Source: a virus | Virus record (IMG/VR): IMGVR_UViG_3300008113_000059 | Span: 1 to 64,000 of that record | Strand: one strand, 5' to 3' | Length of the DNA stretch: 64,000 bases | Shown: positions 1-64,000 of the stretch, piece by piece | Position numbering within the stretch: position 1 is the first letter of the stretch | How the letters are laid out: each line of letters opens with the position of its first letter | Translations under genes and position numbers: made by a program | The notes under the pieces: model-generated | Told to the model about the DNA's origin: nothing | What the model saw: the letters and a program-made list of their open reading frames with translations, nothing else | The model's database searches: none

Positions 1-3000
1 ACTGGAACAAGTGGAACTTCAGGATCTAGTGGTTCATCAGGTTCATCAGGTTCATCAGGATCTACTGGAACAAGTGGCTCTTCAGGATCTAGTGGTTCAT
101 CAGGTTCATCAGGAACATCGGGCTCAAGTGGTTCTTCGGGAACTAGCGGAAGTTCAGGTACATCAGGAGCTTCGGCTGCGGTTGGTTGTTGGAATTGGGG
201 TTCTAATCCACCAGCTTCAGGAGAATTTAGAGGGAATGGTTCATTTTTAGGTCCAAGTACAAATACTCTATATGTTAGTGACATTACAAATGCTTCTGTT
301 GATTTAGATACATATTTGAATACTATTACTGTAGGTTCAGTTATTAAGATAAGGCTTGGGGCAGACACGTTTTTATTTCAAGTAACTTCTAATACGGACT
401 CTGGTACTTACCATACATTTGGAGTGACATATTTATCAGGTGCTGGTATTGGTCCTGCCCCTGGAGCATCTGGATGTTTTGATTTCTATGTAGCTGGTAC
501 TTCAGGAGCATCGGGTTCAAGTGGTTCATCAGGTTCATCAGGTTCTAGTGGAACTTCAGGCTCTTCAGGCTCTTCAGGATCTAGTGGTTCATCAGGATCT
601 ACTGGAACAAGTGGCTCTTCAGGATCTAGTGGTTCATCAGGTTCATCAGGATCTACTGGAACAAGTGGCTCTTCAGGATCTACTGGAACAAGTGGCGTCT
701 GGTTCAAGCGGTAGCTCAGGATCTGCCGGAACAAGCGGGCTTTCCATTACACCTGCTGGAAGATGGAGATGGGAAGTTTCCGCCACTCCTACATCGGGAA
801 GGTTTTATTTTAATAGTGGAAGCATCGGTGGTAATACAGACACGTTATACATTTCAGAAACAACTCTGAGTGGAATTGATTTCCAAGCAATATTAACTCC
901 TAGCATAATTAATAGCACTGTTTTAATAACAGATGCTAGTACGGGATCTCAATATTGGTTTTATACAATTACATCATTAGCTGATAGCGGTACTTATGCT
1001 ACAATAGGACTCACCCTACAAACATCCAATGCTTCCGTGGTTCCCCCTCCTAGTACCAATTATAATTTCTGTTTCTTAGTTGGTGCAAGGGGTGCTGCTG
1101 GTACAAACGGTTCTTCAGGAACAAGTGGAACTTCCGGTTCGAGTGGCTCTTCAGGAACATCAGGATCAAGCGGTTCTTCAGGAACATCAGGATCTACTGG
1201 AACTTCAGGATCTAGTGGTTCATCGGGATCTGCTGGAACAAGTGGAACATCAGGATCTAGCGGTTCATCAGGTTCATCAGGATCTAGCGGTTCATCAGGA
1301 ACCAGAGGTTCATCGGGAACTTCAGGATCTTCAGGATCTAGTGGTTCATCAGGTTCATCAGGATCTGCTGGAACAAGTGGATCTGGATCTGCTGGAACAA
1401 GTGGAACCTCTGTAGCTGTATCGGGTACTACTAACACTGTTGCTAAGTTTACAAGTTCTACAACTATTGGTAACTCAAACATTACTGATACAGGCACTTT
1501 AATTACATTAGGTTCCAATACTACTGTTAATGGTGCATTAGGTGTTGGTACGGGTGCAGCATTATCAGGTTACAATATAAATGCACTTAGAAATTTAACG
1601 GGTAGTTCAATCGTTGCGGGTATACAATCTGCGGGAGATCTTCAATCTGATGTTTTGCTTGAAGCTATGTATTTTAATACAATAGCATCAACACAAGCTG
1701 CTACATTTAATGTTCCAACTATTTCTCATTTTAGAGCTACACAAGGAACATTTGGCGCTAGTTCTACAGTTACAACACAAATAGGATTCCATGCAACTTC
1801 CACTTTAACGGGAGCAACTAATGATTATGGATTCTATGGAAACTTAGCTTCTGGTTCAAATATTTGGAACCTGTATATGAACGGTACTGCTAATAATTAT
1901 TTAGCAGGTTCTTTAGGTATAGGTACAGGTTCACTAACTGATAGAGTTTTAGCTATAGGTAAAACTATTACGGGTGGAACTACAGCTTATGGTGTAATAG
2001 CTGACAGTAATATTGGAAGCGGGGTAACAACAAATGCTATTTATTTTGCAACAAATTCAATATCTACATCAGGTGTTGCACAAACCTCTATAACACATTA
2101 TCTTGCTCAACAACAAACATATTCAGGAACTGTTACAAATCAATATGGATATTTTGTTGATTCAACATTAACAGGAGCAACTAATGATTATGGATTCTAT
2201 GGAAACTTAGCTTCTGCTGCAAATATTTGGAACCTGTATATGGCTGGATCAGCTTCCAATTATTTAAACGGTGTTTTAACTATAGGTACAGCATCACCGA
2301 GTGCTTCAGCTAAAGTACAAATAGATAGTACAACAAGTGGTTTCTTACCACCAAGGATGACTCAGTCCCAAAAGAATGCTATTGCATCTCCTGCAACAGG
2401 ATTAATTATTCATCAAACAGATGGTAGTGCGGGACCTTATTATTATAATGGATCAGTCTGGGTTCAGAATGGATCAGGATCTTCCGGAACAAGTGGATCA
2501 GGATCTTCAGGATCTAGTGGTTCATCAGGATCTTCAGGATCTAGTGGTTCATCAGGAACTAGTGGTTCATCAGGAACTTCAGGATCTACTGGAACAAGTG
2601 GATCTAGCGGTTCATCAGGATCTTCAGGATCTAGTGGTTCATCAGGAACTAGAGGTTCATCAGGAACTTCAGGATCTACTGGAACAAGTGGATCTAGCGG
2701 TTCATCAGGAACAAGCGGTTCATCAGGAACAAGCGGTTCATCAGGACCTAATGGTACCAATGGATCTTCCGGATCTTCCGGATTAAGTGGACTCGACGGA
2801 ACGGGAGGGTCTTCGGGAACTTCAGGATCAGGAACTGCCGGAGCTGATGGATCAAATTCTGGAAGATGGAGATGGCTCAATACATCATCCCCATCAGATC
2901 CGGGAGCTACTCGGTTCAGTTCAAACAGCTCTAATATATCGACTACAACATCGATAAGTATACATAATCAAAGTATTGCTACCAGTTACACTTCTTGGAT

Positions 3001-3957
3001 AAGCGCTTTAAATTCTGCTGCAGCTTTAGGAACATCCCTTTATTTGCAGGTATATCAAATTGGTAATACATCCATCTTAGGAACATGGACAGTAGCAAGT
3101 GCAACTACTTCGGGTGGTTATGGAATAGATCTGACTCTTAATGCAGCTTTAGTTGCTAACGGATCTTGGAGTGCATCTGATTATGCTATTTCCTGGGTGT
3201 TTAACGGAAGAATTGGATCTTCGGGAACTTCAGGAGCTTCAGGAGCTTCAGGATCAAATGGTACATCAGGATCTTCAGGATTGAGCGGAGCTAATGGTAC
3301 TTCAGGATCTTCTGGAACTTCAGGATCAAATGGTTCATCAGGAACTACGGGATCAAGTGGTTCATCCGGAACTAATGGATCAAGTGGTTCATCAGGAACT
3401 AGAGGTTCATCCGGAACTTCGGGATCAAATGGTTCATCAGGATCAAGTGGTTCATCAGGAACTAGAGGTTCATCAGGAACAAGTGGTTCATCAGGAACTA
3501 GAGGTTCATCCGGAACTTCGGGATCCTCTGGATCTTCTGGAACTGGTGGAGCTGCGGGAGCTGCGGGGGGTGTAAGATATAACTTCTCAACATCAACAGT
3601 AGATGCCGATCCAGGAGCAGGAGTGGTTGCGTATAATAATGCAACAATCGCTTCTGTTACTCAACTTTTCTTTGATATTTTTGACCAGCTTGGAGGTTCA
3701 AGAACAGCATGGTTTGACACTTGGGATGATAGCACAACTCCAGGAAATAAGGGAACCGTTACTCTTTACAGTAGAGATACTGGAACAGTAGTTAATGTAT
3801 TCACAGTTACAGGTACAGTTACGGTTGCCGCGGGTTATTATAAAATACCTGTTTCATTTGTAAGTGGTACTCTCGGAACAAACGGCGCACAACTTTCTGT
3901 TCAATTCAACAGATCGGGTGATATAGGTAGTTCAGGTTCTTCGGGAACTTCAGGATT
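1..3957 (+). repeat. Blocks of degenerate 9-bp repeats (ggttcatca, ggatctagt, ggaacaagt) encoding (Gly-X-Y)n with X/Y = Ser/Thr
   Basis: Blocks at about 1-170, 495-740, 1095-1410, 2470-2850, 3215-3570 and 3925-3957, separated by globular modules. Confidence 0.95.
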
Positions 3958-4504
3958 CGCTGTCAGCGCTAGCACTACTAATTCCACATTCTATCCGGTT
4001 TTCGTTTTAGGAACTGGTGTACAAACACCTTTTATTAGAACAACTGCTAATGCTTTTCAATTTAATGCTAGTACAGGTGTTTTAACAACCGATACATTAC
4101 AGAGTGATAACGATACTTACGTAAAGAGATCGCTGGGTGTTGGTATAACCCCATCAGCTACAATGGGAAGAATAGATGCATCAGGAGATATTATTGCATT
4201 CTCAACATCTGATATTAGATTGAAGCAGGATGTTAGCCCGATAGAGAACAGTTTAGAAAAACTTTCAACCATCTCTGGAGTTAATTATAAATGGAACCCT
4301 GAATTTAATAGCATCCATGGATATAAAGATAAACAAGACGTTGGAGTTATTGCACAGGAGATATTGGGTATTTTACCTGAAGCGGTTAGACTAAATGAAA
4401 CTGGATATTACTCCGTTAGATATGAAAGAATAATTCCACTGCTGATCGAAGCAATTAAGGAGCAGCAGAAACAAATAGATGAATTAAAATCCAAATTAAA
4501 ATAA
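1..4504 (+). CDS. Long tail/capsid fibre with Gly-Ser-Ser/Gly-Thr-Ser repeat linkers and C-terminal S74 intramolecular chaperone (5'-partial; 1-nt frame break near 697)
   Basis: Frame 1 is open from base 1 to 714 (TGTSGTSGSSGSS...) and the same repeat reading continues in frame 2 from 698 to 4504. The C-terminus SDIRLKQDVSPIENSLEKL...VGVIAQEI...YSVRYERIIPLLIEAIKEQ is typical of Peptidase_S74. Confidence 0.85.
1811..2242 (+). repeat. 69-bp direct repeat inside the fibre gene (1811-1879 and 2174-2242, 2 mismatches)
   Basis: GGAGCAACTAATGATTATGGATTCTATGGAAACTTAGCTTCTG-nnnn-AAATATTTGGAACCTGTATATG occurs twice, 363 nt apart. Confidence 0.9.
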
Positions 4505-4505
4505 A

Positions 4506-5036
4506 ATGGGATTTGTAGTAAACAAGGAAATAACAGCAGATAACGGGGGTAATCTTTCCAGTTTTTATGTGAGAATAGAAAATTATGTTGTTAATAAAAT
4601 CACTGGATTTATGGCTGTTAGTATAGGACATTATTTAGATAAAGAAGCTGCAGCTCAACCATACATTGAGGATGGGATAGACTGTAGCGGTAGGATTGGT
4701 TTCACCCTTTCATACGATACTGTTATTAATTTACAATTACCAACCGTAAGAAGATATCCGCTTACTGAAACAGTGACTGTTCCAATACAGATTAAAATTT
4801 CTGACTGGTCTCATGAGTTGATAGAATATATTGATTTCGACGAGAATGGTAACGAGGTTATAAAAGAAAGACGGGAGTGGACTCAAATCGTTAGCTACGA
4901 AATGGAGGATCAGGAGAGAACAAGAATAAATATAGATCTTGTGAATGGTGATTTATACCAATATGCTTATAATAAATTAATAGAGGAATATAAGAATATA
5001 TTCGGAAGTGCAAACATTATAAACGAAACCATCTAG
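4506..5036 (+). CDS. Hypothetical protein, possibly fibre-associated
   Basis: 176-aa ORF starting 1 nt after the fibre stop; no recognised motif. Confidence 0.7.
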   Translation: MGFVVNKEITADNGGNLSSFYVRIENYVVNKITGFMAVSIGHYLDKEAAAQPYIEDGIDCSGRIGFTLSYDTVINLQLPTVRRYPLTETVTVPIQIKISDWSHELIEYIDFDENGNEVIKERREWTQIVSYEMEDQERTRINIDLVNGDLYQYAYNKLIEEYKNIFGSANIINETI

Positions 5037-5038
5037 AA

Positions 5039-5503
5039 ATGCCAGTATTATTAATTGGACCCTCGGATTTTAATATCGCTACAGAATTTACACAGTTAAT
5101 AGGAGTTAGCTCAACTAATGCTTCTTTTAAGAATATACTTGAGGATACCGATCCCCAGATTGGGGGTCTTAGTAATTTTTCGATGAATTATTATAATGGT
5201 GTTAATACTTATTTATTTAATTTAGCAATACAATCTTCTAACGGAACACGAGGTTATGTCGAGGTTATTTATCCCTGGTACGAAGCCTCGACGGGAACCA
5301 CAATTATCGGTAATAATAAACAGGCATTTGAAGCTTATAGTGGCAGTATAGATATAAGAGCAACAGGAATTTACCCGTATAGTTTTTCGTATTGGTATGA
5401 ATCCAGCTCCGCTACTTTTTACTATACCTCAACTTTAGCTTTTGCCTATAGTGATCCCGTAGTTCAGGATCCTTTTGCTTTATTTACTGCTTATTTTGCA
5501 TAA
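5039..5503 (+). CDS. Hypothetical protein, possibly virion-associated
   Basis: 154-aa ORF tightly coupled to the upstream gene; rich in aromatic, Ser and Thr residues. Confidence 0.65.
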   Translation: MPVLLIGPSDFNIATEFTQLIGVSSTNASFKNILEDTDPQIGGLSNFSMNYYNGVNTYLFNLAIQSSNGTRGYVEVIYPWYEASTGTTIIGNNKQAFEAYSGSIDIRATGIYPYSFSYWYESSSATFYYTSTLAFAYSDPVVQDPFALFTAYFA

Positions 5504-5541
5504 AATTATAAACTAAATTAATAACACTTAAATTCCTAGAT

Positions 5542-6429
5542 ATGGAAACCCTATGGGTATTAGAGAATGTAAAAAAGGATCTTTGTTTTTATAATAGATT
5601 ACAGATTTGGTTGCTTGCAGCTTCTGTGTCTTTATGGAGAAAATATCATGTGAGTCATAAGACTGTTTTTTATTGCGATAATCTCACCTTTGATTACCTT
5701 GAAAATTTCGGTATTTTTCATTTGTGGCATGAGATTAGATCGCTTTCATATCCGGAGAAAATTAACAGGGAGATATTTTGGTCATCTCCAAAAACTAAAA
5801 TTATATCCGAAACTAAAATCCCCATACTTCTGGTTGATCATGATTTTTTAATCTTCCGTAATATCGATGAGATTCTTACAGATAAGCTCATATACAGCTA
5901 TGAAGAGAGATCAGATAATTGGTATCCTTCTGCGAATGACATTTATAATAGCAGATTAACAACCCCAATTACCAGAATCAATGATTTAGCAGCTAATGTG
6001 AGCTTTTTTTATTTACCTGATCCCGCATTTGCCAATAAATACGGTAGGCGGGTTCTTAAAAATCATGAGGAGTTTACATCCATGGATTCACCATATATCA
6101 CGACGAATCATATGATATTATCGGAGCAGTTAATGTTAAAGCAATGGTTGTGTTTGGAGAGCATACCACATCAATGCCTATCTAAAAACCTTTGGGATTG
6201 TAAAAAATCCGATTTTTATAATGATCTAACAGAATGCGGAATTTGGAATCTTAAAGAAACCCGGAGATCTTATAAACATTATGGAGTTGAGGAGGGAAGA
6301 ATTAGAGAACACCAGCCAGGCTACAATTATCAGGAAACAATTGATTTTTTAAAAAGATGTGTTACTGCGGGCGGGCTTATAGATGTTAAAGAATTGGAGA
6401 ATAGGATTAATACTGCATTAAACAAATGA
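5542..6429 (+). CDS. Putative nucleotide-diphospho-sugar transferase (GT-A fold, DUF6734-like)
   Basis: VFYCD, FWSSPKTK and a hydrophobic strand ending in DxD (ILLVDHD), late EQ motif and C-terminal His; paralogue of the next ORF. Confidence 0.6.
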   Translation: METLWVLENVKKDLCFYNRLQIWLLAASVSLWRKYHVSHKTVFYCDNLTFDYLENFGIFHLWHEIRSLSYPEKINREIFWSSPKTKIISETKIPILLVDHDFLIFRNIDEILTDKLIYSYEERSDNWYPSANDIYNSRLTTPITRINDLAANVSFFYLPDPAFANKYGRRVLKNHEEFTSMDSPYITTNHMILSEQLMLKQWLCLESIPHQCLSKNLWDCKKSDFYNDLTECGIWNLKETRRSYKHYGVEEGRIREHQPGYNYQETIDFLKRCVTAGGLIDVKELENRINTALNK

Positions 6430-7415
6430 GAGCAATACACGTAAATTGGACCAAGCCATTTTTTCATAGGGATCGTTTAAGGGGACATGGATTTAACACA
6501 ACCAGAGAATTAAAATCTGAAACCTATGATCAACCTGACTATCAGATACTATACACCATGCTTTCAGCTATCCACTGGAAACGATTGAACGGACCTATTA
6601 AACTTTACACGGATTCTATTGGACTAGCATTTTATCAGCAATTCAGGATACCTGAACTTTATGATGATATTAATATTAATTTTTTAAACGGGTATTCAAG
6701 AACAGATGTCGATCCTGCACATTTTTGGACTAGCGGAAAAATAAAATGTTTAGCCAACCAGACATCACCATTTGTTTTTCTTGATCAGGATATGATAATT
6801 AGAAGTAAGCTTCCTGATGATATATTAAAATCGGATTTAACGGTTACTCACTGGGAAATACCTAGAGGATATTATTATTTTAGTGAGGATGATTGGAAAA
6901 AGGATATTTCACATATAGATTTTCCTCAAGGTTATCAGTGTTTTGATTGGTCTCCGAACACATCATTTCTAGTTTTTAATAATCTAAAGATATTAAGAGA
7001 GTATCACGATTGGCATAGAAAGTTGGTTGATACTAATGGCTCGGATACTCCCGAATGGTTTTGGCTTTTAACTGACCAAGGAATACTTGGACATATCATT
7101 AGACAGGGAGATTATAACACCAATACTTTAACAGATAAGATATATTTGGCCGATAGTAATTATGGTAGCGAATCTACCAGGTATAAGGGTCAGTCCGAAA
7201 ACTGGTATTATCCCATGAACCCTGACTATACCAAGGAGAATATAAGTTGGGAGCATGTCTGGATAGATAAAATTCATTATGGATGGCTTCCTGATTATAA
7301 AGAAAAACAAACGCAAAGATTTTTTGAAGAACTCATATTTTTGGGATATTCGGAATATCTAAGACATTCGAGATTTGTAAAATATTGGAATGAATACGGG
7401 AGTAAAAATAGTTAG
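6426..7415 (+). CDS. Putative nucleotide-diphospho-sugar transferase (GT-A fold, DUF6734-like)
   Basis: IKLYTD, FWTSGKIK, PFVFLDQD (DxD) and LTDQG motifs; ATGA overlap with the upstream gene. Confidence 0.65.
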   Translation: MRAIHVNWTKPFFHRDRLRGHGFNTTRELKSETYDQPDYQILYTMLSAIHWKRLNGPIKLYTDSIGLAFYQQFRIPELYDDININFLNGYSRTDVDPAHFWTSGKIKCLANQTSPFVFLDQDMIIRSKLPDDILKSDLTVTHWEIPRGYYYFSEDDWKKDISHIDFPQGYQCFDWSPNTSFLVFNNLKILREYHDWHRKLVDTNGSDTPEWFWLLTDQGILGHIIRQGDYNTNTLTDKIYLADSNYGSESTRYKGQSENWYYPMNPDYTKENISWEHVWIDKIHYGWLPDYKEKQTQRFFEELIFLGYSEYLRHSRFVKYWNEYGSKNS

Positions 7416-8157
7416 AGCATACTGGGGGGAAAGCGATAAACTCAAGAGAGAGATCCCACCGATTCCGATTTATCCAAATCAGATAGTTTTTGTTTGGGGT
7501 TCTGCAAACGAGTCTTTCTTAAGATCTAGAGGATTCGATACTTTTTTGATGTCTGATGATATTCCGGAGTTTTATCGTTCGTATAATGGACAATTCTATC
7601 GTAAATTATTAGCACTGGATATGGCATTGAGTATGTTTGATGAGGTGATTCTTCTGGATTGGGATTGCTATATATTAAGAGAATTTGATAACGATTTCTA
7701 CGAATTTCTTAGTGAAAAACCAATTCAATGTCCATTGTACGGTCAATATGAAAAAATAGAGGAGTCATGGAGGGAAGTATTACAGCCAGAGAATCCTAAT
7801 AAGGAGGGATGGTATTTAATATGCAACGATACCTTTCCCAAATACACATGGAAACTTGGAACAACATTAGTAAGTCCAAATTTCTGTTTTGTTTATAGCA
7901 GAGACCGGTCCTTGGGTAAGAATCTGATTGACATAGCAAATAAGCATAAATTATCCGGATGCATAGAGGAGCACGCAATGTATTTGTATGCTAATTGTTC
8001 TCTTGATGATTATATAGGGAGATATCATCCTAAATTTTTATACGGGGTTTCCGAGGATGAATCGGGGAGTGACTTTTTAGTAAATAAGTCACAGAAAATA
8101 GTAAATGAATATCTGGAGAATTCTATTAAAATGACACATTATCTTAAACACATATAA
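7390..8157 (+). CDS. Putative DxD glycosyltransferase-like protein
   Basis: RKLLAL...EVILLDWD (DxD), PNFCFVYSR and GCIEEHA motifs; clear paralogue of 8157..8921. Confidence 0.55.
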   Translation: MNTGVKIVRAYWGESDKLKREIPPIPIYPNQIVFVWGSANESFLRSRGFDTFLMSDDIPEFYRSYNGQFYRKLLALDMALSMFDEVILLDWDCYILREFDNDFYEFLSEKPIQCPLYGQYEKIEESWREVLQPENPNKEGWYLICNDTFPKYTWKLGTTLVSPNFCFVYSRDRSLGKNLIDIANKHKLSGCIEEHAMYLYANCSLDDYIGRYHPKFLYGVSEDESGSDFLVNKSQKIVNEYLENSIKMTHYLKHI

Positions 8158-8921
8158 TGAAATCTGATATAAAAATAATTAGAGCATATTGGGGTGATTC
8201 GGAGAAGCTCAAAAATGAAATCCCTCCCCTGCCTATATATGATAATCAGATTGTATACGTGTGGGGTGAGAATAACGATAAATTTTTAAGATCTAGAGGA
8301 TTTAAAACAAGAATAGTAACCGATGATGATCCTTGTAAAATAGACCATAAAAATTCATTGATCAGAAAACTTATAGCTATAAAAATGGCATTGGATGAAT
8401 TCCATGAGATAATGTTCATAGATTGGGATTGCTACATATTGAGGGAGCTGGATGACTCATTTTATAAGTACATCTCAGATAAACCCACTCAAATACCTCT
8501 GTATGCACACCTTAGTAATCCTATCGATGGTATAGAAGAGTTTTACGTTAACTGTGAGCCCGAGCATGTTGAATTTAAGAATGAAGCGAATAGATATATT
8601 CTGAAATATAGCTGGAAATCTGATGATATGTGCATTCTACCCAACTTTGGATTTTTTTATAGCAGGGAAATCTCGATAGGAAGAGAGCTTCTCAGAATAG
8701 CTGTAGAGAATGACCTTAAAGGATGTGCTGATGAGGCAGCTATGTTCATATATGCTAATTGTGATCTGGAGGAGTATATAAAGAGATATCACCCAATTTT
8801 CGTTAACGGTGTTTCTGATATTATGACTTCGACAAATTTTAAAATATCAGAAATACAGAAAAGATTTAATAGTAGAATTAAAGATGTTTTAAATATGGAT
8901 CCATATCTGGAACACATGTAA
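8157..8921 (+). CDS. Putative DxD glycosyltransferase-like protein
   Basis: RKLIAI...EIMFIDWD, PNFGFFYSR and GCADEAA motifs; paralogue of 7390..8157. Confidence 0.55.
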   Translation: MKSDIKIIRAYWGDSEKLKNEIPPLPIYDNQIVYVWGENNDKFLRSRGFKTRIVTDDDPCKIDHKNSLIRKLIAIKMALDEFHEIMFIDWDCYILRELDDSFYKYISDKPTQIPLYAHLSNPIDGIEEFYVNCEPEHVEFKNEANRYILKYSWKSDDMCILPNFGFFYSREISIGRELLRIAVENDLKGCADEAAMFIYANCDLEEYIKRYHPIFVNGVSDIMTSTNFKISEIQKRFNSRIKDVLNMDPYLEHM

Positions 8922-8935
8922 GTATAAGTAAATTT

Positions 8936-9967
8936 ATGAAAGCATATTGCAGTTTACCTTTTGATAGAATAAAAATAGATTCCGACGGATCATTCCAATC
9001 TTGTTGTCATCAAACAACCTACTATGGCAACATTTTAACTGATGGTATAACGATAGATGAGGCTTTCAAGGGGAAAACATTGGTTTCAGTAAAGAACTCC
9101 GTAATGAGCTCTAAAATGCATCCTGGCTGCAACAACACTAAATGTCCGTTACACTTCACATCATTAGAAAGAAATGTTGATGTTACCCTGTCGAAATATC
9201 CTAAACAAATTGAACTTTCACTGCCATCTTCGTGGTGTAACATAGGTGGTTTGAACCCAACCCCTGACACTGCATGTATAATGTGTCCCAGATCTAGCGA
9301 AAGCTACATCACAAATTTTATTAATCTACCCGATAATACTAATTTGTTACTGGATATAATAAAACCCGCTATACCGTATCTGGAAACATTTACACTCTTA
9401 GGAATAGCTGAACCTTTTTATAAGGGAAGATTGTTTGATGTTTTTGATAGAATAGAATTTAAAAAATACAAGGACACAATATTATTTTGGACTTTTTGTA
9501 ATGGATCTTTATTTGGCGAAAAATACCAGGACATGTTTATAGATGAATACACCAATAAATCATGTATAGGATTTTCTATTGATGCTGCAACACCAGAAAC
9601 ATACATAAAGATAAGAAGACTCGATTATTATGCAACTATACAAAAGAATCTTGAGAGATATTTTAATAAAGTAAATAATATGAGCTATAAACGCGATTGG
9701 TCGTTTACAGCATATAATATTAACATGTTGAATCTCCATGAAATGGAGGATATGCTTAGATTTGGAAACAGTATAGGTGCAAATAAAGTACAATACACTC
9801 TAACATACATAAGCGATCCTGGAATGAAAATAAATAGGAATTTATTATGTAATTCCAAAAATTGGAATCTATTTTGGGAAAAACAACAGAGGATAGAGCA
9901 ATTAGCTTCTGAGTTAAATCAAAAGGTTGAATTTTATGTGCCATTCCACGGTGGGTTTTTAAAATAG
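8936..9967 (+). CDS. Radical SAM protein with N-terminal SPASM/twitch-like Cys cluster
   Basis: N-terminal YCSLPF...DGSFQSCC...GCNNTKC; CX12CX2C motif (CNIGGLNPTPDTACIMC); GIAEPF, FCNGSL and FSIDAATPETYIKIR core motifs. Confidence 0.8.
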   Translation: MKAYCSLPFDRIKIDSDGSFQSCCHQTTYYGNILTDGITIDEAFKGKTLVSVKNSVMSSKMHPGCNNTKCPLHFTSLERNVDVTLSKYPKQIELSLPSSWCNIGGLNPTPDTACIMCPRSSESYITNFINLPDNTNLLLDIIKPAIPYLETFTLLGIAEPFYKGRLFDVFDRIEFKKYKDTILFWTFCNGSLFGEKYQDMFIDEYTNKSCIGFSIDAATPETYIKIRRLDYYATIQKNLERYFNKVNNMSYKRDWSFTAYNINMLNLHEMEDMLRFGNSIGANKVQYTLTYISDPGMKINRNLLCNSKNWNLFWEKQQRIEQLASELNQKVEFYVPFHGGFLK

Positions 9968-9980
9968 TAAATGCAATATC

Positions 9981-10688
9981 ATGAACTTTAAACAGCCATT
10001 AATTCCAACCCCTGACGAATATGTTTTCCAACTTGCACCTATTCCTGTGTATCAAAGGATATTTGATGATGCCTTAACTGATAAAGTGTATAAATTAGGT
10101 CTGGAAGCATTAAACGATACACAAAAAAGAATGGGACAGGAATTACCGTTACAATATGATTCGGAACGGCAATCTACCTATGAGGTAAATTATACTAGGG
10201 AGGATCAATGGGTCGAGGACCATGAATTTCCTCCGATAGGAAGCCGTTTTTGGACTCCTCCTAATGATTTTCTTAATTATGATAATGAGCTGGTAAAAAT
10301 TATAAAAAGAAGAATAGAGGGAGGATTTTTACAATTATTAAAATCTATACAAATAGAGACTAAAAGCAAACCCGTCATAACGGAAAGTTGGCTACAGTAC
10401 TATGACCCATTTTCGGGTAGGGGTCACAATGCTCATAACCATTGTCGCTGGCATCACGGCGAAACGAAACAAATAATGTTTTCCGGAGGTTATTATTTAT
10501 CCGACGGAGATCCCATAGCGGATCATCCTTACAGCGGGGTATTTTCTTTTCATGTCCGCGGGATGAAGTATTACATTAGACCTAAAAAGGGAATGCTTTT
10601 AATATGGCCATATGATATAATTCATTCGGTGGAGCCTTTTTATGGTAGTAAAGAAAGAGCAGTTATAAACTTCAATATACAGATATAG
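9981..10688 (+). CDS. Putative 2OG-Fe(II) oxygenase (TIGR02466-like)
   Basis: ESWLQYY...GHNAHNH...FSGGYY...PKKGMLLIWP...HSV...RAVINFN. Confidence 0.8.
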   Translation: MNFKQPLIPTPDEYVFQLAPIPVYQRIFDDALTDKVYKLGLEALNDTQKRMGQELPLQYDSERQSTYEVNYTREDQWVEDHEFPPIGSRFWTPPNDFLNYDNELVKIIKRRIEGGFLQLLKSIQIETKSKPVITESWLQYYDPFSGRGHNAHNHCRWHHGETKQIMFSGGYYLSDGDPIADHPYSGVFSFHVRGMKYYIRPKKGMLLIWPYDIIHSVEPFYGSKERAVINFNIQI

Positions 10689-10713
10689 GTACCCTAAAAT
10701 TAATTAATTTTTT

Positions 10714-10740
10714 GAAACTATTATAAACAAAACAGCTAAA
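10714..10740 (+). promoter_or_regulatory. Putative middle promoter GAAAC-N17-CTAAA
   Basis: Same motif and spacing recur upstream of five other genes. Confidence 0.65.
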
Positions 10741-10757
10741 AATAGTAAATTTTAAAC

Positions 10758-11030
10758 ATGAGCGAACAAATTAAATTACCAGAAGAATTGCTTTTAGAGA
10801 TCCAAGCTTTAAAAGACGAGTTAACAGAGAACGTTGTTAGAATCGGAAGATTGAATGTCCAAAAATCATTCTACGAGAAGGATTTGAAAATGATGAATAC
10901 TGAATTGGATTCTTTGTATGATATGGCTGAAGCTATTTCAAAAAAAGAGCATGCCTTAGAAGCTAAAGTTGTTAATGAATATGGTAGTGGCAAACTAGAT
11001 TTCGAATCTGGGGTTTTTACAAAATCTTAA
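10758..11030 (+). CDS. Small coiled-coil hypothetical protein
   Basis: 90-aa helical ORF with a C-terminal YGSGKLDFESGVF motif. Confidence 0.75.
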   Translation: MSEQIKLPEELLLEIQALKDELTENVVRIGRLNVQKSFYEKDLKMMNTELDSLYDMAEAISKKEHALEAKVVNEYGSGKLDFESGVFTKS

Positions 11031-11060
11031 ATGTCATCCTCTGAATCAACATAAAAGGGG

Positions 11061-12011
11061 GTGATGAAAAAAATAATTTATATCACTCCCCATCTTTCCA
11101 CCGGAGGATTGCCTCAATATCTGTATAAAAAGATAGAGTCTTTCAATAAGGTGGCTGATGTTTATTGCGTGGAATACAGTTTTCATGGTGATGCATATGT
11201 TGTTCAGAGAAATAAAATAGCTGAACTTCTTGGAGATAGATTTATACCTTTATATGACAATAAGAACAAAATTATCGAATTATTGGAGGATATAAAACCT
11301 GATGTGATTCATTTCGAGGAGCTTCCTGAATCCTTCGTTAGTTCCGAATTATTAAATAGGATCTATAGCAATGATAGGAAATATTTTATATGTGAAACAT
11401 GCCACGGTTCAAATATACCAATAAGTGTTAAGCTATACAGACCTGATAAATTCATTATGGTTTCCGAGTGGATAGACAATAAGTTTAAACCACTGGGGGT
11501 ACCTTCCGATATACTGGAGTACCCTATTGAGGATCTAACACCTCTTAAGAAACATCATATGAATTTGCTTGGCTTATCGCCGGATTTCAAACATGTGGTA
11601 AATATTGGATTATTTACCTCCGGCAAGAATCAGAAAGAGGTTGTTGAGTACGCAAAGAAAACTGAGCATCTCCCAATAAGGTATCATTTCATTGGTAATA
11701 CCGCTGATAATTTTAAGGATTATTGGGAACCTATTCTGACTGATCTTCCTTCTAATTGCAGGATATGGGGTGAAAGAAATGATGTTGATTCATTCTATCA
11801 AGCTGCGGATCTTTTTCTATTTACCTCTATTTTTGAGCTAAATCCTCTGTCGATAAAGGAAGCTCTTTCTTGGAAGCTTCCTTGTATGTTTAGAAAACTT
11901 GATACTTACATGAGCACGTATGATGGATTTCCTAATGTTCATTATCTCAACGATGACAGGGAATCTAATATTTCGGAAATGCTAAAAATACTTGGTGTAG
12001 ATGGAAATTAA
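11061..12011 (+). CDS. Glycosyltransferase, GT-B fold (GT4-like)
   Basis: PHLSTGGLPQY, NIGLFTSGKNQ and FYQAADLFLFTSIFELNPLSIKEA (EX7E). Confidence 0.85.
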   Translation: MMKKIIYITPHLSTGGLPQYLYKKIESFNKVADVYCVEYSFHGDAYVVQRNKIAELLGDRFIPLYDNKNKIIELLEDIKPDVIHFEELPESFVSSELLNRIYSNDRKYFICETCHGSNIPISVKLYRPDKFIMVSEWIDNKFKPLGVPSDILEYPIEDLTPLKKHHMNLLGLSPDFKHVVNIGLFTSGKNQKEVVEYAKKTEHLPIRYHFIGNTADNFKDYWEPILTDLPSNCRIWGERNDVDSFYQAADLFLFTSIFELNPLSIKEALSWKLPCMFRKLDTYMSTYDGFPNVHYLNDDRESNISEMLKILGVDGN

Positions 12012-13191
12012 AGAGCAGTCAATTAGCATATACTCCGATCTGGTTAAATACGACGAGATCCACTTTGAAGAGAATCTAAAAATTAGAGCTCATTTATCGT
12101 TTGATTATAATCCTAAAATAGAAATATCCGGTCCCTCTGGGATACCGGGAATCCCCAATTCATTTAATACATTCATAAGAGACAGCGGAGATCTTCTATA
12201 CACATCAACCATACACACCGTAATGTTTTCATCAGGACTCCGACGGTGGGTTTTTGATTGCGACATGGAAGTCAGAGACGAATCAAATAATATAATCTCA
12301 TCATTTAACCTTTTTGATAAATTTAAAACTGGTAAAGTTTTGGTTTCTATTGACAGCTCAGCATTAGGTGATACATTAGCTTGGCTCCCATATATAGAAG
12401 AATTTAGAAAAAAATATGCTGTCAACAACCTTATTGTAACGACATTTTGGAATCAGTTATTTGAGGGTCGATATGCCGATATAAAATTCAAACATCCTGG
12501 ATACAGGGAGGAAGAAATTGATGCAATTATTGGTGTTGGTTGGTACGAGGAGACTGATGCTAATGTTCATAAAAATGATCCCCGTTCTATACCAATGCAG
12601 CAGGTTGCATCTGATATATTGGGTGTAGAGTATGCTGGTGAAATTAAACCTATAATTAACAAGACCCTACTAAGTAGACCTACTGATAAGAAATACGTTT
12701 GTATTGCAACAGAATCCACAGCGGGTGCAAAATATTGGCATTATCCTGGAGGATGGCAAAGATTGGTTGATTTACTTAAATCAGTGGGTTACGATGTGAT
12801 TGTTATTCACAAACAACCAACTGATCTAAAGGGAGTCATAGATAGAACGGGGGATCTTCCGATATCGGAAAGAATAAGTGATCTACTGCAATGTGAATTT
12901 TTCATTGGACTTGGATCTGGTATGTCTTGGTTATCGTGGTCCTTGGAAGTTCCAACGGTCATGATATCCGGATTCAGTCTACCCACAATGGAGTTTTTAG
13001 ATAAAACTCTAAGAATAATAAATAAGGATGTTTGTCATGGATGTTTCTCAAACACATCATATAAATTTGACAGAGGCGATTGGTGGTGGTGTCCTGTTCA
13101 TAAAGGAACAGATCGCTACTTCGAATGCACAAGAACAATAAAGCCGGAAGATGTCTTCATAAAGATATTAGACTGGATTCCCACTCTTTAA
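12001..13191 (+). CDS. Autotransporter O-heptosyltransferase (Aah/TibC, BAHT family; GT9-like)
   Basis: SSALGDTLAW, YVCIATESTAGAKYWHYPGGW, FFIGLGSGMSWLSW, PTVMISGFS and a four-Cys motif CHGC...WWWCP.HKGT.RYFEC, matching the iron-binding BAHT signature. Confidence 0.85.
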   Translation: MEIKEQSISIYSDLVKYDEIHFEENLKIRAHLSFDYNPKIEISGPSGIPGIPNSFNTFIRDSGDLLYTSTIHTVMFSSGLRRWVFDCDMEVRDESNNIISSFNLFDKFKTGKVLVSIDSSALGDTLAWLPYIEEFRKKYAVNNLIVTTFWNQLFEGRYADIKFKHPGYREEEIDAIIGVGWYEETDANVHKNDPRSIPMQQVASDILGVEYAGEIKPIINKTLLSRPTDKKYVCIATESTAGAKYWHYPGGWQRLVDLLKSVGYDVIVIHKQPTDLKGVIDRTGDLPISERISDLLQCEFFIGLGSGMSWLSWSLEVPTVMISGFSLPTMEFLDKTLRIINKDVCHGCFSNTSYKFDRGDWWWCPVHKGTDRYFECTRTIKPEDVFIKILDWIPTL

Positions 13192-13297
13192 AAATTAACT
13201 CTACCCGATTCAGTAACAACCTCCTCTGGATAGGTTATTCTTGTGCCTTGTTTATGAGATTCTGCTATACCTTTGAATTTCGCAATTTATTTATTTA

Positions 13298-13305
13298 GAT
13301 ATATA
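13298..13305 (+). promoter_or_regulatory. Putative late promoter GATATATA
   Basis: Recurrent octamer; lies 21 nt before ATG 13327. Confidence 0.7.
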
Positions 13306-13326
13306 ATCTCACTTAAAAAATATCAA

Positions 13327-13662
13327 ATGTCAGAAATAAGAGAATATTTTACATGGGAGGGAAACACGTTAATATTCGGTGACAGAGATGGATACAAATG
13401 GGAAACAACCTATAAAATAGTCCAGGACGCTGCATCAGCCGTTAATCTGGCCAGTGGATATGGATTACATCCACTGGAAAACATCGAGAGGAAACTTCCG
13501 GGGAAAGAATTTAAACAGTTTATAAGGATCGTTTGTGAAGTTAACGGAAAGATATATACAGAGACTAGACACAAAGAGATAGCTAGAAAAGTCACTGTTG
13601 GTGATATAGAGAAAACCTTTGATAAATATAGCATAAAAATCGAGGTAAAAGATAATAAATAA
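13327..13662 (+). CDS. Hypothetical late protein
   Basis: Start moved from TTG 13273 to ATG 13327, which lies downstream of the GATATATA motif in an A-rich context. Confidence 0.7.
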   Translation: MSEIREYFTWEGNTLIFGDRDGYKWETTYKIVQDAASAVNLASGYGLHPLENIERKLPGKEFKQFIRIVCEVNGKIYTETRHKEIARKVTVGDIEKTFDKYSIKIEVKDNK

Positions 13663-13665
13663 GAA

Positions 13666-14382
13666 ATGATAACAAGATATTCAGATTTCGTTTTCAAACC
13701 AAAGCAACCATTGGCACCTTCTAATGGACCCATTTTGGAAAAAAAAGAGGTTAAAAAAGATGATAAACTATTGAAAGAAAATTTAATCGATGATGTTATC
13801 TCATCAAAGATGAAATTACCTATCCCTGTTGACATCAAAACAAATTATGGGAATGAGGAAGAGGAGGAGTTTGACGACGAAGAATATTACGGGGAACCAG
13901 TAGAAAAAACAATAACGGACTTTATAGACCCAGCTTATATAAAATCTACACAGCCAACTTTTATTTCTGAACCCGAAGAAGTTGTATCCGAGCCTATAAT
14001 CACGGAGCCACAAATTCCTATGGATCCGCTTGCTTATAAAATATTCAGAGACAAAGCGGAATCTTTCGAATGCAAGGTTATGATAGAGGGAAGCGATGTT
14101 AAAAACACTGCGGTTAGACTTATACTAGAATCCGAAGAATGGAACATATTCTTTAAAGGTTCCATAAGCGGAGGAGTTTGTAGGATACCTCTTAAAAAAA
14201 TATCAATATTATCACCGGGACTTAAAGGTGTAATTAAATTAGAGGTTGTTGTAGATGGGGAGATTTTCTATCCTTGGTACGAAACATTCCAAGTGCAAAA
14301 CAATAAGAATGTAAAGGTGGAAATATTATCACAAAAGCAAAATAACCAGGCACAATCAGGCACTAGAGTTAGAATTGCTTAA
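13666..14382 (+). CDS. Hypothetical virion protein with acidic/Pro-rich linker and beta-rich C-terminal domain
   Basis: 238-aa ORF; N-terminus MITRYSDF resembles a capsid-targeting sequence. Confidence 0.7.
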   Translation: MITRYSDFVFKPKQPLAPSNGPILEKKEVKKDDKLLKENLIDDVISSKMKLPIPVDIKTNYGNEEEEEFDDEEYYGEPVEKTITDFIDPAYIKSTQPTFISEPEEVVSEPIITEPQIPMDPLAYKIFRDKAESFECKVMIEGSDVKNTAVRLILESEEWNIFFKGSISGGVCRIPLKKISILSPGLKGVIKLEVVVDGEIFYPWYETFQVQNNKNVKVEILSQKQNNQAQSGTRVRIA

Positions 14383-14401
14383 ACGCAAAAAAATTTAATA
14401 A

Positions 14402-15540
14402 GTGTCAAATCCGTTAAATCTTACAGGCCAATTTATAGCCGACACGTATGGTAGATTATTGCAGACACAAGACAATAATGTCTATGATGGGGAGGGCAAT
14501 TATTTATATACAATAGGTGGAACAGGGGGAGGATCAGAAATTCCTGGTCCTACTGGTCCTACTGGTCCTACCGGACCAAGCGGTGCTATAGGAGCTATTG
14601 GTGTAACTGGAAATACTGGAGCAACAGGATCACAAGGTCCAACAGGATCACAAGGTCCAACAGGATCACAAGGTCCAACAGGATCACAAGGTCCAACAGG
14701 ATCACAAGGTATAATGGAGCAACCGGAACTATTGGAGCTACTGGACCAACTGGAACTAATGGGGCTATAGGAGCTACAGGCCCAACTGGAGCTAATGGTA
14801 ATGATGGTATTAGTGTTTCATATTATAGATATAAAGCAGGAACAAGCTCTCAAACTCCTCCCCCTGCGACGAATCAAATTATATGGGATAATGCTACCCA
14901 AATAAGCTCTACCATACTATACATTTCCCATTTAACGACGGATAATATAGATATAGATGTTTTTCTAGGTTTAATTACAACGGAGGATAATTTAATCATC
15001 CAGGACCAGAACAATTCTAGTAACTACCAAAAATGGTTGGTGAGTTCATCACCCACAATTATACCTAATAATTATGTTTCTGTACCAGTTACTTATGTGG
15101 AAGGTGGTTATTCATTTTCTGCTGGACAGGATATAATTCTAGTACCCCTATCTATTGGGATACAAGGTCCAGCAGGACCCACAGGAAACAATGGTGCTAA
15201 TGGAGCAACTGGTCCAACGGGAAATAATGGAGCAACCGGACCCACGGGATCCTCTGGTGAATATTCAATAACAACCACAACAACCACTTATAATATAGTT
15301 GATACCAGTGGGACTTTTATCTTAAAATGCGATAGCACGGGGGGTGAATTTCAAGTCAATTTACCAACAGCAATAGGAAATACAGCAACAATAGTCGTTA
15401 AAAAAACTGCTGGTACAGCAGCTGTTACAGTTAATGGATTTTCAACAGAAACTATTGACGATGGGCTTACCGCAGTAATAAATAACATATATGAATCAAT
15501 TACATTAGTTTCCGATAATTCAAACTGGTGGGTAATATAA
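14402..15540 (+). CDS. Collagen-like (Gly-Pro-Thr) fibre protein, split by a frame break at about 14711
   Basis: Frame 2 GPT/GSQ repeats run to 14710; the Gly-X-Y reading resumes in frame 1 at 14713 ([13 protein letters not shown]...) and stays open to 15540. Confidence 0.8.
14622..14710 (+). repeat. Perfect 18-bp tandem repeat (caacaggatcacaaggtc), about 4.9 copies
   Basis: Seen directly; encodes TGSQGP and ends exactly at the frame break. Confidence 0.95.
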
Positions 15541-15554
15541 AATAAAGATTAAAA

Positions 15555-16001
15555 ATGGCATACAATCCTAATAATCCAAACGGACAAACAACTGCAGCAA
15601 ACTCAGCGCCAGTCGTTATTGCATCGGATCAGACTGCAGTTAATGCCTCCCTACAAGAGATTGCAACTGGAGGTGCATCAGTATTTCACCTTGTTTCTTT
15701 ATCAGGTACAAATCCTACAAATATAAAAAATGGACCTGGTAAGATAACCGGATGGTTCATTTATAATAACACAGGAGTTGTTAAAAAAGTTGCATTTCAT
15801 AATAATGCAGGTACACCAACAGCAGGAACAGGCGTTTATTTTTCAATCGTAATTCCTCCCCTATCAGCAGCTAATTGTTCCTTTCCCGCAGGAATAAATT
15901 TTTCAACTGGTATTGCAATAACTACAACAAGTGGTTTAGCAGATTCCGATACATCTATCGTTAATGCATCGGATCTTAGTATAAATATATTCTTTAAATA
16001 A
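15555..16001 (+). CDS. Hypothetical structural protein
   Basis: 148 aa, small-residue beta-rich sequence within the fibre operon. Confidence 0.7.
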   Translation: MAYNPNNPNGQTTAANSAPVVIASDQTAVNASLQEIATGGASVFHLVSLSGTNPTNIKNGPGKITGWFIYNNTGVVKKVAFHNNAGTPTAGTGVYFSIVIPPLSAANCSFPAGINFSTGIAITTTSGLADSDTSIVNASDLSINIFFK

Positions 16002-16002
16002 T

Positions 16003-16341
16003 ATGGCAAACATTCAATCAACAAACAAATTTACGTATCCATTGCAATGGAACATCGAAAAACTCAATGTAACGGTTAATACATTTCCTCTTTTCCCTGA
16101 AACTGTTGAAGTATTCTGGGAATTAATAGGTGGTGATTTTTCAAAAGAAGGTACTCTGATTATTCCTCAAGAAATAGTCTCTCAATGGGGAACTAACGAT
16201 TCGATATTGGAGGATTATGTTATCGAACAATTAAACTTAACTCGATCAATAACTGAAGAAACTCTACCAACCGAAGAAACTACACCGACGGAAGAAACTC
16301 CACCGACAGAAGAAACTCCACCGACAGAACCTATAGTATAG
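16003..16341 (+). CDS. Hypothetical protein with C-terminal TEETPP repeats
   Basis: Four 18-bp/6-aa repeats at about 16252-16329. Confidence 0.75.
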   Translation: MANIQSTNKFTYPLQWNIEKLNVTVNTFPLFPETVEVFWELIGGDFSKEGTLIIPQEIVSQWGTNDSILEDYVIEQLNLTRSITEETLPTEETTPTEETPPTEETPPTEPIV

Positions 16342-16342
16342 G

Positions 16343-19003
16343 ATGGCAATAAAGTATTGGTACGTAGCAAATAATGGTAGTGCCTCTTGGTCAACCGGTG
16401 GTAATTGGTACGATACTTCTGGAGGTCCACCAAATGGAGGCGTTGTTGTAGGTGCACCTACAGTAGATGATGATGCTATTTTAGATAGTAATTCTGGTAC
16501 TGGTACGATAACTATTACGTCGAATGCTTCGACTTGTCTTTCTCTTGATGCTAGTTCTTTTAGCGGGACTTTTGCCGGTACTGCTACTATTACAATCATA
16601 TATAGCTTATACCTCGGACCCAGTATGACTTTATCTCATACTGGTAGAATGGCTTTTGGAAGTGCAGCTTACGGACCTACTTATTCAGGTGTCCTAGATT
16701 TTTCTACTCAAACCGTTGTAGGTACTATAGTCTTTCAAAGTCCTGGATCTTATTGGGATGTCTATGATTTAAAAACCGTTTCTACATCTTCAGTTACTTT
16801 AAGTGGTGGAGAAATATCTACATACAATTCTAATAAACCATATGCATTAGAATGTGGTTTATTCATATCAACTGGGAGTGGGTCAAGAGCCTTCTGGGGT
16901 GGGTCAAGTGGTATAGATTGGAACATTACTGGATTTGGTACGGTTTGGAATGTTAGTGGAACAAATATCACTGCTGGGGATTATTATAATAACTATCCTA
17001 CCGGATACCTTAATATCACAAATTCATCCTCCAATACAAAAACCATTACGCATTCATTAACTGGATTTAATACTCCTTTCCAAACAACCCTAGGTGGAAC
17101 TGGTAATGGATCCTTTGTTATATCATCTAGTGCAGGGTTGAACGATTTTTATGTTACCAATACTGGAGGAGCTCAATTAACTTTTAATTCTTGTACTATA
17201 TACGGTAACTATTTCAGTTTTGGTAATTCTAATGTTAATTGGAATAGTACGAGTTCTGTTATAACATTCGTAAACACCGGTGATCTTGAATTCATCTTAA
17301 GTCCTAATAGTACTATTACCTTTTCAGGAGATATTGTAATGAATATGGCTGCCAATTCTTACATATATTACACGTCGAACGGTAAGTCTCTAACCGGAAC
17401 TTTTACTCTTAATAATGGAAGTACTCTATATGCTTATGATAGCTTTTCTTGTAATGGTACTTTTACGTTAAACTCGGGAATTGTAGAATATACTGGAGCG
17501 CCTATATCCATTGGTGCTTTATCATCAAGCAATTCTAATACTCGTACATTTTCTACTCCGACTTTATATTTAACGGGTACTGGTACTCTTATATCAGCAT
17601 CAGTTACAACCGGATTAACGTTTGCCGTTGACGATATTTATCTAACAAGCACGAGTTCATTATCAAAAACTGCATCTTTTTCAGGTATAATTTGTGCAAT
17701 AAACTCGGTAAATTTGGAAGGATCCGGAAGTAGTTTAACGTCGATGACATTCGCTGCTTCTTCGGTTACTACTCCTTATGTATACATACGAAAATTAGGA
17801 GGAACTTTAAACATAGGTACGAGTACGATGAGATCTTTAGTTTTTGTTGAGGGATCTACTATAACCTGGGCAAATGGTAGTAATGTACACACCATACTAG
17901 AAGATCTTATTTTATGTTCTTCTATGACGGTATCTACTTCGTCAAGTACCATATCATTTCCTTTAGCTAACGAGTATAGTTCCACTTTTGTTACTGCAAA
18001 TAAAACTTTTAGTGGAACTTTGAGTGTGTTAAACCCGAATGGATTGTTTGTTAATGGAAATTATACCTCAACTTCTACGAGTACTAGTGCAATAAGTGTA
18101 GCAACTCAAGGTTCGGTAACTTTCAGCGGTAACGTACAAGTTAGTAGCGGTAGTTTTGTTTCCAATAGTGGAACTTCTGGAGGTGGAGCTCAGGGTTTAT
18201 TTGCAAATGTAGATTTTAGAGGATCTCTAACCGCTAATGCCGTTTCATTTACCGATACATATGTTCAGTTACGAAACGCCACAGTAAATGGAGCTATGAG
18301 TTTTAGTACATATGGTTCAATGTATGTTTATCCAAATTCTACACTCAATCTAGGGTCATTTGCATCATCTACAGCCTCTGCCGTTAGAGATATAACATTA
18401 AACAATGCAATCATAAACCTTAATGGTATTGGAACAGTTTGGAATACCAGTTCCGGAGGAGCAAATTTAACTCTTAGTGCCGCTAGTTCTACCATAAACA
18501 TAACTAATAAAACATCCAATACAGTGACTGTATTATTAGGTAATGCATATGCTTATGGAAACTTTAATATTGATCGATCACAGCCTTATTCTGCCGGATT
18601 TGCTGTATCTACCATTGTTGGTGGGATTGGTGATTCATTTGCAAATTTTATAGATACCACGAAAATGACTCCTCCAGGAGCATTACATGATATAGTATTT
18701 TCCGGATCATCTTCTGCTACATACACTCAGATCCGAGAAACATTTAAAGTAGGTAATCCTGACAATCTTACGAGGATATATTCGAGTTCAGCCAATCCAT
18801 TTTATCTGCAAAAAACCGCATCAGTTTCTAATGGATTGGTAATTTGCTCAAATGTTTATGTTCAATTATCTAGAGTTCTTCCTACTAATACTTGGTATGC
18901 CATAGGTTCTACCACCAACACGACATCAAGTGATGGAGGATCTAATGTTAATTGGATATTCGGAGTTCCTTCGAGAAGATTAGGATCTCAAGGAGTAGGG
19001 TAA
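16343..19003 (+). CDS. Ser/Thr/Gly/Asn-rich beta-helix-like adhesin or fibre (autotransporter-passenger-like)
   Basis: 886 aa with very few charged residues and alternating beta-strand repeats (GTFTLNNG, GTFTLNSG, TLNLGS); N-terminal YW...W....NW...P..DD motif. Confidence 0.7.
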   Translation: MAIKYWYVANNGSASWSTGGNWYDTSGGPPNGGVVVGAPTVDDDAILDSNSGTGTITITSNASTCLSLDASSFSGTFAGTATITIIYSLYLGPSMTLSHTGRMAFGSAAYGPTYSGVLDFSTQTVVGTIVFQSPGSYWDVYDLKTVSTSSVTLSGGEISTYNSNKPYALECGLFISTGSGSRAFWGGSSGIDWNITGFGTVWNVSGTNITAGDYYNNYPTGYLNITNSSSNTKTITHSLTGFNTPFQTTLGGTGNGSFVISSSAGLNDFYVTNTGGAQLTFNSCTIYGNYFSFGNSNVNWNSTSSVITFVNTGDLEFILSPNSTITFSGDIVMNMAANSYIYYTSNGKSLTGTFTLNNGSTLYAYDSFSCNGTFTLNSGIVEYTGAPISIGALSSSNSNTRTFSTPTLYLTGTGTLISASVTTGLTFAVDDIYLTSTSSLSKTASFSGIICAINSVNLEGSGSSLTSMTFAASSVTTPYVYIRKLGGTLNIGTSTMRSLVFVEGSTITWANGSNVHTILEDLILCSSMTVSTSSSTISFPLANEYSSTFVTANKTFSGTLSVLNPNGLFVNGNYTSTSTSTSAISVATQGSVTFSGNVQVSSGSFVSNSGTSGGGAQGLFANVDFRGSLTANAVSFTDTYVQLRNATVNGAMSFSTYGSMYVYPNSTLNLGSFASSTASAVRDITLNNAIINLNGIGTVWNTSSGGANLTLSAASSTINITNKTSNTVTVLLGNAYAYGNFNIDRSQPYSAGFAVSTIVGGIGDSFANFIDTTKMTPPGALHDIVFSGSSSATYTQIRETFKVGNPDNLTRIYSSSANPFYLQKTASVSNGLVICSNVYVQLSRVLPTNTWYAIGSTTNTTSSDGGSNVNWIFGVPSRRLGSQGVG

Positions 19004-19173
19004 AAATATAAAAAGTTAAAATATACAAAAATAATTAAAAAGACATCCGTATAATAAACAGCAAATTGATTAAACAATTTAATCATAATCATTGCGCATA
19101 ATTCCATTTACATGCGCCGGGTCATGTTATCAACCACAGACATTTCTTTGTCAATCATCCAAATTTAATCTCG

Positions 19174-19181
19174 GATATATA
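19174..19181 (+). promoter_or_regulatory. Putative late promoter GATATATA
   Basis: 19 nt before ATG 19201. Confidence 0.7.
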
Positions 19182-19200
19182 AAAAAAGTAAATATGGCTA

Positions 19201-21690
19201 ATGAATTTTTATCCGGAGAATAGATTTCCTAAGAAGGGCGAACCTGTCAATGACGGGAATGGCCAACAGTATGATTTATCAGAGCAGAGATATAATTACC
19301 ACGATGGTCTTCAGAACACCGATAAGGTAGTTAAATCATCGGTGGATAACATATTTTCAACACCCGGTGCAGCCGAGGCAAGAGCTAAACAAATCGGATG
19401 TGGTGGGTATCACGAGGTTATAATTAAGGGTGAAAAATACTATAAGCCCTGTGTAAGCTCAGGTTACTATGATCTGAGAATAGAACAGCTAGATAGCGCA
19501 TTAAACTTTACTTATATTGGAAATTATAGGGTTCTCTCGTGGGATAAACCATTTGAGAGAGTTACTAAATTTAAGGGTTGGATAATAGATGCCTCAAATA
19601 GCAATAATACTGGATCGAGATTAGACGCTAATGACATCTCCATTGATTTTAGATACAGCATAGATGGAAAGACATGGTCTTTATGGACTAATGTTGGTAC
19701 CGCTCTCGGCGGACTAACAAATGAATTTTCTGATCTTTTTGATATAATTTTAAATCCTGACAATAAATTCTACCCGGAATTTAGATTCACCTCAGTACTA
19801 ATTAATGAGGATGGAACTGTTATTTATAATAGTGATGAACCAATAGATCCAACAATTGTTATAGTTAGTTTCGAGTTGGATTTGGATTATGCACCAACTC
19901 CAGAAATTCCCATAGTTAAACCTGCTGCTATATGCTCCAATGAGGTTTCAAATAGACCTGTTGTTTTTTCTGATTGTAAATTCACATTTAATCCATATGC
20001 AGTAAACCGTGCGCTGAATCTATATCAGGATTTAAGTTTGATGGTTAATAATGTATTTGGCTTGGAAGCAAATTACTATTCTGTTCAACCACAAGCTAGA
20101 GGTAAGGATGTAGTTTTAAAGGAATACACTATATTTAATGTTGTTGACGAGAAATGTGTTAAGATACTCGTTCCGCAGAATCAGTTCCCTGATAATAAAA
20201 TAAACTTTGATCCTTTCGGGCTTCAGTTCGAGGAGCCTTTTGAGATACAAATAGACAAGAGATATTTTGAGACTATATTCGGAAGGGGATCTCAGCCTAG
20301 AAAAAGAGATATTTTATATTTCCCTATTACTAATAGAATATATGAAATAAATTCTATGTATTTATTCAGGGACTTTATGAACGCTCCTGTTTATTTTAAA
20401 ATAGAGCTTAGAAAATATAGTCCGAAAAGTAATACCTATTTTCAAGATCCTGCATACAAGGAGGAACTTGATGGTATAACATTGACTACAAGCGAATTAT
20501 TTGGAGCTGAAGTTAATGATGAGGAAATTAAAAGTTCTAAGCCTCAGCAATATGCAACCACAATAACACAGCTTTCGCAGGACCCTATTAGATCATACGT
20601 TTATAAGGATCTATCTATAATCGGATATGATCTAAATAATAACTGGACAATAGTTCTTAATAACTATTATGATTTATCAGAGGCATTTGCTGATAATTCT
20701 GAATTTGGATACGACCCTGATCGATATAGAAATGCAATTAGATACAAGAGGCTTCCTAAACTTGGTACCACCGATGAATTATCATACACTTGTTGGTTTA
20801 GTCTTAGAAATTTCTATGACAATCAGCAAATGTTAAAAAGAGCTTATCCGATATCGAATATAAACCTTGATTCATTCGATGCTGATTATTTATATTTCAG
20901 CAGCTACCCTAGGAGACATAGATTGGAAAAATGGCAATCATATGCTTCCAATCCTGAAGGATATGTTGCCATAAAGGGTGATAAATTACACTCTGGAGGA
21001 TATCAGGTTGTTGATGTTATTGATGAATATAGATTTACCGTTAAGAATAACAGCATGGATTTTGCACTCGGAACGATAGTTTGGAAAATGCAAAAAGCTC
21101 AGAGCAGGAATTTATTTAGCGGCCTTTATGAGAATGCGTCGGAAAACATAGAAGGATTTAGAGTTGATCTTGTGCACTCTGGTGTTATGGACGAGAATTC
21201 AAATCCTTTCTTAGGAGAGGGAAGTTTAGTAATAAGACTAAATGACAGAGTAATAAATTCACCGCTTCAATTCGTTCCTGAGTATGGTAGCTGGTATGGT
21301 GTTGTTGTAAACGTTTCTAATCTATATAAACAGATCGCTGCTAATATATGGGAAATGTCATATGACCCAGTCAATCCAAATGAACAGTCTAGTAAGCTAA
21401 ATAAGGTCCATGAGGAGGTTAGAATGATAACTAATCCGATAATATTCAATGCTCCGTCGGATGTCGTTACGGACACGCTAAGCCCATTTTATGGCACTGA
21501 TAACAACTCATATAAGATCTTCACTGGACCAATTTACCTTGGTAACGTGAGATTATTTAAAAATATGATAGATATAGATACACAATCAACGGTATTAAAC
21601 CAAAACATAGTAAGAGATGAACAACTTGCACACATTATAGACAATTCTAAACCACTATTGAATATTCCTAAGTTTGCAAGAAATAGATAA
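19201..21690 (+). CDS. Enlarged neck/head-closure protein (T4 gp14-like core)
   Basis: Central FGLQFEEPFEIQIDKRYFE...PRKRDILYFP...IYEIN resembles gp14; position upstream of terminase and sheath fits. Confidence 0.6.
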   Translation: MNFYPENRFPKKGEPVNDGNGQQYDLSEQRYNYHDGLQNTDKVVKSSVDNIFSTPGAAEARAKQIGCGGYHEVIIKGEKYYKPCVSSGYYDLRIEQLDSALNFTYIGNYRVLSWDKPFERVTKFKGWIIDASNSNNTGSRLDANDISIDFRYSIDGKTWSLWTNVGTALGGLTNEFSDLFDIILNPDNKFYPEFRFTSVLINEDGTVIYNSDEPIDPTIVIVSFELDLDYAPTPEIPIVKPAAICSNEVSNRPVVFSDCKFTFNPYAVNRALNLYQDLSLMVNNVFGLEANYYSVQPQARGKDVVLKEYTIFNVVDEKCVKILVPQNQFPDNKINFDPFGLQFEEPFEIQIDKRYFETIFGRGSQPRKRDILYFPITNRIYEINSMYLFRDFMNAPVYFKIELRKYSPKSNTYFQDPAYKEELDGITLTTSELFGAEVNDEEIKSSKPQQYATTITQLSQDPIRSYVYKDLSIIGYDLNNNWTIVLNNYYDLSEAFADNSEFGYDPDRYRNAIRYKRLPKLGTTDELSYTCWFSLRNFYDNQQMLKRAYPISNINLDSFDADYLYFSSYPRRHRLEKWQSYASNPEGYVAIKGDKLHSGGYQVVDVIDEYRFTVKNNSMDFALGTIVWKMQKAQSRNLFSGLYENASENIEGFRVDLVHSGVMDENSNPFLGEGSLVIRLNDRVINSPLQFVPEYGSWYGVVVNVSNLYKQIAANIWEMSYDPVNPNEQSSKLNKVHEEVRMITNPIIFNAPSDVVTDTLSPFYGTDNNSYKIFTGPIYLGNVRLFKNMIDIDTQSTVLNQNIVRDEQLAHIIDNSKPLLNIPKFARNR

Positions 21691-21693
21691 AGT

Positions 21694-22476
21694 ATGCCAA
21701 GAAGAAAACCGAAACCGGAAAAAGTAGTACAGGAAAAAATAAAGGAGAGCTTAGATTCCATAATAATGGAGGAGTCATTGGACGATATTCTTCCTGGTAT
21801 AGACGAACTTCCTAGACTTAAAACTACGGAGATGATGGATTTCTCGGGAGAGAAATCAACAGCTCTATCTGATGCAAAAGCATTATTGGATTCAATAACC
21901 AACTTCTATGTTGATATGAATCACCCAGAATCACATGTTGAAAACAAAAAGAGAATGGACACGATGAATTTATCATCAATGATGTTCCAGCTTAAATCTG
22001 CTCAACATGCCATTACCAAGATACTTGAGGAGATTGATTTAGGTAACATGCACCCCCGTTTATTTGAGGTTCTTGCACAATTGCAGTCTCAAATCATGCA
22101 GATGCCCAAAGATTATCAGGCTTACCTGGAGAAAATGGAACAGAACTATAAGAAAACTAGAATAGAAATAGAGGAAAAGAAACACGCAAGCGGTGTTGTT
22201 ATGGATCAACAGCCAGGATCCGACGGTGTTTACATTTCAACCAATGTTTCTTCTGACGGTGGTCTAAGATCTAGAGGTACTCGAGGTATAATGGAAGGTC
22301 TTCGTGATATAATAGGATCAGAAATAATAGACATTAGACCAGAAGTTATAGATCCCAATGCTGTTGTTAATGCAAGAGATAAGAAAAAGATAGACTCGCA
22401 GAATCCGTTAAGAAAGGATGATGATAACTATGAAGATCCTGATGGATATACTATTGAGGATGATATACTAGAATAA
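21694..22476 (+). CDS. Probable terminase small subunit (by position)
   Basis: Helical protein directly upstream of the large terminase; HPRLFEVLAQL resembles the HPRAYEV motif of gp16-like proteins. Confidence 0.55.
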   Translation: MPRRKPKPEKVVQEKIKESLDSIIMEESLDDILPGIDELPRLKTTEMMDFSGEKSTALSDAKALLDSITNFYVDMNHPESHVENKKRMDTMNLSSMMFQLKSAQHAITKILEEIDLGNMHPRLFEVLAQLQSQIMQMPKDYQAYLEKMEQNYKKTRIEIEEKKHASGVVMDQQPGSDGVYISTNVSSDGGLRSRGTRGIMEGLRDIIGSEIIDIRPEVIDPNAVVNARDKKKIDSQNPLRKDDDNYEDPDGYTIEDDILE

Positions 22477-22477
22477 T

Positions 22478-24301
22478 ATGGAAAACTTATTAGAGAGCGG
22501 GATACAACAGGAAACTACCTATTGGACAACCTCCAGAATAGATGAATTACTTAGAAGAGTTGACGAGGAAGGACTCGATTACAAGAGTGTAGATAATCCA
22601 TTTCATGATAATAACCCAGAATTAAAGAGAGCTAATATTCTTTGGGAGTACACCAATGAGGAAATTCTCGAAATGAAAAAATGTGCGGAGGACGTAACTT
22701 ACTTTTCTAAATATTGTAAAGTAATGACGGATACCGGTCTTGATTACATTAGGCTTAGAGACTATCAGGAATCGGTACTTAGAGAATATCAGGGAAGTAG
22801 ATTTAATATATTTCTTGCACCAAGACAGGTTGGTAAATCTATCACATCATCAATAATACTGGTTTGGTATCTTCTATTTAATCACGATAAGAATGCGATG
22901 ATTCTTGCAAACGTCGGGGATACAGCGGAAGAACTTATGGACAAGATAAAGGCAATTATAAAGGGATTGCCTTTCTTTCTGAAACCTGGTATAATGGTCA
23001 ATAACGTGATGTCAATGCGTTTTGATAACGGTTGTAGGGTTCTTGCTAAAACAACTACTAAGACATCAGGTATCGGTTTTACCATTCATTTTCTATACAT
23101 GGATGAGTTTGCCCACATTAATCCCAACTTCATTGAAGCTTTCTTTAGGTCAACATACCCAACTGTTTCCTCGTCCAAGGTATCGAGAATTATAGTTACT
23201 TCCACGCCCAATGGTATGAATAAGTTTTATGAACTTTATCAAGGTGCTCTTAATGGTGAAAATAGTTTTAATCCGATCAGGGTTGATTGGTGGCAAGTAC
23301 CAGGAAGAGACGAGGCATGGAAACAAAGGGAGATAGGTAACTTGGGTAGTGAAGAACTATTTAATCAGGAATATGGTAATCAATTCCTAAGTTCATCTAG
23401 CTTACTGTTAGGTTCAAATGAGCTTAGAAAAATAAGAAGAAATGAAACCGAATATTTTTGGAAAGAAATAGATTGTCTTCACGATAGCGGAATAAATTAT
23501 GAAAATTTAATATGGCATCCGAAATTTGACTTAGAAAAATGTGATTTACCGGGTAAGAAGTTTGTTCTCTCTATAGATCTAAGCGGTGGGGGAAGTGGAG
23601 ATTTTACCGTGATTAATATATTTAAAGTTACACCCCTTCCCATGGAAGTTATGGATAGAATAGAAGAATTTGAGGATGAGGCTGATTTCTTTGGGCTGGT
23701 TCAGGTTGGTGTATTCAGAGATAATGAAATAAAACTGGAGGAATTTACAAAAATTTTACAGCTAATGTGCACGGAGTTATTTACTGTTGATCGGGTAAAA
23801 GTAGCGCTGGAGATGAATTTCAAGGGTGAGCTTCTATATGATAAACTTATGCAGAGGGACGATTTCTTTGATGAGATGTTTTTATTTACTAAACATACAG
23901 AGAGCGCAAGGGTATTAAAAGCTGGGATAAAATACAACGAAAAGAATAAAATGAAATATTGTGAGATGCTAAGAAGTCTCATAAAGGGTGACCGTATATT
24001 AATTAACGAAAAGAAATGGACAGTTCCTGAACTTTTTACTTTCGGTTTAAATAATAGGGGTACGTACTCGAGTCAGAGCGGACACGATGATGTTGCTATG
24101 ACTCTGGTCAATCTCCCGGGATTATTTGATGGATATGACTTTAATCAGATAGTGGGAGATGTTTTCGATGAGCTCGAGGACAGTGCTTATAAGAATGCTA
24201 TAATCAGGAAGTTGGAGGGTGGACAGAGCCTAGATGAAGATTCGAGAGGACCCGTTACCAAGGACGGTAGAAGTTATGGGGATTTCAATAAACTAATGTA
24301 A
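22478..24301 (+). CDS. gp17: Terminase large subunit (T4 gp17-like)
   Basis: LRDYQ, Walker A APRQVGKS, Walker B FLYMDEFAH, TSTPNG, FNQEY, nuclease motifs SIDLSGG and HDDVAM. Confidence 0.97.
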   Translation: MENLLESGIQQETTYWTTSRIDELLRRVDEEGLDYKSVDNPFHDNNPELKRANILWEYTNEEILEMKKCAEDVTYFSKYCKVMTDTGLDYIRLRDYQESVLREYQGSRFNIFLAPRQVGKSITSSIILVWYLLFNHDKNAMILANVGDTAEELMDKIKAIIKGLPFFLKPGIMVNNVMSMRFDNGCRVLAKTTTKTSGIGFTIHFLYMDEFAHINPNFIEAFFRSTYPTVSSSKVSRIIVTSTPNGMNKFYELYQGALNGENSFNPIRVDWWQVPGRDEAWKQREIGNLGSEELFNQEYGNQFLSSSSLLLGSNELRKIRRNETEYFWKEIDCLHDSGINYENLIWHPKFDLEKCDLPGKKFVLSIDLSGGGSGDFTVINIFKVTPLPMEVMDRIEEFEDEADFFGLVQVGVFRDNEIKLEEFTKILQLMCTELFTVDRVKVALEMNFKGELLYDKLMQRDDFFDEMFLFTKHTESARVLKAGIKYNEKNKMKYCEMLRSLIKGDRILINEKKWTVPELFTFGLNNRGTYSSQSGHDDVAMTLVNLPGLFDGYDFNQIVGDVFDELEDSAYKNAIIRKLEGGQSLDEDSRGPVTKDGRSYGDFNKLM

Positions 24302-24347
24302 CGCATCATTTTTAATAATCCTCTTCAATAATTCTTAATTCTTTTTT

Positions 24348-24355
24348 GATATATA
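24348..24355 (+). promoter_or_regulatory. Putative late promoter GATATATA
   Basis: 29 nt before the sheath ATG. Confidence 0.75.
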
Positions 24356-24384
24356 GTCTAGAAGCAAAAATATCTTGAAAAATA

Positions 24385-27300
24385 ATGGCAAATAAGGTAA
24401 AAATAGACTACTCGCAGTTTAGAGCGTCTGGAGTTTATACGTTGGAATTCGACGCATCACAAAATGTGATTCTAACATCACAAACTATTAGATTGGTGGT
24501 TGGATTCTCTAATAAGGGACCTTTCAATACACCGGTTTATATTCCTGACGTAACAACACTAATATCTATTTTTGGTGACGTAGACAGATCACTAGAAAAT
24601 AAGGGTTCCTTCTTTCAAAGATCGATACTAACTTGTTTAAATACAGGTCCGGTTTTTGCATTGAATCTTTTAAGATTGAATGACGACGAGGCAACCGCAA
24701 ACCCAGATAAGGTTACATATCAAGCATACTCTGTTGATACGGAGGAATCTAATGGAGTTGTAACAAACAGACTTTACTCATCTTATTATAATAAGGAGAG
24801 ATTTTGGTTTGCAGACCCTAATTACTTCCTTGCAACATTAAGTGTTTCAGATCAAGGAAAATTATTCAGTCTTACCAATTTGGGTAAATCCCCAATGAGT
24901 ATCATTACTAGAAAATCTACAGATTCTTCTAAACCTCTTAAAGGATATGATATATTCGCAATAGATTGGTATGGAGCTAATAATGTACCTAGCTTTATGC
25001 ACCCATATGATTACATCTCCGATTACTTTATCGATGTAATTGCAGTTTATGGAAACTGGACAAATTATCAGGCCCTAGCATTAGATCCTTATTACAGTAA
25101 ATACTTTACTAATAACGGATTTATTAAAAGTAGAATAGACGCGTTCCTTGCGGAGCCTAATGTTTCCATAGTTACTTCCGTTACTGGTTGTATTATACCT
25201 GACTTTGTTGATCTTAATGGAGTTAATCAATACATACAAACATTAGTTAATAATGACACGCCTTCAAGTGGTTTATTCTGTGCGATTGATGAAGTTGCAT
25301 TCGATTCAATTTGTAATAACCCTTCTAAAATAGATTTAGTCGGTAACCACTTAATTGATGAATTAACCGGAGATAGAGATCTTGCAACACCTAGAATTAA
25401 TTTCTTAAGTTATGATCAGGTACTAGTTGCTGACTACTTATATTCACAAAATGTTGTTGGTGTAACTGGAGCAACTGGATTTGTTAGTGCTACTGGTGCT
25501 ACAGTTTATGCTACCGGAGTAAAGGTAGGTACTCTTTTCACTCTTACTGAAACTGGTGTTACTGCCGGTGTAATAAACACTTCATTCGCGGCTTATAATC
25601 CTAATTCATTTGATGGTGGATTACATTATTTACAAACATTGGGTCTAACTGGTGCCACTGGTGGATTTAATAACGCTATACAAAAAGAATCTTTAAAAAG
25701 CTTCCTATCGGTTACGTCATCTAACGATGAGAAATTTATACTTGGTGTAGTTTCTGGATATACTGGTGGTTTAACCGGAGCATTACTAAACCAATTCTCT
25801 GAAGCTTCACTTGTTAAATTAAAAGTTACTGGAACTAAGGAGGTTTCTGGGGAATTAAGAATATTCTTTACCCACCCTCTAGATAACGCTTTCTATAGAG
25901 GACAAGGTATAGCAGTTAGCCCTACATACAACTTAACATCATATAATACCGGTGCATCTGGAAGTAATAAGCCATTCTATACGAATGCTTACCAATTCGG
26001 TAACTCTGATTATACTGATATTATTAGTGTAGCTACCCCTGACGGTGTTACTGGACCTGGTGCTCCCCTTGGAGTTTCTAATGTGCTAGTTGGTTATAAT
26101 GCTTCACCATTATTCCAGGATTATAAATATGCAAGAATTGCTGATGGTGACTTAGTTTGGAGAAACTCTGCAGGTACTAATCTTAGCTATGTAGGTTTCG
26201 AAACTACTGTTGATAGGGATCAATTTGACATGACATATCTTAGAACATTCAGTAATGTTGACAGGGACGATGCAACTATAGTAAATGTTCCTGCATTTGG
26301 TGCTACTTATGCTTCTGATAATGCAGGTCTTCCTGTAAGTGCACAAGCATTTGATATAATTTCACAGGAAGGATCTATTAATCAGTTCATAGATTGTACT
26401 AGAATAGACGTTACTACATTCTTGATAACTCAGGATAATCTTGGTAACGTGCCTTTATCCGTTGGAGATTTAGTTGTTTCTACCGATCTTGATATATGTG
26501 AACCAGTAACAGGTAACAGACAAAGCAGATTAGCTAAGGTTACTTCGGTTGCTACCACGACAACTCTTGGCACATACAGAGTAAAAGTAGCAAGACCAGC
26601 TCTTTATTATACTGCGGGTGTTGGACTTAGAGTTCAGAAATTTATGTCAATAGCTCAATTTACAAGATCTTTTGACTTCACATACTTAAGCGGATTCACA
26701 ATGACTGACTCACACAGACCTAACGGTAGTGATGCTAGGATTAGTGATATTCTTGATGTTATGTATGACACTAATATAGCTAAAACATTAGCTTCTAAAG
26801 ACGTTATATCGTTTAGATACATCGTAGATACTTTCGCTGGACAGATTCTACCTAACTCTAAATACCAACTTAGTAATCTTGCTAAATTAAGACAACAAGC
26901 TCTTGCTATTATAAATGCCCCTTCGATGGCACAATTTAGAGCTAGCACGGATCCTAGATTTACTGATGCTCCAACAGCAGCAAATCCATATCCAAAATTA
27001 AATACTGCTTATATCGCAGACGGTGGTAATTTATCACTTAATCCTACATATACTTTCAGTTTACCTACTGAAGATGATGGATCTAAATTCTGTGGTTTCT
27101 ATTCCCCTTTCATTACCGTAAGAGAATCAAATAGAAATGTGGAAGTTCCACCAGCAGCATACGTTTCTAATAACTTCCTTAGAAAATTCGCAAACGGTGA
27201 ACCTTATGCAATTATCGCAGGACAAAAAAGAGGGGTTATAAGCGGAGGAAATATCGTAGGTGTTGAATATGACTTTACCGATGAGGATAGAGGAAATTTA

Positions 27301-27732
27301 GAGCCTTTCGGTATAAACCCAATCATCAAGAGAAGAGGTATCGGTGTAGTTATCTTCGGTAACCAAACGGCTTACCAACAAGTTAACTCAGCTTTCAACT
27401 TAGTTCACGTAAGAGATCTTTTAATCAGTATAGAAAGCGACGTACAAGAAATATTAGCTAACTACCTATTTGATTTCAATGACGATTCAATAAGACTTGA
27501 AATTAAAACATTAGTTGATAATTACCTTGATGGTGTTAGAGCAGGTGGTGGTATTTATGCTTACCAAACTATAATGGATGCATCAAATAACACTCCGGCA
27601 ATCATTGATATGAATATGGGTATAATTGACGTTATAATCGAACCTGCTAGAGGAATTCAGAAATTCATTAATAGAGTTACTGTTACTAGAACTGGAGGAA
27701 TCGCAGCTGGAGGATTCGTACAATTTGTATAA
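24385..27732 (+). CDS. gp18: Contractile tail sheath protein
   Basis: SGVYTLEFD, GFSNKGPFNTP, VPPAAYV, AGQKRG, INPI, IFGNQT, VHVRDLLI, DASNNTPAIID. Confidence 0.95.
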   Translation: MANKVKIDYSQFRASGVYTLEFDASQNVILTSQTIRLVVGFSNKGPFNTPVYIPDVTTLISIFGDVDRSLENKGSFFQRSILTCLNTGPVFALNLLRLNDDEATANPDKVTYQAYSVDTEESNGVVTNRLYSSYYNKERFWFADPNYFLATLSVSDQGKLFSLTNLGKSPMSIITRKSTDSSKPLKGYDIFAIDWYGANNVPSFMHPYDYISDYFIDVIAVYGNWTNYQALALDPYYSKYFTNNGFIKSRIDAFLAEPNVSIVTSVTGCIIPDFVDLNGVNQYIQTLVNNDTPSSGLFCAIDEVAFDSICNNPSKIDLVGNHLIDELTGDRDLATPRINFLSYDQVLVADYLYSQNVVGVTGATGFVSATGATVYATGVKVGTLFTLTETGVTAGVINTSFAAYNPNSFDGGLHYLQTLGLTGATGGFNNAIQKESLKSFLSVTSSNDEKFILGVVSGYTGGLTGALLNQFSEASLVKLKVTGTKEVSGELRIFFTHPLDNAFYRGQGIAVSPTYNLTSYNTGASGSNKPFYTNAYQFGNSDYTDIISVATPDGVTGPGAPLGVSNVLVGYNASPLFQDYKYARIADGDLVWRNSAGTNLSYVGFETTVDRDQFDMTYLRTFSNVDRDDATIVNVPAFGATYASDNAGLPVSAQAFDIISQEGSINQFIDCTRIDVTTFLITQDNLGNVPLSVGDLVVSTDLDICEPVTGNRQSRLAKVTSVATTTTLGTYRVKVARPALYYTAGVGLRVQKFMSIAQFTRSFDFTYLSGFTMTDSHRPNGSDARISDILDVMYDTNIAKTLASKDVISFRYIVDTFAGQILPNSKYQLSNLAKLRQQALAIINAPSMAQFRASTDPRFTDAPTAANPYPKLNTAYIADGGNLSLNPTYTFSLPTEDDGSKFCGFYSPFITVRESNRNVEVPPAAYVSNNFLRKFANGEPYAIIAGQKRGVISGGNIVGVEYDFTDEDRGNLEPFGINPIIKRRGIGVVIFGNQTAYQQVNSAFNLVHVRDLLISIESDVQEILANYLFDFNDDSIRLEIKTLVDNYLDGVRAGGGIYAYQTIMDASNNTPAIIDMNMGIIDVIIEPARGIQKFINRVTVTRTGGIAAGGFVQFV

Positions 27733-27760
27733 TCAAATTTTCGAATATTTAGAAGCAAAA

Positions 27761-27768
27761 GATAAATA
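27761..27768 (+). promoter_or_regulatory. Putative late promoter variant GATAAATA
   Basis: One mismatch to GATATATA, just upstream of tail tube 1. Confidence 0.5.
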
Positions 27769-27777
27769 TAATTAGAT

Positions 27778-28332
27778 ATGGCAGGATTATCACATTTTCA
27801 AAATTCACTATCAGGAATAAACAAGTTTGAACCGGTTTATTTAAACCAGTTTGAGGTTACTATTATACCTCCTGCTGCTGTTGCTGGCGGTGAGATATTA
27901 CTACAGCACGTTAATAAAGTTTCCGGCCTTTCTTTGGATAAAAACCCTAGTGTTATAGCACAAAAGTATAAATTTGCTAAAAGAAACTATGCTGGTGCTA
28001 AACCTGAGAACACATATATGGACGTAAGTTTAAGTTTTAGTGTCAATCTTAATGACGTTAATTCAATGTATGTCTTTAAAACACTAAGACAATGGTCTGA
28101 TCTTATCTATAACCCATTAACGGGTGCAATGGGACTTAAAAACGATTATACGGGTACTATCGTAATATCAATCTTTAACAAACAAGGTGATGTATACAGA
28201 AGAATAACTTGTAGAGATTGTTTTCCTACTAAACCTATAACCGCTATGAATTTAAGCTACATGTCAACGGATCTATATAAAATTGATGATATGTCTTGGG
28301 CGGTTGATTACTGGGAAGATCTATTCTTATAA
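27778..28332 (+). CDS. gp19: Tail tube protein, copy 1
   Basis: Follows the sheath; LNQFEV, LRQWSDLIYNP, DCFP and terminal DYWEDLFL. Confidence 0.85.
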   Translation: MAGLSHFQNSLSGINKFEPVYLNQFEVTIIPPAAVAGGEILLQHVNKVSGLSLDKNPSVIAQKYKFAKRNYAGAKPENTYMDVSLSFSVNLNDVNSMYVFKTLRQWSDLIYNPLTGAMGLKNDYTGTIVISIFNKQGDVYRRITCRDCFPTKPITAMNLSYMSTDLYKIDDMSWAVDYWEDLFL

Positions 28333-28346
28333 AATAAAGAACAAAA

Positions 28347-28922
28347 ATGGCAGGATTACCACATTTTACAAACTCTAAAGCAGCGATAAACTACTATGAA
28401 CCGGTTTATTTGAACCAGTTCGAGGTGCTTATAAATCCACCATCGGGTATTGTTGATTCAGCTACCACATTTAAGGGTGAGAGTATACTAGCACAACAAG
28501 TTAAAGCTATAACTGGATTGGCAGTAGATATTGCTCCTGCTCAGACAGTTAATCAGCAATATAAATTTGCTACCAGAAGATATGCTGGAGGTGAGCCTTC
28601 TCAGAGTGATATGACACTTTCTATGGAATTTGAGGTTAACTTAAATGACGCTAATTCTATGTCTGTCTATAAAATTCTTAGACAGTGGTCCGATTTAATC
28701 TACAACCCACTTACTGGAGCGATGGGTATAAAATCTGACTATGTTGGATCTATGTCTATATCCATATTTAATAAAAGAGGTGATGTCTTTAGAAGAATAA
28801 GAATACCTTCTTGCTTCTTGAGTGAGCCTATAAATTCAATGGAACTTGATTATGAAACTCCGGCTATATACAGCATAAATGCTAGTTGGGTTTGTGATTA
28901 CTGGGAAGATCTATTCCTATAA
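28347..28922 (+). CDS. gp19: Tail tube protein, copy 2
   Basis: Close paralogue of 27778..28332 with the same EPVYLNQFEV, LRQWSDLIYNPLTGAMG and DYWEDLFL segments. Confidence 0.85.
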   Translation: MAGLPHFTNSKAAINYYEPVYLNQFEVLINPPSGIVDSATTFKGESILAQQVKAITGLAVDIAPAQTVNQQYKFATRRYAGGEPSQSDMTLSMEFEVNLNDANSMSVYKILRQWSDLIYNPLTGAMGIKSDYVGSMSISIFNKRGDVFRRIRIPSCFLSEPINSMELDYETPAIYSINASWVCDYWEDLFL

Positions 28923-28946
28923 TACAATTTAAAAATATATTTTGAA

Positions 28947-28975
28947 AAAAAAGAGGCTAATTTGGCCTCTTTTTT
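28947..28975 (+). terminator. Rho-independent terminator
   Basis: AAAAAAGAGGC-TAATTTG-GCCTCTTTTTT after the tube genes. Confidence 0.85.
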
Positions 28976-28983
28976 CATTTTTG

Positions 28984-28991
28984 GTTATATA
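28984..28991 (+). promoter_or_regulatory. Putative late promoter variant GTTATATA
   Basis: One mismatch to the consensus, between a terminator and ATG 29012. Confidence 0.5.
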
Positions 28992-29011
28992 ATAGATAAA
29001 ATAAATTATTT

Positions 29012-30073
29012 ATGGATAACATATCTCCGGAAGAAATTCTCAAAAGAAAAGAAATGATGGGCGGCATAGAATATGACGACCCTACTGATGTACAATCTAA
29101 GCCAGAGGCGAAACCAGCTGAGACTCAACCAGTTTTGGGTGAACCTATAAAAACTGAGGTTGTCGAAAAAAATGTATATTCTGACCAGGCAGCAACACCA
29201 AATAATTTTGGCAAGGCACAATCGGTTTCCCCTGCATTCGATACAGGATGGAAGAATTTACCGGTTGATATATTACCTTCCAAAGGTGTATATTATCCCG
29301 AAGGAACAAAGTTAGCCATAAGATCTGCGGAAGTTAAAGAAATTAGGCATTTCTCCACTATTGACGATGATGATAGATTGGATATAGAGGATAAACTAAG
29401 CTATATTTTAGACAGATGTCTAAGAATGGATTTTCCTAATGAAGGTGTGGTATCGTATCTTGATCTAAAACAGGAGGATAGGTTTTTTATAATAATGGCG
29501 ATAAGGGATTTAACTTTTGTTAGAGGTGAGAATTCAATAATGCTTCAGACGTCAAAGAAATGCGACGAAACACCGGATTGTCCATTTAACAATGGTATTG
29601 AATTAAGAACTGGAGTTTTAAGTTCATATGAGCTGGATGACAGGATAAACAAATACTATGATGGCGAAAGCAGAACTTTTCTATTCGATGTAAAAAGAAT
29701 AGGAAAGAAAATTGAAATGTCAATCCCGAGTATAGGCGTTACAAAAGCAATCTCTAGATTTATTTCTGATATGAATAGAAAAAGTATTGAGATTGATGAT
29801 GGATTTTTAAAAATTGCTCCTTTTATATTTAATGAATGGAGAGAATTAACAAGCGATAGAATACTTACCAAAATGAGGGAAGCCGATTATTGGACAAAGG
29901 AAGAATATAGTTTGTATTTCGAGCTTTCAGAAAAGATCAGAATTGGCACTGAATTGGAAGTTAAACAAAAATGCCCTGTATGCGGTGACAAGGAGGTCAC
30001 CGCTGCGATCAACTTTCCCAGCGGGTTCAGATCTCTTTTCGTTATTTCAGATATCTTTGGAGAACTTCTTTGA
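29012..30073 (+). CDS. Baseplate hub assembly protein / tail assembly chaperone (gp26-like)
   Basis: LPSKGVYY, IRSAEVKEI, DRFFIIMAIRDLT, two Cys pairs (CDETPDC, CPVCG); lies between the tubes and a tape-measure-like gene. Confidence 0.65.
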   Translation: MDNISPEEILKRKEMMGGIEYDDPTDVQSKPEAKPAETQPVLGEPIKTEVVEKNVYSDQAATPNNFGKAQSVSPAFDTGWKNLPVDILPSKGVYYPEGTKLAIRSAEVKEIRHFSTIDDDDRLDIEDKLSYILDRCLRMDFPNEGVVSYLDLKQEDRFFIIMAIRDLTFVRGENSIMLQTSKKCDETPDCPFNNGIELRTGVLSSYELDDRINKYYDGESRTFLFDVKRIGKKIEMSIPSIGVTKAISRFISDMNRKSIEIDDGFLKIAPFIFNEWRELTSDRILTKMREADYWTKEEYSLYFELSEKIRIGTELEVKQKCPVCGDKEVTAAINFPSGFRSLFVISDIFGELL

Positions 30074-30245
30074 GATTAAATTTAGACTTTGGAAAGAGCA
30101 TGGATTAGATCCTGTTTGGGTAGAATCCATACCGTTTTACGAATATCAGATATGGCTAGACATGTTGAATGATGCTATAGATAAGGAGAATACGGAAAGA
30201 CAGACAGAGGATGGTGTTAAACAACTATTTAATCTGACTAAATAA
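30057..30245 (+). CDS. Small hub assembly catalyst / chaperone extension (gp51-like); start uncertain
   Basis: LENFFEIKFRLWKEHG...VESIPFYEYQIWLDMLND resembles the small gp51-like ORFs of T4-like phages; no ATG start, and it overlaps the end of the upstream gene in the +1 frame. Confidence 0.6.
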   Translation: MENFFEIKFRLWKEHGLDPVWVESIPFYEYQIWLDMLNDAIDKENTERQTEDGVKQLFNLTK

Positions 30246-30252
30246 AAAATGG

Positions 30253-30260
30253 AATATATA
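30253..30260 (+). promoter_or_regulatory. Putative late promoter variant AATATATA
   Basis: One mismatch to the consensus, just upstream of ATG 30270. Confidence 0.45.
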
Positions 30261-30269
30261 CATTAGTAT

Positions 30270-31832
30270 ATGGCAACGGATCAGAAACTTATATCATCCC
30301 TATTAGATCTCAGCAGAAATGTTGATAAGCTTTCTGGCGACATTAAAAAGAATACTTCAACGACCGCAGAGCTTGCCGAAACACAAACTAAAGCAGCCGA
30401 TAATACCAAGGATCTTGGTAAAATAGCTGAGGGAATAAAGGGACTTGATCTTGGAAGTTTAAAGGGTGAATTCTCACAATTAACAAAGGGAATAAGTGGA
30501 TTAGATTTTCAGGGTTTATCAAAGGATTTAAAATCTCTTGATTTTAAAGGATTAACTCAAGGTATAAAGGGACTAGATTTTAAAGAGCTAACTCAAGGTA
30601 TAAAAGGTCTAGATTTCAAATCCCTTGGTCAGGATCTTAAAAAACTTGACTTTAAGGATCTTGCTGGAAGTATAAAAGGTTTGGATCTGAAGGGAATATC
30701 CGGTGCAGCGAAGGGACTTGATATCGGCGGAATTGCTAATGCGGTAAAAGGTGGAGGAATAAAGAACGTAGTTTCAGGATCTCTTGGAGGACTGGCAAAA
30801 GGATTTGGTAAAAATATACTTGGAGGATTTGCAGAGGGTGGAAAGGTTGAAAAGACGGGAAACTATATTGTTGGAGAGAAAGGTCCGGAAATCGTTAATC
30901 TTACTAAAGGTGCCAATGTTATACCCAATGATATACTAAAAGCAAGACAGGATATACTAAAAAGACTAGGTCCCAATGCTCCAAGCGAAAAGGAAATAGC
31001 CGATAAAAGAAGGGAACTACTCGAAACTGATCCTACGATGTATGATCAGGATAACAATCCGCAGTGGCTCGAGGAGGATATTAATTCATATTTAGAGGGT
31101 TTAGATAAAAGTGCACTCTTCACGCAAGATAGTTTAAAGAGTTTAGTTGGTGCTCCGCCCAAGAAGGAAGAACCCGCGGTTGCTCCTATGAATAAAGCCC
31201 AAGATGTCAAGGCCGAAGCTAAAGTTAAGGAAAAAAGGGATGGCTTATTTTCTAAAGTATTTGGCAAGAAGAAGGATGAGACTGCTTCCAAGGAGGAAGA
31301 AAAACCTAAAGGGCCTTCGCTATTGGATAGAGGTAAGGATTTGCTTAAAAATGTTGATAAGTCAGCATTAATTAAGGGTGGACAGGATCTTCTGAAGAAT
31401 CCAACGGATCTTCTAAACAATCCCGCTGATCTTCTGAAAAGCGCTGGTGGGATTGGAATGCAAGCAATGCTTAAAAAGAAGGAAGAGGCTAAACCTGGTG
31501 AAATAAAAAATACTGTTAATAAATTATCTAAGCTTCCTGTACCAAAACAGCCCGCTAAGAATACACCAGATCCAACACCAACTGCAGAACCAGCTAATAA
31601 ACCATCCACTGTTACTAGCCAAACCGAGACTAATAAAGGTGAAGCTAAGACTTCATCCGCATCAGCAGCATCTACTTCTACTGCTGCTGCTTCCAGTGGA
31701 TCTGGAGGCATGAGTAAAGATGATGCTACCGAGATGAAATCTATACTTATGAGGATAGCATCACTATTGGAAGGTCCATTGAGTGTATCATCCATCGATG
31801 CACCATATAGACCTGATTCCAGAAGAGTGTAA
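30270..31832 (+). CDS. Tape-measure/baseplate-hub-like protein with 11-aa repeats
   Basis: KGLDFKxLxQxI-type 11-mer repeats (about 30430-30740) and a GFAEGG...YIVGEKGPE motif common in tape measure proteins. Confidence 0.6.
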   Translation: MATDQKLISSLLDLSRNVDKLSGDIKKNTSTTAELAETQTKAADNTKDLGKIAEGIKGLDLGSLKGEFSQLTKGISGLDFQGLSKDLKSLDFKGLTQGIKGLDFKELTQGIKGLDFKSLGQDLKKLDFKDLAGSIKGLDLKGISGAAKGLDIGGIANAVKGGGIKNVVSGSLGGLAKGFGKNILGGFAEGGKVEKTGNYIVGEKGPEIVNLTKGANVIPNDILKARQDILKRLGPNAPSEKEIADKRRELLETDPTMYDQDNNPQWLEEDINSYLEGLDKSALFTQDSLKSLVGAPPKKEEPAVAPMNKAQDVKAEAKVKEKRDGLFSKVFGKKKDETASKEEEKPKGPSLLDRGKDLLKNVDKSALIKGGQDLLKNPTDLLNNPADLLKSAGGIGMQAMLKKKEEAKPGEIKNTVNKLSKLPVPKQPAKNTPDPTPTAEPANKPSTVTSQTETNKGEAKTSSASAASTSTAAASSGSGGMSKDDATEMKSILMRIASLLEGPLSVSSIDAPYRPDSRRV

Positions 31833-31843
31833 AAAATATCGTT

Positions 31844-31880
31844 AATTATTTTTTTATCTCGAGATATTTGATTACTTTTG
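31844..31880 (+). promoter_or_regulatory. Putative early promoter, Bacteroidota type (-7 TACTTTTG with upstream T-tract)
   Basis: AATTATTTTTTTA-N16-TACTTTTG; same architecture at 45814 and 52293. Confidence 0.75.
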
Positions 31881-31901
31881 TAGGAATCAAAGTAGATAGA
31901 G

Positions 31902-32486
31902 ATGATCGGTCCAGGAAAGTACACAGAAGCAATTAATACGAAGCATTACGAAAACACAGAATTTCTGGATGAGAATTTTTTAAATCTCGATATTTGGAGG
32001 ATAACAAAAATCCCATATCATAATGATAACGGGTTTGTATATCAAGTATCTTCCCCAGCCGATAATTCGAATATAGCAGTGGATCAGAGAGACAGAATCT
32101 ATCTGGAGATGTCTAAAGTATGGGCCAAAAACTCATACTGCAAAAGAATGCAGGTCGGATGTTTAATAGTAAAAAATAAATCAATCATATCAGACGGATA
32201 TAATGGATCGCCCACCGGATTTCCCAATATTTGTGAAAGCGATGATAATGTAACTTTACCTTATATCCTACATGCTGAAGCTAATGCAATAACAAAATTA
32301 GCAAAGGGTACACAGGGATCAGAGGGATCAACACTATATGTTACTCTCTCACCATGCTTTGAATGCTCAAAGCTTATAATACAGTCGGGAATAAAAAGAG
32401 TTGTATTTACCGAGGTTTATAGAAAACCTGAATCAATATCTTTTTTAGCTGAGGCCGGAATAGAAATTTTAAAAATAAGTAAATAA
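31902..32486 (+). CDS. cd: dCMP deaminase
   Basis: SYCKRMQVGC, DGYNG, HAEANA and LSPCFEC zinc motifs. Confidence 0.95.
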   Translation: MIGPGKYTEAINTKHYENTEFLDENFLNLDIWRITKIPYHNDNGFVYQVSSPADNSNIAVDQRDRIYLEMSKVWAKNSYCKRMQVGCLIVKNKSIISDGYNGSPTGFPNICESDDNVTLPYILHAEANAITKLAKGTQGSEGSTLYVTLSPCFECSKLIIQSGIKRVVFTEVYRKPESISFLAEAGIEILKISK

Positions 32487-32508
32487 TCCCTTAAACCCTT
32501 AATTAAAA

Positions 32509-33141
32509 ATGCAACAAAAAGAAAAAAACATCCAAAGATTAGCAGAGGATTTTATACTAGGCAGAGACGATAAAAGCTTCAAGTTTTTATTCGAAAGACT
32601 CAGACCAGGGGTACTTAATCATTGTTTTCTTATCTTGAAGGATCAGGATCTTGCAGAAGATTCATTCCTTAACACTATGGCCAAAATATGGCTAAAGATA
32701 GATCAATATAACGGGGAGAGAGGAAATTTCTCCACTTGGTGTTATAATATAGCTAGAAATGAATCCCTTCTGCTTATGAAATCAAGAAAGAGATATTATA
32801 GCCACAGCGATACTGAGCTTGAATATTTCTCATCCAAGAATACAATAGGAGATATCGGTGGTGAATATTTAATGGAGGACGATCCTTCATATGCATTTTT
32901 TAACGAGGGATCAAATCTTGATGATGTCTACGAATCTGTCCTTGATGAAATTAGGGATTTGCCTGAGTTATATCGAGACATCATGATAGACAGGGAGATT
33001 AATAACATGAAATATAAGGACATTGCTGAAAAATATGGTATCAAAAAGAGATCCATCGCAACAAGAATAAGAAGAGCCAGAGGTAAGATAAGAAAAAAGA
33101 TAGATGGAAACATTACAATAAATCTTGGGTATAAAAAATAA
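32509..33141 (+). CDS. ECF-type RNA polymerase sigma factor (candidate middle sigma)
   Basis: Region 2 DLAEDSFLNTMAKIWLKIDQY...FSTWCYNIARN; region 4 LPELYR...MKYKDIAE...IATRIRRAR. Confidence 0.92.
   Translation: MQQKEKNIQRLAEDFILGRDDKSFKFLFERLRPGVLNHCFLILKDQDLAEDSFLNTMAKIWLKIDQYNGERGNFSTWCYNIARNESLLLMKSRKRYYSHSDTELEYFSSKNTIGDIGGEYLMEDDPSYAFFNEGSNLDDVYESVLDEIRDLPELYRDIMIDREINNMKYKDIAEKYGIKKRSIATRIRRARGKIRKKIDGNITINLGYKK
33107..33133 (+). promoter_or_regulatory. Putative middle promoter GAAAC-N17-GTATA
   Basis: Recurrent motif; upstream of ATG 33148. Confidence 0.5.
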
Positions 33142-33147
33142 AATTCT

Positions 33148-33588
33148 ATGTTTAGATTATTTAAAGTAATAAAAGAGATATCTCTTTATAGAGAATATGT
33201 TAAGATCATTAAGTCTGAAGAAATGAACTCTCCCATATGGGCAAGAAGAAATTTGAGACGCGATTATCTAAATAGGGTTTATACCGTTATTAATCTTCCG
33301 CCACAAATTCTTCTATCAACGGATCTTCCTAAGGAATCAAGACCCTCTTTTGTTATTAACGAGCTTAAGCCAACCAACGAATATTTTAAGACATTAAATC
33401 TGGAGGAACTACTAACCATGTGGATAGAGCCTGTTTCGGGGACTAACGACGAATCATATTTGGCAGTATACCAATTTCTTTTCAGACACATAACATGGTT
33501 ATGGATACTTAGATTTTTGGCAGAGATCAGCATTATAATTACTATTATTGCTAAGTTTGATTGGATAATAAGTCTTTTTTCTAAATAA
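33148..33588 (+). CDS. Hypothetical protein with C-terminal transmembrane segment
   Basis: 146 aa with a hydrophobic C-terminus. Confidence 0.7.
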   Translation: MFRLFKVIKEISLYREYVKIIKSEEMNSPIWARRNLRRDYLNRVYTVINLPPQILLSTDLPKESRPSFVINELKPTNEYFKTLNLEELLTMWIEPVSGTNDESYLAVYQFLFRHITWLWILRFLAEISIIITIIAKFDWIISLFSK

Positions 33589-34406
33589 TGGTCGAAGAGG
33601 TAGCTAAGGTAAAAAAGGACATCGAGTTAAAACTTGAGTTCTTTACCAATGACAATAAATTTAATTTTCATGAGGAATCCCACGTATACAGATACGATGG
33701 TATTAAATATGATTCGGTAACAACTTTTCTTAAAACTTTTAAAACCCCGTTCGATAGGGAATACTGGTCGAAAAGGAAAGCTCAGGAAAGGGGAGTTGAT
33801 GTATCAGTGGTTCTTAATGAGTGGCAGGGTAAAGCCGATGTTGCAAACAACCTTGGGACGAGAGTCCATAAATTTATAGAGGATTTCTGGAGCGGATTGG
33901 ATCCAGAGATTCCTGAGTATAATCCGGAGGATGAATACTCGAAGAGAGTCAATAAATTCATGGATCTTTATAATAGAAAGCTTAAGGTATTTGTCCCACT
34001 TAAATCTGAGTTACGTATTTTTTCCAGAAAATGGAGACTCGCGGGAACGATAGATCAACCATTTCTTTTTTGGGATGAAAAGAGACAGAAGGTATTTCTT
34101 ATAATAGGGGACTGGAAAACGAATGGTGACTTTAAACATGACGATCATCCTAAAGGAAGGTACAAGAAATTACTTAGACCTTTTGGTCATCTGTATGAGA
34201 ACCAGCATAATGAGTACTCGATACAAATAAGCTTGTATAGGCTTATTTTGGAGGAGGAGCTTGGTATAGATACGGAAAGTGGATTTCTTTGTCATATAGG
34301 ACCTGATAGCGACCCCAAAATATACCCAGCTAAGGATCTCAGAGAGCCTCTCAGAGCATACCTCGACCAAAATAGAAATAGTTTGGATATTTTTGATCTC
34401 GCATAG
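33588..34406 (+). CDS. PD-(D/E)XK family exonuclease
   Basis: FHEESHVY, SVTT, GTRVH, SELRI, LAGTID, IGDWKTN and YSIQISLY. Confidence 0.88.
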   Translation: MVEEVAKVKKDIELKLEFFTNDNKFNFHEESHVYRYDGIKYDSVTTFLKTFKTPFDREYWSKRKAQERGVDVSVVLNEWQGKADVANNLGTRVHKFIEDFWSGLDPEIPEYNPEDEYSKRVNKFMDLYNRKLKVFVPLKSELRIFSRKWRLAGTIDQPFLFWDEKRQKVFLIIGDWKTNGDFKHDDHPKGRYKKLLRPFGHLYENQHNEYSIQISLYRLILEEELGIDTESGFLCHIGPDSDPKIYPAKDLREPLRAYLDQNRNSLDIFDLA

Positions 34407-34432
34407 AAACAATTATTGATTTAAACAATAGA
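34406..34432 (+). promoter_or_regulatory. Putative middle promoter GAAAC-N17-ATAGA
   Basis: Recurrent motif; upstream of ATG 34454. Confidence 0.6.
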
Positions 34433-34453
34433 AATATAAAATAAAATAAAAAT

Positions 34454-34993
34454 ATGTCAACAAGTAAAAAGAAAGCGGAACCTATGGTATATGATTTACC
34501 GGGAGGATCAAACGAAGTGGATTTTGGTACATCTCCTATGGGAGAGATGATTGATCCAATTTTCTCATATGATGAGGTGTTGGTTAATCAGATCCAAGAT
34601 CAGATCGCAGCAAAGAAGGAAGAAATTAGAACTAAGGTTTATGCAGTTTCTTGCTCAGACGAGTTATTTGCTAAATATGAAAAATTCATGAGCGAGGATG
34701 CTGAATGGAATTCCACTGAAGCTTTGGGTATAGTCGAGGTAAACAAGCACTTACAGAAAATTAAAAAAGAGGGAATAAAGGATGGTGTTATCTATCTTGG
34801 AGCTTTACCTTTGGAAGCAAGCCATTATTTTTTAAGCAAATCTAAGGGTTCTGGACTTAAAAGCGCTGAGGATTTTTTAAGATTATTCAAGGCTTTTGAT
34901 CAGGCACTATCAGATGCTAAGACTGATGTTACTGAACTAAAGGATCTTGAAAAGAATCTAGCTGCTGCAATGCAGGGGGTTTCTCTTGGATAA
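34454..34993 (+). CDS. Hypothetical protein
   Basis: 179-aa ORF between a promoter motif and a terminator. Confidence 0.75.
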   Translation: MSTSKKKAEPMVYDLPGGSNEVDFGTSPMGEMIDPIFSYDEVLVNQIQDQIAAKKEEIRTKVYAVSCSDELFAKYEKFMSEDAEWNSTEALGIVEVNKHLQKIKKEGIKDGVIYLGALPLEASHYFLSKSKGSGLKSAEDFLRLFKAFDQALSDAKTDVTELKDLEKNLAAAMQGVSLG

Positions 34994-35010
34994 TTCCAAT
35001 AAAATTAGTA

Positions 35011-35043
35011 AAAAAGCTAGCCTAATATGCTAGCTTTTTTTTT
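35011..35043 (+). terminator. Rho-independent terminator
   Basis: AAAAAGCTAGC-CTAATAT-GCTAGCTTTTTTTTT. Confidence 0.88.
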
Positions 35044-35060
35044 GTCTGTAATTTTTTATG

Positions 35061-35068
35061 GATATATA
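35061..35068 (+). promoter_or_regulatory. Putative late promoter GATATATA
   Basis: Between a terminator and ATG 35090. Confidence 0.75.
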
Positions 35069-35089
35069 AAAAACAAAAAAAATTTTATT

Positions 35090-35389
35090 ATGAAAACAAT
35101 CGAAAAAATCAAAGCTAATTCTTGGGCTATCACACTTTTCCTTTTAATTATTTTATTTCTAAGACAGTGCGGAGTAAACAACAGTATTTCAAAAATAGAG
35201 AAGCAATCTAAAATTCAAAGTCTTCACATGGATTCAATTTGCACAAAAGCAGAGCTTAAAAGAGCAATAGAAATAGAGGGTCTAAAAGCAGAAAAAAGAA
35301 TGATTCAATCTACAGATAGAAGAATCATGGATGTTAATCGTCAATCTGAGATTGATGTCGAGATTAAAAAATTAGAAATATCTAAATAA
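35090..35389 (+). CDS. Small membrane-anchored coiled-coil protein
   Basis: Start moved to ATG 35090 because ATG 35027 lies inside the terminator; N-terminal hydrophobic helix ending LRQC, then coiled coil. Confidence 0.7.
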   Translation: MKTIEKIKANSWAITLFLLIILFLRQCGVNNSISKIEKQSKIQSLHMDSICTKAELKRAIEIEGLKAEKRMIQSTDRRIMDVNRQSEIDVEIKKLEISK

Positions 35390-36198
35390 TGAAAAAGAAA
35401 ACGACAAGCTATTTTATAATAGGGACTTTTGTCACCCTATATCTTCTCGTTTCTGTCATATCGACTATCCACGTTATAGATTTCTTTAAGTTATCTAACC
35501 CTACATGGTTAGCTATAAGCTTAGCAATTGCATTTGAAGTAGGTGCAGCTGCTTCTTTAGCATCTATAATAACTCTGGATAAAATGAACAAGGGTATAGT
35601 TTGGAGTCTTTTTATTATATTGACTTTTATGCAAGCAATGGGTAATACCTATTATGCATATACGAACTTAGCAAACTTCCAGGGATGGATAGAGCTATTT
35701 GGATTGGCAGAAGAGGAACTGATATATCAGAAGAGAGTATTATCAGTAGTTAGTGGCGCTGTGCTTCCCATAATTGCTCTTGGATTTATTAAATCTTTAG
35801 TCGATTATATAAAACCTTCCGACGAGATTGTCAACGTTGATGTCACTGAAACACCGGTCGTAGAGGTTACCGAGGATATTACTGAGGAGATCGTTGAGGA
35901 TGATGATTATTTTGATGGCCTGTATAACATAGGGACATCGATTGCTGATATAAATCAGGTGACATCCAATGATGATTCGATTAAGATTAATAACGTTAAG
36001 TCAACAATACCTCTTGAAACTAGGAAATCCCATGTTAATCGGGAAGAAATAGAAGGTTATATAGACGGAACACAAACAATAGATGCGGGAAAATCAGATA
36101 TTCGTTTCGATGAAGAAACTGAAGCCGATACAATACCGATGGGAGAGGTATTAAAAAGCAGAAGTGATACTGCTTATCAAGACCCTACTAAATTATAA
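35389..36198 (+). CDS. Multi-pass membrane protein with acidic C-terminal tail
   Basis: About four hydrophobic helices in the first 140 aa. Confidence 0.75.
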   Translation: MKKKTTSYFIIGTFVTLYLLVSVISTIHVIDFFKLSNPTWLAISLAIAFEVGAAASLASIITLDKMNKGIVWSLFIILTFMQAMGNTYYAYTNLANFQGWIELFGLAEEELIYQKRVLSVVSGAVLPIIALGFIKSLVDYIKPSDEIVNVDVTETPVVEVTEDITEEIVEDDDYFDGLYNIGTSIADINQVTSNDDSIKINNVKSTIPLETRKSHVNREEIEGYIDGTQTIDAGKSDIRFDEETEADTIPMGEVLKSRSDTAYQDPTKL

Positions 36199-36213
36199 AA
36201 TAACCAATAAGAG

Positions 36214-36888
36214 GTGGCTGATAACAACATAGACATTAATGATTTTGACGGGGGTAGCTCGAATACAGGTAATGATACATTTTTTGTAGGCGGAAGTGCA
36301 GGATTTGCATTAGACCCTTTAGCTGGTTCGACTGGTGGATTTAATACTGAATATATTAATATTGCACAGCAGGTTGACGATCTAGCTAGGATAGAGGCTA
36401 CTTTTAAGAGATTTAATGATCCCACGGAATTAAGATTCATAAAGGAATCTTTCGATGTCGTAAAACAGGATAAAACACTTGATATACTGAATGTTGTTGA
36501 TTTCTTTCACCCACTGCAGAGCTTTTCCGATTATCAGAAACAAACTATGGTAATAGCACCAAGAGCATCAGCTAACCTTGATCCTTCATCGTTCGTAAAC
36601 ACAAATGGCGAGGTATCTATGATTATAGCTAGAGCATATTATCTCCCTGAAACCCCAGATGAAAGCAAAATACTATTTTGGGATTATAAAGGGACGGAAA
36701 GAAACATTATGGGTGAGCTTATGATTTTAACTGGAGCTATCAAGGAGGGTTACAATTGGAGAGGATGGGACGTGGATCCGTTTAGCACTTATGGTCACAC
36801 AGGAAATGCCAATAGCGCATTGGGTGGATTTATTTTTACTAATCCCACCGATTACAATGTAAAATTAACAGTAATAACAGCAAACTAA
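36214..36888 (+). CDS. Hypothetical late protein (paralogue A)
   Basis: Shares MGELMxLTG...GW...GGxxFxNP...VKL with the next ORF. Confidence 0.75.
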   Translation: MADNNIDINDFDGGSSNTGNDTFFVGGSAGFALDPLAGSTGGFNTEYINIAQQVDDLARIEATFKRFNDPTELRFIKESFDVVKQDKTLDILNVVDFFHPLQSFSDYQKQTMVIAPRASANLDPSSFVNTNGEVSMIIARAYYLPETPDESKILFWDYKGTERNIMGELMILTGAIKEGYNWRGWDVDPFSTYGHTGNANSALGGFIFTNPTDYNVKLTVITAN

Positions 36889-36889
36889 T

Positions 36890-37375
36890 ATGGCAACTCA
36901 ACCTATAAAATGTCCCTATGATTTACTGGAAGGATTCAGATTTTACAGAGGAAACCTTGTACTAGATAATGGTATGACAAATAATCCACAAGATTATCTG
37001 CTGATGAAGGATATCAAGATGAATATCGATAACTTTTCAAGAAGCAGAATAAGTCTAAAACCAGGAGCTTGTTTTCTTTTAAGCCAAACAGATATAGGGA
37101 ACAATCAGGGATATGTCTCTTTCATAGCTGTTAAAGCTGTATATCCTGATCTGACAGTAGAATCAAAAAAGTATATAAATTGGACATATCTTAATAATAC
37201 TAATTATATGGGCGAACTTATGGTTCTTACCGGACCAATGTTATCCTCAGTAAGCTCTACTCCTGAAGGCTGGAACTTATCCAAACCTAATGTTGTTTTT
37301 AATGACGGCGGAATGGTTTTTTGTAATCCTAGTGCTGATTTTACTGTCAAATTAGAAATATTGGTGTGCAAATAA
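36890..37375 (+). CDS. Hypothetical late protein (paralogue B)
   Basis: Paralogue of 36214..36888. Confidence 0.75.
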   Translation: MATQPIKCPYDLLEGFRFYRGNLVLDNGMTNNPQDYLLMKDIKMNIDNFSRSRISLKPGACFLLSQTDIGNNQGYVSFIAVKAVYPDLTVESKKYINWTYLNNTNYMGELMVLTGPMLSSVSSTPEGWNLSKPNVVFNDGGMVFCNPSADFTVKLEILVCK

Positions 37376-37426
37376 TAAAATGTCCACCCAAATAAATATA
37401 TAGTAAAAGTTTCCTTCCCTTGGTTG

Positions 37427-37434
37427 GATATATA
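37427..37434 (+). promoter_or_regulatory. Putative late promoter GATATATA
   Basis: 22 nt before ATG 37457. Confidence 0.75.
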
Positions 37435-37456
37435 ATCAGTAAAAAAAAAGTAAACC

Positions 37457-39838
37457 ATGGACTTTATAAACCAAGTTAAAAAATTAAAAGAGCTAACAAA
37501 ATCAGCTGAGGTTAGATCCTTATGTGAGAGCTTCCTTAACGGTGGATCCGTTTCTAAGGATGAATTAGTAGCTTCTATCAATGAACATAACATTACCGAT
37601 ATGCAAGAAAATACACCAGTGATTAGTAGTCATGTGGATGCTATAAGAAAGGAAGAAAGCGAGATTTCAAAAAAATCTGCAGCTTCACTTATGGAATCAT
37701 GGGGCGGATTAGGAGGTAGAAATTCTTCTAATTCTGGATCATACACAGGAAAGAATGAAGATAAGAATGCTGAAAATGCTTCATCATTATTTGAAAGTAT
37801 TTCTAAATTGGATTCGAATGATGCTGTAACTAAATCTTTTGTTGAATCTCAGGGAGTTAAGAATCTTGGGATAATGGAGGCTATAAATAAGATCAAAGGA
37901 TCATCAATTTATACTTATCCTAAAGCTAAAATAGTTTGCGAGCAGTATCAGAATCTTTTAACCAATAGAGGCTTATCTGAATTTGCAGTTATCCATAACT
38001 TTATTGCAGAACTAGAATCTTTTAGCTGGGATACCTCAGTATTACCTATCGCGGAAGAACTTAAATCGAAAGCTGCAAAATACACTAGAGAAATTGAGAT
38101 TGCTAACGTTTTAGAAGCAATAAAAAATAGCGGTAGCTCATCATTCTATTCTGAATTATCAGAAACATTAAATACTTGGTTGGTATCTGAAAATAAATCG
38201 AATGGTCTTTTGGTTAAGAGTATATCTAAATGGAATTTTAATCCGGTTGTAAGAAACCTTGTTAATTTCTTAAATGTTAACGAGAGTAAAGATACTAGAA
38301 AATTAGAGATCCCAGTAAATGCTCAAGGAGAATCAAGTGTATCTAAAGTATATTCACCTGTATTATTCGAAAGTGGTAAAACATTCTTTTATCTTGGCGG
38401 TGTAATATTTGAAGCAACTGATAATGAATTAAGAAAATTAAGTGATAAAGAAGCTAACAGTCTTTCTCCTGATTATCTAAGATTAATAGAAACATCTAGA
38501 AAACAACATGTATCGGTAAACGAGAATGGTATCTCTATCAAGTTTGGTAAGAAGACGGTTAAATTGGTTGAGGAGAACGAGGAGATTTCGGTTTACTTAG
38601 GTAAGGATAAACTTAAATTTGGAAATACCGGTAATCTAGCTAAGATCTTAGGTCTTGAATCTAGCTCTTATTTTGGAGTTAATGAAAGTGAAGTAGTTGT
38701 TGACACAATGACACTTTATGCTAATTATTCAAATATAGTTGAATTGGATTTTGCTAAAGGTATCAATTCTAATATCTATGAAGGTGTAGGTGTTAATATT
38801 TTTAAATGGAACAATCAAATATACGTTCAGAAGATTAATGAGGGTATGAGAGAGAATTCTCTTTATAAAGTTAACGGAACTCAGGCAGTTACTATGGTTA
38901 AATCTTATCTTAGATACGACATTTCTGAGGGATTAACAGAATTCTTAGAAGGTGACCAGAGAATAAAATCTGTTATGATTAATGACAGAAATAAAGTTTT
39001 AGAAAACATATCTAAAATAGAAGGAGAACTTAATAAAATTAACGGATTAATCGAATCAAATTCTCTTTATAAAGGATCTGAACAAATAGTAACAGCTAAA
39101 GCTATGCTAGAAAAAGAACTTATGGTTCTTAGAGAGAAATGGAATCAAATAAATTCTGAATTAACAAATATCGAATATACCATAAATACTGCTGAAGAAC
39201 TTAATGTATTCGAGGATGAAAGATTCAATATTGGTGATTATATCAAAGTTAAAGAATCTGGTGAAACTGGAAAAATTATATCTGTTGATGGATCATCTGG
39301 AAGATATACTATTCTTCTTGATAACGGAAAAACATCTGATTTTTTAGTTAATGATATAACTGATTTGGAGGAGGCTTTAAGTCAGGCAGCAGAAAAAAAT
39401 GCTGACTCTGAGAAGGAATCTGAAGAAGGTGAAGAAGTTAAGGAGTCTAACAACCTAAACAAATCTGAATTAAGCATTGAGGAGCAAAAAAAGTTACTTC
39501 AGGATTTTGCTGATGGACACTCATTCTCTAAAGCACCAAGAGGAGAGGGAGATAAAGATATAGCAATGGAGCTTGATTCTCTTCACGGATACAATATCAG
39601 TATGAATGAGGGTAAAGAAAAAGCTAAGGGTGATTTGGCTAAAGCACCAGGTGATAATAAAAAGGAGAAAGCTAAAGTTGAAGGTGAAGACCTTTTAGAT
39701 GATAACGCACCAGATACTAAAGATAAAACTGATTTCGAAGGCGAAGACGCAGCTGGTAAGAACGATGAGATTGGATACAATCTAAGAGAATCTGAGGATG
39801 ATTCTTTAACGGAAGCTGACGACGTAAAAAAAAACTAA
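37457..39838 (+). CDS. Large putative prohead/core protein with KOW/SH3-like motif and acidic tail; possible -1 frameshift extension to 39999
   Basis: Many (L/I/V/M)xE-S/G sites (LCES, LMES, LFES, VNES, LRES); FNIGDYIKVKESGETGKIISVD motif; ends at A9-C-TAA. Confidence 0.75.
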   Translation: MDFINQVKKLKELTKSAEVRSLCESFLNGGSVSKDELVASINEHNITDMQENTPVISSHVDAIRKEESEISKKSAASLMESWGGLGGRNSSNSGSYTGKNEDKNAENASSLFESISKLDSNDAVTKSFVESQGVKNLGIMEAINKIKGSSIYTYPKAKIVCEQYQNLLTNRGLSEFAVIHNFIAELESFSWDTSVLPIAEELKSKAAKYTREIEIANVLEAIKNSGSSSFYSELSETLNTWLVSENKSNGLLVKSISKWNFNPVVRNLVNFLNVNESKDTRKLEIPVNAQGESSVSKVYSPVLFESGKTFFYLGGVIFEATDNELRKLSDKEANSLSPDYLRLIETSRKQHVSVNENGISIKFGKKTVKLVEENEEISVYLGKDKLKFGNTGNLAKILGLESSSYFGVNESEVVVDTMTLYANYSNIVELDFAKGINSNIYEGVGVNIFKWNNQIYVQKINEGMRENSLYKVNGTQAVTMVKSYLRYDISEGLTEFLEGDQRIKSVMINDRNKVLENISKIEGELNKINGLIESNSLYKGSEQIVTAKAMLEKELMVLREKWNQINSELTNIEYTINTAEELNVFEDERFNIGDYIKVKESGETGKIISVDGSSGRYTILLDNGKTSDFLVNDITDLEEALSQAAEKNADSEKESEEGEEVKESNNLNKSELSIEEQKKLLQDFADGHSFSKAPRGEGDKDIAMELDSLHGYNISMNEGKEKAKGDLAKAPGDNKKEKAKVEGEDLLDDNAPDTKDKTDFEGEDAAGKNDEIGYNLRESEDDSLTEADDVKKN

Positions 39839-40002
39839 GCCGCAACTTCTATTTCGCTCCAAAGGCGGAAAATCAGAATAAGCCGGGCGAACCTTTTGTT
39901 CAATCTTCCGAAGGAAAACTTAGTAAAGCACCTGATGGAAAGAACATAATAGATGATGAAGAGGAAGATTTAGATACATCTGAAGAATCCAAAGAATAAT
40001 AT

Positions 40003-40035
40003 AAAGAATGTAGCTAATTGCTACATTCTTTTTTT
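40003..40035 (+). terminator. Rho-independent terminator
   Basis: AAAGAATGTAGC-TAATT-GCTACATTCTTTTTTT. Confidence 0.88.
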
Positions 40036-40037
40036 AT

Positions 40038-40064
40038 GAAATCTTTCCCCTATTTTTAACTAAG
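40038..40064 (+). promoter_or_regulatory. Putative middle promoter GAAAT-N17-CTAAG driving the late sigma
   Basis: Variant of the recurrent motif, between a terminator and ATG 40092. Confidence 0.55.
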
Positions 40065-40091
40065 ATTATAAACCAAACTAATTAAACTTTA

Positions 40092-40451
40092 ATGGCAAAA
40101 GAATATGTTAAAAACAGCGAATTATTAGCCGCTGTTATAGAATCCAAGAATAACGGTAAGCTTACTCCTGCTACTATCGGTATGTTTAATTTGATGATAT
40201 CTGGTATTGCTAAAAAAATGTCATATAAGGATCCTGAGGATAGAGAAGATTGCATGGCTTTTGCTATGGAAGATCTATGTAAATATTGGAATAGATTCAA
40301 TCCGGAGAAATCAAACAATCCTTTTGCTTATTTTACACAAATAGCTAAAAATGGATTTGCTAAGGGGTGGAAAAAATTACATCCACCAAAGAATCCCAAG
40401 ACAATACCATTTAGCTACATTACAGGAGACGATAATTCATACAACATCTAA
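40092..40451 (+). CDS. gp55: Late-transcription sigma factor (T4 gp55-like), minimal
   Basis: YVKNSELL...REDCMAFAMEDLCKYWNRFNPEKSNNPFAYFTQIAKN matches the gp55 signature. Confidence 0.88.
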   Translation: MAKEYVKNSELLAAVIESKNNGKLTPATIGMFNLMISGIAKKMSYKDPEDREDCMAFAMEDLCKYWNRFNPEKSNNPFAYFTQIAKNGFAKGWKKLHPPKNPKTIPFSYITGDDNSYNI

Positions 40452-40460
40452 TTAGGAGCT

Positions 40461-40946
40461 ATGACCGATATTAAAAAGGTAAAGCCTAATGGTGAATATC
40501 GATCTGGAAAATATGATCCTAAGAATCCCGAAAAGTATATTGGTGATATTCATAACATCATCTATAGATCTTCATGGGAGTATAGATTCTGTATGTATTG
40601 CGATACTAATGATGCTATACTTAAATGGAGTTCAGAGCCTGTTGCTATAGACTACTATAACCCACTTGATAAAAAAGAACATAAGTATAATGTTGATTTC
40701 TATATAAATGTTCTTAAGGAGGATCAACAAACACAGGACTGGATAATCGAGATAAAGCCAGAGAATCAAACAAAAAAACCTCTCTACGAGGGAACAATGA
40801 CAGTAGCAAAACTGAAGTCTTATAATAGAAATATGCAAATATGGATAACGAATCAGGCTAAATTTAAAGCTGCTAGGGATTGGGCTGAGAAAAGAGACTA
40901 TAGATTTGGTGTTATTGGTGAGGATTTCCTATTTAAAAGCAAGTAA
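40461..40946 (+). CDS. gp4: Head completion nuclease (T4 gp4-like, TnsA-like fold)
   Basis: PKNPEKYIGD..NIIYRSSWE, WSSE, YNVDF, IEIKP, NQAKFKAA. Confidence 0.92.
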   Translation: MTDIKKVKPNGEYRSGKYDPKNPEKYIGDIHNIIYRSSWEYRFCMYCDTNDAILKWSSEPVAIDYYNPLDKKEHKYNVDFYINVLKEDQQTQDWIIEIKPENQTKKPLYEGTMTVAKLKSYNRNMQIWITNQAKFKAARDWAEKRDYRFGVIGEDFLFKSK

Positions 40947-41548
40947 TGTATAACGATTTAGTATTAGAATACAAGAATGATCCCAAGAACACTGGAAATA
41001 TTTATAATATAACCAATGATTTTTTTCTTGGTAAGTATTTTAAAAACGACAATCCCGATAAAAAATTCCAACCACCATTCGTTCCCGGAGAGATATATTC
41101 CTTCAATTATCAGACAGACAGCAAAATAACCAAGAAAAGACCATTCATAGATAGAATGCCTTTGGTTGTTTGCACCGATGTATTTGAAACGAAAGAAACC
41201 GGACTTATATTGAAGGGTATAGATATAATAACAGTCCCGCCTAGAACAAGAGTTGATATCCTCGGTAGGATATATGACAATTTTACTGAGCAGATAAAGA
41301 GTAATGATGCTTCATATACCGGAGGTGGTTCAAGAACACCCATAAATTTAAAGGATAATGTTTTAAGCAATCTTCTTAGGAATACCGGATATGCTGAATC
41401 ATTGTTTGGTTTTAAGACAGGATTCGCAAGGAATGTAAAAATAATAGACTCCCTGGACTGGCCTAAAGTGCCATATCTGGCGGTAAATTTTATAGAGGGC
41501 TTGAATGTGCAGGAGATATATAAACAATATCAATCGAAATTAATTTAA
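40946..41548 (+). CDS. gp2: DNA end protector (T4 gp2-like)
   Basis: PGEIYSFNY...PFIDRMPLV...GIDI..VPPRTR resembles gp2; adjacent to gp4. Confidence 0.6.
   Translation: MYNDLVLEYKNDPKNTGNIYNITNDFFLGKYFKNDNPDKKFQPPFVPGEIYSFNYQTDSKITKKRPFIDRMPLVVCTDVFETKETGLILKGIDIITVPPRTRVDILGRIYDNFTEQIKSNDASYTGGGSRTPINLKDNVLSNLLRNTGYAESLFGFKTGFARNVKIIDSLDWPKVPYLAVNFIEGLNVQEIYKQYQSKLI
41515..41522 (+). promoter_or_regulatory. Putative late promoter GATATATA for the portal operon
   Basis: Within the 3' end of the gp2-like gene, 60 nt before ATG 41583. Confidence 0.6.
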
Positions 41549-41582
41549 AAATATCGATAGAATGAATAAATCAATTTATTAA

Positions 41583-43196
41583 ATGGCTGGTTTTGTAGAA
41601 AATAATAACACATCACAGACTCCTGTAATACAGAGGATCAGAGATTCCGTAAGGAAACTTAGTACCTTTGGTATGAAGTATGATGACATGGTTATCCGTA
41701 ATTCACAAGCAGTTGGTGTTACAGAGGCAGCTTTCTTAAATAAGAATAAATCTAATGTCGAGGACGAGAGCATGCTATGGACTCTTGCCAAGCAGGATAT
41801 ATCATCCCGACAATTTATAGGATATTTTGATAAGGACTACAAGGGGAAAAGAGATTTTCTTAGAAAGTTTTCGCTTAATCCCGAGATAGAGTGGGTTTTA
41901 GATACCGTTTGTGATGAGGCTATTTCTTATGATCCATCAAACTTTTTTGCTTATCCAGATTTTATAGATCTTAGTGATATTAACGATAAGCTTAAAGAGG
42001 ATTTGTATGACACCTATAAGACATTATACGACACATGGGGATTTTCTGATGATATTACTGCATGGCAATATTTTAGACAATTTATAATAGATGGATTTTT
42101 AGCATTCGAGATAATCTACGACGATAAGGGACAGAATATAATAGGATTCAAAGAGCTTGATGCTATTACACTTATTCCTAGCGTCGAGAAACAGATAGAC
42201 GGTAGCTTCATGAGTACATGGACACAATACCCTCAAGATCCTAAAAAGAAAAGAGTACTTTACGAACCTCAGATCATTTACATCTCCTATGCTAAGGGTA
42301 ATTCAATTTCAAGGATAAGTTACATTGAGAGATTAATAAGGCCGTATAACATCCTTAGAATAATGGAATACACCAGAGTTATCTGGTCTGTTATGAATGC
42401 TTCATTTAAACTTAAGATGACAGTTCCTATCGGATCTAAATCTCAACAAAAAGGTATGCAGACTCTAGGTGAGTTAATGAGTATCTACAAGGAGGACATT
42501 GAGCTTAATGATGAAAGCGGTGAATTAACAATAGACGGAAGACCTAAGATTCAGTTTTATAAGAATTATTTAATGCCATCGGGTGTAAATGGAACACCTA
42601 CTATAGAACCAATAACAACCGATGGACCTAACCTAAATGATCCGCAGCCACTAGCTTATTTCTTTGATAAATTTATACTGGAATCTAAAGTTCCTCCATC
42701 AAGATTTCATAATCCTGATGGAGGTAGCACATCTCCATATTCGAATGGTGCTGAAGGATTGGATAAGGAGGAAATAAGATTCTCCAAATTTATATCTAGA
42801 TTAAGATCAGTTTTCCAGGAGATAATGATTAAACCGCTTTGGATACAGATGGCAAAGAAATATCCCAAATTGGAAGACGACTTTATGTTTAAGAGCCAAT
42901 TGGGGCTAGATTATTTTTCTGATAACCCATTCAAACTTAACCAGGAAATGGATATGATGAATAAGAGGAAAGAAGGTATAGCAGCGATGGGTGGATTAGT
43001 CGGTGACGAAGAAAAACCATATTTTTCTAATGCTTTCCTTATCGAGACATTTCTTGGTATGTCTAAACAGGATATAGATGCTAATAAAGAAGCTATCGAA
43101 AGAAAGGAAAAGGAGAAGAAGAAAAAGGAGGAAGAAAAAGGCAAAGAAGGCGGAGAGAAAAAAGAGGGTGAAGAAGCACCCGAAGTAACACTATAA
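41583..43196 (+). CDS. gp20: Portal vertex protein, copy 1
   Basis: PEIEWVLDTVCDEAI, FRQFIIDG, SYIERLIRPYNILRIME, VPPSRF, EEIRFSKFISRLRSVF. Confidence 0.92.
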   Translation: MAGFVENNNTSQTPVIQRIRDSVRKLSTFGMKYDDMVIRNSQAVGVTEAAFLNKNKSNVEDESMLWTLAKQDISSRQFIGYFDKDYKGKRDFLRKFSLNPEIEWVLDTVCDEAISYDPSNFFAYPDFIDLSDINDKLKEDLYDTYKTLYDTWGFSDDITAWQYFRQFIIDGFLAFEIIYDDKGQNIIGFKELDAITLIPSVEKQIDGSFMSTWTQYPQDPKKKRVLYEPQIIYISYAKGNSISRISYIERLIRPYNILRIMEYTRVIWSVMNASFKLKMTVPIGSKSQQKGMQTLGELMSIYKEDIELNDESGELTIDGRPKIQFYKNYLMPSGVNGTPTIEPITTDGPNLNDPQPLAYFFDKFILESKVPPSRFHNPDGGSTSPYSNGAEGLDKEEIRFSKFISRLRSVFQEIMIKPLWIQMAKKYPKLEDDFMFKSQLGLDYFSDNPFKLNQEMDMMNKRKEGIAAMGGLVGDEEKPYFSNAFLIETFLGMSKQDIDANKEAIERKEKEKKKKEEEKGKEGGEKKEGEEAPEVTL

Positions 43197-43200
43197 TAAG

Positions 43201-44808
43201 ATGGCAGGATTTTTAGATTTTTTAAAACCGAATCAATCTGCACTGGGTAACATATTAAAAAACCTAGGCAACATATCAAAATTTGGTATGCAGTATGATG
43301 ATATGGTTGTGCGAAACTCACAAGCCATTGGTAAGACTGAGGGATTTTTCTATAATCAGGATGGGAACGGATTTACTGAGAATGATGCATTTTATTGGAC
43401 AGCTTCATATCAGGACACAAAGGTAAGAAAATACATTGCTTATTTCGATAGGGATTATATTGATAAAAGAAACTATCTGAGAAAGTTTTCACTAAACGGT
43501 GAGATTGAATTTATACTTGATACCATTACTGATGAGGCAATTACTTACGATGATAGAAACTACTTTGCTCAGCCTTCATTTATAAATATAGATCTTAAAG
43601 ATAAGATCAAGGATAAGATGGCTTCCCATTATAATAGGCTTTATAATGTTTTTGGATTTCAGAATACTGTATTAGCCTGGCAATACTTCAGACAATTTCT
43701 GATAGATGGATTTCTTGCATTTGAATTAATATATGATAATAAGGGTAAAGAAATTATAGGATTTAAAGAATTGGATCCGGGATCGCTTCAGCCAGTTGTT
43801 GAAAAGGTTGGTGAAAATGAACACAGACAGTTTTGGATACAATATCCGAAGAATCCACAAATGACAAGAAAGCTTACTAATGAACAGGTTATCTACATAT
43901 CATATGCCAAGGGAAATAGTATATCTAGAGTAAGCTATATAGAAAGACTTGTTAGATCATATAATATATTAAGAATAATGGAGAATTCCAGGGTGATCTG
44001 GAACGTTATGAATGCTTCATATAGATTGAAATTCATCATACCCATTGGGACTCAGTCTCCACAAAAGGCAATGCAGACTCTTGGACAACTAATGTCAAAT
44101 TATAAGGAGGATATTAATATTAATGATAACTCTGGTGAATTAACAGTAAATGGTAGGCCGAAGGTTCAATTTTACAAGAATTATCTATTCCCTGAAAAGG
44201 ATGGTGTATCTCCAGAAATATCTTCACTTAATTCGAGCGGTCCTGATTTCAATGTGATGGAGAATGTTTTATATTTCTTCAATAAATTAAAAATGGATTC
44301 AAAGATACCGTACGCTAGATTTGCATCAAAAAGTGGAACTCCTGCAACATATCAGATAAGTATAGATCAGCTAGAAAGAGACGAGATCAGGTTTGAAAAG
44401 TTTCTAAGAAGATTAAGATCAATATTTCAGGAGATCCTTGTAAAACCACTTTACATTCAGATGTGTTTAGACAATCCCGAGCTATCAAGAGACAAGAGTT
44501 TTAAAGCCAATATTGGACTTAATTATCACAGGGATAGCGAATTTGAAGAAATGGTTGAGATGTCAGGATATGCTAAAAGGAGCGAATTTATTAAAGGTCT
44601 AGAGGAACTAAAGGTAAAAGTTGGTGAGGAAGACAAAGCTTACTTCGATCCTGATTTCCTAGTTCAGAGATTTCTTGGGCTTAATCCCGACCAGATTAAG
44701 ATGAACGAGAAATATAAGGAGAAAGAAGCTAAGGCAGCTGCGCCAGCTGAGGGAGAAGCTGCTGCACCAGCAGAAGGCGAAGAAAAAGCTCCTGAAGTAA
44801 CACTATAA
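43201..44808 (+). CDS. gp20: Portal vertex protein, copy 2
   Basis: GEIEFILDTITDEAI, FRQFLIDG, SYIERLVRSYNILRIME, IPYARF, DEIRFEKFLRRLRSIF. Confidence 0.92.
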   Translation: MAGFLDFLKPNQSALGNILKNLGNISKFGMQYDDMVVRNSQAIGKTEGFFYNQDGNGFTENDAFYWTASYQDTKVRKYIAYFDRDYIDKRNYLRKFSLNGEIEFILDTITDEAITYDDRNYFAQPSFINIDLKDKIKDKMASHYNRLYNVFGFQNTVLAWQYFRQFLIDGFLAFELIYDNKGKEIIGFKELDPGSLQPVVEKVGENEHRQFWIQYPKNPQMTRKLTNEQVIYISYAKGNSISRVSYIERLVRSYNILRIMENSRVIWNVMNASYRLKFIIPIGTQSPQKAMQTLGQLMSNYKEDININDNSGELTVNGRPKVQFYKNYLFPEKDGVSPEISSLNSSGPDFNVMENVLYFFNKLKMDSKIPYARFASKSGTPATYQISIDQLERDEIRFEKFLRRLRSIFQEILVKPLYIQMCLDNPELSRDKSFKANIGLNYHRDSEFEEMVEMSGYAKRSEFIKGLEELKVKVGEEDKAYFDPDFLVQRFLGLNPDQIKMNEKYKEKEAKAAAPAEGEAAAPAEGEEKAPEVTL

Positions 44809-44836
44809 TTATAAATCTTTTAAATTCCAGAATCGA

Positions 44837-45808
44837 ATGGGATTAAATATACAGCAAGAATTTTTAAAACCAAGAATATTAGTAATAGGTGACGTAATGC
44901 TGGATCATTATGTCATTGGATCCGTTTCCAGAATTTCACCAGAGGCTCCTGTTCCTGTATTACTAAAGGAATCTGAGCATTATTACCTTGGTGGAGCGGG
45001 AAATGTATTTTCGAATGTACATACCCTTGGAGGACGGAGTGATATACTATCAGTTATAGGTGATGATGATTCGGGTGATATTGTAATTGATATGGTCAAT
45101 TCAAAATCAAATTTAAGCAGCCTCCTAAAATCAGCATCCAGAAAAACAACATGCAAATCTAGATATATTGGCAATTCACATCAGCTTCTTAGGGTTGATG
45201 ATGAAACATGTGACAATATAGATATTGTTACTGCCAATTCCTTTATTGAAAAATTTGGATCCGTTATTGATCTATATGATTGTGTGGTAATCGAGGATTA
45301 TAACAAAGGATTGCTAACCCCTGATGTAATAAAACAATCAATATTGATAGCAAAATCCAGAAACAAGATAGTTATAGTCGATCCTAAGATCAAGAACATC
45401 GAGCATTATTCAGGATCAACATACCTCAAACCCAATTTTTCGGAGTTCTGTTCACTGGTGGATGAAAAATTGGACATATTAAATATCAATCATATAGTCA
45501 GCAAAGCAAGAGAAGTATTAATTGACATGTCAATTGAAGGAATACTGATAACACTATCCGATAAAGGTATTCTCTACGTTGATTCCGCTACACATCACCA
45601 CAGTCCAGGTTATCCGATTAATGTTTCTGATGTATCAGGAGCCGGTGATACGGTAACTGCAATGTTTGCACTCGCAACATGCTCTGGTATAGGTATAGAA
45701 AATACATTAGCTCTTTGTAATATAGCTGGATCTATAGCTTGCTCACAAATAGGAGCTGTATCTGTTAATATTTCAGATGTCATAAAAAATCAATATTTTA
45801 AATTCTAA
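44837..45808 (+). CDS. hldA: D-glycero-D-manno-heptose-7-phosphate kinase (RfaE/HldE domain I, PfkB family)
   Basis: ILVIGDVMLDHY..GSVSRISPEAPVPV, LGGAGNV, QLLRVD, DYNKG, VDPK, KPN and DVSGAGDTV. Confidence 0.92.
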   Translation: MGLNIQQEFLKPRILVIGDVMLDHYVIGSVSRISPEAPVPVLLKESEHYYLGGAGNVFSNVHTLGGRSDILSVIGDDDSGDIVIDMVNSKSNLSSLLKSASRKTTCKSRYIGNSHQLLRVDDETCDNIDIVTANSFIEKFGSVIDLYDCVVIEDYNKGLLTPDVIKQSILIAKSRNKIVIVDPKIKNIEHYSGSTYLKPNFSEFCSLVDEKLDILNINHIVSKAREVLIDMSIEGILITLSDKGILYVDSATHHHSPGYPINVSDVSGAGDTVTAMFALATCSGIGIENTLALCNIAGSIACSQIGAVSVNISDVIKNQYFKF

Positions 45809-45813
45809 TAGCA

Positions 45814-45850
45814 AATTATTTTTTTAAAACGGGTTAGTTTATTACATTTG
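45814..45850 (+). promoter_or_regulatory. Putative early promoter, Bacteroidota type
   Basis: AATTATTTTTTTA-N16-TACATTTG upstream of the ligase. Confidence 0.75.
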
Positions 45851-45866
45851 TGAAAAATAAACTACC

Positions 45867-47198
45867 ATGATAGAAGAATTAAGACTATTTAAAAGGCTGG
45901 AACAACTTACCGGCGAGGGATCACAGAAAGCAAAGCAATTACTAATTAAGGAGAATCTTACTGAAAGATTTTCCTATATGCTCGATGTTTGTTACAATCC
46001 ATTTGTTACAACTAAGCTTCATAGGATATCATTTAATGAATATCTTGATGCCAATAATCATAACCATTGGGAAGATTTCATAAAGCTAGTAGAGGAGCTT
46101 AAAAAGGCACCTGCGGCAAATGATTTACTAAGGGGAAGAGCCAATACTTTAATATCACAAAAAATCTCGGATGATCCTGCTGAGGACGTGGAATTAAGAA
46201 ATATCCTTATGAAGATTCTTACAAAGAGAATGAATATAGGTATAGGTGCTAAGCTTATTAATAAAGCTGTTTCAAAGGATCTTATTCCCGATCCGTCTTT
46301 AATGCTAGCTACCGATGATCATTCAGCCATCGATAAATGGGATAAGATATATTGTGAGGAAAAGTATGACGGGGTCAGAGTTATAGCACTATATAAGAAT
46401 GGTGAATTCTCATACTTTACCCGTGCATTTAATGAATTGGATGCAACATGTTTTCCTAAAATAACATTTGACCTTAAAACTTGTATTATAAACAGCGGAT
46501 TGAATGGGGATTGGTTTTTTGATGGAGAACTAACAGATTTAAACAGAAAATCAGTTAGTGGTAAGGTTACACAGATTTTGAGAGGTACGGTTGATTCATC
46601 AATTGAGTCAGGTCTTCTATTCAATGTTTTTGATTTTGAGGAAGCATCCAGTCTGGAAAAAGGATCGGGAGTTATAGATTATTCGACAAGAAGAGAAACT
46701 CTAGAAACTATAATGAAATATATCGGCGATAATTCACCAGTAAAGCTTGCCCAAATGTGGGAGCTTTCTGATCCTAGTGAGGTAACACAAATTTATAAAA
46801 GAATCGTTGATATCGGGGGTGAGGGAGTAATTTGTAAGGACAATGGAATATACGAATGCAAAAGATCCAAGTCTTGGGTGAAATTCAAGGAGGTTAGCGA
46901 CTGTGATCTGGAAATAACAGGATGGTATCCCGGAGAGGGTAAAAGAGAGGGATATATCGGAGGATTTATTCTTACTGATAAATCAAAAACACTTAATGTT
47001 AAGGTTGGTGCGGGATTCACTGATAATGATTTAAAAACACTTAGCTCCGACGCAGATTCTCATATAGGAAAAATAGCTGCAATACAGTACAACGTTACTA
47101 TAACGGACAAGCATGGTAACCGTTCATTATTTCTTCCTAGATTTATAGAGATAAGAAGCGACAAAGATTCCCCGGATGATTTTTCATCAAAATTTTAA
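45867..47198 (+). CDS. gp30: ATP-dependent DNA ligase
   Basis: EEKYDGVR, FDGEL, FNVFD, EGVICK, WVKFKE, SLFLPRF. Confidence 0.96.
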   Translation: MIEELRLFKRLEQLTGEGSQKAKQLLIKENLTERFSYMLDVCYNPFVTTKLHRISFNEYLDANNHNHWEDFIKLVEELKKAPAANDLLRGRANTLISQKISDDPAEDVELRNILMKILTKRMNIGIGAKLINKAVSKDLIPDPSLMLATDDHSAIDKWDKIYCEEKYDGVRVIALYKNGEFSYFTRAFNELDATCFPKITFDLKTCIINSGLNGDWFFDGELTDLNRKSVSGKVTQILRGTVDSSIESGLLFNVFDFEEASSLEKGSGVIDYSTRRETLETIMKYIGDNSPVKLAQMWELSDPSEVTQIYKRIVDIGGEGVICKDNGIYECKRSKSWVKFKEVSDCDLEITGWYPGEGKREGYIGGFILTDKSKTLNVKVGAGFTDNDLKTLSSDADSHIGKIAAIQYNVTITDKHGNRSLFLPRFIEIRSDKDSPDDFSSKF

Positions 47199-47225
47199 GA
47201 AACAAGATTTAAAATAGCAACTAAA
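47199..47225 (+). promoter_or_regulatory. Putative middle promoter GAAAC-N17-CTAAA
   Basis: Boxes and spacing identical to 10714; upstream of the clamp loader. Confidence 0.65.
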
Positions 47226-47231
47226 AAGAGT

Positions 47232-48176
47232 ATGATACAAGAATTATTAACAGAGAAGCTTAGACCGAAGGAGCTGAGACATATGATACTTCCGAAGAGA
47301 ATATCAAATATATTCGAGAATGGATTAAACCAGAATGTTCTTTTAAGCGGTCCTCCTGGATGTGGAAAGACCACATTGGCTAAAATTTTAGCAGCACCAT
47401 ACCCACATATTTTTATCAACGGTTCGGATGAGAGCTCCGTAGATACAATTAGGGTGAAAATAAATGATTTCTGCTCAACTATATCGGTAATGGACGGTAA
47501 ATCGTCCAAGAAGGTAGTTATACTAGACGAGTTCGATGGTGTATCTGATCAGTTCCATAAAGCACTAAGGGGAACAATTGAAAAATTTGCTAGCAATACT
47601 AGATTTGTTGCAACGTGTAATTATATCAACAAGGTTCCCGATGCTATACAGAGCAGATTTGAGGTGATTGATTTCAATCCTGTTAGCAGTGAGGAGGAAG
47701 ACCTATTAAAGGCTGAATGGAATAAAAGAGTAAACCTAATACTTAGTAAGCTTGGAATTGAAATAGATGAAACATCTCTTTCTGAGTTCCAGAGAAACTA
47801 TTACCCGGATTTTAGATCTGCATTGAATAGAATACAGACATGGAGTATTGAGGGCATAAAGATTATTGATGCAAATAAGATTAATGAATTTGGATGGTCT
47901 TATGAGGAGCTATATAATCTTATAGTTTCTTCCAAGGACCCCGTAAAAAATTATCAGAGCATAGTTAGTGAATATCAGGGGAAGGTTGATGAAGTTATGT
48001 CAGCTTTGGGTAGTGAATTTATAAACTGGATTATTGATAATAAACCAGATTTAAGAAAAATTATACCTGGTACCATAGTTCTTGTTGCAGATCACCAGTC
48101 TCAAAGAAATCAGGTTATCGATCCAATGGTATCACTTTTGTCCCTGATTTTCCAGATACAAAAACTTGTGGATTAA
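47232..48176 (+). CDS. gp44: Sliding clamp loader, large AAA+ subunit
   Basis: EKLRP, GPPGCGKTT, ILDEFD, TCNY, IQSRF. Confidence 0.93.
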   Translation: MIQELLTEKLRPKELRHMILPKRISNIFENGLNQNVLLSGPPGCGKTTLAKILAAPYPHIFINGSDESSVDTIRVKINDFCSTISVMDGKSSKKVVILDEFDGVSDQFHKALRGTIEKFASNTRFVATCNYINKVPDAIQSRFEVIDFNPVSSEEEDLLKAEWNKRVNLILSKLGIEIDETSLSEFQRNYYPDFRSALNRIQTWSIEGIKIIDANKINEFGWSYEELYNLIVSSKDPVKNYQSIVSEYQGKVDEVMSALGSEFINWIIDNKPDLRKIIPGTIVLVADHQSQRNQVIDPMVSLLSLIFQIQKLVD

Positions 48177-48712
48177 TGGAAAATAGTAAAAGAATAATCC
48201 TTGTTGGTAAGGGTGGATCGGGTAAGGATTATGCCAGAAAGCTATTGGAGGATGCAGGATTTAGATATTGTGTTTCCCATACAACTAGACCTCCTAGGGA
48301 GGGTGAGGTTAATGGCAAGGATTATCATTTCATAAGCAGAGATGCTGCTGCTCATCAATTTGCGGCAAACGATCTTTTCTATGAATATGTCATATTTAAT
48401 GGATGGGTATACGGAACTACAAAGGAGGAGTTTTTAAAATCTAATCTGTTTATAATGACACCATCCGGAATATCGAAGATTAAAGCAGCGGACAGAAAGG
48501 AGTCATTCATAGTGTATTTTGATATCGACGAGGAGACAAGAAGAAATAGACTTCTATCGAGGCGAGACGCAGATAATGTTGATAGAAGAATCGAAGCTGA
48601 CGAGAAAGACTTCGAAAACTTTAATGATTTTGATCATAGAATAGAGGATTCCAGTTTTAGTATAGATGATATTAATATTGGGAATTTTAAAATAGTAACA
48701 GTAGAACATTAA
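48176..48712 (+). CDS. gmk: Guanylate kinase
   Basis: GKGGSGKD, SHTTRPPREGEVNGKDYHFI, YGT. Confidence 0.9.
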   Translation: MENSKRIILVGKGGSGKDYARKLLEDAGFRYCVSHTTRPPREGEVNGKDYHFISRDAAAHQFAANDLFYEYVIFNGWVYGTTKEEFLKSNLFIMTPSGISKIKAADRKESFIVYFDIDEETRRNRLLSRRDADNVDRRIEADEKDFENFNDFDHRIEDSSFSIDDINIGNFKIVTVEH

Positions 48713-48717
48713 GAGAT

Positions 48718-49866
48718 ATGATCAATATTCTAGTAGATGGTAACTATATCTTTCATAAAACTTTTGGAGTTTTTGGTGGATATGGTAATGTGGATCCCGG
48801 TAAAATACTGAAGGATAAGAATGAGCAGGGTGCTTTTATAAGAAAAGTATCGACGGATCTCTGTTCGTCATTAAAGATGATTCCCCAGGGCGGAAGATTA
48901 ATATTCACTGCAGATAGCAGAAGCTGGAGAAAGGATGTGGAAATAGAGGATGGCGGGTATAAATCGGGAAGGGTTAAAGATGAAAATGTTGACTGGTCGA
49001 TATTTTTTGATCTCATGCAAGCATTTGGATCTCATCTAGAAAAGATGGGATTTATATTTTCTAAAGTTGAAGGAGCCGAAGGCGATGACTTACTTATGTA
49101 CTGGTCAGATTATTTTAATTCAAAGGGTGAAAGCTGTATTATTATAACTGGAGACAAGGATTTACATCAATTAGCAAATGTTTCAACCGGTGCATGGACA
49201 GCCATATGGAATAACAATTCAAAAAAGAATGTAATATCAGTTCCTAATGGGTGGAAAGAAACTTGGTTGGAAAAGAATGAGTCGGTAAACATATTTAATA
49301 TGGCATCCACCATATCTCCAGAGAAGGAGAGATTTAAAGACTTTTTGAAAAAAGTACAAATAGAGGATATACACAGCAAGCCTTTTATATTTAATAAAAT
49401 ACTTATTGGTGACAAAGGTGATTCTGTTCCTAGTGTTTGGTCATATGAACAAAACGGTAAAGTAGTAAACTTCACACAGAGAAAGGCAGATACTGTTTAT
49501 GAGGCATTTCTTGAATCCGAATGGTGTGATGAGCCATTCTCCACACTTATTAATTCCTCGGAAAGCGATGAATTTTTAAATTGGATAAGTGGATTGATTA
49601 TCAGGACATCCAAGGGAGTTGACAGCACGGAGAATAGAAATAAGGTAAAATCGAATATGCTTCGTAACTTTAAATTAATGTGGCTTGATTCTTCGATGAT
49701 ACCTGCATTTGTTGCTAACGGATGTAATGCAGAGATAAACAGAGGTATGTCAATGGAAAAAAAATCTGTATCATTGGACAGGATAAAAATCCTTGAAGGA
49801 ACCGAATGGGTCACTTCTGGATATCAGCCTAAAGGATTTGATCCATTCGAGAACTTTTTAAAATAA
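48718..49866 (+). CDS. rnh: 5'-3' exonuclease / T4 RNase H-like
   Basis: ILVDGN, SWRK...YK..R, EGDD, TGDKDLHQL, GDKGDSVP. Confidence 0.9.
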   Translation: MINILVDGNYIFHKTFGVFGGYGNVDPGKILKDKNEQGAFIRKVSTDLCSSLKMIPQGGRLIFTADSRSWRKDVEIEDGGYKSGRVKDENVDWSIFFDLMQAFGSHLEKMGFIFSKVEGAEGDDLLMYWSDYFNSKGESCIIITGDKDLHQLANVSTGAWTAIWNNNSKKNVISVPNGWKETWLEKNESVNIFNMASTISPEKERFKDFLKKVQIEDIHSKPFIFNKILIGDKGDSVPSVWSYEQNGKVVNFTQRKADTVYEAFLESEWCDEPFSTLINSSESDEFLNWISGLIIRTSKGVDSTENRNKVKSNMLRNFKLMWLDSSMIPAFVANGCNAEINRGMSMEKKSVSLDRIKILEGTEWVTSGYQPKGFDPFENFLK

Positions 49867-49872
49867 TAACGG

Positions 49873-50295
49873 ATGCAACTATTTGACATAGTAAAAAATA
49901 TATTTTCTACAAATACTAAAACTTGGAAATCAGTAGGGAAGATCGACAAGTCTAGAAATTTCTTTATGATAAATAGGATAATGGCTATACAATTCCCTAT
50001 ACAGGCTAATCAATTCAACAAGTTAAAAATATCCCCACCCCTTGTAGTTGACTGGTGGAGAGACACACTATCGCATAGATTTAGTAAACCTCCCACTTGG
50101 ATCTATACCAAAACAAAAAAATCGGATAAGATCGAGAAGGATGATTCTGCGAAGGATTATCCGGAGATAGAGAGGTTTATAAGGGAAAAATATAAAGTTA
50201 CTAGCAGGGATCTTTCTCAAATAAAGAAATTTTATCCGGATAGATATCAGGCATGGATCATTGATGTCGGCGAGCAAGTTGGTATCCAAAAATAG
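49873..50295 (+). CDS. Probable clamp loader small subunit (gp62-like)
   Basis: LFDIVK...FFMINRIMA...ANQFN...TWIYTKTKK; size and context fit. Confidence 0.5.
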   Translation: MQLFDIVKNIFSTNTKTWKSVGKIDKSRNFFMINRIMAIQFPIQANQFNKLKISPPLVVDWWRDTLSHRFSKPPTWIYTKTKKSDKIEKDDSAKDYPEIERFIREKYKVTSRDLSQIKKFYPDRYQAWIIDVGEQVGIQK

Positions 50296-50296
50296 A

Positions 50297-50304
50297 GATA
50301 TATA
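50297..50304 (+). promoter_or_regulatory. Putative late promoter GATATATA
   Basis: Only 5 nt before ATG 50310, so the transcript could be leaderless. Confidence 0.55.
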
Positions 50305-50309
50305 GAAAG

Positions 50310-50846
50310 ATGGGAAAAGGAAACAATAAACTTATAGATAAGGTAATTACCAGTTTGGATTGGGACTCTATTTACGAGGTCAATAAATGCTTCAAGCATG
50401 GTGTTGGTGACGGTATTTCTGCAATACCGGGTCTCAAAAGAAAATCATTCTCCGATGGGATAACAAAACTGGATATAAAGAACGAGCTAAAAAGTCTATT
50501 AAAATACGTTATAGACAATGATCTGAACGAGCTAATATATGGTTATTGGATGATATTTTGGACTAATGCCCAATGGTCGGAAGAATACCTTAATCAGTTG
50601 AAGGAGCAGATGGACGAAGAAGAGGATGATGACATTGATAATATTATATTAGATTCCACGCTGGAAGTAATATATTCACCGCAAAGAATTTGTGCTATTG
50701 AAAATTCACTACTAAAAGATTCGAAGAGCGAAGAATCCGACGAAATTAAACTGGAGATGATGCTAAGAAAAGCATTGGAGAAAGAACAATACGAGCTAGC
50801 ATCTAAAATAAGGGATGTTATAAAGTTGCAAAATAACAACGAGTAA
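50310..50846 (+). CDS. Hypothetical protein with C-terminal UvrB/UvrC (UVR) motif
   Basis: LEMMLRKALEKEQYELASKIRDVI. Confidence 0.75.
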   Translation: MGKGNNKLIDKVITSLDWDSIYEVNKCFKHGVGDGISAIPGLKRKSFSDGITKLDIKNELKSLLKYVIDNDLNELIYGYWMIFWTNAQWSEEYLNQLKEQMDEEEDDDIDNIILDSTLEVIYSPQRICAIENSLLKDSKSEESDEIKLEMMLRKALEKEQYELASKIRDVIKLQNNNE

Positions 50847-50849
50847 TCG

Positions 50850-50857
50850 GATACATA
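50850..50857 (+). promoter_or_regulatory. Putative late promoter variant GATACATA
   Basis: One mismatch to the consensus, 5 nt before ATG 50863. Confidence 0.45.
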
Positions 50858-50862
50858 CATTA

Positions 50863-51342
50863 ATGAAATATGTAAAATCTATAAACGAATTTGATTCTAA
50901 TGCCTTTGGAGATAGCTACGGGTATGGAAGTGCTAATGGTGTATTTAAAATAAACTATAAGCCATTTGCCGATCTTTCGGTTTCAGTTGGATCCGATCCC
51001 AATATGGAAAGAACAGTGAAAGGATCTGAATTCCAGCTGGGTGATGTTGTTATAGGACAGCCTCTCGATTCAAAAAGAAAGGTTATCGGAGTTATAGTTA
51101 GATCATTTAGAAATCCCGATAATAAAGCTTATAGATATTTTATACAAGTTTACAATAAGGGTAAAAAGACCGAAAGAGTAATTGAAATAAAATCAAATGC
51201 TATAGAATTTGCGGAGGGTGGAGATCACGGTAATACAGAAACTAAAGCAAGCGATAAAAACAATACCTCGGTAGGCTCTGCATTTAATTCCAAGACCGTA
51301 TACAGTTCAAGCGAACTTGGTTTGGAAACTACCGGTGGATAA
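50863..51342 (+). CDS. Putative head-internal protein
   Basis: N-terminus MKYVKSINEF resembles a capsid-targeting sequence; SH3-like FQLGDVV segment. Confidence 0.65.
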   Translation: MKYVKSINEFDSNAFGDSYGYGSANGVFKINYKPFADLSVSVGSDPNMERTVKGSEFQLGDVVIGQPLDSKRKVIGVIVRSFRNPDNKAYRYFIQVYNKGKKTERVIEIKSNAIEFAEGGDHGNTETKASDKNNTSVGSAFNSKTVYSSSELGLETTGG

Positions 51343-51350
51343 TTTATTAG

Positions 51351-51377
51351 GAAACTAATTTCCACAAATCGGATACA
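51351..51377 (+). promoter_or_regulatory. Putative middle promoter GAAAC-N17-ATACA
   Basis: Recurrent motif; upstream of ATG 51395. Confidence 0.6.
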
Positions 51378-51394
51378 AAGAATAAACGTATCCA

Positions 51395-52297
51395 ATGATA
51401 TCAGGCACCAATCAACCGAATATTTCTTATTTAGGACTCCCAAAGGGGAGTATAAATGGTGAGTTTAGTATATCATCATATTCAGATATACTTTCCCTCA
51501 TTCTAGACGTCTGCATAATAAATTCGTCGATATCATCCAAAGTTATATGTTTGGATATAAATGAGCTTGATTTAAGCCCAGACTTTTTTCTTGATACCAT
51601 AGAAGAGGAAGATCCTGATATATCCGCCAGAATAAATGATATTAACGGGCTAATAAATAAGAACGATCTTAGGATATGCTTTTTTATAGGCAAGGATTAT
51701 TTCTTGGGAAGTCAGCTAGATCAGGTAAAAACAAGTACGGTAAGACTCCTTAATATACTATCATCAATATTGGATCTTCTTGGAGTCAATTATCCATCAA
51801 TTATAGTTAGAGTTGGTTCAGCTTATGGTAATAGAAGGAATACCATGAAGTCTTTCTGTGATAGAGTACTATTGCTAGATAAAACAACATCGGAAAAACT
51901 GTGCGTAATGAATGATGAAAAACCGAGTTTATTTTCCGTAACTGATCTTTTATCCGGCATTTACTACGAATCGGGAATACCATTATGCTTTAGATCCCTG
52001 CCCCATCAGTTTAATGCGGGTGGACTCAGTATAAGAGAAGCTTTATTTTTAGCAAGCTCCACATGGAAAAGAGGAGAGAGACCATTCTTTATTCACGGCG
52101 AATCATCCGATATAGATGCACATGGAATTTCTTTGTCACCAATACCTACAAATAAACTAACCAGAAGAATTCCAACTTTTGGTTTGGATTGTGATATTAT
52201 TATAGATTCTCCCGGCAGGGAATTGACATATATTGATTACGTCAAGAACCAGAAATCTCTTCCCCCCGTAGTAATAAATAAAATAATCAAGAAATAA
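51395..52297 (+). CDS. UV-damage endonuclease (UvsE/UvdE)-like protein with degenerate active site
   Basis: VGSAYG...FC...LCVMNDEKPSLFSVTDL...GIPLCF...EALFLASSTW matches the UvsE scaffold, but the metal ligands are substituted. Confidence 0.75.
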   Translation: MISGTNQPNISYLGLPKGSINGEFSISSYSDILSLILDVCIINSSISSKVICLDINELDLSPDFFLDTIEEEDPDISARINDINGLINKNDLRICFFIGKDYFLGSQLDQVKTSTVRLLNILSSILDLLGVNYPSIIVRVGSAYGNRRNTMKSFCDRVLLLDKTTSEKLCVMNDEKPSLFSVTDLLSGIYYESGIPLCFRSLPHQFNAGGLSIREALFLASSTWKRGERPFFIHGESSDIDAHGISLSPIPTNKLTRRIPTFGLDCDIIIDSPGRELTYIDYVKNQKSLPPVVINKIIKK

Positions 52298-52328
52298 TTT
52301 TTTATACCGTATATTGGTGTTATATTTG
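52293..52328 (+). promoter_or_regulatory. Putative early promoter, Bacteroidota type
   Basis: AATAATTTTTTA-N16-TATATTTG. Confidence 0.75.
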
Positions 52329-52342
52329 TAAAAAATAGATGG

Positions 52343-53044
52343 ATGTTTAAAAAAGAGGTTATACAGAAGTTCCTATATTTCGATGTTGAGACTGCTGGAG
52401 TTTATCCGACACTATCAGATTTGGAATCTGGTAATGATAGACTTTTTTCAATGTGGAAAAAAAGAGAGGATTATTATAGAGGAGCATATCCAGCATTAGC
52501 TAATGAAGCTCCGGAGACGATATACAAACAGAAAGCTGGTTTGGAACCTGAATTTTCGAGAGTAGTGTGTGTTTCATTTGGGACATTCAATGACGACGGT
52601 GAGCAGAAGTTCATGTCATTTTCAGGAAGCGACGAGATTGATATACTTACCAAAACAAACAAGGTGCTTAATAATGCAATGGCAAAGAATTGGAAACTTT
52701 GTGGCCATAATATTAAGGGATTTGATGTACCATGCTTAGGTAAGAGAATGATCTATAATGGTATAAACCCTTCGGGTAATATACAAATCTGGGATAAGAA
52801 ACCATGGGAAGTTCCATATATGGATACATCGGAGATCTTTGCATTCGGGAGCTGGATTCAACAAAAGTATCTTAGCTTGGATCTTCTCACATGCTCGCTC
52901 GGTATAGATTCGCCAAAAGGAGACCTGGATGGCTCAAAAGTAAATGATACTTTTTGGGTAGAAAAGGATTATGAAAAAATATCAACCTATTGCGAAGCTG
53001 ATGTAAGAGCTGTCATGTTGGTCATGGAAAAGATCTGCTTCTAG
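52343..53044 (+). CDS. DEDDy 3'-5' exonuclease (PolB-exonuclease-like)
   Basis: YFDVET, GHNIKGFDVP, YCEADV. Confidence 0.9.
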   Translation: MFKKEVIQKFLYFDVETAGVYPTLSDLESGNDRLFSMWKKREDYYRGAYPALANEAPETIYKQKAGLEPEFSRVVCVSFGTFNDDGEQKFMSFSGSDEIDILTKTNKVLNNAMAKNWKLCGHNIKGFDVPCLGKRMIYNGINPSGNIQIWDKKPWEVPYMDTSEIFAFGSWIQQKYLSLDLLTCSLGIDSPKGDLDGSKVNDTFWVEKDYEKISTYCEADVRAVMLVMEKICF

Positions 53045-53085
53045 AATAAATATCGCAAACACCAAATACCTTAAAAGCTTTTCTG

Positions 53086-53093
53086 GATATATA
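53086..53093 (+). promoter_or_regulatory. Putative late promoter GATATATA
   Basis: 16 nt before GTG 53110. Confidence 0.7.
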
Positions 53094-53109
53094 AAGGAAA
53101 GCTTTTTCA

Positions 53110-53925
53110 GTGAACGAGGTATTACATTTTTCAGATTTTTTAAAAAACAAAGGGATTTCTCTAAATGAAAGGGAGATAAGCCCATTTTATCATGATGTAC
53201 TAAATCCTGTATTTTGGACAAAAAAGAAGGATAGAAGCGGTGATGTAAAATGGGTATTTGATCAGAGGGTCAGAAGAAAGCTACTTAGAATAGCAAAAGA
53301 ATTCTTTTCCAAATTTTCGGATGTTCTCAAGGAAAAAAATATAGTTGATATCCAACTTACTGGATCCCTATCAAATTTCAACTACACAGATTTTTCTGAT
53401 TTGGATGTTCATATCATAGTCGATCTGAAAGGTATAGATGATGACAATCCACAAATTCTAAAACTTGCAATAGATGGAATAAGATTCGTATGGAATCTTA
53501 GACATGATATAGTTATTAGAGGATATGACGTGGAGTTATATGTTCAGAATGAGGACGAACCCCACACTGCATCTGCTCTATTTTCTTTGCTTAATAACGA
53601 ATGGATCAAGAAACCTGTCTATGATCCACCAACGGTTGATGAGATGGACGTTGATAAAAAATATTATGGTATAGTGTCAGATATAGAAAACCTGCATTCT
53701 AGACTAATGATATCAGCAGATCTTCCCACAAATGCTAGACAGCTATATAAGCGATGTGTTAAGCTCAAGGATAAAATCCAGAAAATGAGAAAAGAAGGTT
53801 TAGCCAAAGGTGGAGAAATGTCCGTTGGTAATCTTGCATTTAAAAAACTAAGAAACGAGGGATATATAGAAAAATTGATTGATATTATATCAAAGTCATA
53901 CGATAGGATTTACACAGAAAAATAA
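53110..53925 (+). CDS. Pol-beta-superfamily nucleotidyltransferase
   Basis: LTGSLSNFNYTDFSDLDVHI (GS...DxD) plus YDVELY as third acidic site; C-terminal NLAFKKLR. Confidence 0.85.
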   Translation: MNEVLHFSDFLKNKGISLNEREISPFYHDVLNPVFWTKKKDRSGDVKWVFDQRVRRKLLRIAKEFFSKFSDVLKEKNIVDIQLTGSLSNFNYTDFSDLDVHIIVDLKGIDDDNPQILKLAIDGIRFVWNLRHDIVIRGYDVELYVQNEDEPHTASALFSLLNNEWIKKPVYDPPTVDEMDVDKKYYGIVSDIENLHSRLMISADLPTNARQLYKRCVKLKDKIQKMRKEGLAKGGEMSVGNLAFKKLRNEGYIEKLIDIISKSYDRIYTEK

Positions 53926-53933
53926 GTTAAATA

Positions 53934-56696
53934 ATGATCATATTATTACCAAAGACTACAGAATATAAGATAGGCGAAGATTTCCCATTTCTTACAATAC
54001 CATTAGGAATGGAAGGTGCTGAAAGCGCTTCTTTTGAAGATTTTCAGTGGTGGGCAGAATCATCAAAATTTCAAAATTGGTTAAAGGCTAATCCTAGACA
54101 ATGGGTAGCTGACTCTGAGGATTTTACGAAGTATGGCACTGTAGAACAGTATCTACGTGAATGCTATGGATATCAAATAGAGGATATAAATAATATTGAT
54201 ATTAACATCAATGAAAAGAATGGGGTCGTTTCATTTTCTGAGTTTTCTAAATTAAATGAAGTTGAGCCTGCTAAGGCCTCCGGTGGTAATGATGCTGAAC
54301 AAAGGGAAGCTATTAAATTTCACTTTGCGTATAATAAACTAAGATCTGAAGGTAAACTCGATGAAACCCTAACTGCTAATGAAATACCTGGTGGATCTGA
54401 TAAGGCTATATTTATTTGTGGTGAGGATCCTTCGACGGGGGAAAACATACTAGAAACATTAAAAGCACTTAGAGCTACTGGATTTGGCAAGCAATCGACT
54501 CAATCAAAAATAGCTCTTGTTAAAATATCCGAAATGGTTCCAGGTGGACCTATTGGTGACGATGAGACTACTGAGTCACTAACTCAAAAGATAGTTGAGG
54601 ATGCTACTATACTTGCTGCAATGGGTGGAGCTGGTGTGGTTCTATACGGAACACTTAAGTATGCGGGTGGAGCATTTGTTGGGAGAAAGTTATTAAAATC
54701 AATATCAGGATTTAGTCCTGCAGCTAGAGCAGCAGCAGAGGGTGCTAGATTAATTAAGATTGCAGAAACAGCTACAAAAGTAGCAGCGGAAGCCACAAAA
54801 GCGGCTAAGACAGCTTCAGAAATAGCAGAAGCAGTCAGATTAACTAAACTTGCTAAGGACGCAACACAAGCAGCAGAAGCAGCAAAACTATTAGCTGACG
54901 CTGAAAAGGCAGCTAAATGGACAACCAGGTTTAAATCTGGTACCACATCAACTATTAAAAGTCTATGGAGCGGTGCAAAGGATATTGCACTTCTTAAAAA
55001 TACTAGGATCATTGGATCAGCTATAGGAAGAGGAATAAGAGGAGCAAAAGCAGCATACACATTAGGTAAGGTTGGCGTGGGTGGTGCTTTAAAGGCATTT
55101 GGTAAAGGACTTACTAGAGGAGCTACACAAGGTGGTGCTAAAGCTATACCTTTCGTTGGTGAGGTACTTATGATTATTGATGCTGTTGGTTCTACTTGGA
55201 ATTGGTACAGTAGCAATCAGGCTCCTAGATTTGGCGAGGTAGAATCGTTTGCTCATAATGAGATGGATCCTAAGAAAATTCCTATTGGATTACCTATTAC
55301 TGTATGTTGGTCTCAGCCAGCAGGTGGTGGATGGGGAACAGCAGTAAGCTTCCTATTTAGTAATGAAACTAGAACAACTGCTGAGATCATAAAAATCGCA
55401 GATAAGGGAACTTCTTCAATATTCATCGTAACCCAGATCAATGCTAAAGCAATGCAGGCTCAACTTGCTGAGCATGATTTAGTGCTGATGTCTTTGGACA
55501 ATAATGATATTGTAAATGACCAAGACGGAATTTTAAATACACTTGCAAGAGTAGTAGATAACGAGGATCTTGATTTTAAAATATCATATGTTGATGGTAT
55601 TGATAAAATAGCAACGCTATTTAATTTTCAAGGAATGTGTGACTGGAGCGTATTTGCAACAGCATTACAAAATGCTTCGGATCAGCTTATAGTTTCCGAT
55701 ACCAGTGCTCCTGAAACATATGAATTCTATTATACCAATAAAGACAATGATATAATAAACGTATCAGGAAAATTACTAACTGATGAGGAATTAAGATCAA
55801 CAAATCCAACTGATTTGCAAAACATATTCTATGCTGACGAAAGCAACGAGCCATTCGGAAGGGAGAATAAGAGCGAAAAAGTTAAGGAATCAGAGTACAT
55901 TGAATATGATACAATATTAAACGAATCTGAAGTTATAACAAGCGTATCAGAATTTACTGATAGATCAATGGGTTTATTTGAGGATAAATCAGGTTCTAAA
56001 AATGCACCGGATGCAATTAAATTAACTCACGAGGAAAATTCGACACCAGCAGCAGTTGCAATATATTTAGTAACTGACAGGGAGTATGCAAATCCTGATC
56101 TTAGAAAATATAGAAATGGGCTATTCACAAACTTTACAATCGATCCTAAAGATTATGGAGCTAAAAAGGATCAACCTATATCTGTTGAGGTTAATACAGT
56201 CAGAGAGGAAATTGGATCTCCCAAGAGAGGAGTTTATGTGTTTACTAAACCTAAACCTGAAAAAGAGGAAGAGGATATCGTTGTAGTAGTTAATCCTATA
56301 ACTGATGAAGATAAGGATAAAGATAAAGACAAGGATAAAGAAAAGGATAAAGTTAGCGATGATTATTACATCAAAGTTGATCCGAAGGACGTCCAGGTAA
56401 AAGATAGAAGAAGCTCTACTATTATTAGGGATAATTCAGTTATTGGAGGTGTAAATCTTATTGATAAGTTCTTAACAGACAAGGAGAAAGAAATATTGGG
56501 TATTCAAAACTGGAAGGCCATAACATTCGCAAAAGCTCTTCAGGATAATAGAGGCGATGTAATAGAAGTTAAGCTTAAGAATAGATTTGCATCATTTGGA
56601 GATAAAACTAGAAGATATAGAATTACGGATGGTGAGGCATTCCAAATAGCTAAAAAGTTCTCCGGAGAAGTGGAAGATAGAATAAAATATGAATAA
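53934..56696 (+). CDS. Large putative virion/ejection protein with Gly/Ala-rich hydrophobic helices
   Basis: 920 aa; LAAMGGAGVVLYG, an Ala/Lys/Glu coiled coil, GGAKAIPFVGEVLMIIDAVG, INE/LNE sites and a DK repeat. Confidence 0.7.
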   Translation: MIILLPKTTEYKIGEDFPFLTIPLGMEGAESASFEDFQWWAESSKFQNWLKANPRQWVADSEDFTKYGTVEQYLRECYGYQIEDINNIDININEKNGVVSFSEFSKLNEVEPAKASGGNDAEQREAIKFHFAYNKLRSEGKLDETLTANEIPGGSDKAIFICGEDPSTGENILETLKALRATGFGKQSTQSKIALVKISEMVPGGPIGDDETTESLTQKIVEDATILAAMGGAGVVLYGTLKYAGGAFVGRKLLKSISGFSPAARAAAEGARLIKIAETATKVAAEATKAAKTASEIAEAVRLTKLAKDATQAAEAAKLLADAEKAAKWTTRFKSGTTSTIKSLWSGAKDIALLKNTRIIGSAIGRGIRGAKAAYTLGKVGVGGALKAFGKGLTRGATQGGAKAIPFVGEVLMIIDAVGSTWNWYSSNQAPRFGEVESFAHNEMDPKKIPIGLPITVCWSQPAGGGWGTAVSFLFSNETRTTAEIIKIADKGTSSIFIVTQINAKAMQAQLAEHDLVLMSLDNNDIVNDQDGILNTLARVVDNEDLDFKISYVDGIDKIATLFNFQGMCDWSVFATALQNASDQLIVSDTSAPETYEFYYTNKDNDIINVSGKLLTDEELRSTNPTDLQNIFYADESNEPFGRENKSEKVKESEYIEYDTILNESEVITSVSEFTDRSMGLFEDKSGSKNAPDAIKLTHEENSTPAAVAIYLVTDREYANPDLRKYRNGLFTNFTIDPKDYGAKKDQPISVEVNTVREEIGSPKRGVYVFTKPKPEKEEEDIVVVVNPITDEDKDKDKDKDKEKDKVSDDYYIKVDPKDVQVKDRRSSTIIRDNSVIGGVNLIDKFLTDKEKEILGIQNWKAITFAKALQDNRGDVIEVKLKNRFASFGDKTRRYRITDGEAFQIAKKFSGEVEDRIKYE

Positions 56697-56732
56697 TACC
56701 AAAAAAGATTAAAAAATCTCGATATCTCCATC

Positions 56733-56740
56733 GATATATA
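56733..56740 (+). promoter_or_regulatory. Putative late promoter GATATATA
   Basis: 25 nt before ATG 56766. Confidence 0.75.
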
Positions 56741-56765
56741 AGAAATATAAAAAGAAGATATAAAA

Positions 56766-58712
56766 ATGCCAACAACTCAAAAATTGAACGAAGATTTGGT
56801 CTTTATTCTTGAAAGACAGGAAAATATATTAGAGTCGAAGAAAAGCGATTCTGATGATTACGTCTTAGAAGGAACTGCTGCTGTTTTCGGAAAAGAGAAC
56901 AACAACAACAGAATTTACGAAGAAGCCGAATACCTTCCGCATCTGAACTACCTTAAAGAAAAGATAGCTCAGAAAAGATTGGTTGGTGAATTGGATCACC
57001 CTGAGAAATTTGACGTTTCTCTTAAGAACATTTCACACATAATCACCGATCTTAACTATGATAAGGGAAGCAGAGAGATTAAAATAAAAGTTAGACTTTT
57101 AGACACGCCAACAGGACAGATTGCTAAAAAACTTGTAGATGCAGGCGTTCCGCTTTCCATTTCATCAAGAGCTGCTGGTTCAGTTGGTAATGATAAAAAA
57201 GTTCAAATTAAAAAAATCTTCACTTATGATTTAGTTGCAGATCCTGGATTTCAGGACGCACAGCTAGAAAGAGTGTACGAAAGCGCTGGATATACATTTC
57301 AAGAATTCTTCCAATTAAGAGAGAATAGCTTTCTAAATGATTTAGTTTGTATGAATGAATCATTCGGACTAAAAAATGAATCTTCAACAAAGATATATAA
57401 AGTTGAAAATAACGAAGAATTTAATAAACTCGTATCACAATCAGACAAAAATAAGACAATCCTCATGGAGAATAATGAATTTGTTACTGCAGAAGAACTT
57501 AACCAGTATTCGATTTTCTTGAAAAAAGAAATGGATACGATGAAGTCCACAATAGCAGGAATTAAAGAACACAAAGAAACACTAAGCGAATCAGCTGAAG
57601 ACTCAAAAACAGCAGATTTAGAAGAAAGAGTAGCAAAACTTGAAAAGTACTCTGAGTACTTAGCAGAGAATTTGGACAACGCTATTAAGTACGGTGAGTA
57701 CTTAGCGGAGAATCTAGATTCTAGTATTAGCTATAGCAAATATTTGGCTGAGAATTTAGATAAGAATATTTCTTATTCTAAATACATCGCTGAAAATGTT
57801 GATAAGTCAATCTCCTATTCTGAGTATGTTGCTGAAAGCGTAGACAAGTCTATCGAGTATTCTAAATATCTTGCTGAGAAAGTAGATCAGAATATTCAGT
57901 ATTCAGAATACCTAGCAGAAAATGTTGACAAAGGTATCGCTTATAGCGAATATCTTGGAGAAAACCTAGATAAAGGTATTGCTTATACTGAGTACGTTGC
58001 AGAAAAATTAAACAACGGAATTGAGTATTCGGAATATCTTGGAGAAAATCTTAACAAGTCTATTGAATACTCTGATTATTTAGCAGAGAATGTTAACAGA
58101 GGTTTAAATTACTCTGAGTACTTAGCAGAAAAAATTAAAAGATCTATCTCTTACAGTGAGTACATCGCAGAAAACCTTAATACGGCAAAAATGGATACTA
58201 CAGAATCACTAAGAGAAAGCGTAGACCTTTCAGCACAAGCAGGATTAAACGAATCTGGATTTGCTGGAGATTATAACGGTCTTACAAATAAAATTGACAG
58301 TTTGATAGAATCAGTTAAAACACAAAAGACTGAATCATCTGTAAATGAAGCTTCTAAATTAATGGAAGCAGCCAACACTCAAAAGGCAGAACAAGTTCTT
58401 AACGAAAATGAGAACGAAAACAAAACAGGTATCAAGTTTATCGATGAGATGCCAGAAGAATATGCTCCAGTTTGGGAGTCGCTTAATGAAGGTCACAAGC
58501 AATCAATTATTGCTCAAGGAAGCTTTTATAAGTTAGACACAGCTTACCAGATCAAAAATTTCTGGTCAACACGTCAACTTGGAACTAAAACTGTTGGAGT
58601 TCAGAAATTGGACGAGAACGAGAATACAGCTCAACAAGCTACACAAGCTTATTCAAATGATTATATGAATTACATAGCTTCAGCATTAGAGCAAAAATTC
58701 GCAAGAAGATAA
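56766..58712 (+). CDS. gp21: Prohead protease (gp21-like) fused to a coiled-coil scaffold (gp22-like)
   Basis: NNNNRIY, GELDHP, ISH, LDTPTG, SISSRAAGS, TYDLVADPGF, followed by a long repeat/coiled-coil region; directly before the major capsid gene. Confidence 0.92.
   Translation: MPTTQKLNEDLVFILERQENILESKKSDSDDYVLEGTAAVFGKENNNNRIYEEAEYLPHLNYLKEKIAQKRLVGELDHPEKFDVSLKNISHIITDLNYDKGSREIKIKVRLLDTPTGQIAKKLVDAGVPLSISSRAAGSVGNDKKVQIKKIFTYDLVADPGFQDAQLERVYESAGYTFQEFFQLRENSFLNDLVCMNESFGLKNESSTKIYKVENNEEFNKLVSQSDKNKTILMENNEFVTAEELNQYSIFLKKEMDTMKSTIAGIKEHKETLSESAEDSKTADLEERVAKLEKYSEYLAENLDNAIKYGEYLAENLDSSISYSKYLAENLDKNISYSKYIAENVDKSISYSEYVAESVDKSIEYSKYLAEKVDQNIQYSEYLAENVDKGIAYSEYLGENLDKGIAYTEYVAEKLNNGIEYSEYLGENLNKSIEYSDYLAENVNRGLNYSEYLAEKIKRSISYSEYIAENLNTAKMDTTESLRESVDLSAQAGLNESGFAGDYNGLTNKIDSLIESVKTQKTESSVNEASKLMEAANTQKAEQVLNENENENKTGIKFIDEMPEEYAPVWESLNEGHKQSIIAQGSFYKLDTAYQIKNFWSTRQLGTKTVGVQKLDENENTAQQATQAYSNDYMNYIASALEQKFARR
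57392..57399 (+). promoter_or_regulatory. Internal putative late promoter GATATATA upstream of in-frame ATG 57465
   Basis: Perfect consensus at the protease/scaffold boundary. Confidence 0.6.
57648..58181 (+). repeat. Thirteen 42-bp/14-aa repeats (consensus YSEYLAENLDKSIS) in the scaffold
   Basis: Counted directly in the translation; the last unit is partial. Confidence 0.93.
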
Positions 58713-58740
58713 AAACAAATAAAAAAAAACAACTAATATC

Positions 58741-60444
58741 ATGAAATTGATTAACGAACAAGAAATCTATGATACCTGGTCTCCGATTATCGAGAGCAAA
58801 GCAGGAATCACTGATTCAAACAAAAAAGAGTGGTTGACTAAATATTGTCACTATCACTCATTAAACGAGTCTGCCGGAGCATATAACTCATTAGGAGTTG
58901 TTAACGGTATGGGTAACGTTGCTGCACCTTTATTCCCAACTAGCGCTGCTAATGCAGGATTCTACAATCAAGCTAACCAAGGTTCAGGAGATAAATTCCC
59001 TTCATTATTACCTCTAGCAATTCAGGTTGCTGCTAAAACAATCGGTTTTGATATCGTTCCAGTTATTCCTATGTCAGGTCCTACAGGTATCTTATCTTAC
59101 TTAGATTACGTATACGCAGGTGGTAAAACTTCAGGTGCTACTTCAGCTACTTCTGGTGACAGTTTAGCTAAAGCTCCTGCAATGATCAAATTCCCAGCTT
59201 ACCAAACATCTACAGGTATCACTGGTCCAGTTGCAACTACATTCACAGTAGGAACAACTTATACTGTAGGTCCAGTTGTTGGTGGAACATTAACATTAAA
59301 ATTCGTGGGTCTATCAAGAATTGATGGTTTCCCAATTTTCGAAATCATAAATATCACTGATGGTTTCAACGTAGCTGCTATTATTAACGGTACTGCTACT
59401 CAAATTGGTTCAACAGGATACTTTACAGGTTCAACAAACTCTGTAAATGGTTATGTTGCTCAATTGGTTAAAGCTTTAGAAGATCACGTACAAGGTTTCT
59501 CTGGTGCTGGTTTCAATGACACTGATAACTGGCAAGGTCCTTACGTTGATGGTACTAAAACTTACAACCCTATGTTAAGAGGAGTTGGAGAATCTACTTA
59601 CTACAACTCAATGGGTCTTTCGACTTTCACTAAGTTCGTAGAAGCTGAAACTTTCCAAGTTGCTGCTTCAGTTACAACTGAGCAAATCCAAGATCTTAAC
59701 AAACAATTCGGTATCGACGTTATTTCAATGATCGAGAACGCATTGGTTAATGAGGTTTCTCAAGCTATCAACAAGCACATCCTTTCAAGAGCATTCGCTT
59801 TAGGTTGGTCTAACCACACAACATTCAACAATGTAGAAAGCCAAAACTTGAACTTGAACTTAGTTATTAATGATACAACGCCTTCACCTGCTAATACATC
59901 AGCTTATGTTAACAAATCTGACAATCAGTTAAGTATGCCAATGCCTGTAGGTCCTGCTTTAACTTCTTATGAGAACTTATCAACTTTACAAAGAAGATTA
60001 TTCTCTAGAATTCTTGCAGCTGGTAACGTAGTAGCTAACAGAGGTAGAAGAGGTCCAGCTAACTTCATCGTAACAAACGCTGCAGTTGCAAGTGCGCTTC
60101 AAGATATCTCTCAGTTCACTTTCGCTCCATTCTCTAACACTTTAACTCAAAATAACGGTACTTTATACCCTGTAGGTTCTCTTGCTGGTATGACAGTTTA
60201 TGTAGATCAGAATATGAACTACAACGATACAAGAGTATTAGTTGGAAGAAAAGGTGGTGATGACGAACCAGGACTTAAATTCATGCCTTACATGATGGCT
60301 GAGTCTATTCAGACAATCTCTGAAGGTACAATGTCACCTAAGATCGCAGTTAAATCTAGATACGCTCTAGTTGAAGCTGGTATGTTACCTGAAACTATGT
60401 ACTTAACATTCTTTGTTAAAGTACCTACTGGTGGTTTAGCATAA
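58741..60444 (+). CDS. gp23: Major capsid protein
   Basis: DIVPVIPMSGPTG, TEQIQDL, RRGPANFIV, GSLAGMTVYVD, FMPY, PKIAVKSRYAL; likely propeptide ending at LNE43. Confidence 0.96.
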   Translation: MKLINEQEIYDTWSPIIESKAGITDSNKKEWLTKYCHYHSLNESAGAYNSLGVVNGMGNVAAPLFPTSAANAGFYNQANQGSGDKFPSLLPLAIQVAAKTIGFDIVPVIPMSGPTGILSYLDYVYAGGKTSGATSATSGDSLAKAPAMIKFPAYQTSTGITGPVATTFTVGTTYTVGPVVGGTLTLKFVGLSRIDGFPIFEIINITDGFNVAAIINGTATQIGSTGYFTGSTNSVNGYVAQLVKALEDHVQGFSGAGFNDTDNWQGPYVDGTKTYNPMLRGVGESTYYNSMGLSTFTKFVEAETFQVAASVTTEQIQDLNKQFGIDVISMIENALVNEVSQAINKHILSRAFALGWSNHTTFNNVESQNLNLNLVINDTTPSPANTSAYVNKSDNQLSMPMPVGPALTSYENLSTLQRRLFSRILAAGNVVANRGRRGPANFIVTNAAVASALQDISQFTFAPFSNTLTQNNGTLYPVGSLAGMTVYVDQNMNYNDTRVLVGRKGGDDEPGLKFMPYMMAESIQTISEGTMSPKIAVKSRYALVEAGMLPETMYLTFFVKVPTGGLA

Positions 60445-60464
60445 TCTTAAACACACATAATATG

Positions 60465-60497
60465 AAAACCCTAGGATTTATCCTAGGGTTTTTTTTT
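60465..60497 (+). terminator. Rho-independent terminator after the capsid gene
   Basis: AAAACCCTAGGA-TTTA-TCCTAGGGTTTTTTTTT. Confidence 0.92.
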
Positions 60498-60504
60498 GTT
60501 TGGT

Positions 60505-60512
60505 GATATATA
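60505..60512 (+). promoter_or_regulatory. Putative late promoter GATATATA
   Basis: Between a terminator and ATG 60540. Confidence 0.75.
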
Positions 60513-60539
60513 GATGGTAAAAAAACAAATTGTGAGTAT

Positions 60540-61694
60540 ATGAAAAATATCCCTTCATTTAATGAATTTAAGAAATATGAGGATTTACTTGAGAAAGCCG
60601 ACCGTTCTTTAGTTCAGGAGTTAGTAAATATAGAGAAAGCCGATCCATATCATTCGGTTAACGAAGGTCATGTTATGAATGTTCTTAAGAATACTCTTTC
60701 CAAATTCTTTCTTGGTTCTACTTCAAGGATATCGATGATCGACGAGGCTAGAAAAATCATATTGGATCTTGAGCTTGATATAGTTGAAAAAAAGGATCAA
60801 TTCGAAAAAGATATAGAAAAATTGGATGTTCAGATATCGGAATTAACTAAAATCGGCGAAAAGGAAAAGATAGTAGCATTAGAAAAAGAAAGAGAGTCAA
60901 AAGCTAGAGAAATCGAAACTTATCTCAAAGCTCAAAAACTTAAGATAAGAAAATCTAAGGAAGTTGCTAATAAATTGGTTGATAACAACCCTAGAAGGAG
61001 AGAATATCTTGAGGCTGGTTATTCTGAGGATGCAATAGCAATTGCTGAACTTGAATATGAGTTAGCCAAAGATAGAGCTGAGGATCAGACTAAACTAAGG
61101 GATTATCTTGAGAGAATCAAGAAGGCCAAGGAGGATGCTGAAGCTAAAGCAAGAGATCTTAATGCTAAAACCGAGAAGGAAGCCAATAAGGACAAAGAAG
61201 AAACCAAGGAAGATATTTCTGTTGATCCCGAGAAGGAAAAGAGAAAAATTGCAAGCAGAAAAGGTAAGGATTTAATTCAGAGAAAAAATGAACTCGAGAA
61301 GGAGATTGTTGATATCAGATCTGATATCGAAAGAAAGCTAAGCCAATTTGAATCCAAGGCTATAAAAAGTCCCAAAACAATCAATGGTAAGTATATCGAG
61401 AAGATCAAGATAGAACTTCTTGAGATGAGTTCAGCTCTTGATGCTAAAGAGAATTTACTAAAAGCATTTAGAGAACTTGGTAAAGGTGAGGATGAGATAA
61501 CTAAAGTTTTAAGCAAAGAAAGCGATTTCACAAAACTTGCTAACAAGATAAATCAGGGAATACTTGATGGTGCTGATGCAAATTCAGGAACAAAAAAGAT
61601 TATAACTGATCTTTTCTCAACAATAGGATCAGGAGCTACCCCATCCGTTAGCCCACAGAATATTAAAAATGCTAAAACTAAATTAACTAAATAA
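60540..61694 (+). CDS. Coiled-coil putative head-internal protein
   Basis: MKNIPSFNEF N-terminus, VNE-G site, K/E-rich helices. Confidence 0.7.
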   Translation: MKNIPSFNEFKKYEDLLEKADRSLVQELVNIEKADPYHSVNEGHVMNVLKNTLSKFFLGSTSRISMIDEARKIILDLELDIVEKKDQFEKDIEKLDVQISELTKIGEKEKIVALEKERESKAREIETYLKAQKLKIRKSKEVANKLVDNNPRRREYLEAGYSEDAIAIAELEYELAKDRAEDQTKLRDYLERIKKAKEDAEAKARDLNAKTEKEANKDKEETKEDISVDPEKEKRKIASRKGKDLIQRKNELEKEIVDIRSDIERKLSQFESKAIKSPKTINGKYIEKIKIELLEMSSALDAKENLLKAFRELGKGEDEITKVLSKESDFTKLANKINQGILDGADANSGTKKIITDLFSTIGSGATPSVSPQNIKNAKTKLTK

Positions 61695-61695
61695 T

Positions 61696-62598
61696 ATGAC
61701 ACTTAAATTTAAAGAATGGGATGCTCTAAATGAGGCCAGTGTTTTTGATAAAATTAAGGCATGGTTTAGCAGTAATTTTGGTGGTGCAGTAAGTAAGCTG
61801 GACGGTTTACTTAGTGATTATAGATCTGCAGAATTGGAGTATGTTGACGAATGGCAAGAAATTGCTGAGGAGATGGATAAGCTTGATCTTGAAAGAGAAC
61901 AAACAAAAAGCGATCCTGCGGAGCTTAAGAAGATAGAAAGATATATTCAAAGAAATAGAGAAGTCTTAGCAAATTCCAAAAAAGCACACGCTAAGAAAAT
62001 AGATTACATGATGAATGTGGTTAGAGATGTTATAAGCGACAACAGCAAACTTAGAAATTATTGGGAAATGAATAAATCTAGGGTTGATGCTGACGTTTCT
62101 GAGGAGATGTATAAAAGATCTAAAGATCTTGCAGATCCCGTTTTTTCTGGTGGATTATATGACAAGTATAAAGCTGCTGTTTTACTTGCAAAGAAAAAAG
62201 ATACTGAATTTAGAGAAAAGTATGGTGATCTTATGGGGTCTGCTAAAAAGGAGCAAGTAAAATCATCACCAAAATCAAATTCTAGTCAATCTGCTAATGA
62301 AGCATCTGTTGATCTTTATATGACAATGTCTCTTTCCGATTTTACTGAATCTGTAGCCGATATGGAACCTGCACAAGCTAAGGCTTTGGCATCTACGTTG
62401 ACTAAGAAAAGAAACGATCTGTATACCGAGATGGAAATGGAAAGAGAAGCTCTAAATGACGCAATCTCTAAAAAGACTGGGGTCGGAGCAAATAGAGAGG
62501 ATTCTGCTAAGAAGATTAAAGAGATAAGAGAAAAGTACATGGAAGCTATCCGTGACTTAAGATCTAAAATAACAATAGCTAGACGTGCTAATGCTTAA
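61696..62598 (+). CDS. Coiled-coil putative head-internal protein
   Basis: MTLKFKEWDALNE-A N-terminus. Confidence 0.7.
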   Translation: MTLKFKEWDALNEASVFDKIKAWFSSNFGGAVSKLDGLLSDYRSAELEYVDEWQEIAEEMDKLDLEREQTKSDPAELKKIERYIQRNREVLANSKKAHAKKIDYMMNVVRDVISDNSKLRNYWEMNKSRVDADVSEEMYKRSKDLADPVFSGGLYDKYKAAVLLAKKKDTEFREKYGDLMGSAKKEQVKSSPKSNSSQSANEASVDLYMTMSLSDFTESVADMEPAQAKALASTLTKKRNDLYTEMEMEREALNDAISKKTGVGANREDSAKKIKEIREKYMEAIRDLRSKITIARRANA

Positions 62599-62863
62599 TT
62601 ATAAACAATTCATATTAGGTGAAGCCGAAACATCGGACAACACAAAGGCTCAAGCAATTAAACTCGAGCTTTCTAAAAAATTCGACGAGATTTCTGAGGC
62701 AAAGAAATTGAAAAAAGAAGGCGATCCTAATTCAGAAATAGCTAGCATAGATAAACAATCTGCAATATACGTGGAGATATCAGCATTAATGAAATCCCTT
62801 TCCACTGAATTAAAAAATAATGCAGCTAATAAAGCTAGTGGTGGATCAACCAACATATATTAA
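62591..62863 (+). CDS. Small putative head-internal protein
   Basis: ATG 62591 gives MLNYKQFILGE-A, close to the T4 capsid-targeting sequence. Confidence 0.7.
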   Translation: MLNYKQFILGEAETSDNTKAQAIKLELSKKFDEISEAKKLKKEGDPNSEIASIDKQSAIYVEISALMKSLSTELKNNAANKASGGSTNIY

Positions 62864-62872
62864 AAAACCAAG

Positions 62873-64000
62873 ATGATGAACAAAAACCCATATTTAAACA
62901 ATCCGGTAGCAAAATCTTTATTTGAAAGCTATAATGATATAATTTTCGAAAACGAGAAAGTTGATTCACTACTAAATAAGATATCCGATAATGCATTGGA
63001 TGCTTTTAAGGTTTTGACTTTTGATCTAGCACCAGCTAGAGATAGAAATCCTGATATCATGAGAGTTAAACTTTCTGATATTAGTAATTCAAAAAGTGTT
63101 AAAGAACTAACTGCAAAATTATTGGATTATGCTGATGATAACGATTTAGTCAATTCGAAATATTCGGAGGCTAAAAGATTATACCTGCAGGCTCTTGGTA
63201 AATTATCCGATGCACTAAATAGAGCTTCTGAGATAGGTAAAGGAAAAGATGAGGTAGTTTTAAAATCCTTTAAAATTGCTCCAATGAAGTTGCAGAATTC
63301 ACTCGATAGTATAGCTAAGCAAGCCGAAGAGGAGCTTAAATTGAAAAAGACTAATGAATCATTGCTTATTGGCGATAGTCCGTTAAACGAGTCTATATTC
63401 ACTGGCTACAGAGGAAGAATTGAGAATCTTAAAAAACTTCTTGCAAATCTAATAACATCATCGGAGGGTAAGGATCAGAAAAATGGTTACGGAAGAGATT
63501 GGAAAAGAACTTTTCTTGATCTTGATGAAAAAAGAAAGGTACTTGACACGACAAGAGGGGGATTTGGTGAAAAGGATAAATCAGCATTATCTGATCTAGA
63601 AAAGCAAGTTGAAAAATTCCAGGATGATTTTAATAAATCTGTCGTGCAGGCTGCTACAAGATCTCTGCAGAATTTGGAGGATGATGAAGAGGTTTACACT
63701 TCATATTCTGATGTTACTGAATTAACAAATAGTGCATTGGATCTTTTAACCAGAGCAAAAACACAATATGCTTTAGCTGCTAAAGAAATTAAGGATGAGC
63801 ACGAAGCGGAAGAAAATAACATGGTTAAAACATTATTTCCTTTAAAAAGAGGTGATACCGATGCCGATAAGAAAATAAAAGGAAGCGGATTAATATACGC
63901 TGTACAAAGTGCTTTAGTTAATGGTATACCATCGGCAGGAAAACTTATTAAATCTAAAGGAGGACCTAATGGTAAATATGGTCCAGCAACTAGTGCTGTT
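62873..64000 (+). CDS. 3'-partial coiled-coil protein with a peptidoglycan-binding-like domain at the window edge
   Basis: Open from ATG 62873 (MMNKNPYL...) to the end; last residues PLKRGD...AVQSAL...NGKYGPATSAV match the PG_binding_1 pattern. Absent from the ORF track because it has no stop. Confidence 0.75.
   Translation, partial: MMNKNPYLNNPVAKSLFESYNDIIFENEKVDSLLNKISDNALDAFKVLTFDLAPARDRNPDIMRVKLSDISNSKSVKELTAKLLDYADDNDLVNSKYSEAKRLYLQALGKLSDALNRASEIGKGKDEVVLKSFKIAPMKLQNSLDSIAKQAEEELKLKKTNESLLIGDSPLNESIFTGYRGRIENLKKLLANLITSSEGKDQKNGYGRDWKRTFLDLDEKRKVLDTTRGGFGEKDKSALSDLEKQVEKFQDDFNKSVVQAATRSLQNLEDDEEVYTSYSDVTELTNSALDLLTRAKTQYALAAKEIKDEHEAEENNMVKTLFPLKRGDTDADKKIKGSGLIYAVQSALVNGIPSAGKLIKSKGGPNGKYGPATSAV

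Follow-up and report, generated by a model that had tools for sequence, protein, structure and literature searches.

A TibC/Aah relative and a predicted heptose kinase encoded on a fragment of an uncultured jumbo phage

The DNA described here is part of the genome of an uncultured jumbo phage. It encodes a relative of TibC and Aah, two E. coli enzymes that attach heptose to adhesins, together with a heptose kinase. The record has a size of 91.8 kb, and the window, meaning the whole 64-kb stretch that was analyzed, corresponds to its positions 1 to 64,000. Enzyme identities, conserved residues, fusions, co-occurrence statistics and gene order were obtained directly here. All the features of the original prediction were found where they had been placed, except that the large fibre and the GPT fibre each had to be corrected for a frame change. 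The locus contains the following features:

1..4504, + strand, large tail-fibre gene that runs off the 5' end of the record (PHROG tail-fibre and collagen-like matches); best-supported candidate acceptor
4..174, + strand, Gly-X-Y run 1 of the large fibre, 19 triplets, 37 Ser/Thr, 0 Pro, frame 1
496..702, + strand, Gly-X-Y run 2 of the large fibre, 23 triplets, 43 Ser/Thr, 0 Pro, frame 1, with a frame change at the 3' end
1082..1387, + strand, Gly-X-Y run 3 of the large fibre, 34 triplets, 59 Ser/Thr, 0 Pro, frame 2
2501..2833, + strand, Gly-X-Y run 4 of the large fibre, 37 triplets, 65 Ser/Thr, 1 Pro
3206..3574, + strand, Gly-X-Y run 5 of the large fibre, 41 triplets, 61 Ser/Thr, 0 Pro
5542..10688, + strand, possible tailoring genes, in a block that separates the fibre from the glycosyltransferase (GT) pair (Pfam and NCBIfam matches, no PHROG match)
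8936..9967, + strand, radical SAM/SPASM-twitch enzyme (Pfam/NCBIfam)
9981..10688, + strand, 2OG-Fe(II) oxygenase (PF13759/PF13640)
10758..11030, + strand, p90, 90-aa coiled-coil-like protein, a backbone gene by gene order in relatives
11061..12011, + strand, GT4-family glycosyltransferase (PF00534, 34.3 bits against a gathering value of 26.4, residues 173-276; phrog_2170 glycosyltransferase)
12001..13191, + strand, predicted BAHT-family (TibC/Aah-like) protein O-heptosyltransferase, 396 aa, with a shortened thumb; member of the clade that contains phage enzymes (clade B)
13273..19003, + strand, 5.7-kb insertion between the BAHT and neck genes, in this phage only (two small ORFs, GPT fibre, two small ORFs, 886-aa protein)
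14402..15540, + strand, GPT collagen-like fibre (Pfam Collagen, 26.9 bits against 27.2), with a frame change near 14708-14715
16343..19003, + strand, 886-aa Ser/Thr-rich right-handed parallel beta-helix protein, tailspike-like (AF2 model, pLDDT 83)
19201..21690, + strand, 829-aa neck-like protein, directly 3' of BAHT in all relatives; downstream cassette boundary
41515..41522, + strand, GATATATA late-promoter-like motif ahead of portal 1, the nearest upstream motif for co-transcription of portal 1, portal 2 and the kinase
44837..45808, + strand, HldA-type heptose-7-phosphate kinase, PfkB family (TIGR02198, 307.2 bits; full-length match to 4E84), syntenic in relatives

The ORF 12001..13191 had been predicted to carry the motifs of bacterial autotransporter heptosyltransferases (BAHT), including a four-Cys site. 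Our HMM search agrees with this assignment, with 257.3 bits for TIGR04414 (hepto_Aah_TibC; cut-off 200) over model positions 12-370 of 374, and the ORF matches TibC (4RAP) with an E value of 8e-53. In TibC, Asp110 is the catalytic base, Thr226 and Lys230 contact the beta-phosphate, Arg286 the adenine N1 and Trp305 the heptose O4 (PMC4358343). These residues are kept in the phage BAHT as D124, T240, K244, R291 and W310, and the catalytic Asp and ADP-heptose contacts are invariant or at least 90% conserved among 39 homologs. The TibC iron-finger cysteines (Cys339/342/358/370) correspond to C345, C348, C364 and C376, which are invariant, and TibC Pro300, the heptose stereoselectivity determinant, is changed to Gly. 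The AF2 model of the enzyme (pLDDT 90.8) presents the protomer fold of the BAHT family, an N-terminal beta-barrel followed by a GT-B-like catalytic domain. It aligns with TibC 4RAP over 383 columns (TM 0.82-0.85, rmsd 2.8) but reaches just TM 0.38-0.56 with the LPS enzymes WaaC/WaaF. The transferase groups with TibC/Aah and not with the LPS enzymes.

Within this family, the phage BAHT is ~31-37% identical to TibC and Aah, from which a deep split in the FastTree phylogeny separates its clade (support 99). A cultured phage of Microcystis, Mel-JY01, also bears a BAHT. In the enzyme described here, a 9-residue deletion shortens the thumb segment to 14 residues, whereas Aah and every clade-A member have 23. 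The beta-hairpin thumb, which in TibC ends in a hydrophobic tip (Phe265/Val266), is missing, and the model has no strand at residues 269-287. Work on TibC demonstrates that the thumb mediates dodecamer assembly and that the thumb mutants F265D and V266D form dimers and fail to act on TibA (PMC4358343). As the phage BAHT lacks this thumb, a TibC-type dodecamer ring is not expected, and the enzyme probably binds its substrate in another mode. An autotransporter-type target was not recovered: TIGR04415, the autotransporter target repeat, gave no match in the six frames of the 91.8-kb record (E <= 10), and the neighbours of BAHT are phage structural genes, with no adjacent autotransporter partner.

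The overlap reported between the transferase and GT4 genes amounts to 11 nt, shared by the GT4 3' end and the BAHT start. In another phage locus, GT4, BAHT and FkbM are found in a single polypeptide of 959 aa, and six more loci encode GT4-BAHT fusions (ORFs of 676-821 aa or 1454-1527 aa). Judged by sequence, the separate overlapping genes are the split form of these fusion proteins, and the overlap here together with the fusions in other phages suggests that GT4 and BAHT act jointly.

The cassette is located between fibre genes and neck, terminase and sheath genes in at least 35 related loci. In lineage members without the GT cassette, p90 stands directly before the neck gene and therefore marks the insertion point. 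The GT4-BAHT cassette of this jumbo-phage lineage (~270-350 kb) is inserted between a fibre module and a neck/terminase module. The block 5542..10688, which consists of four unassigned ORFs (one DUF6734), the radical SAM/SPASM-twitch enzyme and the 2OG-Fe(II) oxygenase, is common only to the loci L005-L007 and absent from the complete relative G005; its genes are possible tailoring genes of the glycosylation system.

The large fibre, proposed earlier as a Ser/Thr-rich acceptor, does contain 33% Ser+Thr, but because of one frame change near 693-700, within the repeats, it is not one open frame. The GPT fibre, likewise present, is interrupted within its repeats in the same manner. In the large fibre, Pro-free (Gly-Ser/Thr-Ser/Thr)n runs alternate with ~100-aa globular modules ahead of a C-terminal chaperone-like tail, and the C-terminal part is 81% identical in the relatives L006/L007. 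The five Gly-X-Y runs, of 19-41 triplets each, add up to 154 triplets with 265 Ser/Thr and 1 Pro.

We compared 30 IMG/VR records picked solely by a (GGNWSNWSN)x8 match with 28 controls picked by an arbitrary 16-mer. BAHT is encoded in 15 of the GSS-picked records and in none of the controls (Fisher p = 6e-6); among records at least 90% complete, it is found in 6/9 GSS-picked ones, against 0/11 complete controls. The half of the GSS-picked records without BAHT includes many fragments. Nine of the 15 BAHT-encoding records have a repeat ORF at most 10 kb from BAHT, in many cases right beside it; one further record has a Gly-X-Y ORF of the general type. In BAHT flanks, GSS repeats occur at 1/48 clade-A (classical) genes, 18/31 bacterial clade-B genes and 28/58 viral clade-B genes, hence at 46/89 for clade B overall; with equal flank size, bacterial clades A and B differ with p = 1e-8. 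Of 13 BAHT-positive records, not all of this lineage, nine have GSS x6 runs and four lack any such run, versus 0/5 with such runs among BAHT-negative records of this lineage. The association between BAHT and GSS may partly reflect shared residence in fibre modules, and records of one lineage are not independent. At five bacterial loci, from chromosomes or MAGs, genes next to the clade-B gene encode secreted proteins or lipoproteins of 130-290 aa, made of (GSS)n with acidic tails. The recurring partner of BAHT is the Pro-free (Gly-Ser/Thr-Ser/Thr)n repeat, and this strong comparative association makes the GSS fibre a likely acceptor.

Comparison across loci did not support the other virion acceptors proposed earlier. 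Homologs of the segment 13273..19003 were sought in 84 BAHT loci and the lineage loci checked, and none was found. Since the 886-aa protein and the GPT fibre have no counterparts in related loci, they cannot be conserved acceptors. Both may be additional acceptors, restricted to this phage, and the modelled fold of the 886-aa protein is of the same class as that of TibA. This protein had been described as passenger-like, and it is indeed a Ser/Thr-rich beta-helix (30% Ser+Thr), but it is carried by the insertion and its family is absent in 36/37 related genomes, complete BAHT-positive ones included. If the phage enzyme acted as TibC does, this protein or other beta-helical virion proteins would be the real acceptors and the GSS repeats mere neighbours in the fibre module. 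The only characterised BAHT-family acceptors are Ser residues on folded beta-helices (TibA and AIDA-I), not collagen-like triplets (PMC4358343). Moreover, the 886-aa protein is encoded 3 kb downstream of the enzyme, and its model aligns with 264/274 residues of the glycosylated TibA55-350 (Z 10.1). However, VIA-align gave its best score with CBA120 TSP3 (Z 14.5), which points to a generic tailspike fold. In addition to the lack of conservation and of any TIGR04415 repeat, the enzyme is without the thumb on which TibA hyperglycosylation depends, and the partners of bacterial clade-B enzymes are small GSS proteins rather than beta-helices. We consider such a beta-helical target unlikely.

Within the window, the GATATATA motif has 13 matches, all on the + strand and most of them just before structural genes, and none upstream of the GT4-BAHT pair. 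Jumbo phages and cyanophages carry sugar gene clusters that are usually read as modifying the host. Applied here, the cassette and the heptose genes would alter host envelope glycans or surface proteins and so block superinfection or progeny adsorption. In section 3.4.10 of their work, Iyer et al. (2021) interpret jumbo-phage clusters of PfkB kinase, nucleotidyltransferase and GT genes as host-directed (PMC7824862), and in cyanophages such as P-SSM2, genes for a kinase, a nucleotidyltransferase and an isomerase carry an LPS annotation; the lack of a late-promoter-like motif before the GT pair is consistent with this. The enzyme itself argues otherwise, being TibC-like, with the N-terminal barrel and iron finger through which a protein substrate is bound, and far from LPS heptosyltransferases. 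BAHT is also tied to phage-encoded GSS fibre genes in unrelated phages, often adjacent, and its gene lies inside a virion-gene block. A host-directed role therefore seems improbable.

The kinase was confirmed as a stand-alone gene, starting 28 nt past portal 2 and lying between portal 2 and DNA ligase. Its TIGR02198 score is under the equivalog cut-off of 345, and the second-best family, ribokinase, reaches 62 bits; by these scores HldA is the nearest family by far, yet below the trusted cut-off. Alignment with HldA 4E84 (D-beta-D-heptose 7-phosphate kinase) covers residues 7-314 (E 8.6e-49), and the DVSGAGDT motif (PfkB GAGD) is kept. In agreement with the original prediction, no terminator-like site was detected on the + strand between the portals and the kinase, the stretch 43201 to 44837 included. 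The proposed late timing is plausible for the kinase, by read-through from the portal promoter-like motif at 41515; no such motif lies ahead of the GT4-BAHT pair within the window.

GmhA, GmhB and the adenylyltransferase had been noted as missing from the window, and our search extends this to the whole record: gmhA, gmhB and hldC are absent from its 91.8 kb, where the kinase is the sole ADP-heptose pathway gene. Relatives hold more. GmhA is present in the near-complete genomes G004-G006 (NF001628, 234 bits in G005, cut-off 265), and the 99%-complete G005 adds to its kinase and GmhA a 147-aa cytidylyltransferase with rfaE_dom_II as best match, a weak HldC-like gene (56 bits, cut-off 181). GmhB was sought in relatives and not found, the sole HAD candidate in G005 being of the RNA-repair type HAD_SAK_2; HldD was not found either. 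A complete four-step phage-encoded pathway (GmhA, HldA, GmhB, HldC) was thus encountered neither in this record nor in G005.

The expected co-occurrence of kinase and transferase holds in 5/5 close relatives. A strong kinase is encoded in 18 BAHT-positive records of the lineage, and among its BAHT-negative records only in one 24%-complete fragment; two complete BAHT-negative genomes (G038, G039) lack it. Five complete BAHT-positive genomes (G007, G036, G037, G022, G028) have no kinase, which is therefore not required. Other BAHT phages hold only weak PfkB genes of ~250 aa, and most BAHT-positive phages have no heptose pathway genes. The strong kinase occurs in this phage lineage alone, where nearly all records that carry it are BAHT-positive; it is an accessory and not a general partner of BAHT.

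This distribution could also mean that the fibre is glycosylated with a sugar other than heptose, the kinase having another purpose. The Gly at the position of TibC Pro300, the kinase score under its equivalog cut-off and the failure to find GmhB would fit. On the other hand, the residues equivalent to Arg286, Trp305, Thr226, Lys230 and Asp110 are all conserved, and BAHT-positive genomes of the lineage do contain GmhA, the HldA-like kinase and the HldC-like gene, so that we give a non-heptose sugar a low probability. Hypermodification of DNA, with the oxygenase making a hydroxylated base, is highly improbable: phage GT-B enzymes that place heptose on 5-hydroxymethylcytosine have been reported (bioRxiv 10.1101/2023.12.21.572611), oxygenase and radical SAM genes lie upstream of the GT pair and the kinase adjoins DNA ligase, but the oxygenase matches PF13759/PF13640 with no TET/JBP family match reported, it is missing in G005 where the GT pair is kept, the TibC match is full length and includes the protein-binding modules, and the described DNA GTs resemble T4 beta-GT, BshA and MshA.

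Taken on its sequence evidence, the GT4 (11061..12011) and BAHT (12001..13191) pair is, in our view, probably a cytoplasmic protein O-glycosylation cassette. Its most likely acceptors would be the Pro-free collagen-like runs in the tail fibre that the phage itself encodes (1..4504). GT4 would probably add a further sugar. The HldA-type kinase, with the GmhA and small HldC-like nucleotidyltransferase of relatives, may top up the ADP-heptose pool during infection, and a GmhB-type phosphatase would have to be supplied by the host or by a phage gene not recognised as such. Candidate benefits are fibre stability, solubility or shielding. More tentatively, and as a joint claim that falls a little short of probable, we propose that clade-B BAHT is a previously unrecognised class of O-glycosyltransferases whose natural acceptors are Pro-free (Gly-Ser/Thr-Ser/Thr)n collagen-like repeats. 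Such repeats are present in the tail fibres of numerous phages that are not related to each other, as well as in small GSS-repeat proteins secreted by Gammaproteobacteria. Heptose would be added to them densely, with extension by the fused GT4 and, in some cases, methylation by a fused FkbM domain; in this lineage the reaction would be fed by the phage's GmhA, HldA and HldC-like genes. The modification would substitute for hydroxyproline in stabilising or solubilising the fibre. Our literature search found no paper on phage TibC-like fibre glycosylation of this kind.

Cytoplasmic glycosylation of structural proteins by GTs that the virus itself encodes was reportedly described for mycobacteriophage virions by Freeman et al. 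in 2023 (cited in PMC12619734), and chloroviruses glycosylate their capsid with virus-encoded GTs. These systems use other GT families and other sugars, their acceptors are C-terminal Ser/Thr of capsid and tail tube, and neither a BAHT enzyme nor a collagen-like acceptor is known to take part in them. Bacillus anthracis BclA, with its GPT repeats, and mimivirus collagen present Thr/Ser-rich Gly-X-Y repeats with O-linked sugars on a surface filament; there, rhamnose/anthrose is attached or, on hydroxylysine, glucose, by enzymes not known to be related to BAHT. Over its full length, the kinase can be aligned with HldA of Burkholderia (4E84). The T4-like cyanophages P-SSM2 and S-CAM1 also carry genes for a kinase, a nucleotidyltransferase and an isomerase, read as LPS-related, whereas the kinase described here is only 25-28% identical to the cyanophage ones and lies outside any sugar cluster. 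The closest known systems are TibC-TibA and Aah-AIDA-I of E. coli (TIGR04414; PDB 4RAP/4RB4; PMC4358343), with which the phage BAHT shares family and fold (N-terminal beta-barrel, GT-B-like catalytic domain, four-Cys iron finger), an identical catalytic Asp and identical ADP-heptose contact residues, and the placement of a cytoplasmic enzyme gene beside the gene of a Ser-rich repetitive extracellular protein. Unlike them, besides its separate clade and shorter thumb, it is phage-encoded, with neither autotransporter nor TIGR04415, and its partners are a GT4 and a Pro-free collagen-like fibre.

According to our in silico analysis, ORF 12001..13191 (396 aa) encodes a bacterial autotransporter heptosyltransferase (BAHT) of the TibC/Aah family, as originally predicted. 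It scores 257 bits against TIGR04414 (cut-off 200) and matches TibC (4RAP) at an E value of 8e-53. The AlphaFold2 model of the phage enzyme (pLDDT 90.8) superposes on TibC over 383 columns with a TM-score of 0.82-0.85, against only 0.38-0.56 for the LPS heptosyltransferases WaaF and WaaC; the enzyme therefore does not group with WaaC/WaaF. Using the residue roles described in the TibC structure paper (PMC4358343), we mapped the catalytic base Asp110 to D124, the beta-phosphate ligands Thr226 and Lys230 to T240 and K244, the adenine contact Arg286 to R291, the heptose O4 contact Trp305 to W310, and the iron-finger cysteines 339/342/358/370 to C345/C348/C364/C376. In an alignment of 39 environmental homologs, the mapped catalytic, ligand and cysteine positions are invariant or nearly so.

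To our knowledge, BAHT enzymes have been described only from a few proteobacteria, where they modify autotransporter adhesins and are associated with virulence. We found relatives encoded on at least 573 stretches of IMG/VR contigs. Only 4 of 50,697 deposited phage records match BAHT, PHROGs holds no matching family, and the best bacterial match among species-representative genomes, on a Saprospirales MAG contig, is 45% identical. A FastTree tree of 138 sequences, a quick method only and built from best-scoring hits rather than a random sample, separated two clades (split support 99). Clade A is restricted to bacteria (Burkholderia and relatives, Negativicutes, Alphaproteobacteria, and E. coli Aah, which adjoins AIDA-I). 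Clade B contains every viral sequence together with Gammaproteobacteria MAGs, and a few Bacteroidota MAG contigs are nested among the viral sequences. Full-text literature searches returned no paper on a phage BAHT and none on a heptosyltransferase acting on collagen-like repeats.

The candidate acceptor is the large fibre (1..4504), in which five collagen-like runs of Gly-Ser/Thr-Ser/Thr triplets (GSS repeats) total 154 triplets and 265 Ser/Thr, with a single Pro. Large fibres of this type adjoin BAHT in clearly different phage lineages. Among 30 viral records taken only for a match to (GGNWSNWSN)x8, 15 encode BAHT (14 above the family cut-off), as do 6 of the 9 that are at least 90% complete. 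The enzyme was found in none of 28 control records chosen by an arbitrary AT-rich 16-mer, nor in the 11 complete ones among them (Fisher p = 6e-6, in sets where many records are fragments and relatives are not independent). The BAHT-positive repeat-selected genomes are between 66 kb and 548 kb long. A GSS-repeat ORF lies less than 10 kb from BAHT, often adjacent to it, in 9 of the 15 records, and a tenth has a general Gly-X-Y ORF. Across 18 phage genomes, GSS x6 runs occur in 9/13 BAHT-positive versus 0/5 BAHT-negative records, the negatives all belonging to the window's lineage. Ser/Thr-rich ORFs make up 8.3% of BAHT neighbours within four genes on either side, compared to 2.6% of all ORFs in G005, a relative of 270,629 bp rated 99% complete.

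The association extends to bacteria. A (G-S/T-S/T)x4 run is present in the flanks of 1/48 clade A loci, 18/31 bacterial clade B loci and 28/58 viral clade B loci (bacterial clade A vs bacterial clade B, p = 1e-8 at equal flank size). In five loci, the bacterial clade B gene adjoins, amid ordinary housekeeping genes, proteins of 130-290 aa that start with a signal peptide or lipoprotein leader, consist mainly of (GSS)n and end in an acidic poly-Asp/Glu tail:

L021, L023, L026, L058 and L079: bacterial BAHT-GSS pairs, on MAGs and chromosomes, of Acidiferrobacterales, Arenicellales, unclassified Gammaproteobacteria (L026), Methylococcales and Methylomicrobium

Each looks like an undescribed enzyme-substrate pair. 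Part of the BAHT-GSS signal could come from a shared fibre module, an explanation weakened by the existence of these bacterial pairs.

A cultured phage, Microcystis phage Mel-JY01 (PP395634.1), also carries a BAHT domain. This domain ends a 1226-aa protein (4750..8430) annotated as 'methyltransferase FkbM', and all 17 of its (G-S/T-S/T)x4-coding runs fall within 10 kb on either side of this gene and on the same strand. The + strand runs span 95..2103 and 9446..9670, regions in which the deposited entry has hypothetical genes on the - strand. The fibre genes were probably mis-called there.

The record (91,832 bp, completeness 32% according to CheckV, the window being its first 64 kb) has a G+C content of about 35% in the window, where all long ORFs lie on the + strand. 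They encode a terminase, a 1115-aa tail sheath, a neck-like protein, collagen-like fibres and two tandem portal paralogues. The features to which we refer below are:

5542..10688, + strand: tailoring-like block between fibre and GT pair; four unassigned ORFs (one DUF6734), a radical SAM/SPASM-twitch enzyme and a 2OG-Fe(II) oxygenase
13273..19003, + strand: 5.7-kb inserted segment between BAHT and the neck gene; six ORFs, including a Gly-Pro-Thr (GPT) collagen-like fibre and an 886-aa beta-helix protein
41583..43196, + strand: portal 1, 537 aa, matching phrog_213
43201..44808, + strand: portal 2, 535 aa, matching phrog_213

Terminase comparison places the record closest, among deposited phages, to the huge phages LR756500-504, followed by PAU, Lak phages and Tenacibaculum phages (33-38% identity). 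No deposited phage matches the GT region at the nucleotide level. A group of jumbo phages from aquatic sources, the 'moraphages', has been described as having four core groups of glycosyltransferases, and its hosts are predicted to be Bacteroidota (PMC12619734). G005 is colinear with the record from 10758 onwards and keeps both portals (92% and 89% identity); the duplication is therefore an old one that has been retained. The tailoring-like block is common only to relatives L005-L007 and is absent from G005; PHROGs has no family matching the ORFs at 4506..8921 or p90, a 90-aa coiled-coil-like protein (10758..11030). Both collagen-like fibre genes carry a single frame change within or at the edge of their triplet repeats (693..700 and 14708..14715), which, in this one record, may reflect misassembly of the repeats, a genuine mutation or phase variation.

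A rival reading takes beta-helix proteins as the acceptors, as in TibA, and the original prediction had proposed the GPT fibre and a passenger-like 886-aa protein (16343..19003) alongside the large fibre. The predicted model of the latter (pLDDT 83) is indeed a right-handed parallel beta-helix, aligned by VIA-align with a phage tailspike (Z 14.5) and with the glycosylated TibA fragment (Z 10.1, 264/274 residues); Foldseek gave no significant PDB match, so the fold was seen by VIA-align only. Pfam, NCBIfam and PHROGs hold nothing similar, and the TIGR04415 target repeat has no match in the record, this protein included. About 66 unannotated metagenome homologs of around 900 aa exist, but the family profile matched only 1 of 37 related genomes, weakly and at the termini. 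Homologs of the inserted segment are absent from all 84 BAHT loci, the 886-aa protein is encoded in none of 80 neck-gene loci, and in the closest relatives the neck gene directly follows BAHT. On this sequence evidence, neither the 886-aa protein nor the GPT fibre can be the conserved acceptor; the former may be an extra acceptor in this phage. The GSS fibre remains our preferred acceptor.

BAHT overlaps by 11 nt the gene of a GT4 enzyme (11061..12011), with which it forms a cassette. GT4-BAHT fusions occur as single ORFs of 676-821 aa (L513, L518, L521 and L523) or 1454-1527 aa (L516 and L517), and as a 959-aa GT4-BAHT-FkbM methyltransferase polypeptide in the relative G047:

L204:4779-9924 (G047): expanded cassette between p90 and the neck gene; GT9-like 310-aa protein, 309-aa unknown, 959-aa fusion and DUF6165 protein

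These fusions in other phages argue that GT4 and BAHT would act in one pathway. The gene order in the window's lineage is fibre genes, p90, GT4, BAHT, neck-like protein (829 aa, 19201..21690), 260-aa protein, terminase and sheath. Other members have p90 directly 5' of the neck gene, with no GT pair in the flank; the cassette is therefore accessory, a presence/absence polymorphism at a fixed site. BAHT was found nowhere in the complete, DTR-bounded genomes G038 and G039, whereas in G036 and G037 it is part of a fusion encoded elsewhere in the genome. p90 was rejected as a glyco-specific partner since it stays beside the neck gene in members lacking the cassette. Between the window's record and G005, GT4, BAHT and the kinase described below are 60-64% identical, compared to 80-92% for the flanking structural proteins and 83-92% for the proteins of the neighbouring neck, terminase, sheath, portal and ligase genes. 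A common function that evolves faster would fit these values, but other genes diverge to a similar extent.

ORF 44837..45808 encodes a PfkB-family protein aligned full length with Burkholderia HldA and keeping the GAGD motif. Its prediction as a stand-alone heptose-7-phosphate kinase is supported: rfaE_dom_I is by far the best family (307 bits, below the cut-off of 345, with the next at 62 bits). The gene starts 28 nt 3' of portal 2 and, as originally noted, no terminator-like site intervenes. The nearest upstream copy of a recurrent motif stands before portal 1:

13298, 13551, 19174, 24348, 35061, 37427, 41515, 50297, 53086, 53861, 56733, 57392 and 60505, + strand: late-promoter-like motif GATATATA

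There are 13 copies on the + strand and 0 on the - strand (7.6 expected, both strands together), with none in 1..13297. The motif is likely a late-promoter element, because most copies lie 20-70 nt 5' of structural gene starts. A sigma-70 promoter scan found sites no more numerous than in shuffled sequence.

For the rest of the donor pathway, neither gmhA nor hldC was found in the 91.8-kb record, which ends before their sites in relatives. GmhA is present in G004, G005 and G006 (NF001628; 234 bits for the G005 copy), and G005 encodes a 147-aa cytidylyltransferase whose best match, rfaE_dom_II, is weak (56 bits):

L015:1477-1920 and L526:1498-1989 (G005): HldC-like gene and HAD_SAK_2 region; the HldC-like gene is followed about 1.7 kb downstream by a gene with a HAD_SAK_2 phosphatase domain, and the intervening ORFs include an AAA ATPase

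The search for heptose genes in relatives thus yielded GmhA and a weak HldC-like enzyme, but no GmhB by TIGR01656 in G004 or G005. A weak HAD-IIIA match considered as GmhB was rejected, as it proved to be HAD_SAK_2.

The expected co-occurrence of kinase and transferase was observed in part. A strong kinase is found in 18 BAHT-positive records of the lineage (the window's counted) but is absent from 8 others; 9 BAHT-negative records lack it, and the only one with it is a 24%-complete fragment. The complete or near-complete genomes comprise G005, G006 and G047-49 with both genes, G007, G036 and G037 with BAHT only, and G038 and G039 with neither. BAHT phages outside the lineage have at most a divergent PfkB gene of about 250 aa. 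By this presence/absence pattern, the kinase is an accessory whose distribution nests within that of BAHT; we rejected it as a partner of BAHT in general, since it is missing from complete BAHT-positive genomes and is lineage-confined in its strong form. Against the rival that a sugar other than heptose is transferred, the kinase supports heptose in the window's lineage, without being required there.

We propose that BAHT would act in the cytoplasm and O-heptosylate Ser/Thr of the GSS fibre during its synthesis or assembly, with ADP-D,D-heptose as the donor. GT4 would extend the glycan, and phage GmhA, HldA and HldC-like enzymes would boost donor supply. E. coli makes ADP-heptose. The glycan may stabilise, solubilise or shield the proline-free collagen-like helix. 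A less likely rival is modification of the host surface, which has been put forward for the sugar clusters of jumbo phages (PMC7824862); DNA hypermodification has a low probability. If fibre heptosylation is true, the fibre would represent a virion glycoprotein of a new type, the stability of proline-free collagen-like fibres would be explained, and some phage sugar-nucleotide 'auxiliary metabolic genes' would serve a purpose beyond modifying host LPS. The sister clade of BAHT, common in uncultured phages, is associated with a distinctive fibre chemistry.

The phage enzyme also departs from the classical one in its thumb, a change that we mapped on the family tree. The thumb beta-hairpin is shortened by nine residues (14 residues versus 23 in Aah and every classical relative), and the AlphaFold2 model has no strand at this segment. 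In TibC, the Phe265/Val266 tip of the thumb links dimers into a dodecamer, and thumb mutants are dimers unable to glycosylate TibA (PMC4358343). By analogy with these mutants, the cut thumb leads us to expect that phage BAHT assembles differently and grips its substrate in another manner. A defining feature of TibC, the thumb, is thus missing from the phage enzyme.

Follow-up and report, generated by a model that had tools for sequence, protein, structure and literature searches.

Tandem T4 gp20-type portal paralogues in a jumbo-phage clade: two intact, equally constrained genes that may form one mixed portal ring

No machine of tailed phages and herpesviruses is more conserved than the portal; the portal gene is normally single, and the usual ring is a homo-oligomer. 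The stretch of viral DNA analysed here (the window; 64,000 nucleotides, positions 1 to 64,000 of IMG/VR record IMGVR_UViG_3300008113_000059) departs from this one-portal-gene state. Two open reading frames of the gp20 family, portal A (537 aa, 41583..43196) and portal B (535 aa, 43201..44808), follow each other on the plus strand, with a spacer of only 4 nt (TAAG, 43197..43200) between the stop codon of A and the start codon of B. Are both genes genuine portals, how long has the pair lasted, and what would one phage do with two portal proteins?

Both products matched the Pfam family PF07230 (Portal_T4) far above its cut-off of 22.9 bits, A with an E value of 4e-57 (194 bits, profile positions 9-432 of 433) and B with an E value of 1e-67 (229 bits, positions 4-433 of 433), and both matched the portal family PHROG 213. 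AlphaFold2 monomer models were of moderate confidence (pLDDT 74 for A and 72 for B), and in Foldseek searches the best matches of either model were T4 gp20 structures (9MKB, 6UZC, 9LU7 and 3JA7), with a probability of 1.00, E values of 1e-19 to 1e-22 and TM scores of about 0.5-0.65 against the gp20 chains. At 51% identity across 505 residues the copies are clearly diverged, yet each keeps near-complete Pfam coverage and the gp20 fold. The agreement of reading frames, Pfam, PHROG and models goes far beyond chance and confirms that A and B are intact T4 gp20-type portal genes, as the original prediction had held. They belong to the same family and fold as T4 gp20 (PF07230; 3JA7, 6UZC, 9MKB, 9LU6/9LU7) and share its domain order, N-whisker, wing, stem, clip, tunnel loop and crown, although identity to it is only about 17-22% in structural alignments. 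The T4 ring, however, is the product of one gene, whereas here there are two conserved paralogues. A fusion of A and B by read-through or frameshifting was ruled out by the junction, TAA TAAG ATG, which holds a double stop, and by the different frames of the two genes.

The pair lies in the late structural-gene context expected of a T4-type portal. Genes for gp4-like head-closure and gp2-like proteins are found upstream, and the window also carries TerL (at 22478), the sheath (24385), the protease-scaffold (56766) and the major capsid protein (58741); this late-gene neighbourhood, with terminase, sheath, tube, head closure and protease-scaffold, is shared with T4 gp20. A late-promoter-like motif, GATATATA, is present on the plus strand 60 nt upstream of portal A (41515..41522). 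The 13 copies of this motif in the window are all on the plus strand and mostly stand 20-35 nt ahead of late structural genes (sheath, protease-scaffold and others), and we infer that it acts as a promoter. A scan of the window found no similar motif between A and B. The A-B gap measures 1-23 nt in close relatives (group 1) and 2-11 nt in deeper ones (group 2), a short spacing implying co-transcription, and translation of the two genes is probably coupled. Together, the short spacers and the single promoter-like motif upstream, with none ahead of B, suggest that A and B are co-expressed.

This arrangement bears on how the two products may be used. Co-expressed duplicates of a homo-oligomer subunit start out co-assembling. 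A and B could instead form two separate homo-dodecameric portals, serving different virions, times or conditions, or hosts, or providing a second ring in the same particle. Each copy does have the full set of portal elements (a clip helix for terminase and neck, wing, N-whisker and tunnel loop), and the sequence tests run gave no sign that either has lost self-compatibility. A tight operon in which B has no promoter of its own, however, offers no obvious route to differential use. Separate rings would also require an evolved interface specificity, since new ring duplicates co-assemble by default, and no sign of it was seen. Moreover, assembly of each T4-type head starts at a single portal initiator (PMC9958956), so that a particle with two portals is unlikely.

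To what extent the pair is a lasting feature was assessed in related loci, of which the best 80 of 142 and the best 80 of 184 were examined. In group 1, the pair was intact in all 78 of the best 80 loci that had upstream DNA; in group 2, two copies were present in 80/80 of the best loci and intact in 79/80, the exception being one locus with the first copy split. Two near-outgroup loci of the P0124 type (L164 and L165) are cut by contig ends and gave no copy number. A second copy that was absent or decaying in relatives would have spoken against the original prediction; the pair is instead intact in essentially all of the about 158 informative loci. Contigs of the two-portal clade, which represent uncultured jumbo phages, reach 434 kb, and no cultured member of the clade was found in the deposited-phage collection. 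In that collection, 2250 records had a gp20-type match, in 2252 places. Only LR756501 and LR756503 had a second such place among the records listed, and the second match in LR756501, which was the one examined, proved to be a crown-like fragment of 101 aa. Neither tandem portal paralogues nor a heteromeric portal turned up in our literature search; as its coverage was incomplete, this absence is unproven.

In a tree built from the core regions only, the A lineage was monophyletic (support 100/99), as was the B lineage (98/89), and A and B were joined at 99/99 against single-copy outgroups. The A and B topologies mirror each other, and the stems that follow the duplication are of similar length (0.29 and 0.32). 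Orthologues of groups 1 and 2 are only about 52% identical, and the paralogues are about 50% diverged. Judged from these trees, the pair is shown to descend from a single ancient tandem duplication of a T4 gp20-type gene at the base of a large jumbo-phage clade. Horizontal acquisition of a second portal was rejected, as A and B are mutual closest relatives and their trees are mirrored. The nearest portals in the deposited-phage collection, at 30-44% identity, are those of LR756500, LR756501-4, LR745206, the Prevotella Lak phages and Tenacibaculum phage PTm1. The single-portal huge phages among these relatives (genomes of 462 kb for LR756500 and of 635-735 kb for LR756501-4 and LR745206) probably infect Bacteroidota. 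In LR756500 the portal ends in ...TTSGY and is followed directly by the protease/scaffold and major capsid protein genes.

Both copies appear to be held by selection. dN/dS ranged from 0.011 to 0.029 for A and from 0.006 to 0.028 for B, and dN of the two was nearly equal in the same genome pairs. Columns conserved at 90% or more numbered 209 and 195 of 527 for the two copies, and each copy kept 184 of 285 ancestrally conserved columns. Seven columns were lost by one copy only, four in B and three in A. At the level of substitution patterns, purifying selection of equal strength is shown to have maintained both A and B as complete portal subunits, and the phylogeny and dN/dS comparison proposed with the original prediction finds both copies old and symmetrically constrained. 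The column conservation, the low dN/dS and the reciprocal losses contradict the idea that either copy is decaying, a pseudogene or a decoy in an arms race.

These data weigh on two further explanations. One copy might be the virion portal, and the other might act in assembly alone or have no structural role, for instance as a chaperone of initiation, an anchor for the scaffold core, a plug of the channel or a decoy against host defences that sense portals. Portal proteins trigger some host defence sensors, which counts for a decoy; portal initiation in T4 needs an accessory factor, gp40, and in most genomes the tails of A and B differ in linker chemistry and motif. A repurposed copy should, however, show relaxed or shifted constraint or an arms race, and dN/dS of about 0.01-0.03 speaks against this. 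Constraint is symmetric in every domain, the clip and channel-lining elements included, the post-duplication stems are equal, as are dN and dN/dS, and the losses of ancestral residues are reciprocal rather than one-sided. We regard this explanation as improbable. It also seems conceivable that the pair is functionally redundant and kept for dosage or by chance, as tandem duplicates can last for a while and a jumbo phage can carry surplus DNA. The pair has, however, survived about 50% paralogue divergence across two deep groups, with no loss in about 158 loci and strong purifying selection on both copies, and a dosage effect is implausible for a virion that needs only 12 portal subunits; we consider redundancy very improbable. 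Long retention, purifying selection and reciprocal losses, the features looked for in a ring whose paralogues have both become indispensable, were all found. Evolutionary rates of A and B were strongly correlated (r = 0.972), and the partial correlation given three neighbouring genes was 0.72, as compared with -0.04 to 0.37 for other pairs; high rate covariation is nonetheless expected of any two paralogues with a common fold and common constraints.

The few reciprocal, lineage-wide differences between the copies lie mainly along the DNA channel. Five of the seven reciprocally lost columns fall in the inner clip loop and the channel loop, a clustering noticed after the fact. The inner clip loop of A (residues 331-338, M-P-S-G-V-N-G-T; 42573..42596, plus strand) lies at the entrance of the channel and matches about T4 residues 336-343; of the ancestral residues, it retains M/I/L and S but has lost G. 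That of B (residues 330-337, F-P-E-K-D-G-V-S; 44188..44211, plus strand) keeps the ancestral glycine, G335, which is present in 13/13 outgroups, and has F330 and E/Q332 in place of ancestral residues. At the channel loop and start of the stem helix, which reads S-D-T-(D/E) in outgroups, A (residues 353-355; 42639..42647, plus strand) retains only the first ancestral acidic residue (D353, 99%), and B (residues 352-354; 44254..44262, plus strand) has V/I in its place and retains the second (D/E354, 98%). The tunnel loops, with approximate boundaries transferred from T4 residues 374-398, span about residues 368-393 of A (42684..42761) and 367-391 of B (44299..44373), both on the plus strand. Their net charge is 0 to -1 in the A lineage and +2 to +3 in the B lineage, with R/K377 in 100% of the latter, and the two ranges do not overlap in either deep group. 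In T4, adjacent tunnel loops contact each other and help to set the 12-mer. The fixed differences are few and chemically mild, and the charge complementarity is only suggestive. The charge of the wing was set aside as evidence: net values of -8 for A and -1 for B in group 1 shrink to -6 and -5 in group 2, and A is the more negative in only 82/100 genomes.

Divergence spares the partner-binding surfaces, and A resembles B in both clip helix and wing. This would suit two competent homo-dodecamers just as well as a mixed ring; it is, however, on those surfaces that a specialised second portal should have changed.

The termini of A and B had been singled out in the original prediction, which took the shared terminal peptide for a docking motif. 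Both proteins begin with MAGF and end with APEVTL (43176..43193 in A and 44788..44805 in B, plus strand), preceded by a K/E-rich linker in A and by an A/P/E/G-rich linker in B. The MAGF start is present in both, as described, and also in LR756500 and most single-copy representatives of the wider protein library; this distribution places its origin in the ancestry of the wider single-copy family, and it is no signature of the pair. The APEVTL identity holds for the window and is subclade-specific; most relatives carry the motif on one copy only. Of 95 distinct tail pairs, 32 have the hydrophobic motif at the C-terminus of both copies, 46 have it on copy 1 alone and 13 on copy 2 alone; at least one copy has it in 91/95, and which copy this is varies by clade. 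Many single-copy relatives have an acidic or Gly-rich tail capped by a hydrophobic residue. From this distribution and these capped tails, the motif seems to be an anchor of ancestral origin that faces inward and is required on at least one subunit type, rather than a signature of two paralogues. A motif that moves between paralogues fits poorly with two separate portals; its presence on either copy, depending on the clade, would follow more readily if the two tails were parts of a single assembly. Taken with the operon structure and the sites of divergence, we consider two separate portals rather unlikely.

The last codons of the two genes are also identical (gaa gta aca cta taa). A DNA signal at this shared 3' end, such as a promoter overlapping ...ACACTATAA, was rejected because synonymous codons at the motif positions vary freely across relatives. 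Gene conversion alone was rejected as the source of the shared peptide, as codon identity was just 0.57 within genomes, compared with 0.49 between genomes; conversion is evident in a few lineages (L049, L050 and L054). Since synonymous codons are free to vary, the identical 15 nt owe more to selection on the peptide and to codon bias than to a DNA element, with a modest share for conversion.

The window also carries a doubled tail tube. Directly after the sheath gene, and on the same strand, lie two tandem tube genes (27778..28332, 184 aa, and 28347..28922, 191 aa) whose products are 56% identical; the first matched tail-tube PHROGs 3629/4542 and phrog_32623. Two tandem tube genes were present in three two-portal genomes, which span both deep groups. 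The single-portal huge phages examined, LR756500 and LR756501, have, in contrast, one portal and one tail-tube gene. That the tube was doubled on the branch on which the portal was doubled suggests a conduit-wide shift to two-subunit rings.

The original prediction had left the choice between a hetero-dodecamer and two specialised portals. The copies proved real, intact, old and equally constrained, and the best-fitting reading is that A and B are joined in a single portal ring of mixed composition, given the tight operon, the symmetric constraint, the reciprocal channel-lining changes, the motif on either copy and the rate covariation. We give this reading an even chance of being right. In its most plausible form, A and B would alternate as an A6B6 dodecamer, and the symmetry of the DNA channel would drop from 12-fold to 6-fold. 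The reciprocal, lineage-wide differences would then sit on the channel lining (inner clip loop, channel loop and tunnel-loop charge), and the outer surfaces for capsid, terminase and neck would stay alike in A and B. The flexible C-terminal tails would point to the inside of the head. A hydrophobic Phi-x-Phi-COOH anchor, which probably docks to the scaffolding core or to some other partner within the head, would have to terminate the tail of at least one of the two subunit types, and does so in both in the window's subclade (APEVTL). The tail tube, doubled on the same branch, would continue the same conduit. An obligate alternating A6B6 portal with a charge-alternating, 6-fold channel, continued by a tube of two alternating paralogues, seems to us possible, with the chances somewhat against it. 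In T4, the step from 12-fold to 6-fold symmetry is handled by gp13/gp14 and not by the portal, so that the known architecture can do without a 6-fold portal.

Several known systems resemble parts of this picture. In T4, the major capsid protein gp23 and its vertex paralogue gp24 occupy clearly distinct lattice positions, hexamers and pentameric vertices, respectively; there, too, a structural gene was duplicated and the copies fill non-equivalent positions of one symmetric assembly, whereas the positions of A and B would lie within a 12-mer ring. The fungal V-ATPase proteolipid ring, the proteasome and the CCT rings contain paralogues derived from a duplicated homo-oligomer subunit. In such co-expressed ring duplicates, complementary losses can make both copies indispensable (four plus three sites for A and B), but the reciprocal sites of A and B line the channel rather than known subunit interfaces. 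The T5 tail-tube protein pb6, a fused internal duplication that forms trimeric, pseudo-hexameric rings, is a precedent for a tube ring of two modules, although in a single chain and not from two separate genes as here. The C-terminal tails of A and B, about 25-60 aa of low complexity with a hydrophobic motif, also differ from the 8 disordered terminal residues of T4 gp20. Our literature search found no ring made from more than one gene product among structurally studied tailed phages, and no portal other than a homo-dodecamer among solved cases.

No heteromeric portal is, to our knowledge, known from a tailed virus, and an A6B6 portal, if true, would be the first. The symmetry assumed for the packaging and ejection channel would then change from 12-fold to 6-fold across hundreds of environmental jumbo-phage contigs, and these phages would provide a natural experiment on symmetry mismatch at the portal vertex. 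Such a portal would also be a clean viral case of a homomeric ring made dependent on two paralogues and, with the tube, of a whole genome conduit re-engineered by paired duplications on one jumbo-phage branch. Portal counts, which serve as single-copy markers of phage diversity and completeness, would be doubled in this clade, and C12 symmetry should not be imposed on the portal in cryo-EM of two-portal phages. Finally, the mobile C-terminal hydrophobic anchor offers a way to test how the portal makes contact with the inside of the head.

The two portal paralogues, A (41583-43196, 537 aa) and B (43201-44808, 535 aa), are intact plus-strand ORFs separated by 4 nt (TAA TAAG ATG); because of this spacer, and because B lies in a different frame, a read-through product was rejected. 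Aligned over 505 residues, the proteins share 51% identity. Each matches almost the whole of the Pfam PF07230 (T4 gp20 portal) profile as well as PHROG 213, and the best structural matches of their AlphaFold2 models (pLDDT 74 for A and 72 for B) are T4 gp20 chains. Both start with MAGF and end with APEVTL, the final 15 nt being identical. The original prediction of tandem intact portals held in all its details. The linkers preceding the common hexapeptide differ: that of A (43100-43175) is K/E-rich and continues a helix in the model (H495-520), and that of B (44730-44787) is A/P/E/G-rich and predicted to be disordered. The window covers the first 64 kb of a viral contig of 91.8 kb, rated about 32% complete by CheckV, which marks the phage as a T4-like jumbo phage.

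An IMG/VR search with B returned 142 related loci, of which the best 80 were examined. In these close relatives of the window (group 1), an A orthologue (65-99% identity) directly preceded the B orthologue (67-98%) in all 78 loci having upstream DNA, and A and B were always about 50% identical. A deeper group (group 2), found via the protein representative P0123, comprised 184 loci, and the tandem pair was present in 80/80 of the best 80 examined. Absence or decay of the second copy in relatives was thereby checked in about 158 loci: the pair is kept, and the lone broken case is a first copy divided between two ORFs (332 and 212 aa) of a 5-kb contig (L126:1527-3164), which a frameshift or an error of assembly could explain. 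In a maximum-likelihood tree of the portal core, with tails removed, the first copies of both groups formed one lineage (support 100/99) and the second copies another (98/89); the four sets of copies jointly separated from single-copy relatives (99/99), and the internal topologies of A and B mirrored each other. One portal is found in the nearest deposited phages, LR756500 (462 kb), LR756501-4 (635-735 kb), Lak phages and Tenacibaculum PTm1. In the deposited-phage collection, 2250 records matched gp20 at 2252 places; of the additional places, the one examined, in LR756501, holds a 101-aa fragment. This ORF (LR756501.1 15166-15351, minus strand) lies far from the single portal gene of that 735-kb genome and aligns to the gp20 profile at its crown end alone (E 2e-5, positions 374-431). 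We conclude from the tree and gene order that the pair arose by a single ancient duplication, followed by co-descent with fixed gene order. One A-type cluster (P0013, 82% identical) carries an NCBI label of a Chitinophagia bacterium MAG, which may point to the host or reflect mis-binning of a phage contig.

Alongside this mirrored descent, the dN/dS analysis across relatives proposed with the original prediction gave values of 0.006-0.029 for both copies in genome pairs with unsaturated dS. Across the same pairs dN was nearly equal for A and B, and the stems following the duplication were of equal length (about 0.29 and 0.32). Columns at least 90% conserved across both deep groups numbered 209/527 in A and 195/527 in B. 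Of 285 ancestral columns, conserved in 13 single-copy outgroups, 184 were kept by both paralogues and only seven were consistently lost by one copy (four in B, three in A). Decay, repurposing or an arms race of either copy is rejected by the low dN/dS, equal stems and symmetric column retention. Identity between A and B was 63% in the stem, 58% in the clip, 53-57% in the wing, 45% at the N-terminus, 36% in the tunnel loop and 30% in the crown; these values track the general conservation profile and equal the divergence of orthologues between the groups, so that no domain was specially remodelled in one copy. A and B are thus old, bona fide portal subunits, universally retained under symmetric constraint and, as their arrangement suggests, co-expressed. 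That one copy has an assembly-only or decoy role is unlikely, and that the pair is redundant is highly improbable, as both fit the selection data poorly.

Five of the seven reciprocal sites fall within two short elements that line the channel by the T4 definition (PMC4493910). Three are in the inner clip loop (B 330, 332 and 335, about T4 336-341), and two, B 352 and 354 (about T4 359-361), are in the channel loop and the first part of stem helix alpha-7. The channel loop reads S-D-T-(D/E) in outgroups; A keeps the first acidic residue alone (D, 99%), and B the second alone (D/E, 98%), the first being V/I. The net charge of the tunnel loop ranges from 0 to -1 in A and from +2 to +3 in B, with no overlap in either deep group; it averages about -0.2 in outgroups. 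In T4, adjacent tunnel loops touch, and deletion of the loop disturbs the 12-mer stoichiometry (PMC4493910). The split of the channel lining and the loop charge, and any subunit contacts that it would imply, are suggestive only, since the clustering was spotted after the fact.

Synonymous codons at the terminal residues vary freely among relatives, so the constraint acts on the peptide, and an overlapping DNA signal at the shared 3' end is rejected. We scored the motif [VIFLM][TKSNE][LIFV]-COOH in 95 distinct tail pairs. At least one copy carried it in 91 pairs, and the other four nevertheless have a hydrophobic final residue. In group 2 the motif was on copy 1 only in 44/46 pairs, the tail of copy 2 being long and A/P/E/T-rich; in group 1 it was on both copies in 32, on copy 2 only in 13 and on copy 1 only in two. 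MAGF is strongly conserved across the wider, mostly single-copy family (P0123-P0199; L083:6001-7683); the common ends predicted for A and B thus hold in the window but are not a signature of the pair, as MAGF is family-wide and the tail motif often sits on one copy. In genomes with both motifs, agreement over the last six residues was 4.78 within a genome versus 3.88 for shuffled partners (0/5000 shuffles), related genomes being non-independent. Codon identity at identical residues rose slightly (0.57 within genomes versus 0.49 +/- 0.04; 33/3000 shuffles), and in a few lineages (L049, L050 and L054) the upstream tail is also common to both copies at the nucleotide level. The small rise and this sharing in few lineages lead us to conclude that selection on the peptide prevails, local gene conversion having contributed now and then. 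Many single-copy portals likewise carry an acidic or Gly-rich low-complexity tail with a hydrophobic or aromatic cap (...GGFAL, ...SEFGL, ...DDF, ...GGW). The crown is located within the head, at the site where the scaffolding core is nucleated by the portal (PMC9958956), so the tail should lie there too. From the family-wide capped tails, the motif on at least one copy and the position of the crown, we read the motif as a putative ancestral, inward-facing anchor needed on at least one subunit type. On this reading the terminal peptide would have a docking role; the motif is on both copies in 32/95 tail pairs.

Upstream of the pair lie genes for a gp55-like late sigma factor, a gp4-like head-closure protein and a gp2-like DNA-end protector, and downstream an unknown protein (phrog_8133), a DNA ligase and a clamp loader. 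The large terminase subunit (TerL, 22478), sheath (24385), protease-scaffold (56766) and major capsid protein (58741) genes are single-copy. The octamer GATATATA, a candidate late-promoter core, occurs 13 times in the window, on the plus strand only and mostly 20-35 nt before late structural genes (for example at 19174, 24348, 37427, 41515, 50297, 53086, 56733 and 60505); the count exceeds the shuffle mean of 7.6 only mildly, but their bias in strand and position is striking. Since one copy (41515) lies 60 nt ahead of A and the window scan found none before B, the two genes look like a single late transcription unit. The order neck-like (16343, 19201, 21694), TerL, sheath, tube, tube (16343-28922, compared with the related locus L083) resembles T4 genes 13-19, and the portal pair sits 13 kb beyond this tail block, amid replication genes. 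In LR756500, unlike the window, protease/scaffold and then major capsid protein directly follow the single portal. Other tandem paralogues occur at 7390-8157 and 8157-8921 (45% identical, 255 and 254 aa), where the stop codon of the first overlaps the start codon of the second, in a block that the original prediction had named a sugar-tailoring cassette. A weaker pair (36214-36888 and 36890-37375; 31% identity over 113 aa, E 2e-9), for which no PHROG match was found, lies between replication-type genes and a 793-aa late protein.

Self-comparison of the contig revealed two tandem tail-tube paralogues directly after the sheath gene (27778-28332 and 28347-28922), 56% identical and matching tail-tube PHROGs. 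Three two-portal genomes spanning both deep groups (270 kb, rated 99% complete; 430 kb, with terminal repeats; and 219 kb) each have two tube genes in tandem, and the single-portal LR756500 and LR756501 have one. Doubling of the tube thus co-occurs with doubling of the portal in both deep groups.

Pairwise distances of A and B were correlated across 41 distinct genomes (r = 0.972), and the A-B partial correlation given three neighbouring genes was 0.72, the other partials ranging from -0.04 to 0.37. This rate covariation is supportive but confounded, as paralogues have fold and constraints in common. When the gene of a homo-oligomer is duplicated and both copies are expressed together, their products co-assemble by default. 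This, together with the tight operon, the reciprocal changes on the channel lining and not on partner-binding surfaces, the opposite tunnel-loop charge, a tail motif able to sit on either paralogue, the rate covariation and the parallel doubling of the tube, leads us to infer, with about even confidence, that A and B co-assemble into one mixed portal ring, which in its simplest form would be an alternating A6B6. That they instead form separate homo-dodecamers seems less likely. No account of a portal made from two genes, or of a heteromeric one, turned up in a literature search; the present analysis adds the movement of the tail motif from one paralogue to the other, the reciprocal substitutions in the channel lining, the split in tunnel-loop charge and the control for rate covariation.

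In T4, identical gp20 subunits occupy non-equivalent environments, with local morphing toward the 5-fold capsid (PMC7136217), and the 12-to-6 step is made by the gp13 12-mer and gp14 6-mer (PMC12929587). The known architecture does not demand a two-subunit ring but, if A and B do form one, it would hard-wire this non-equivalence.
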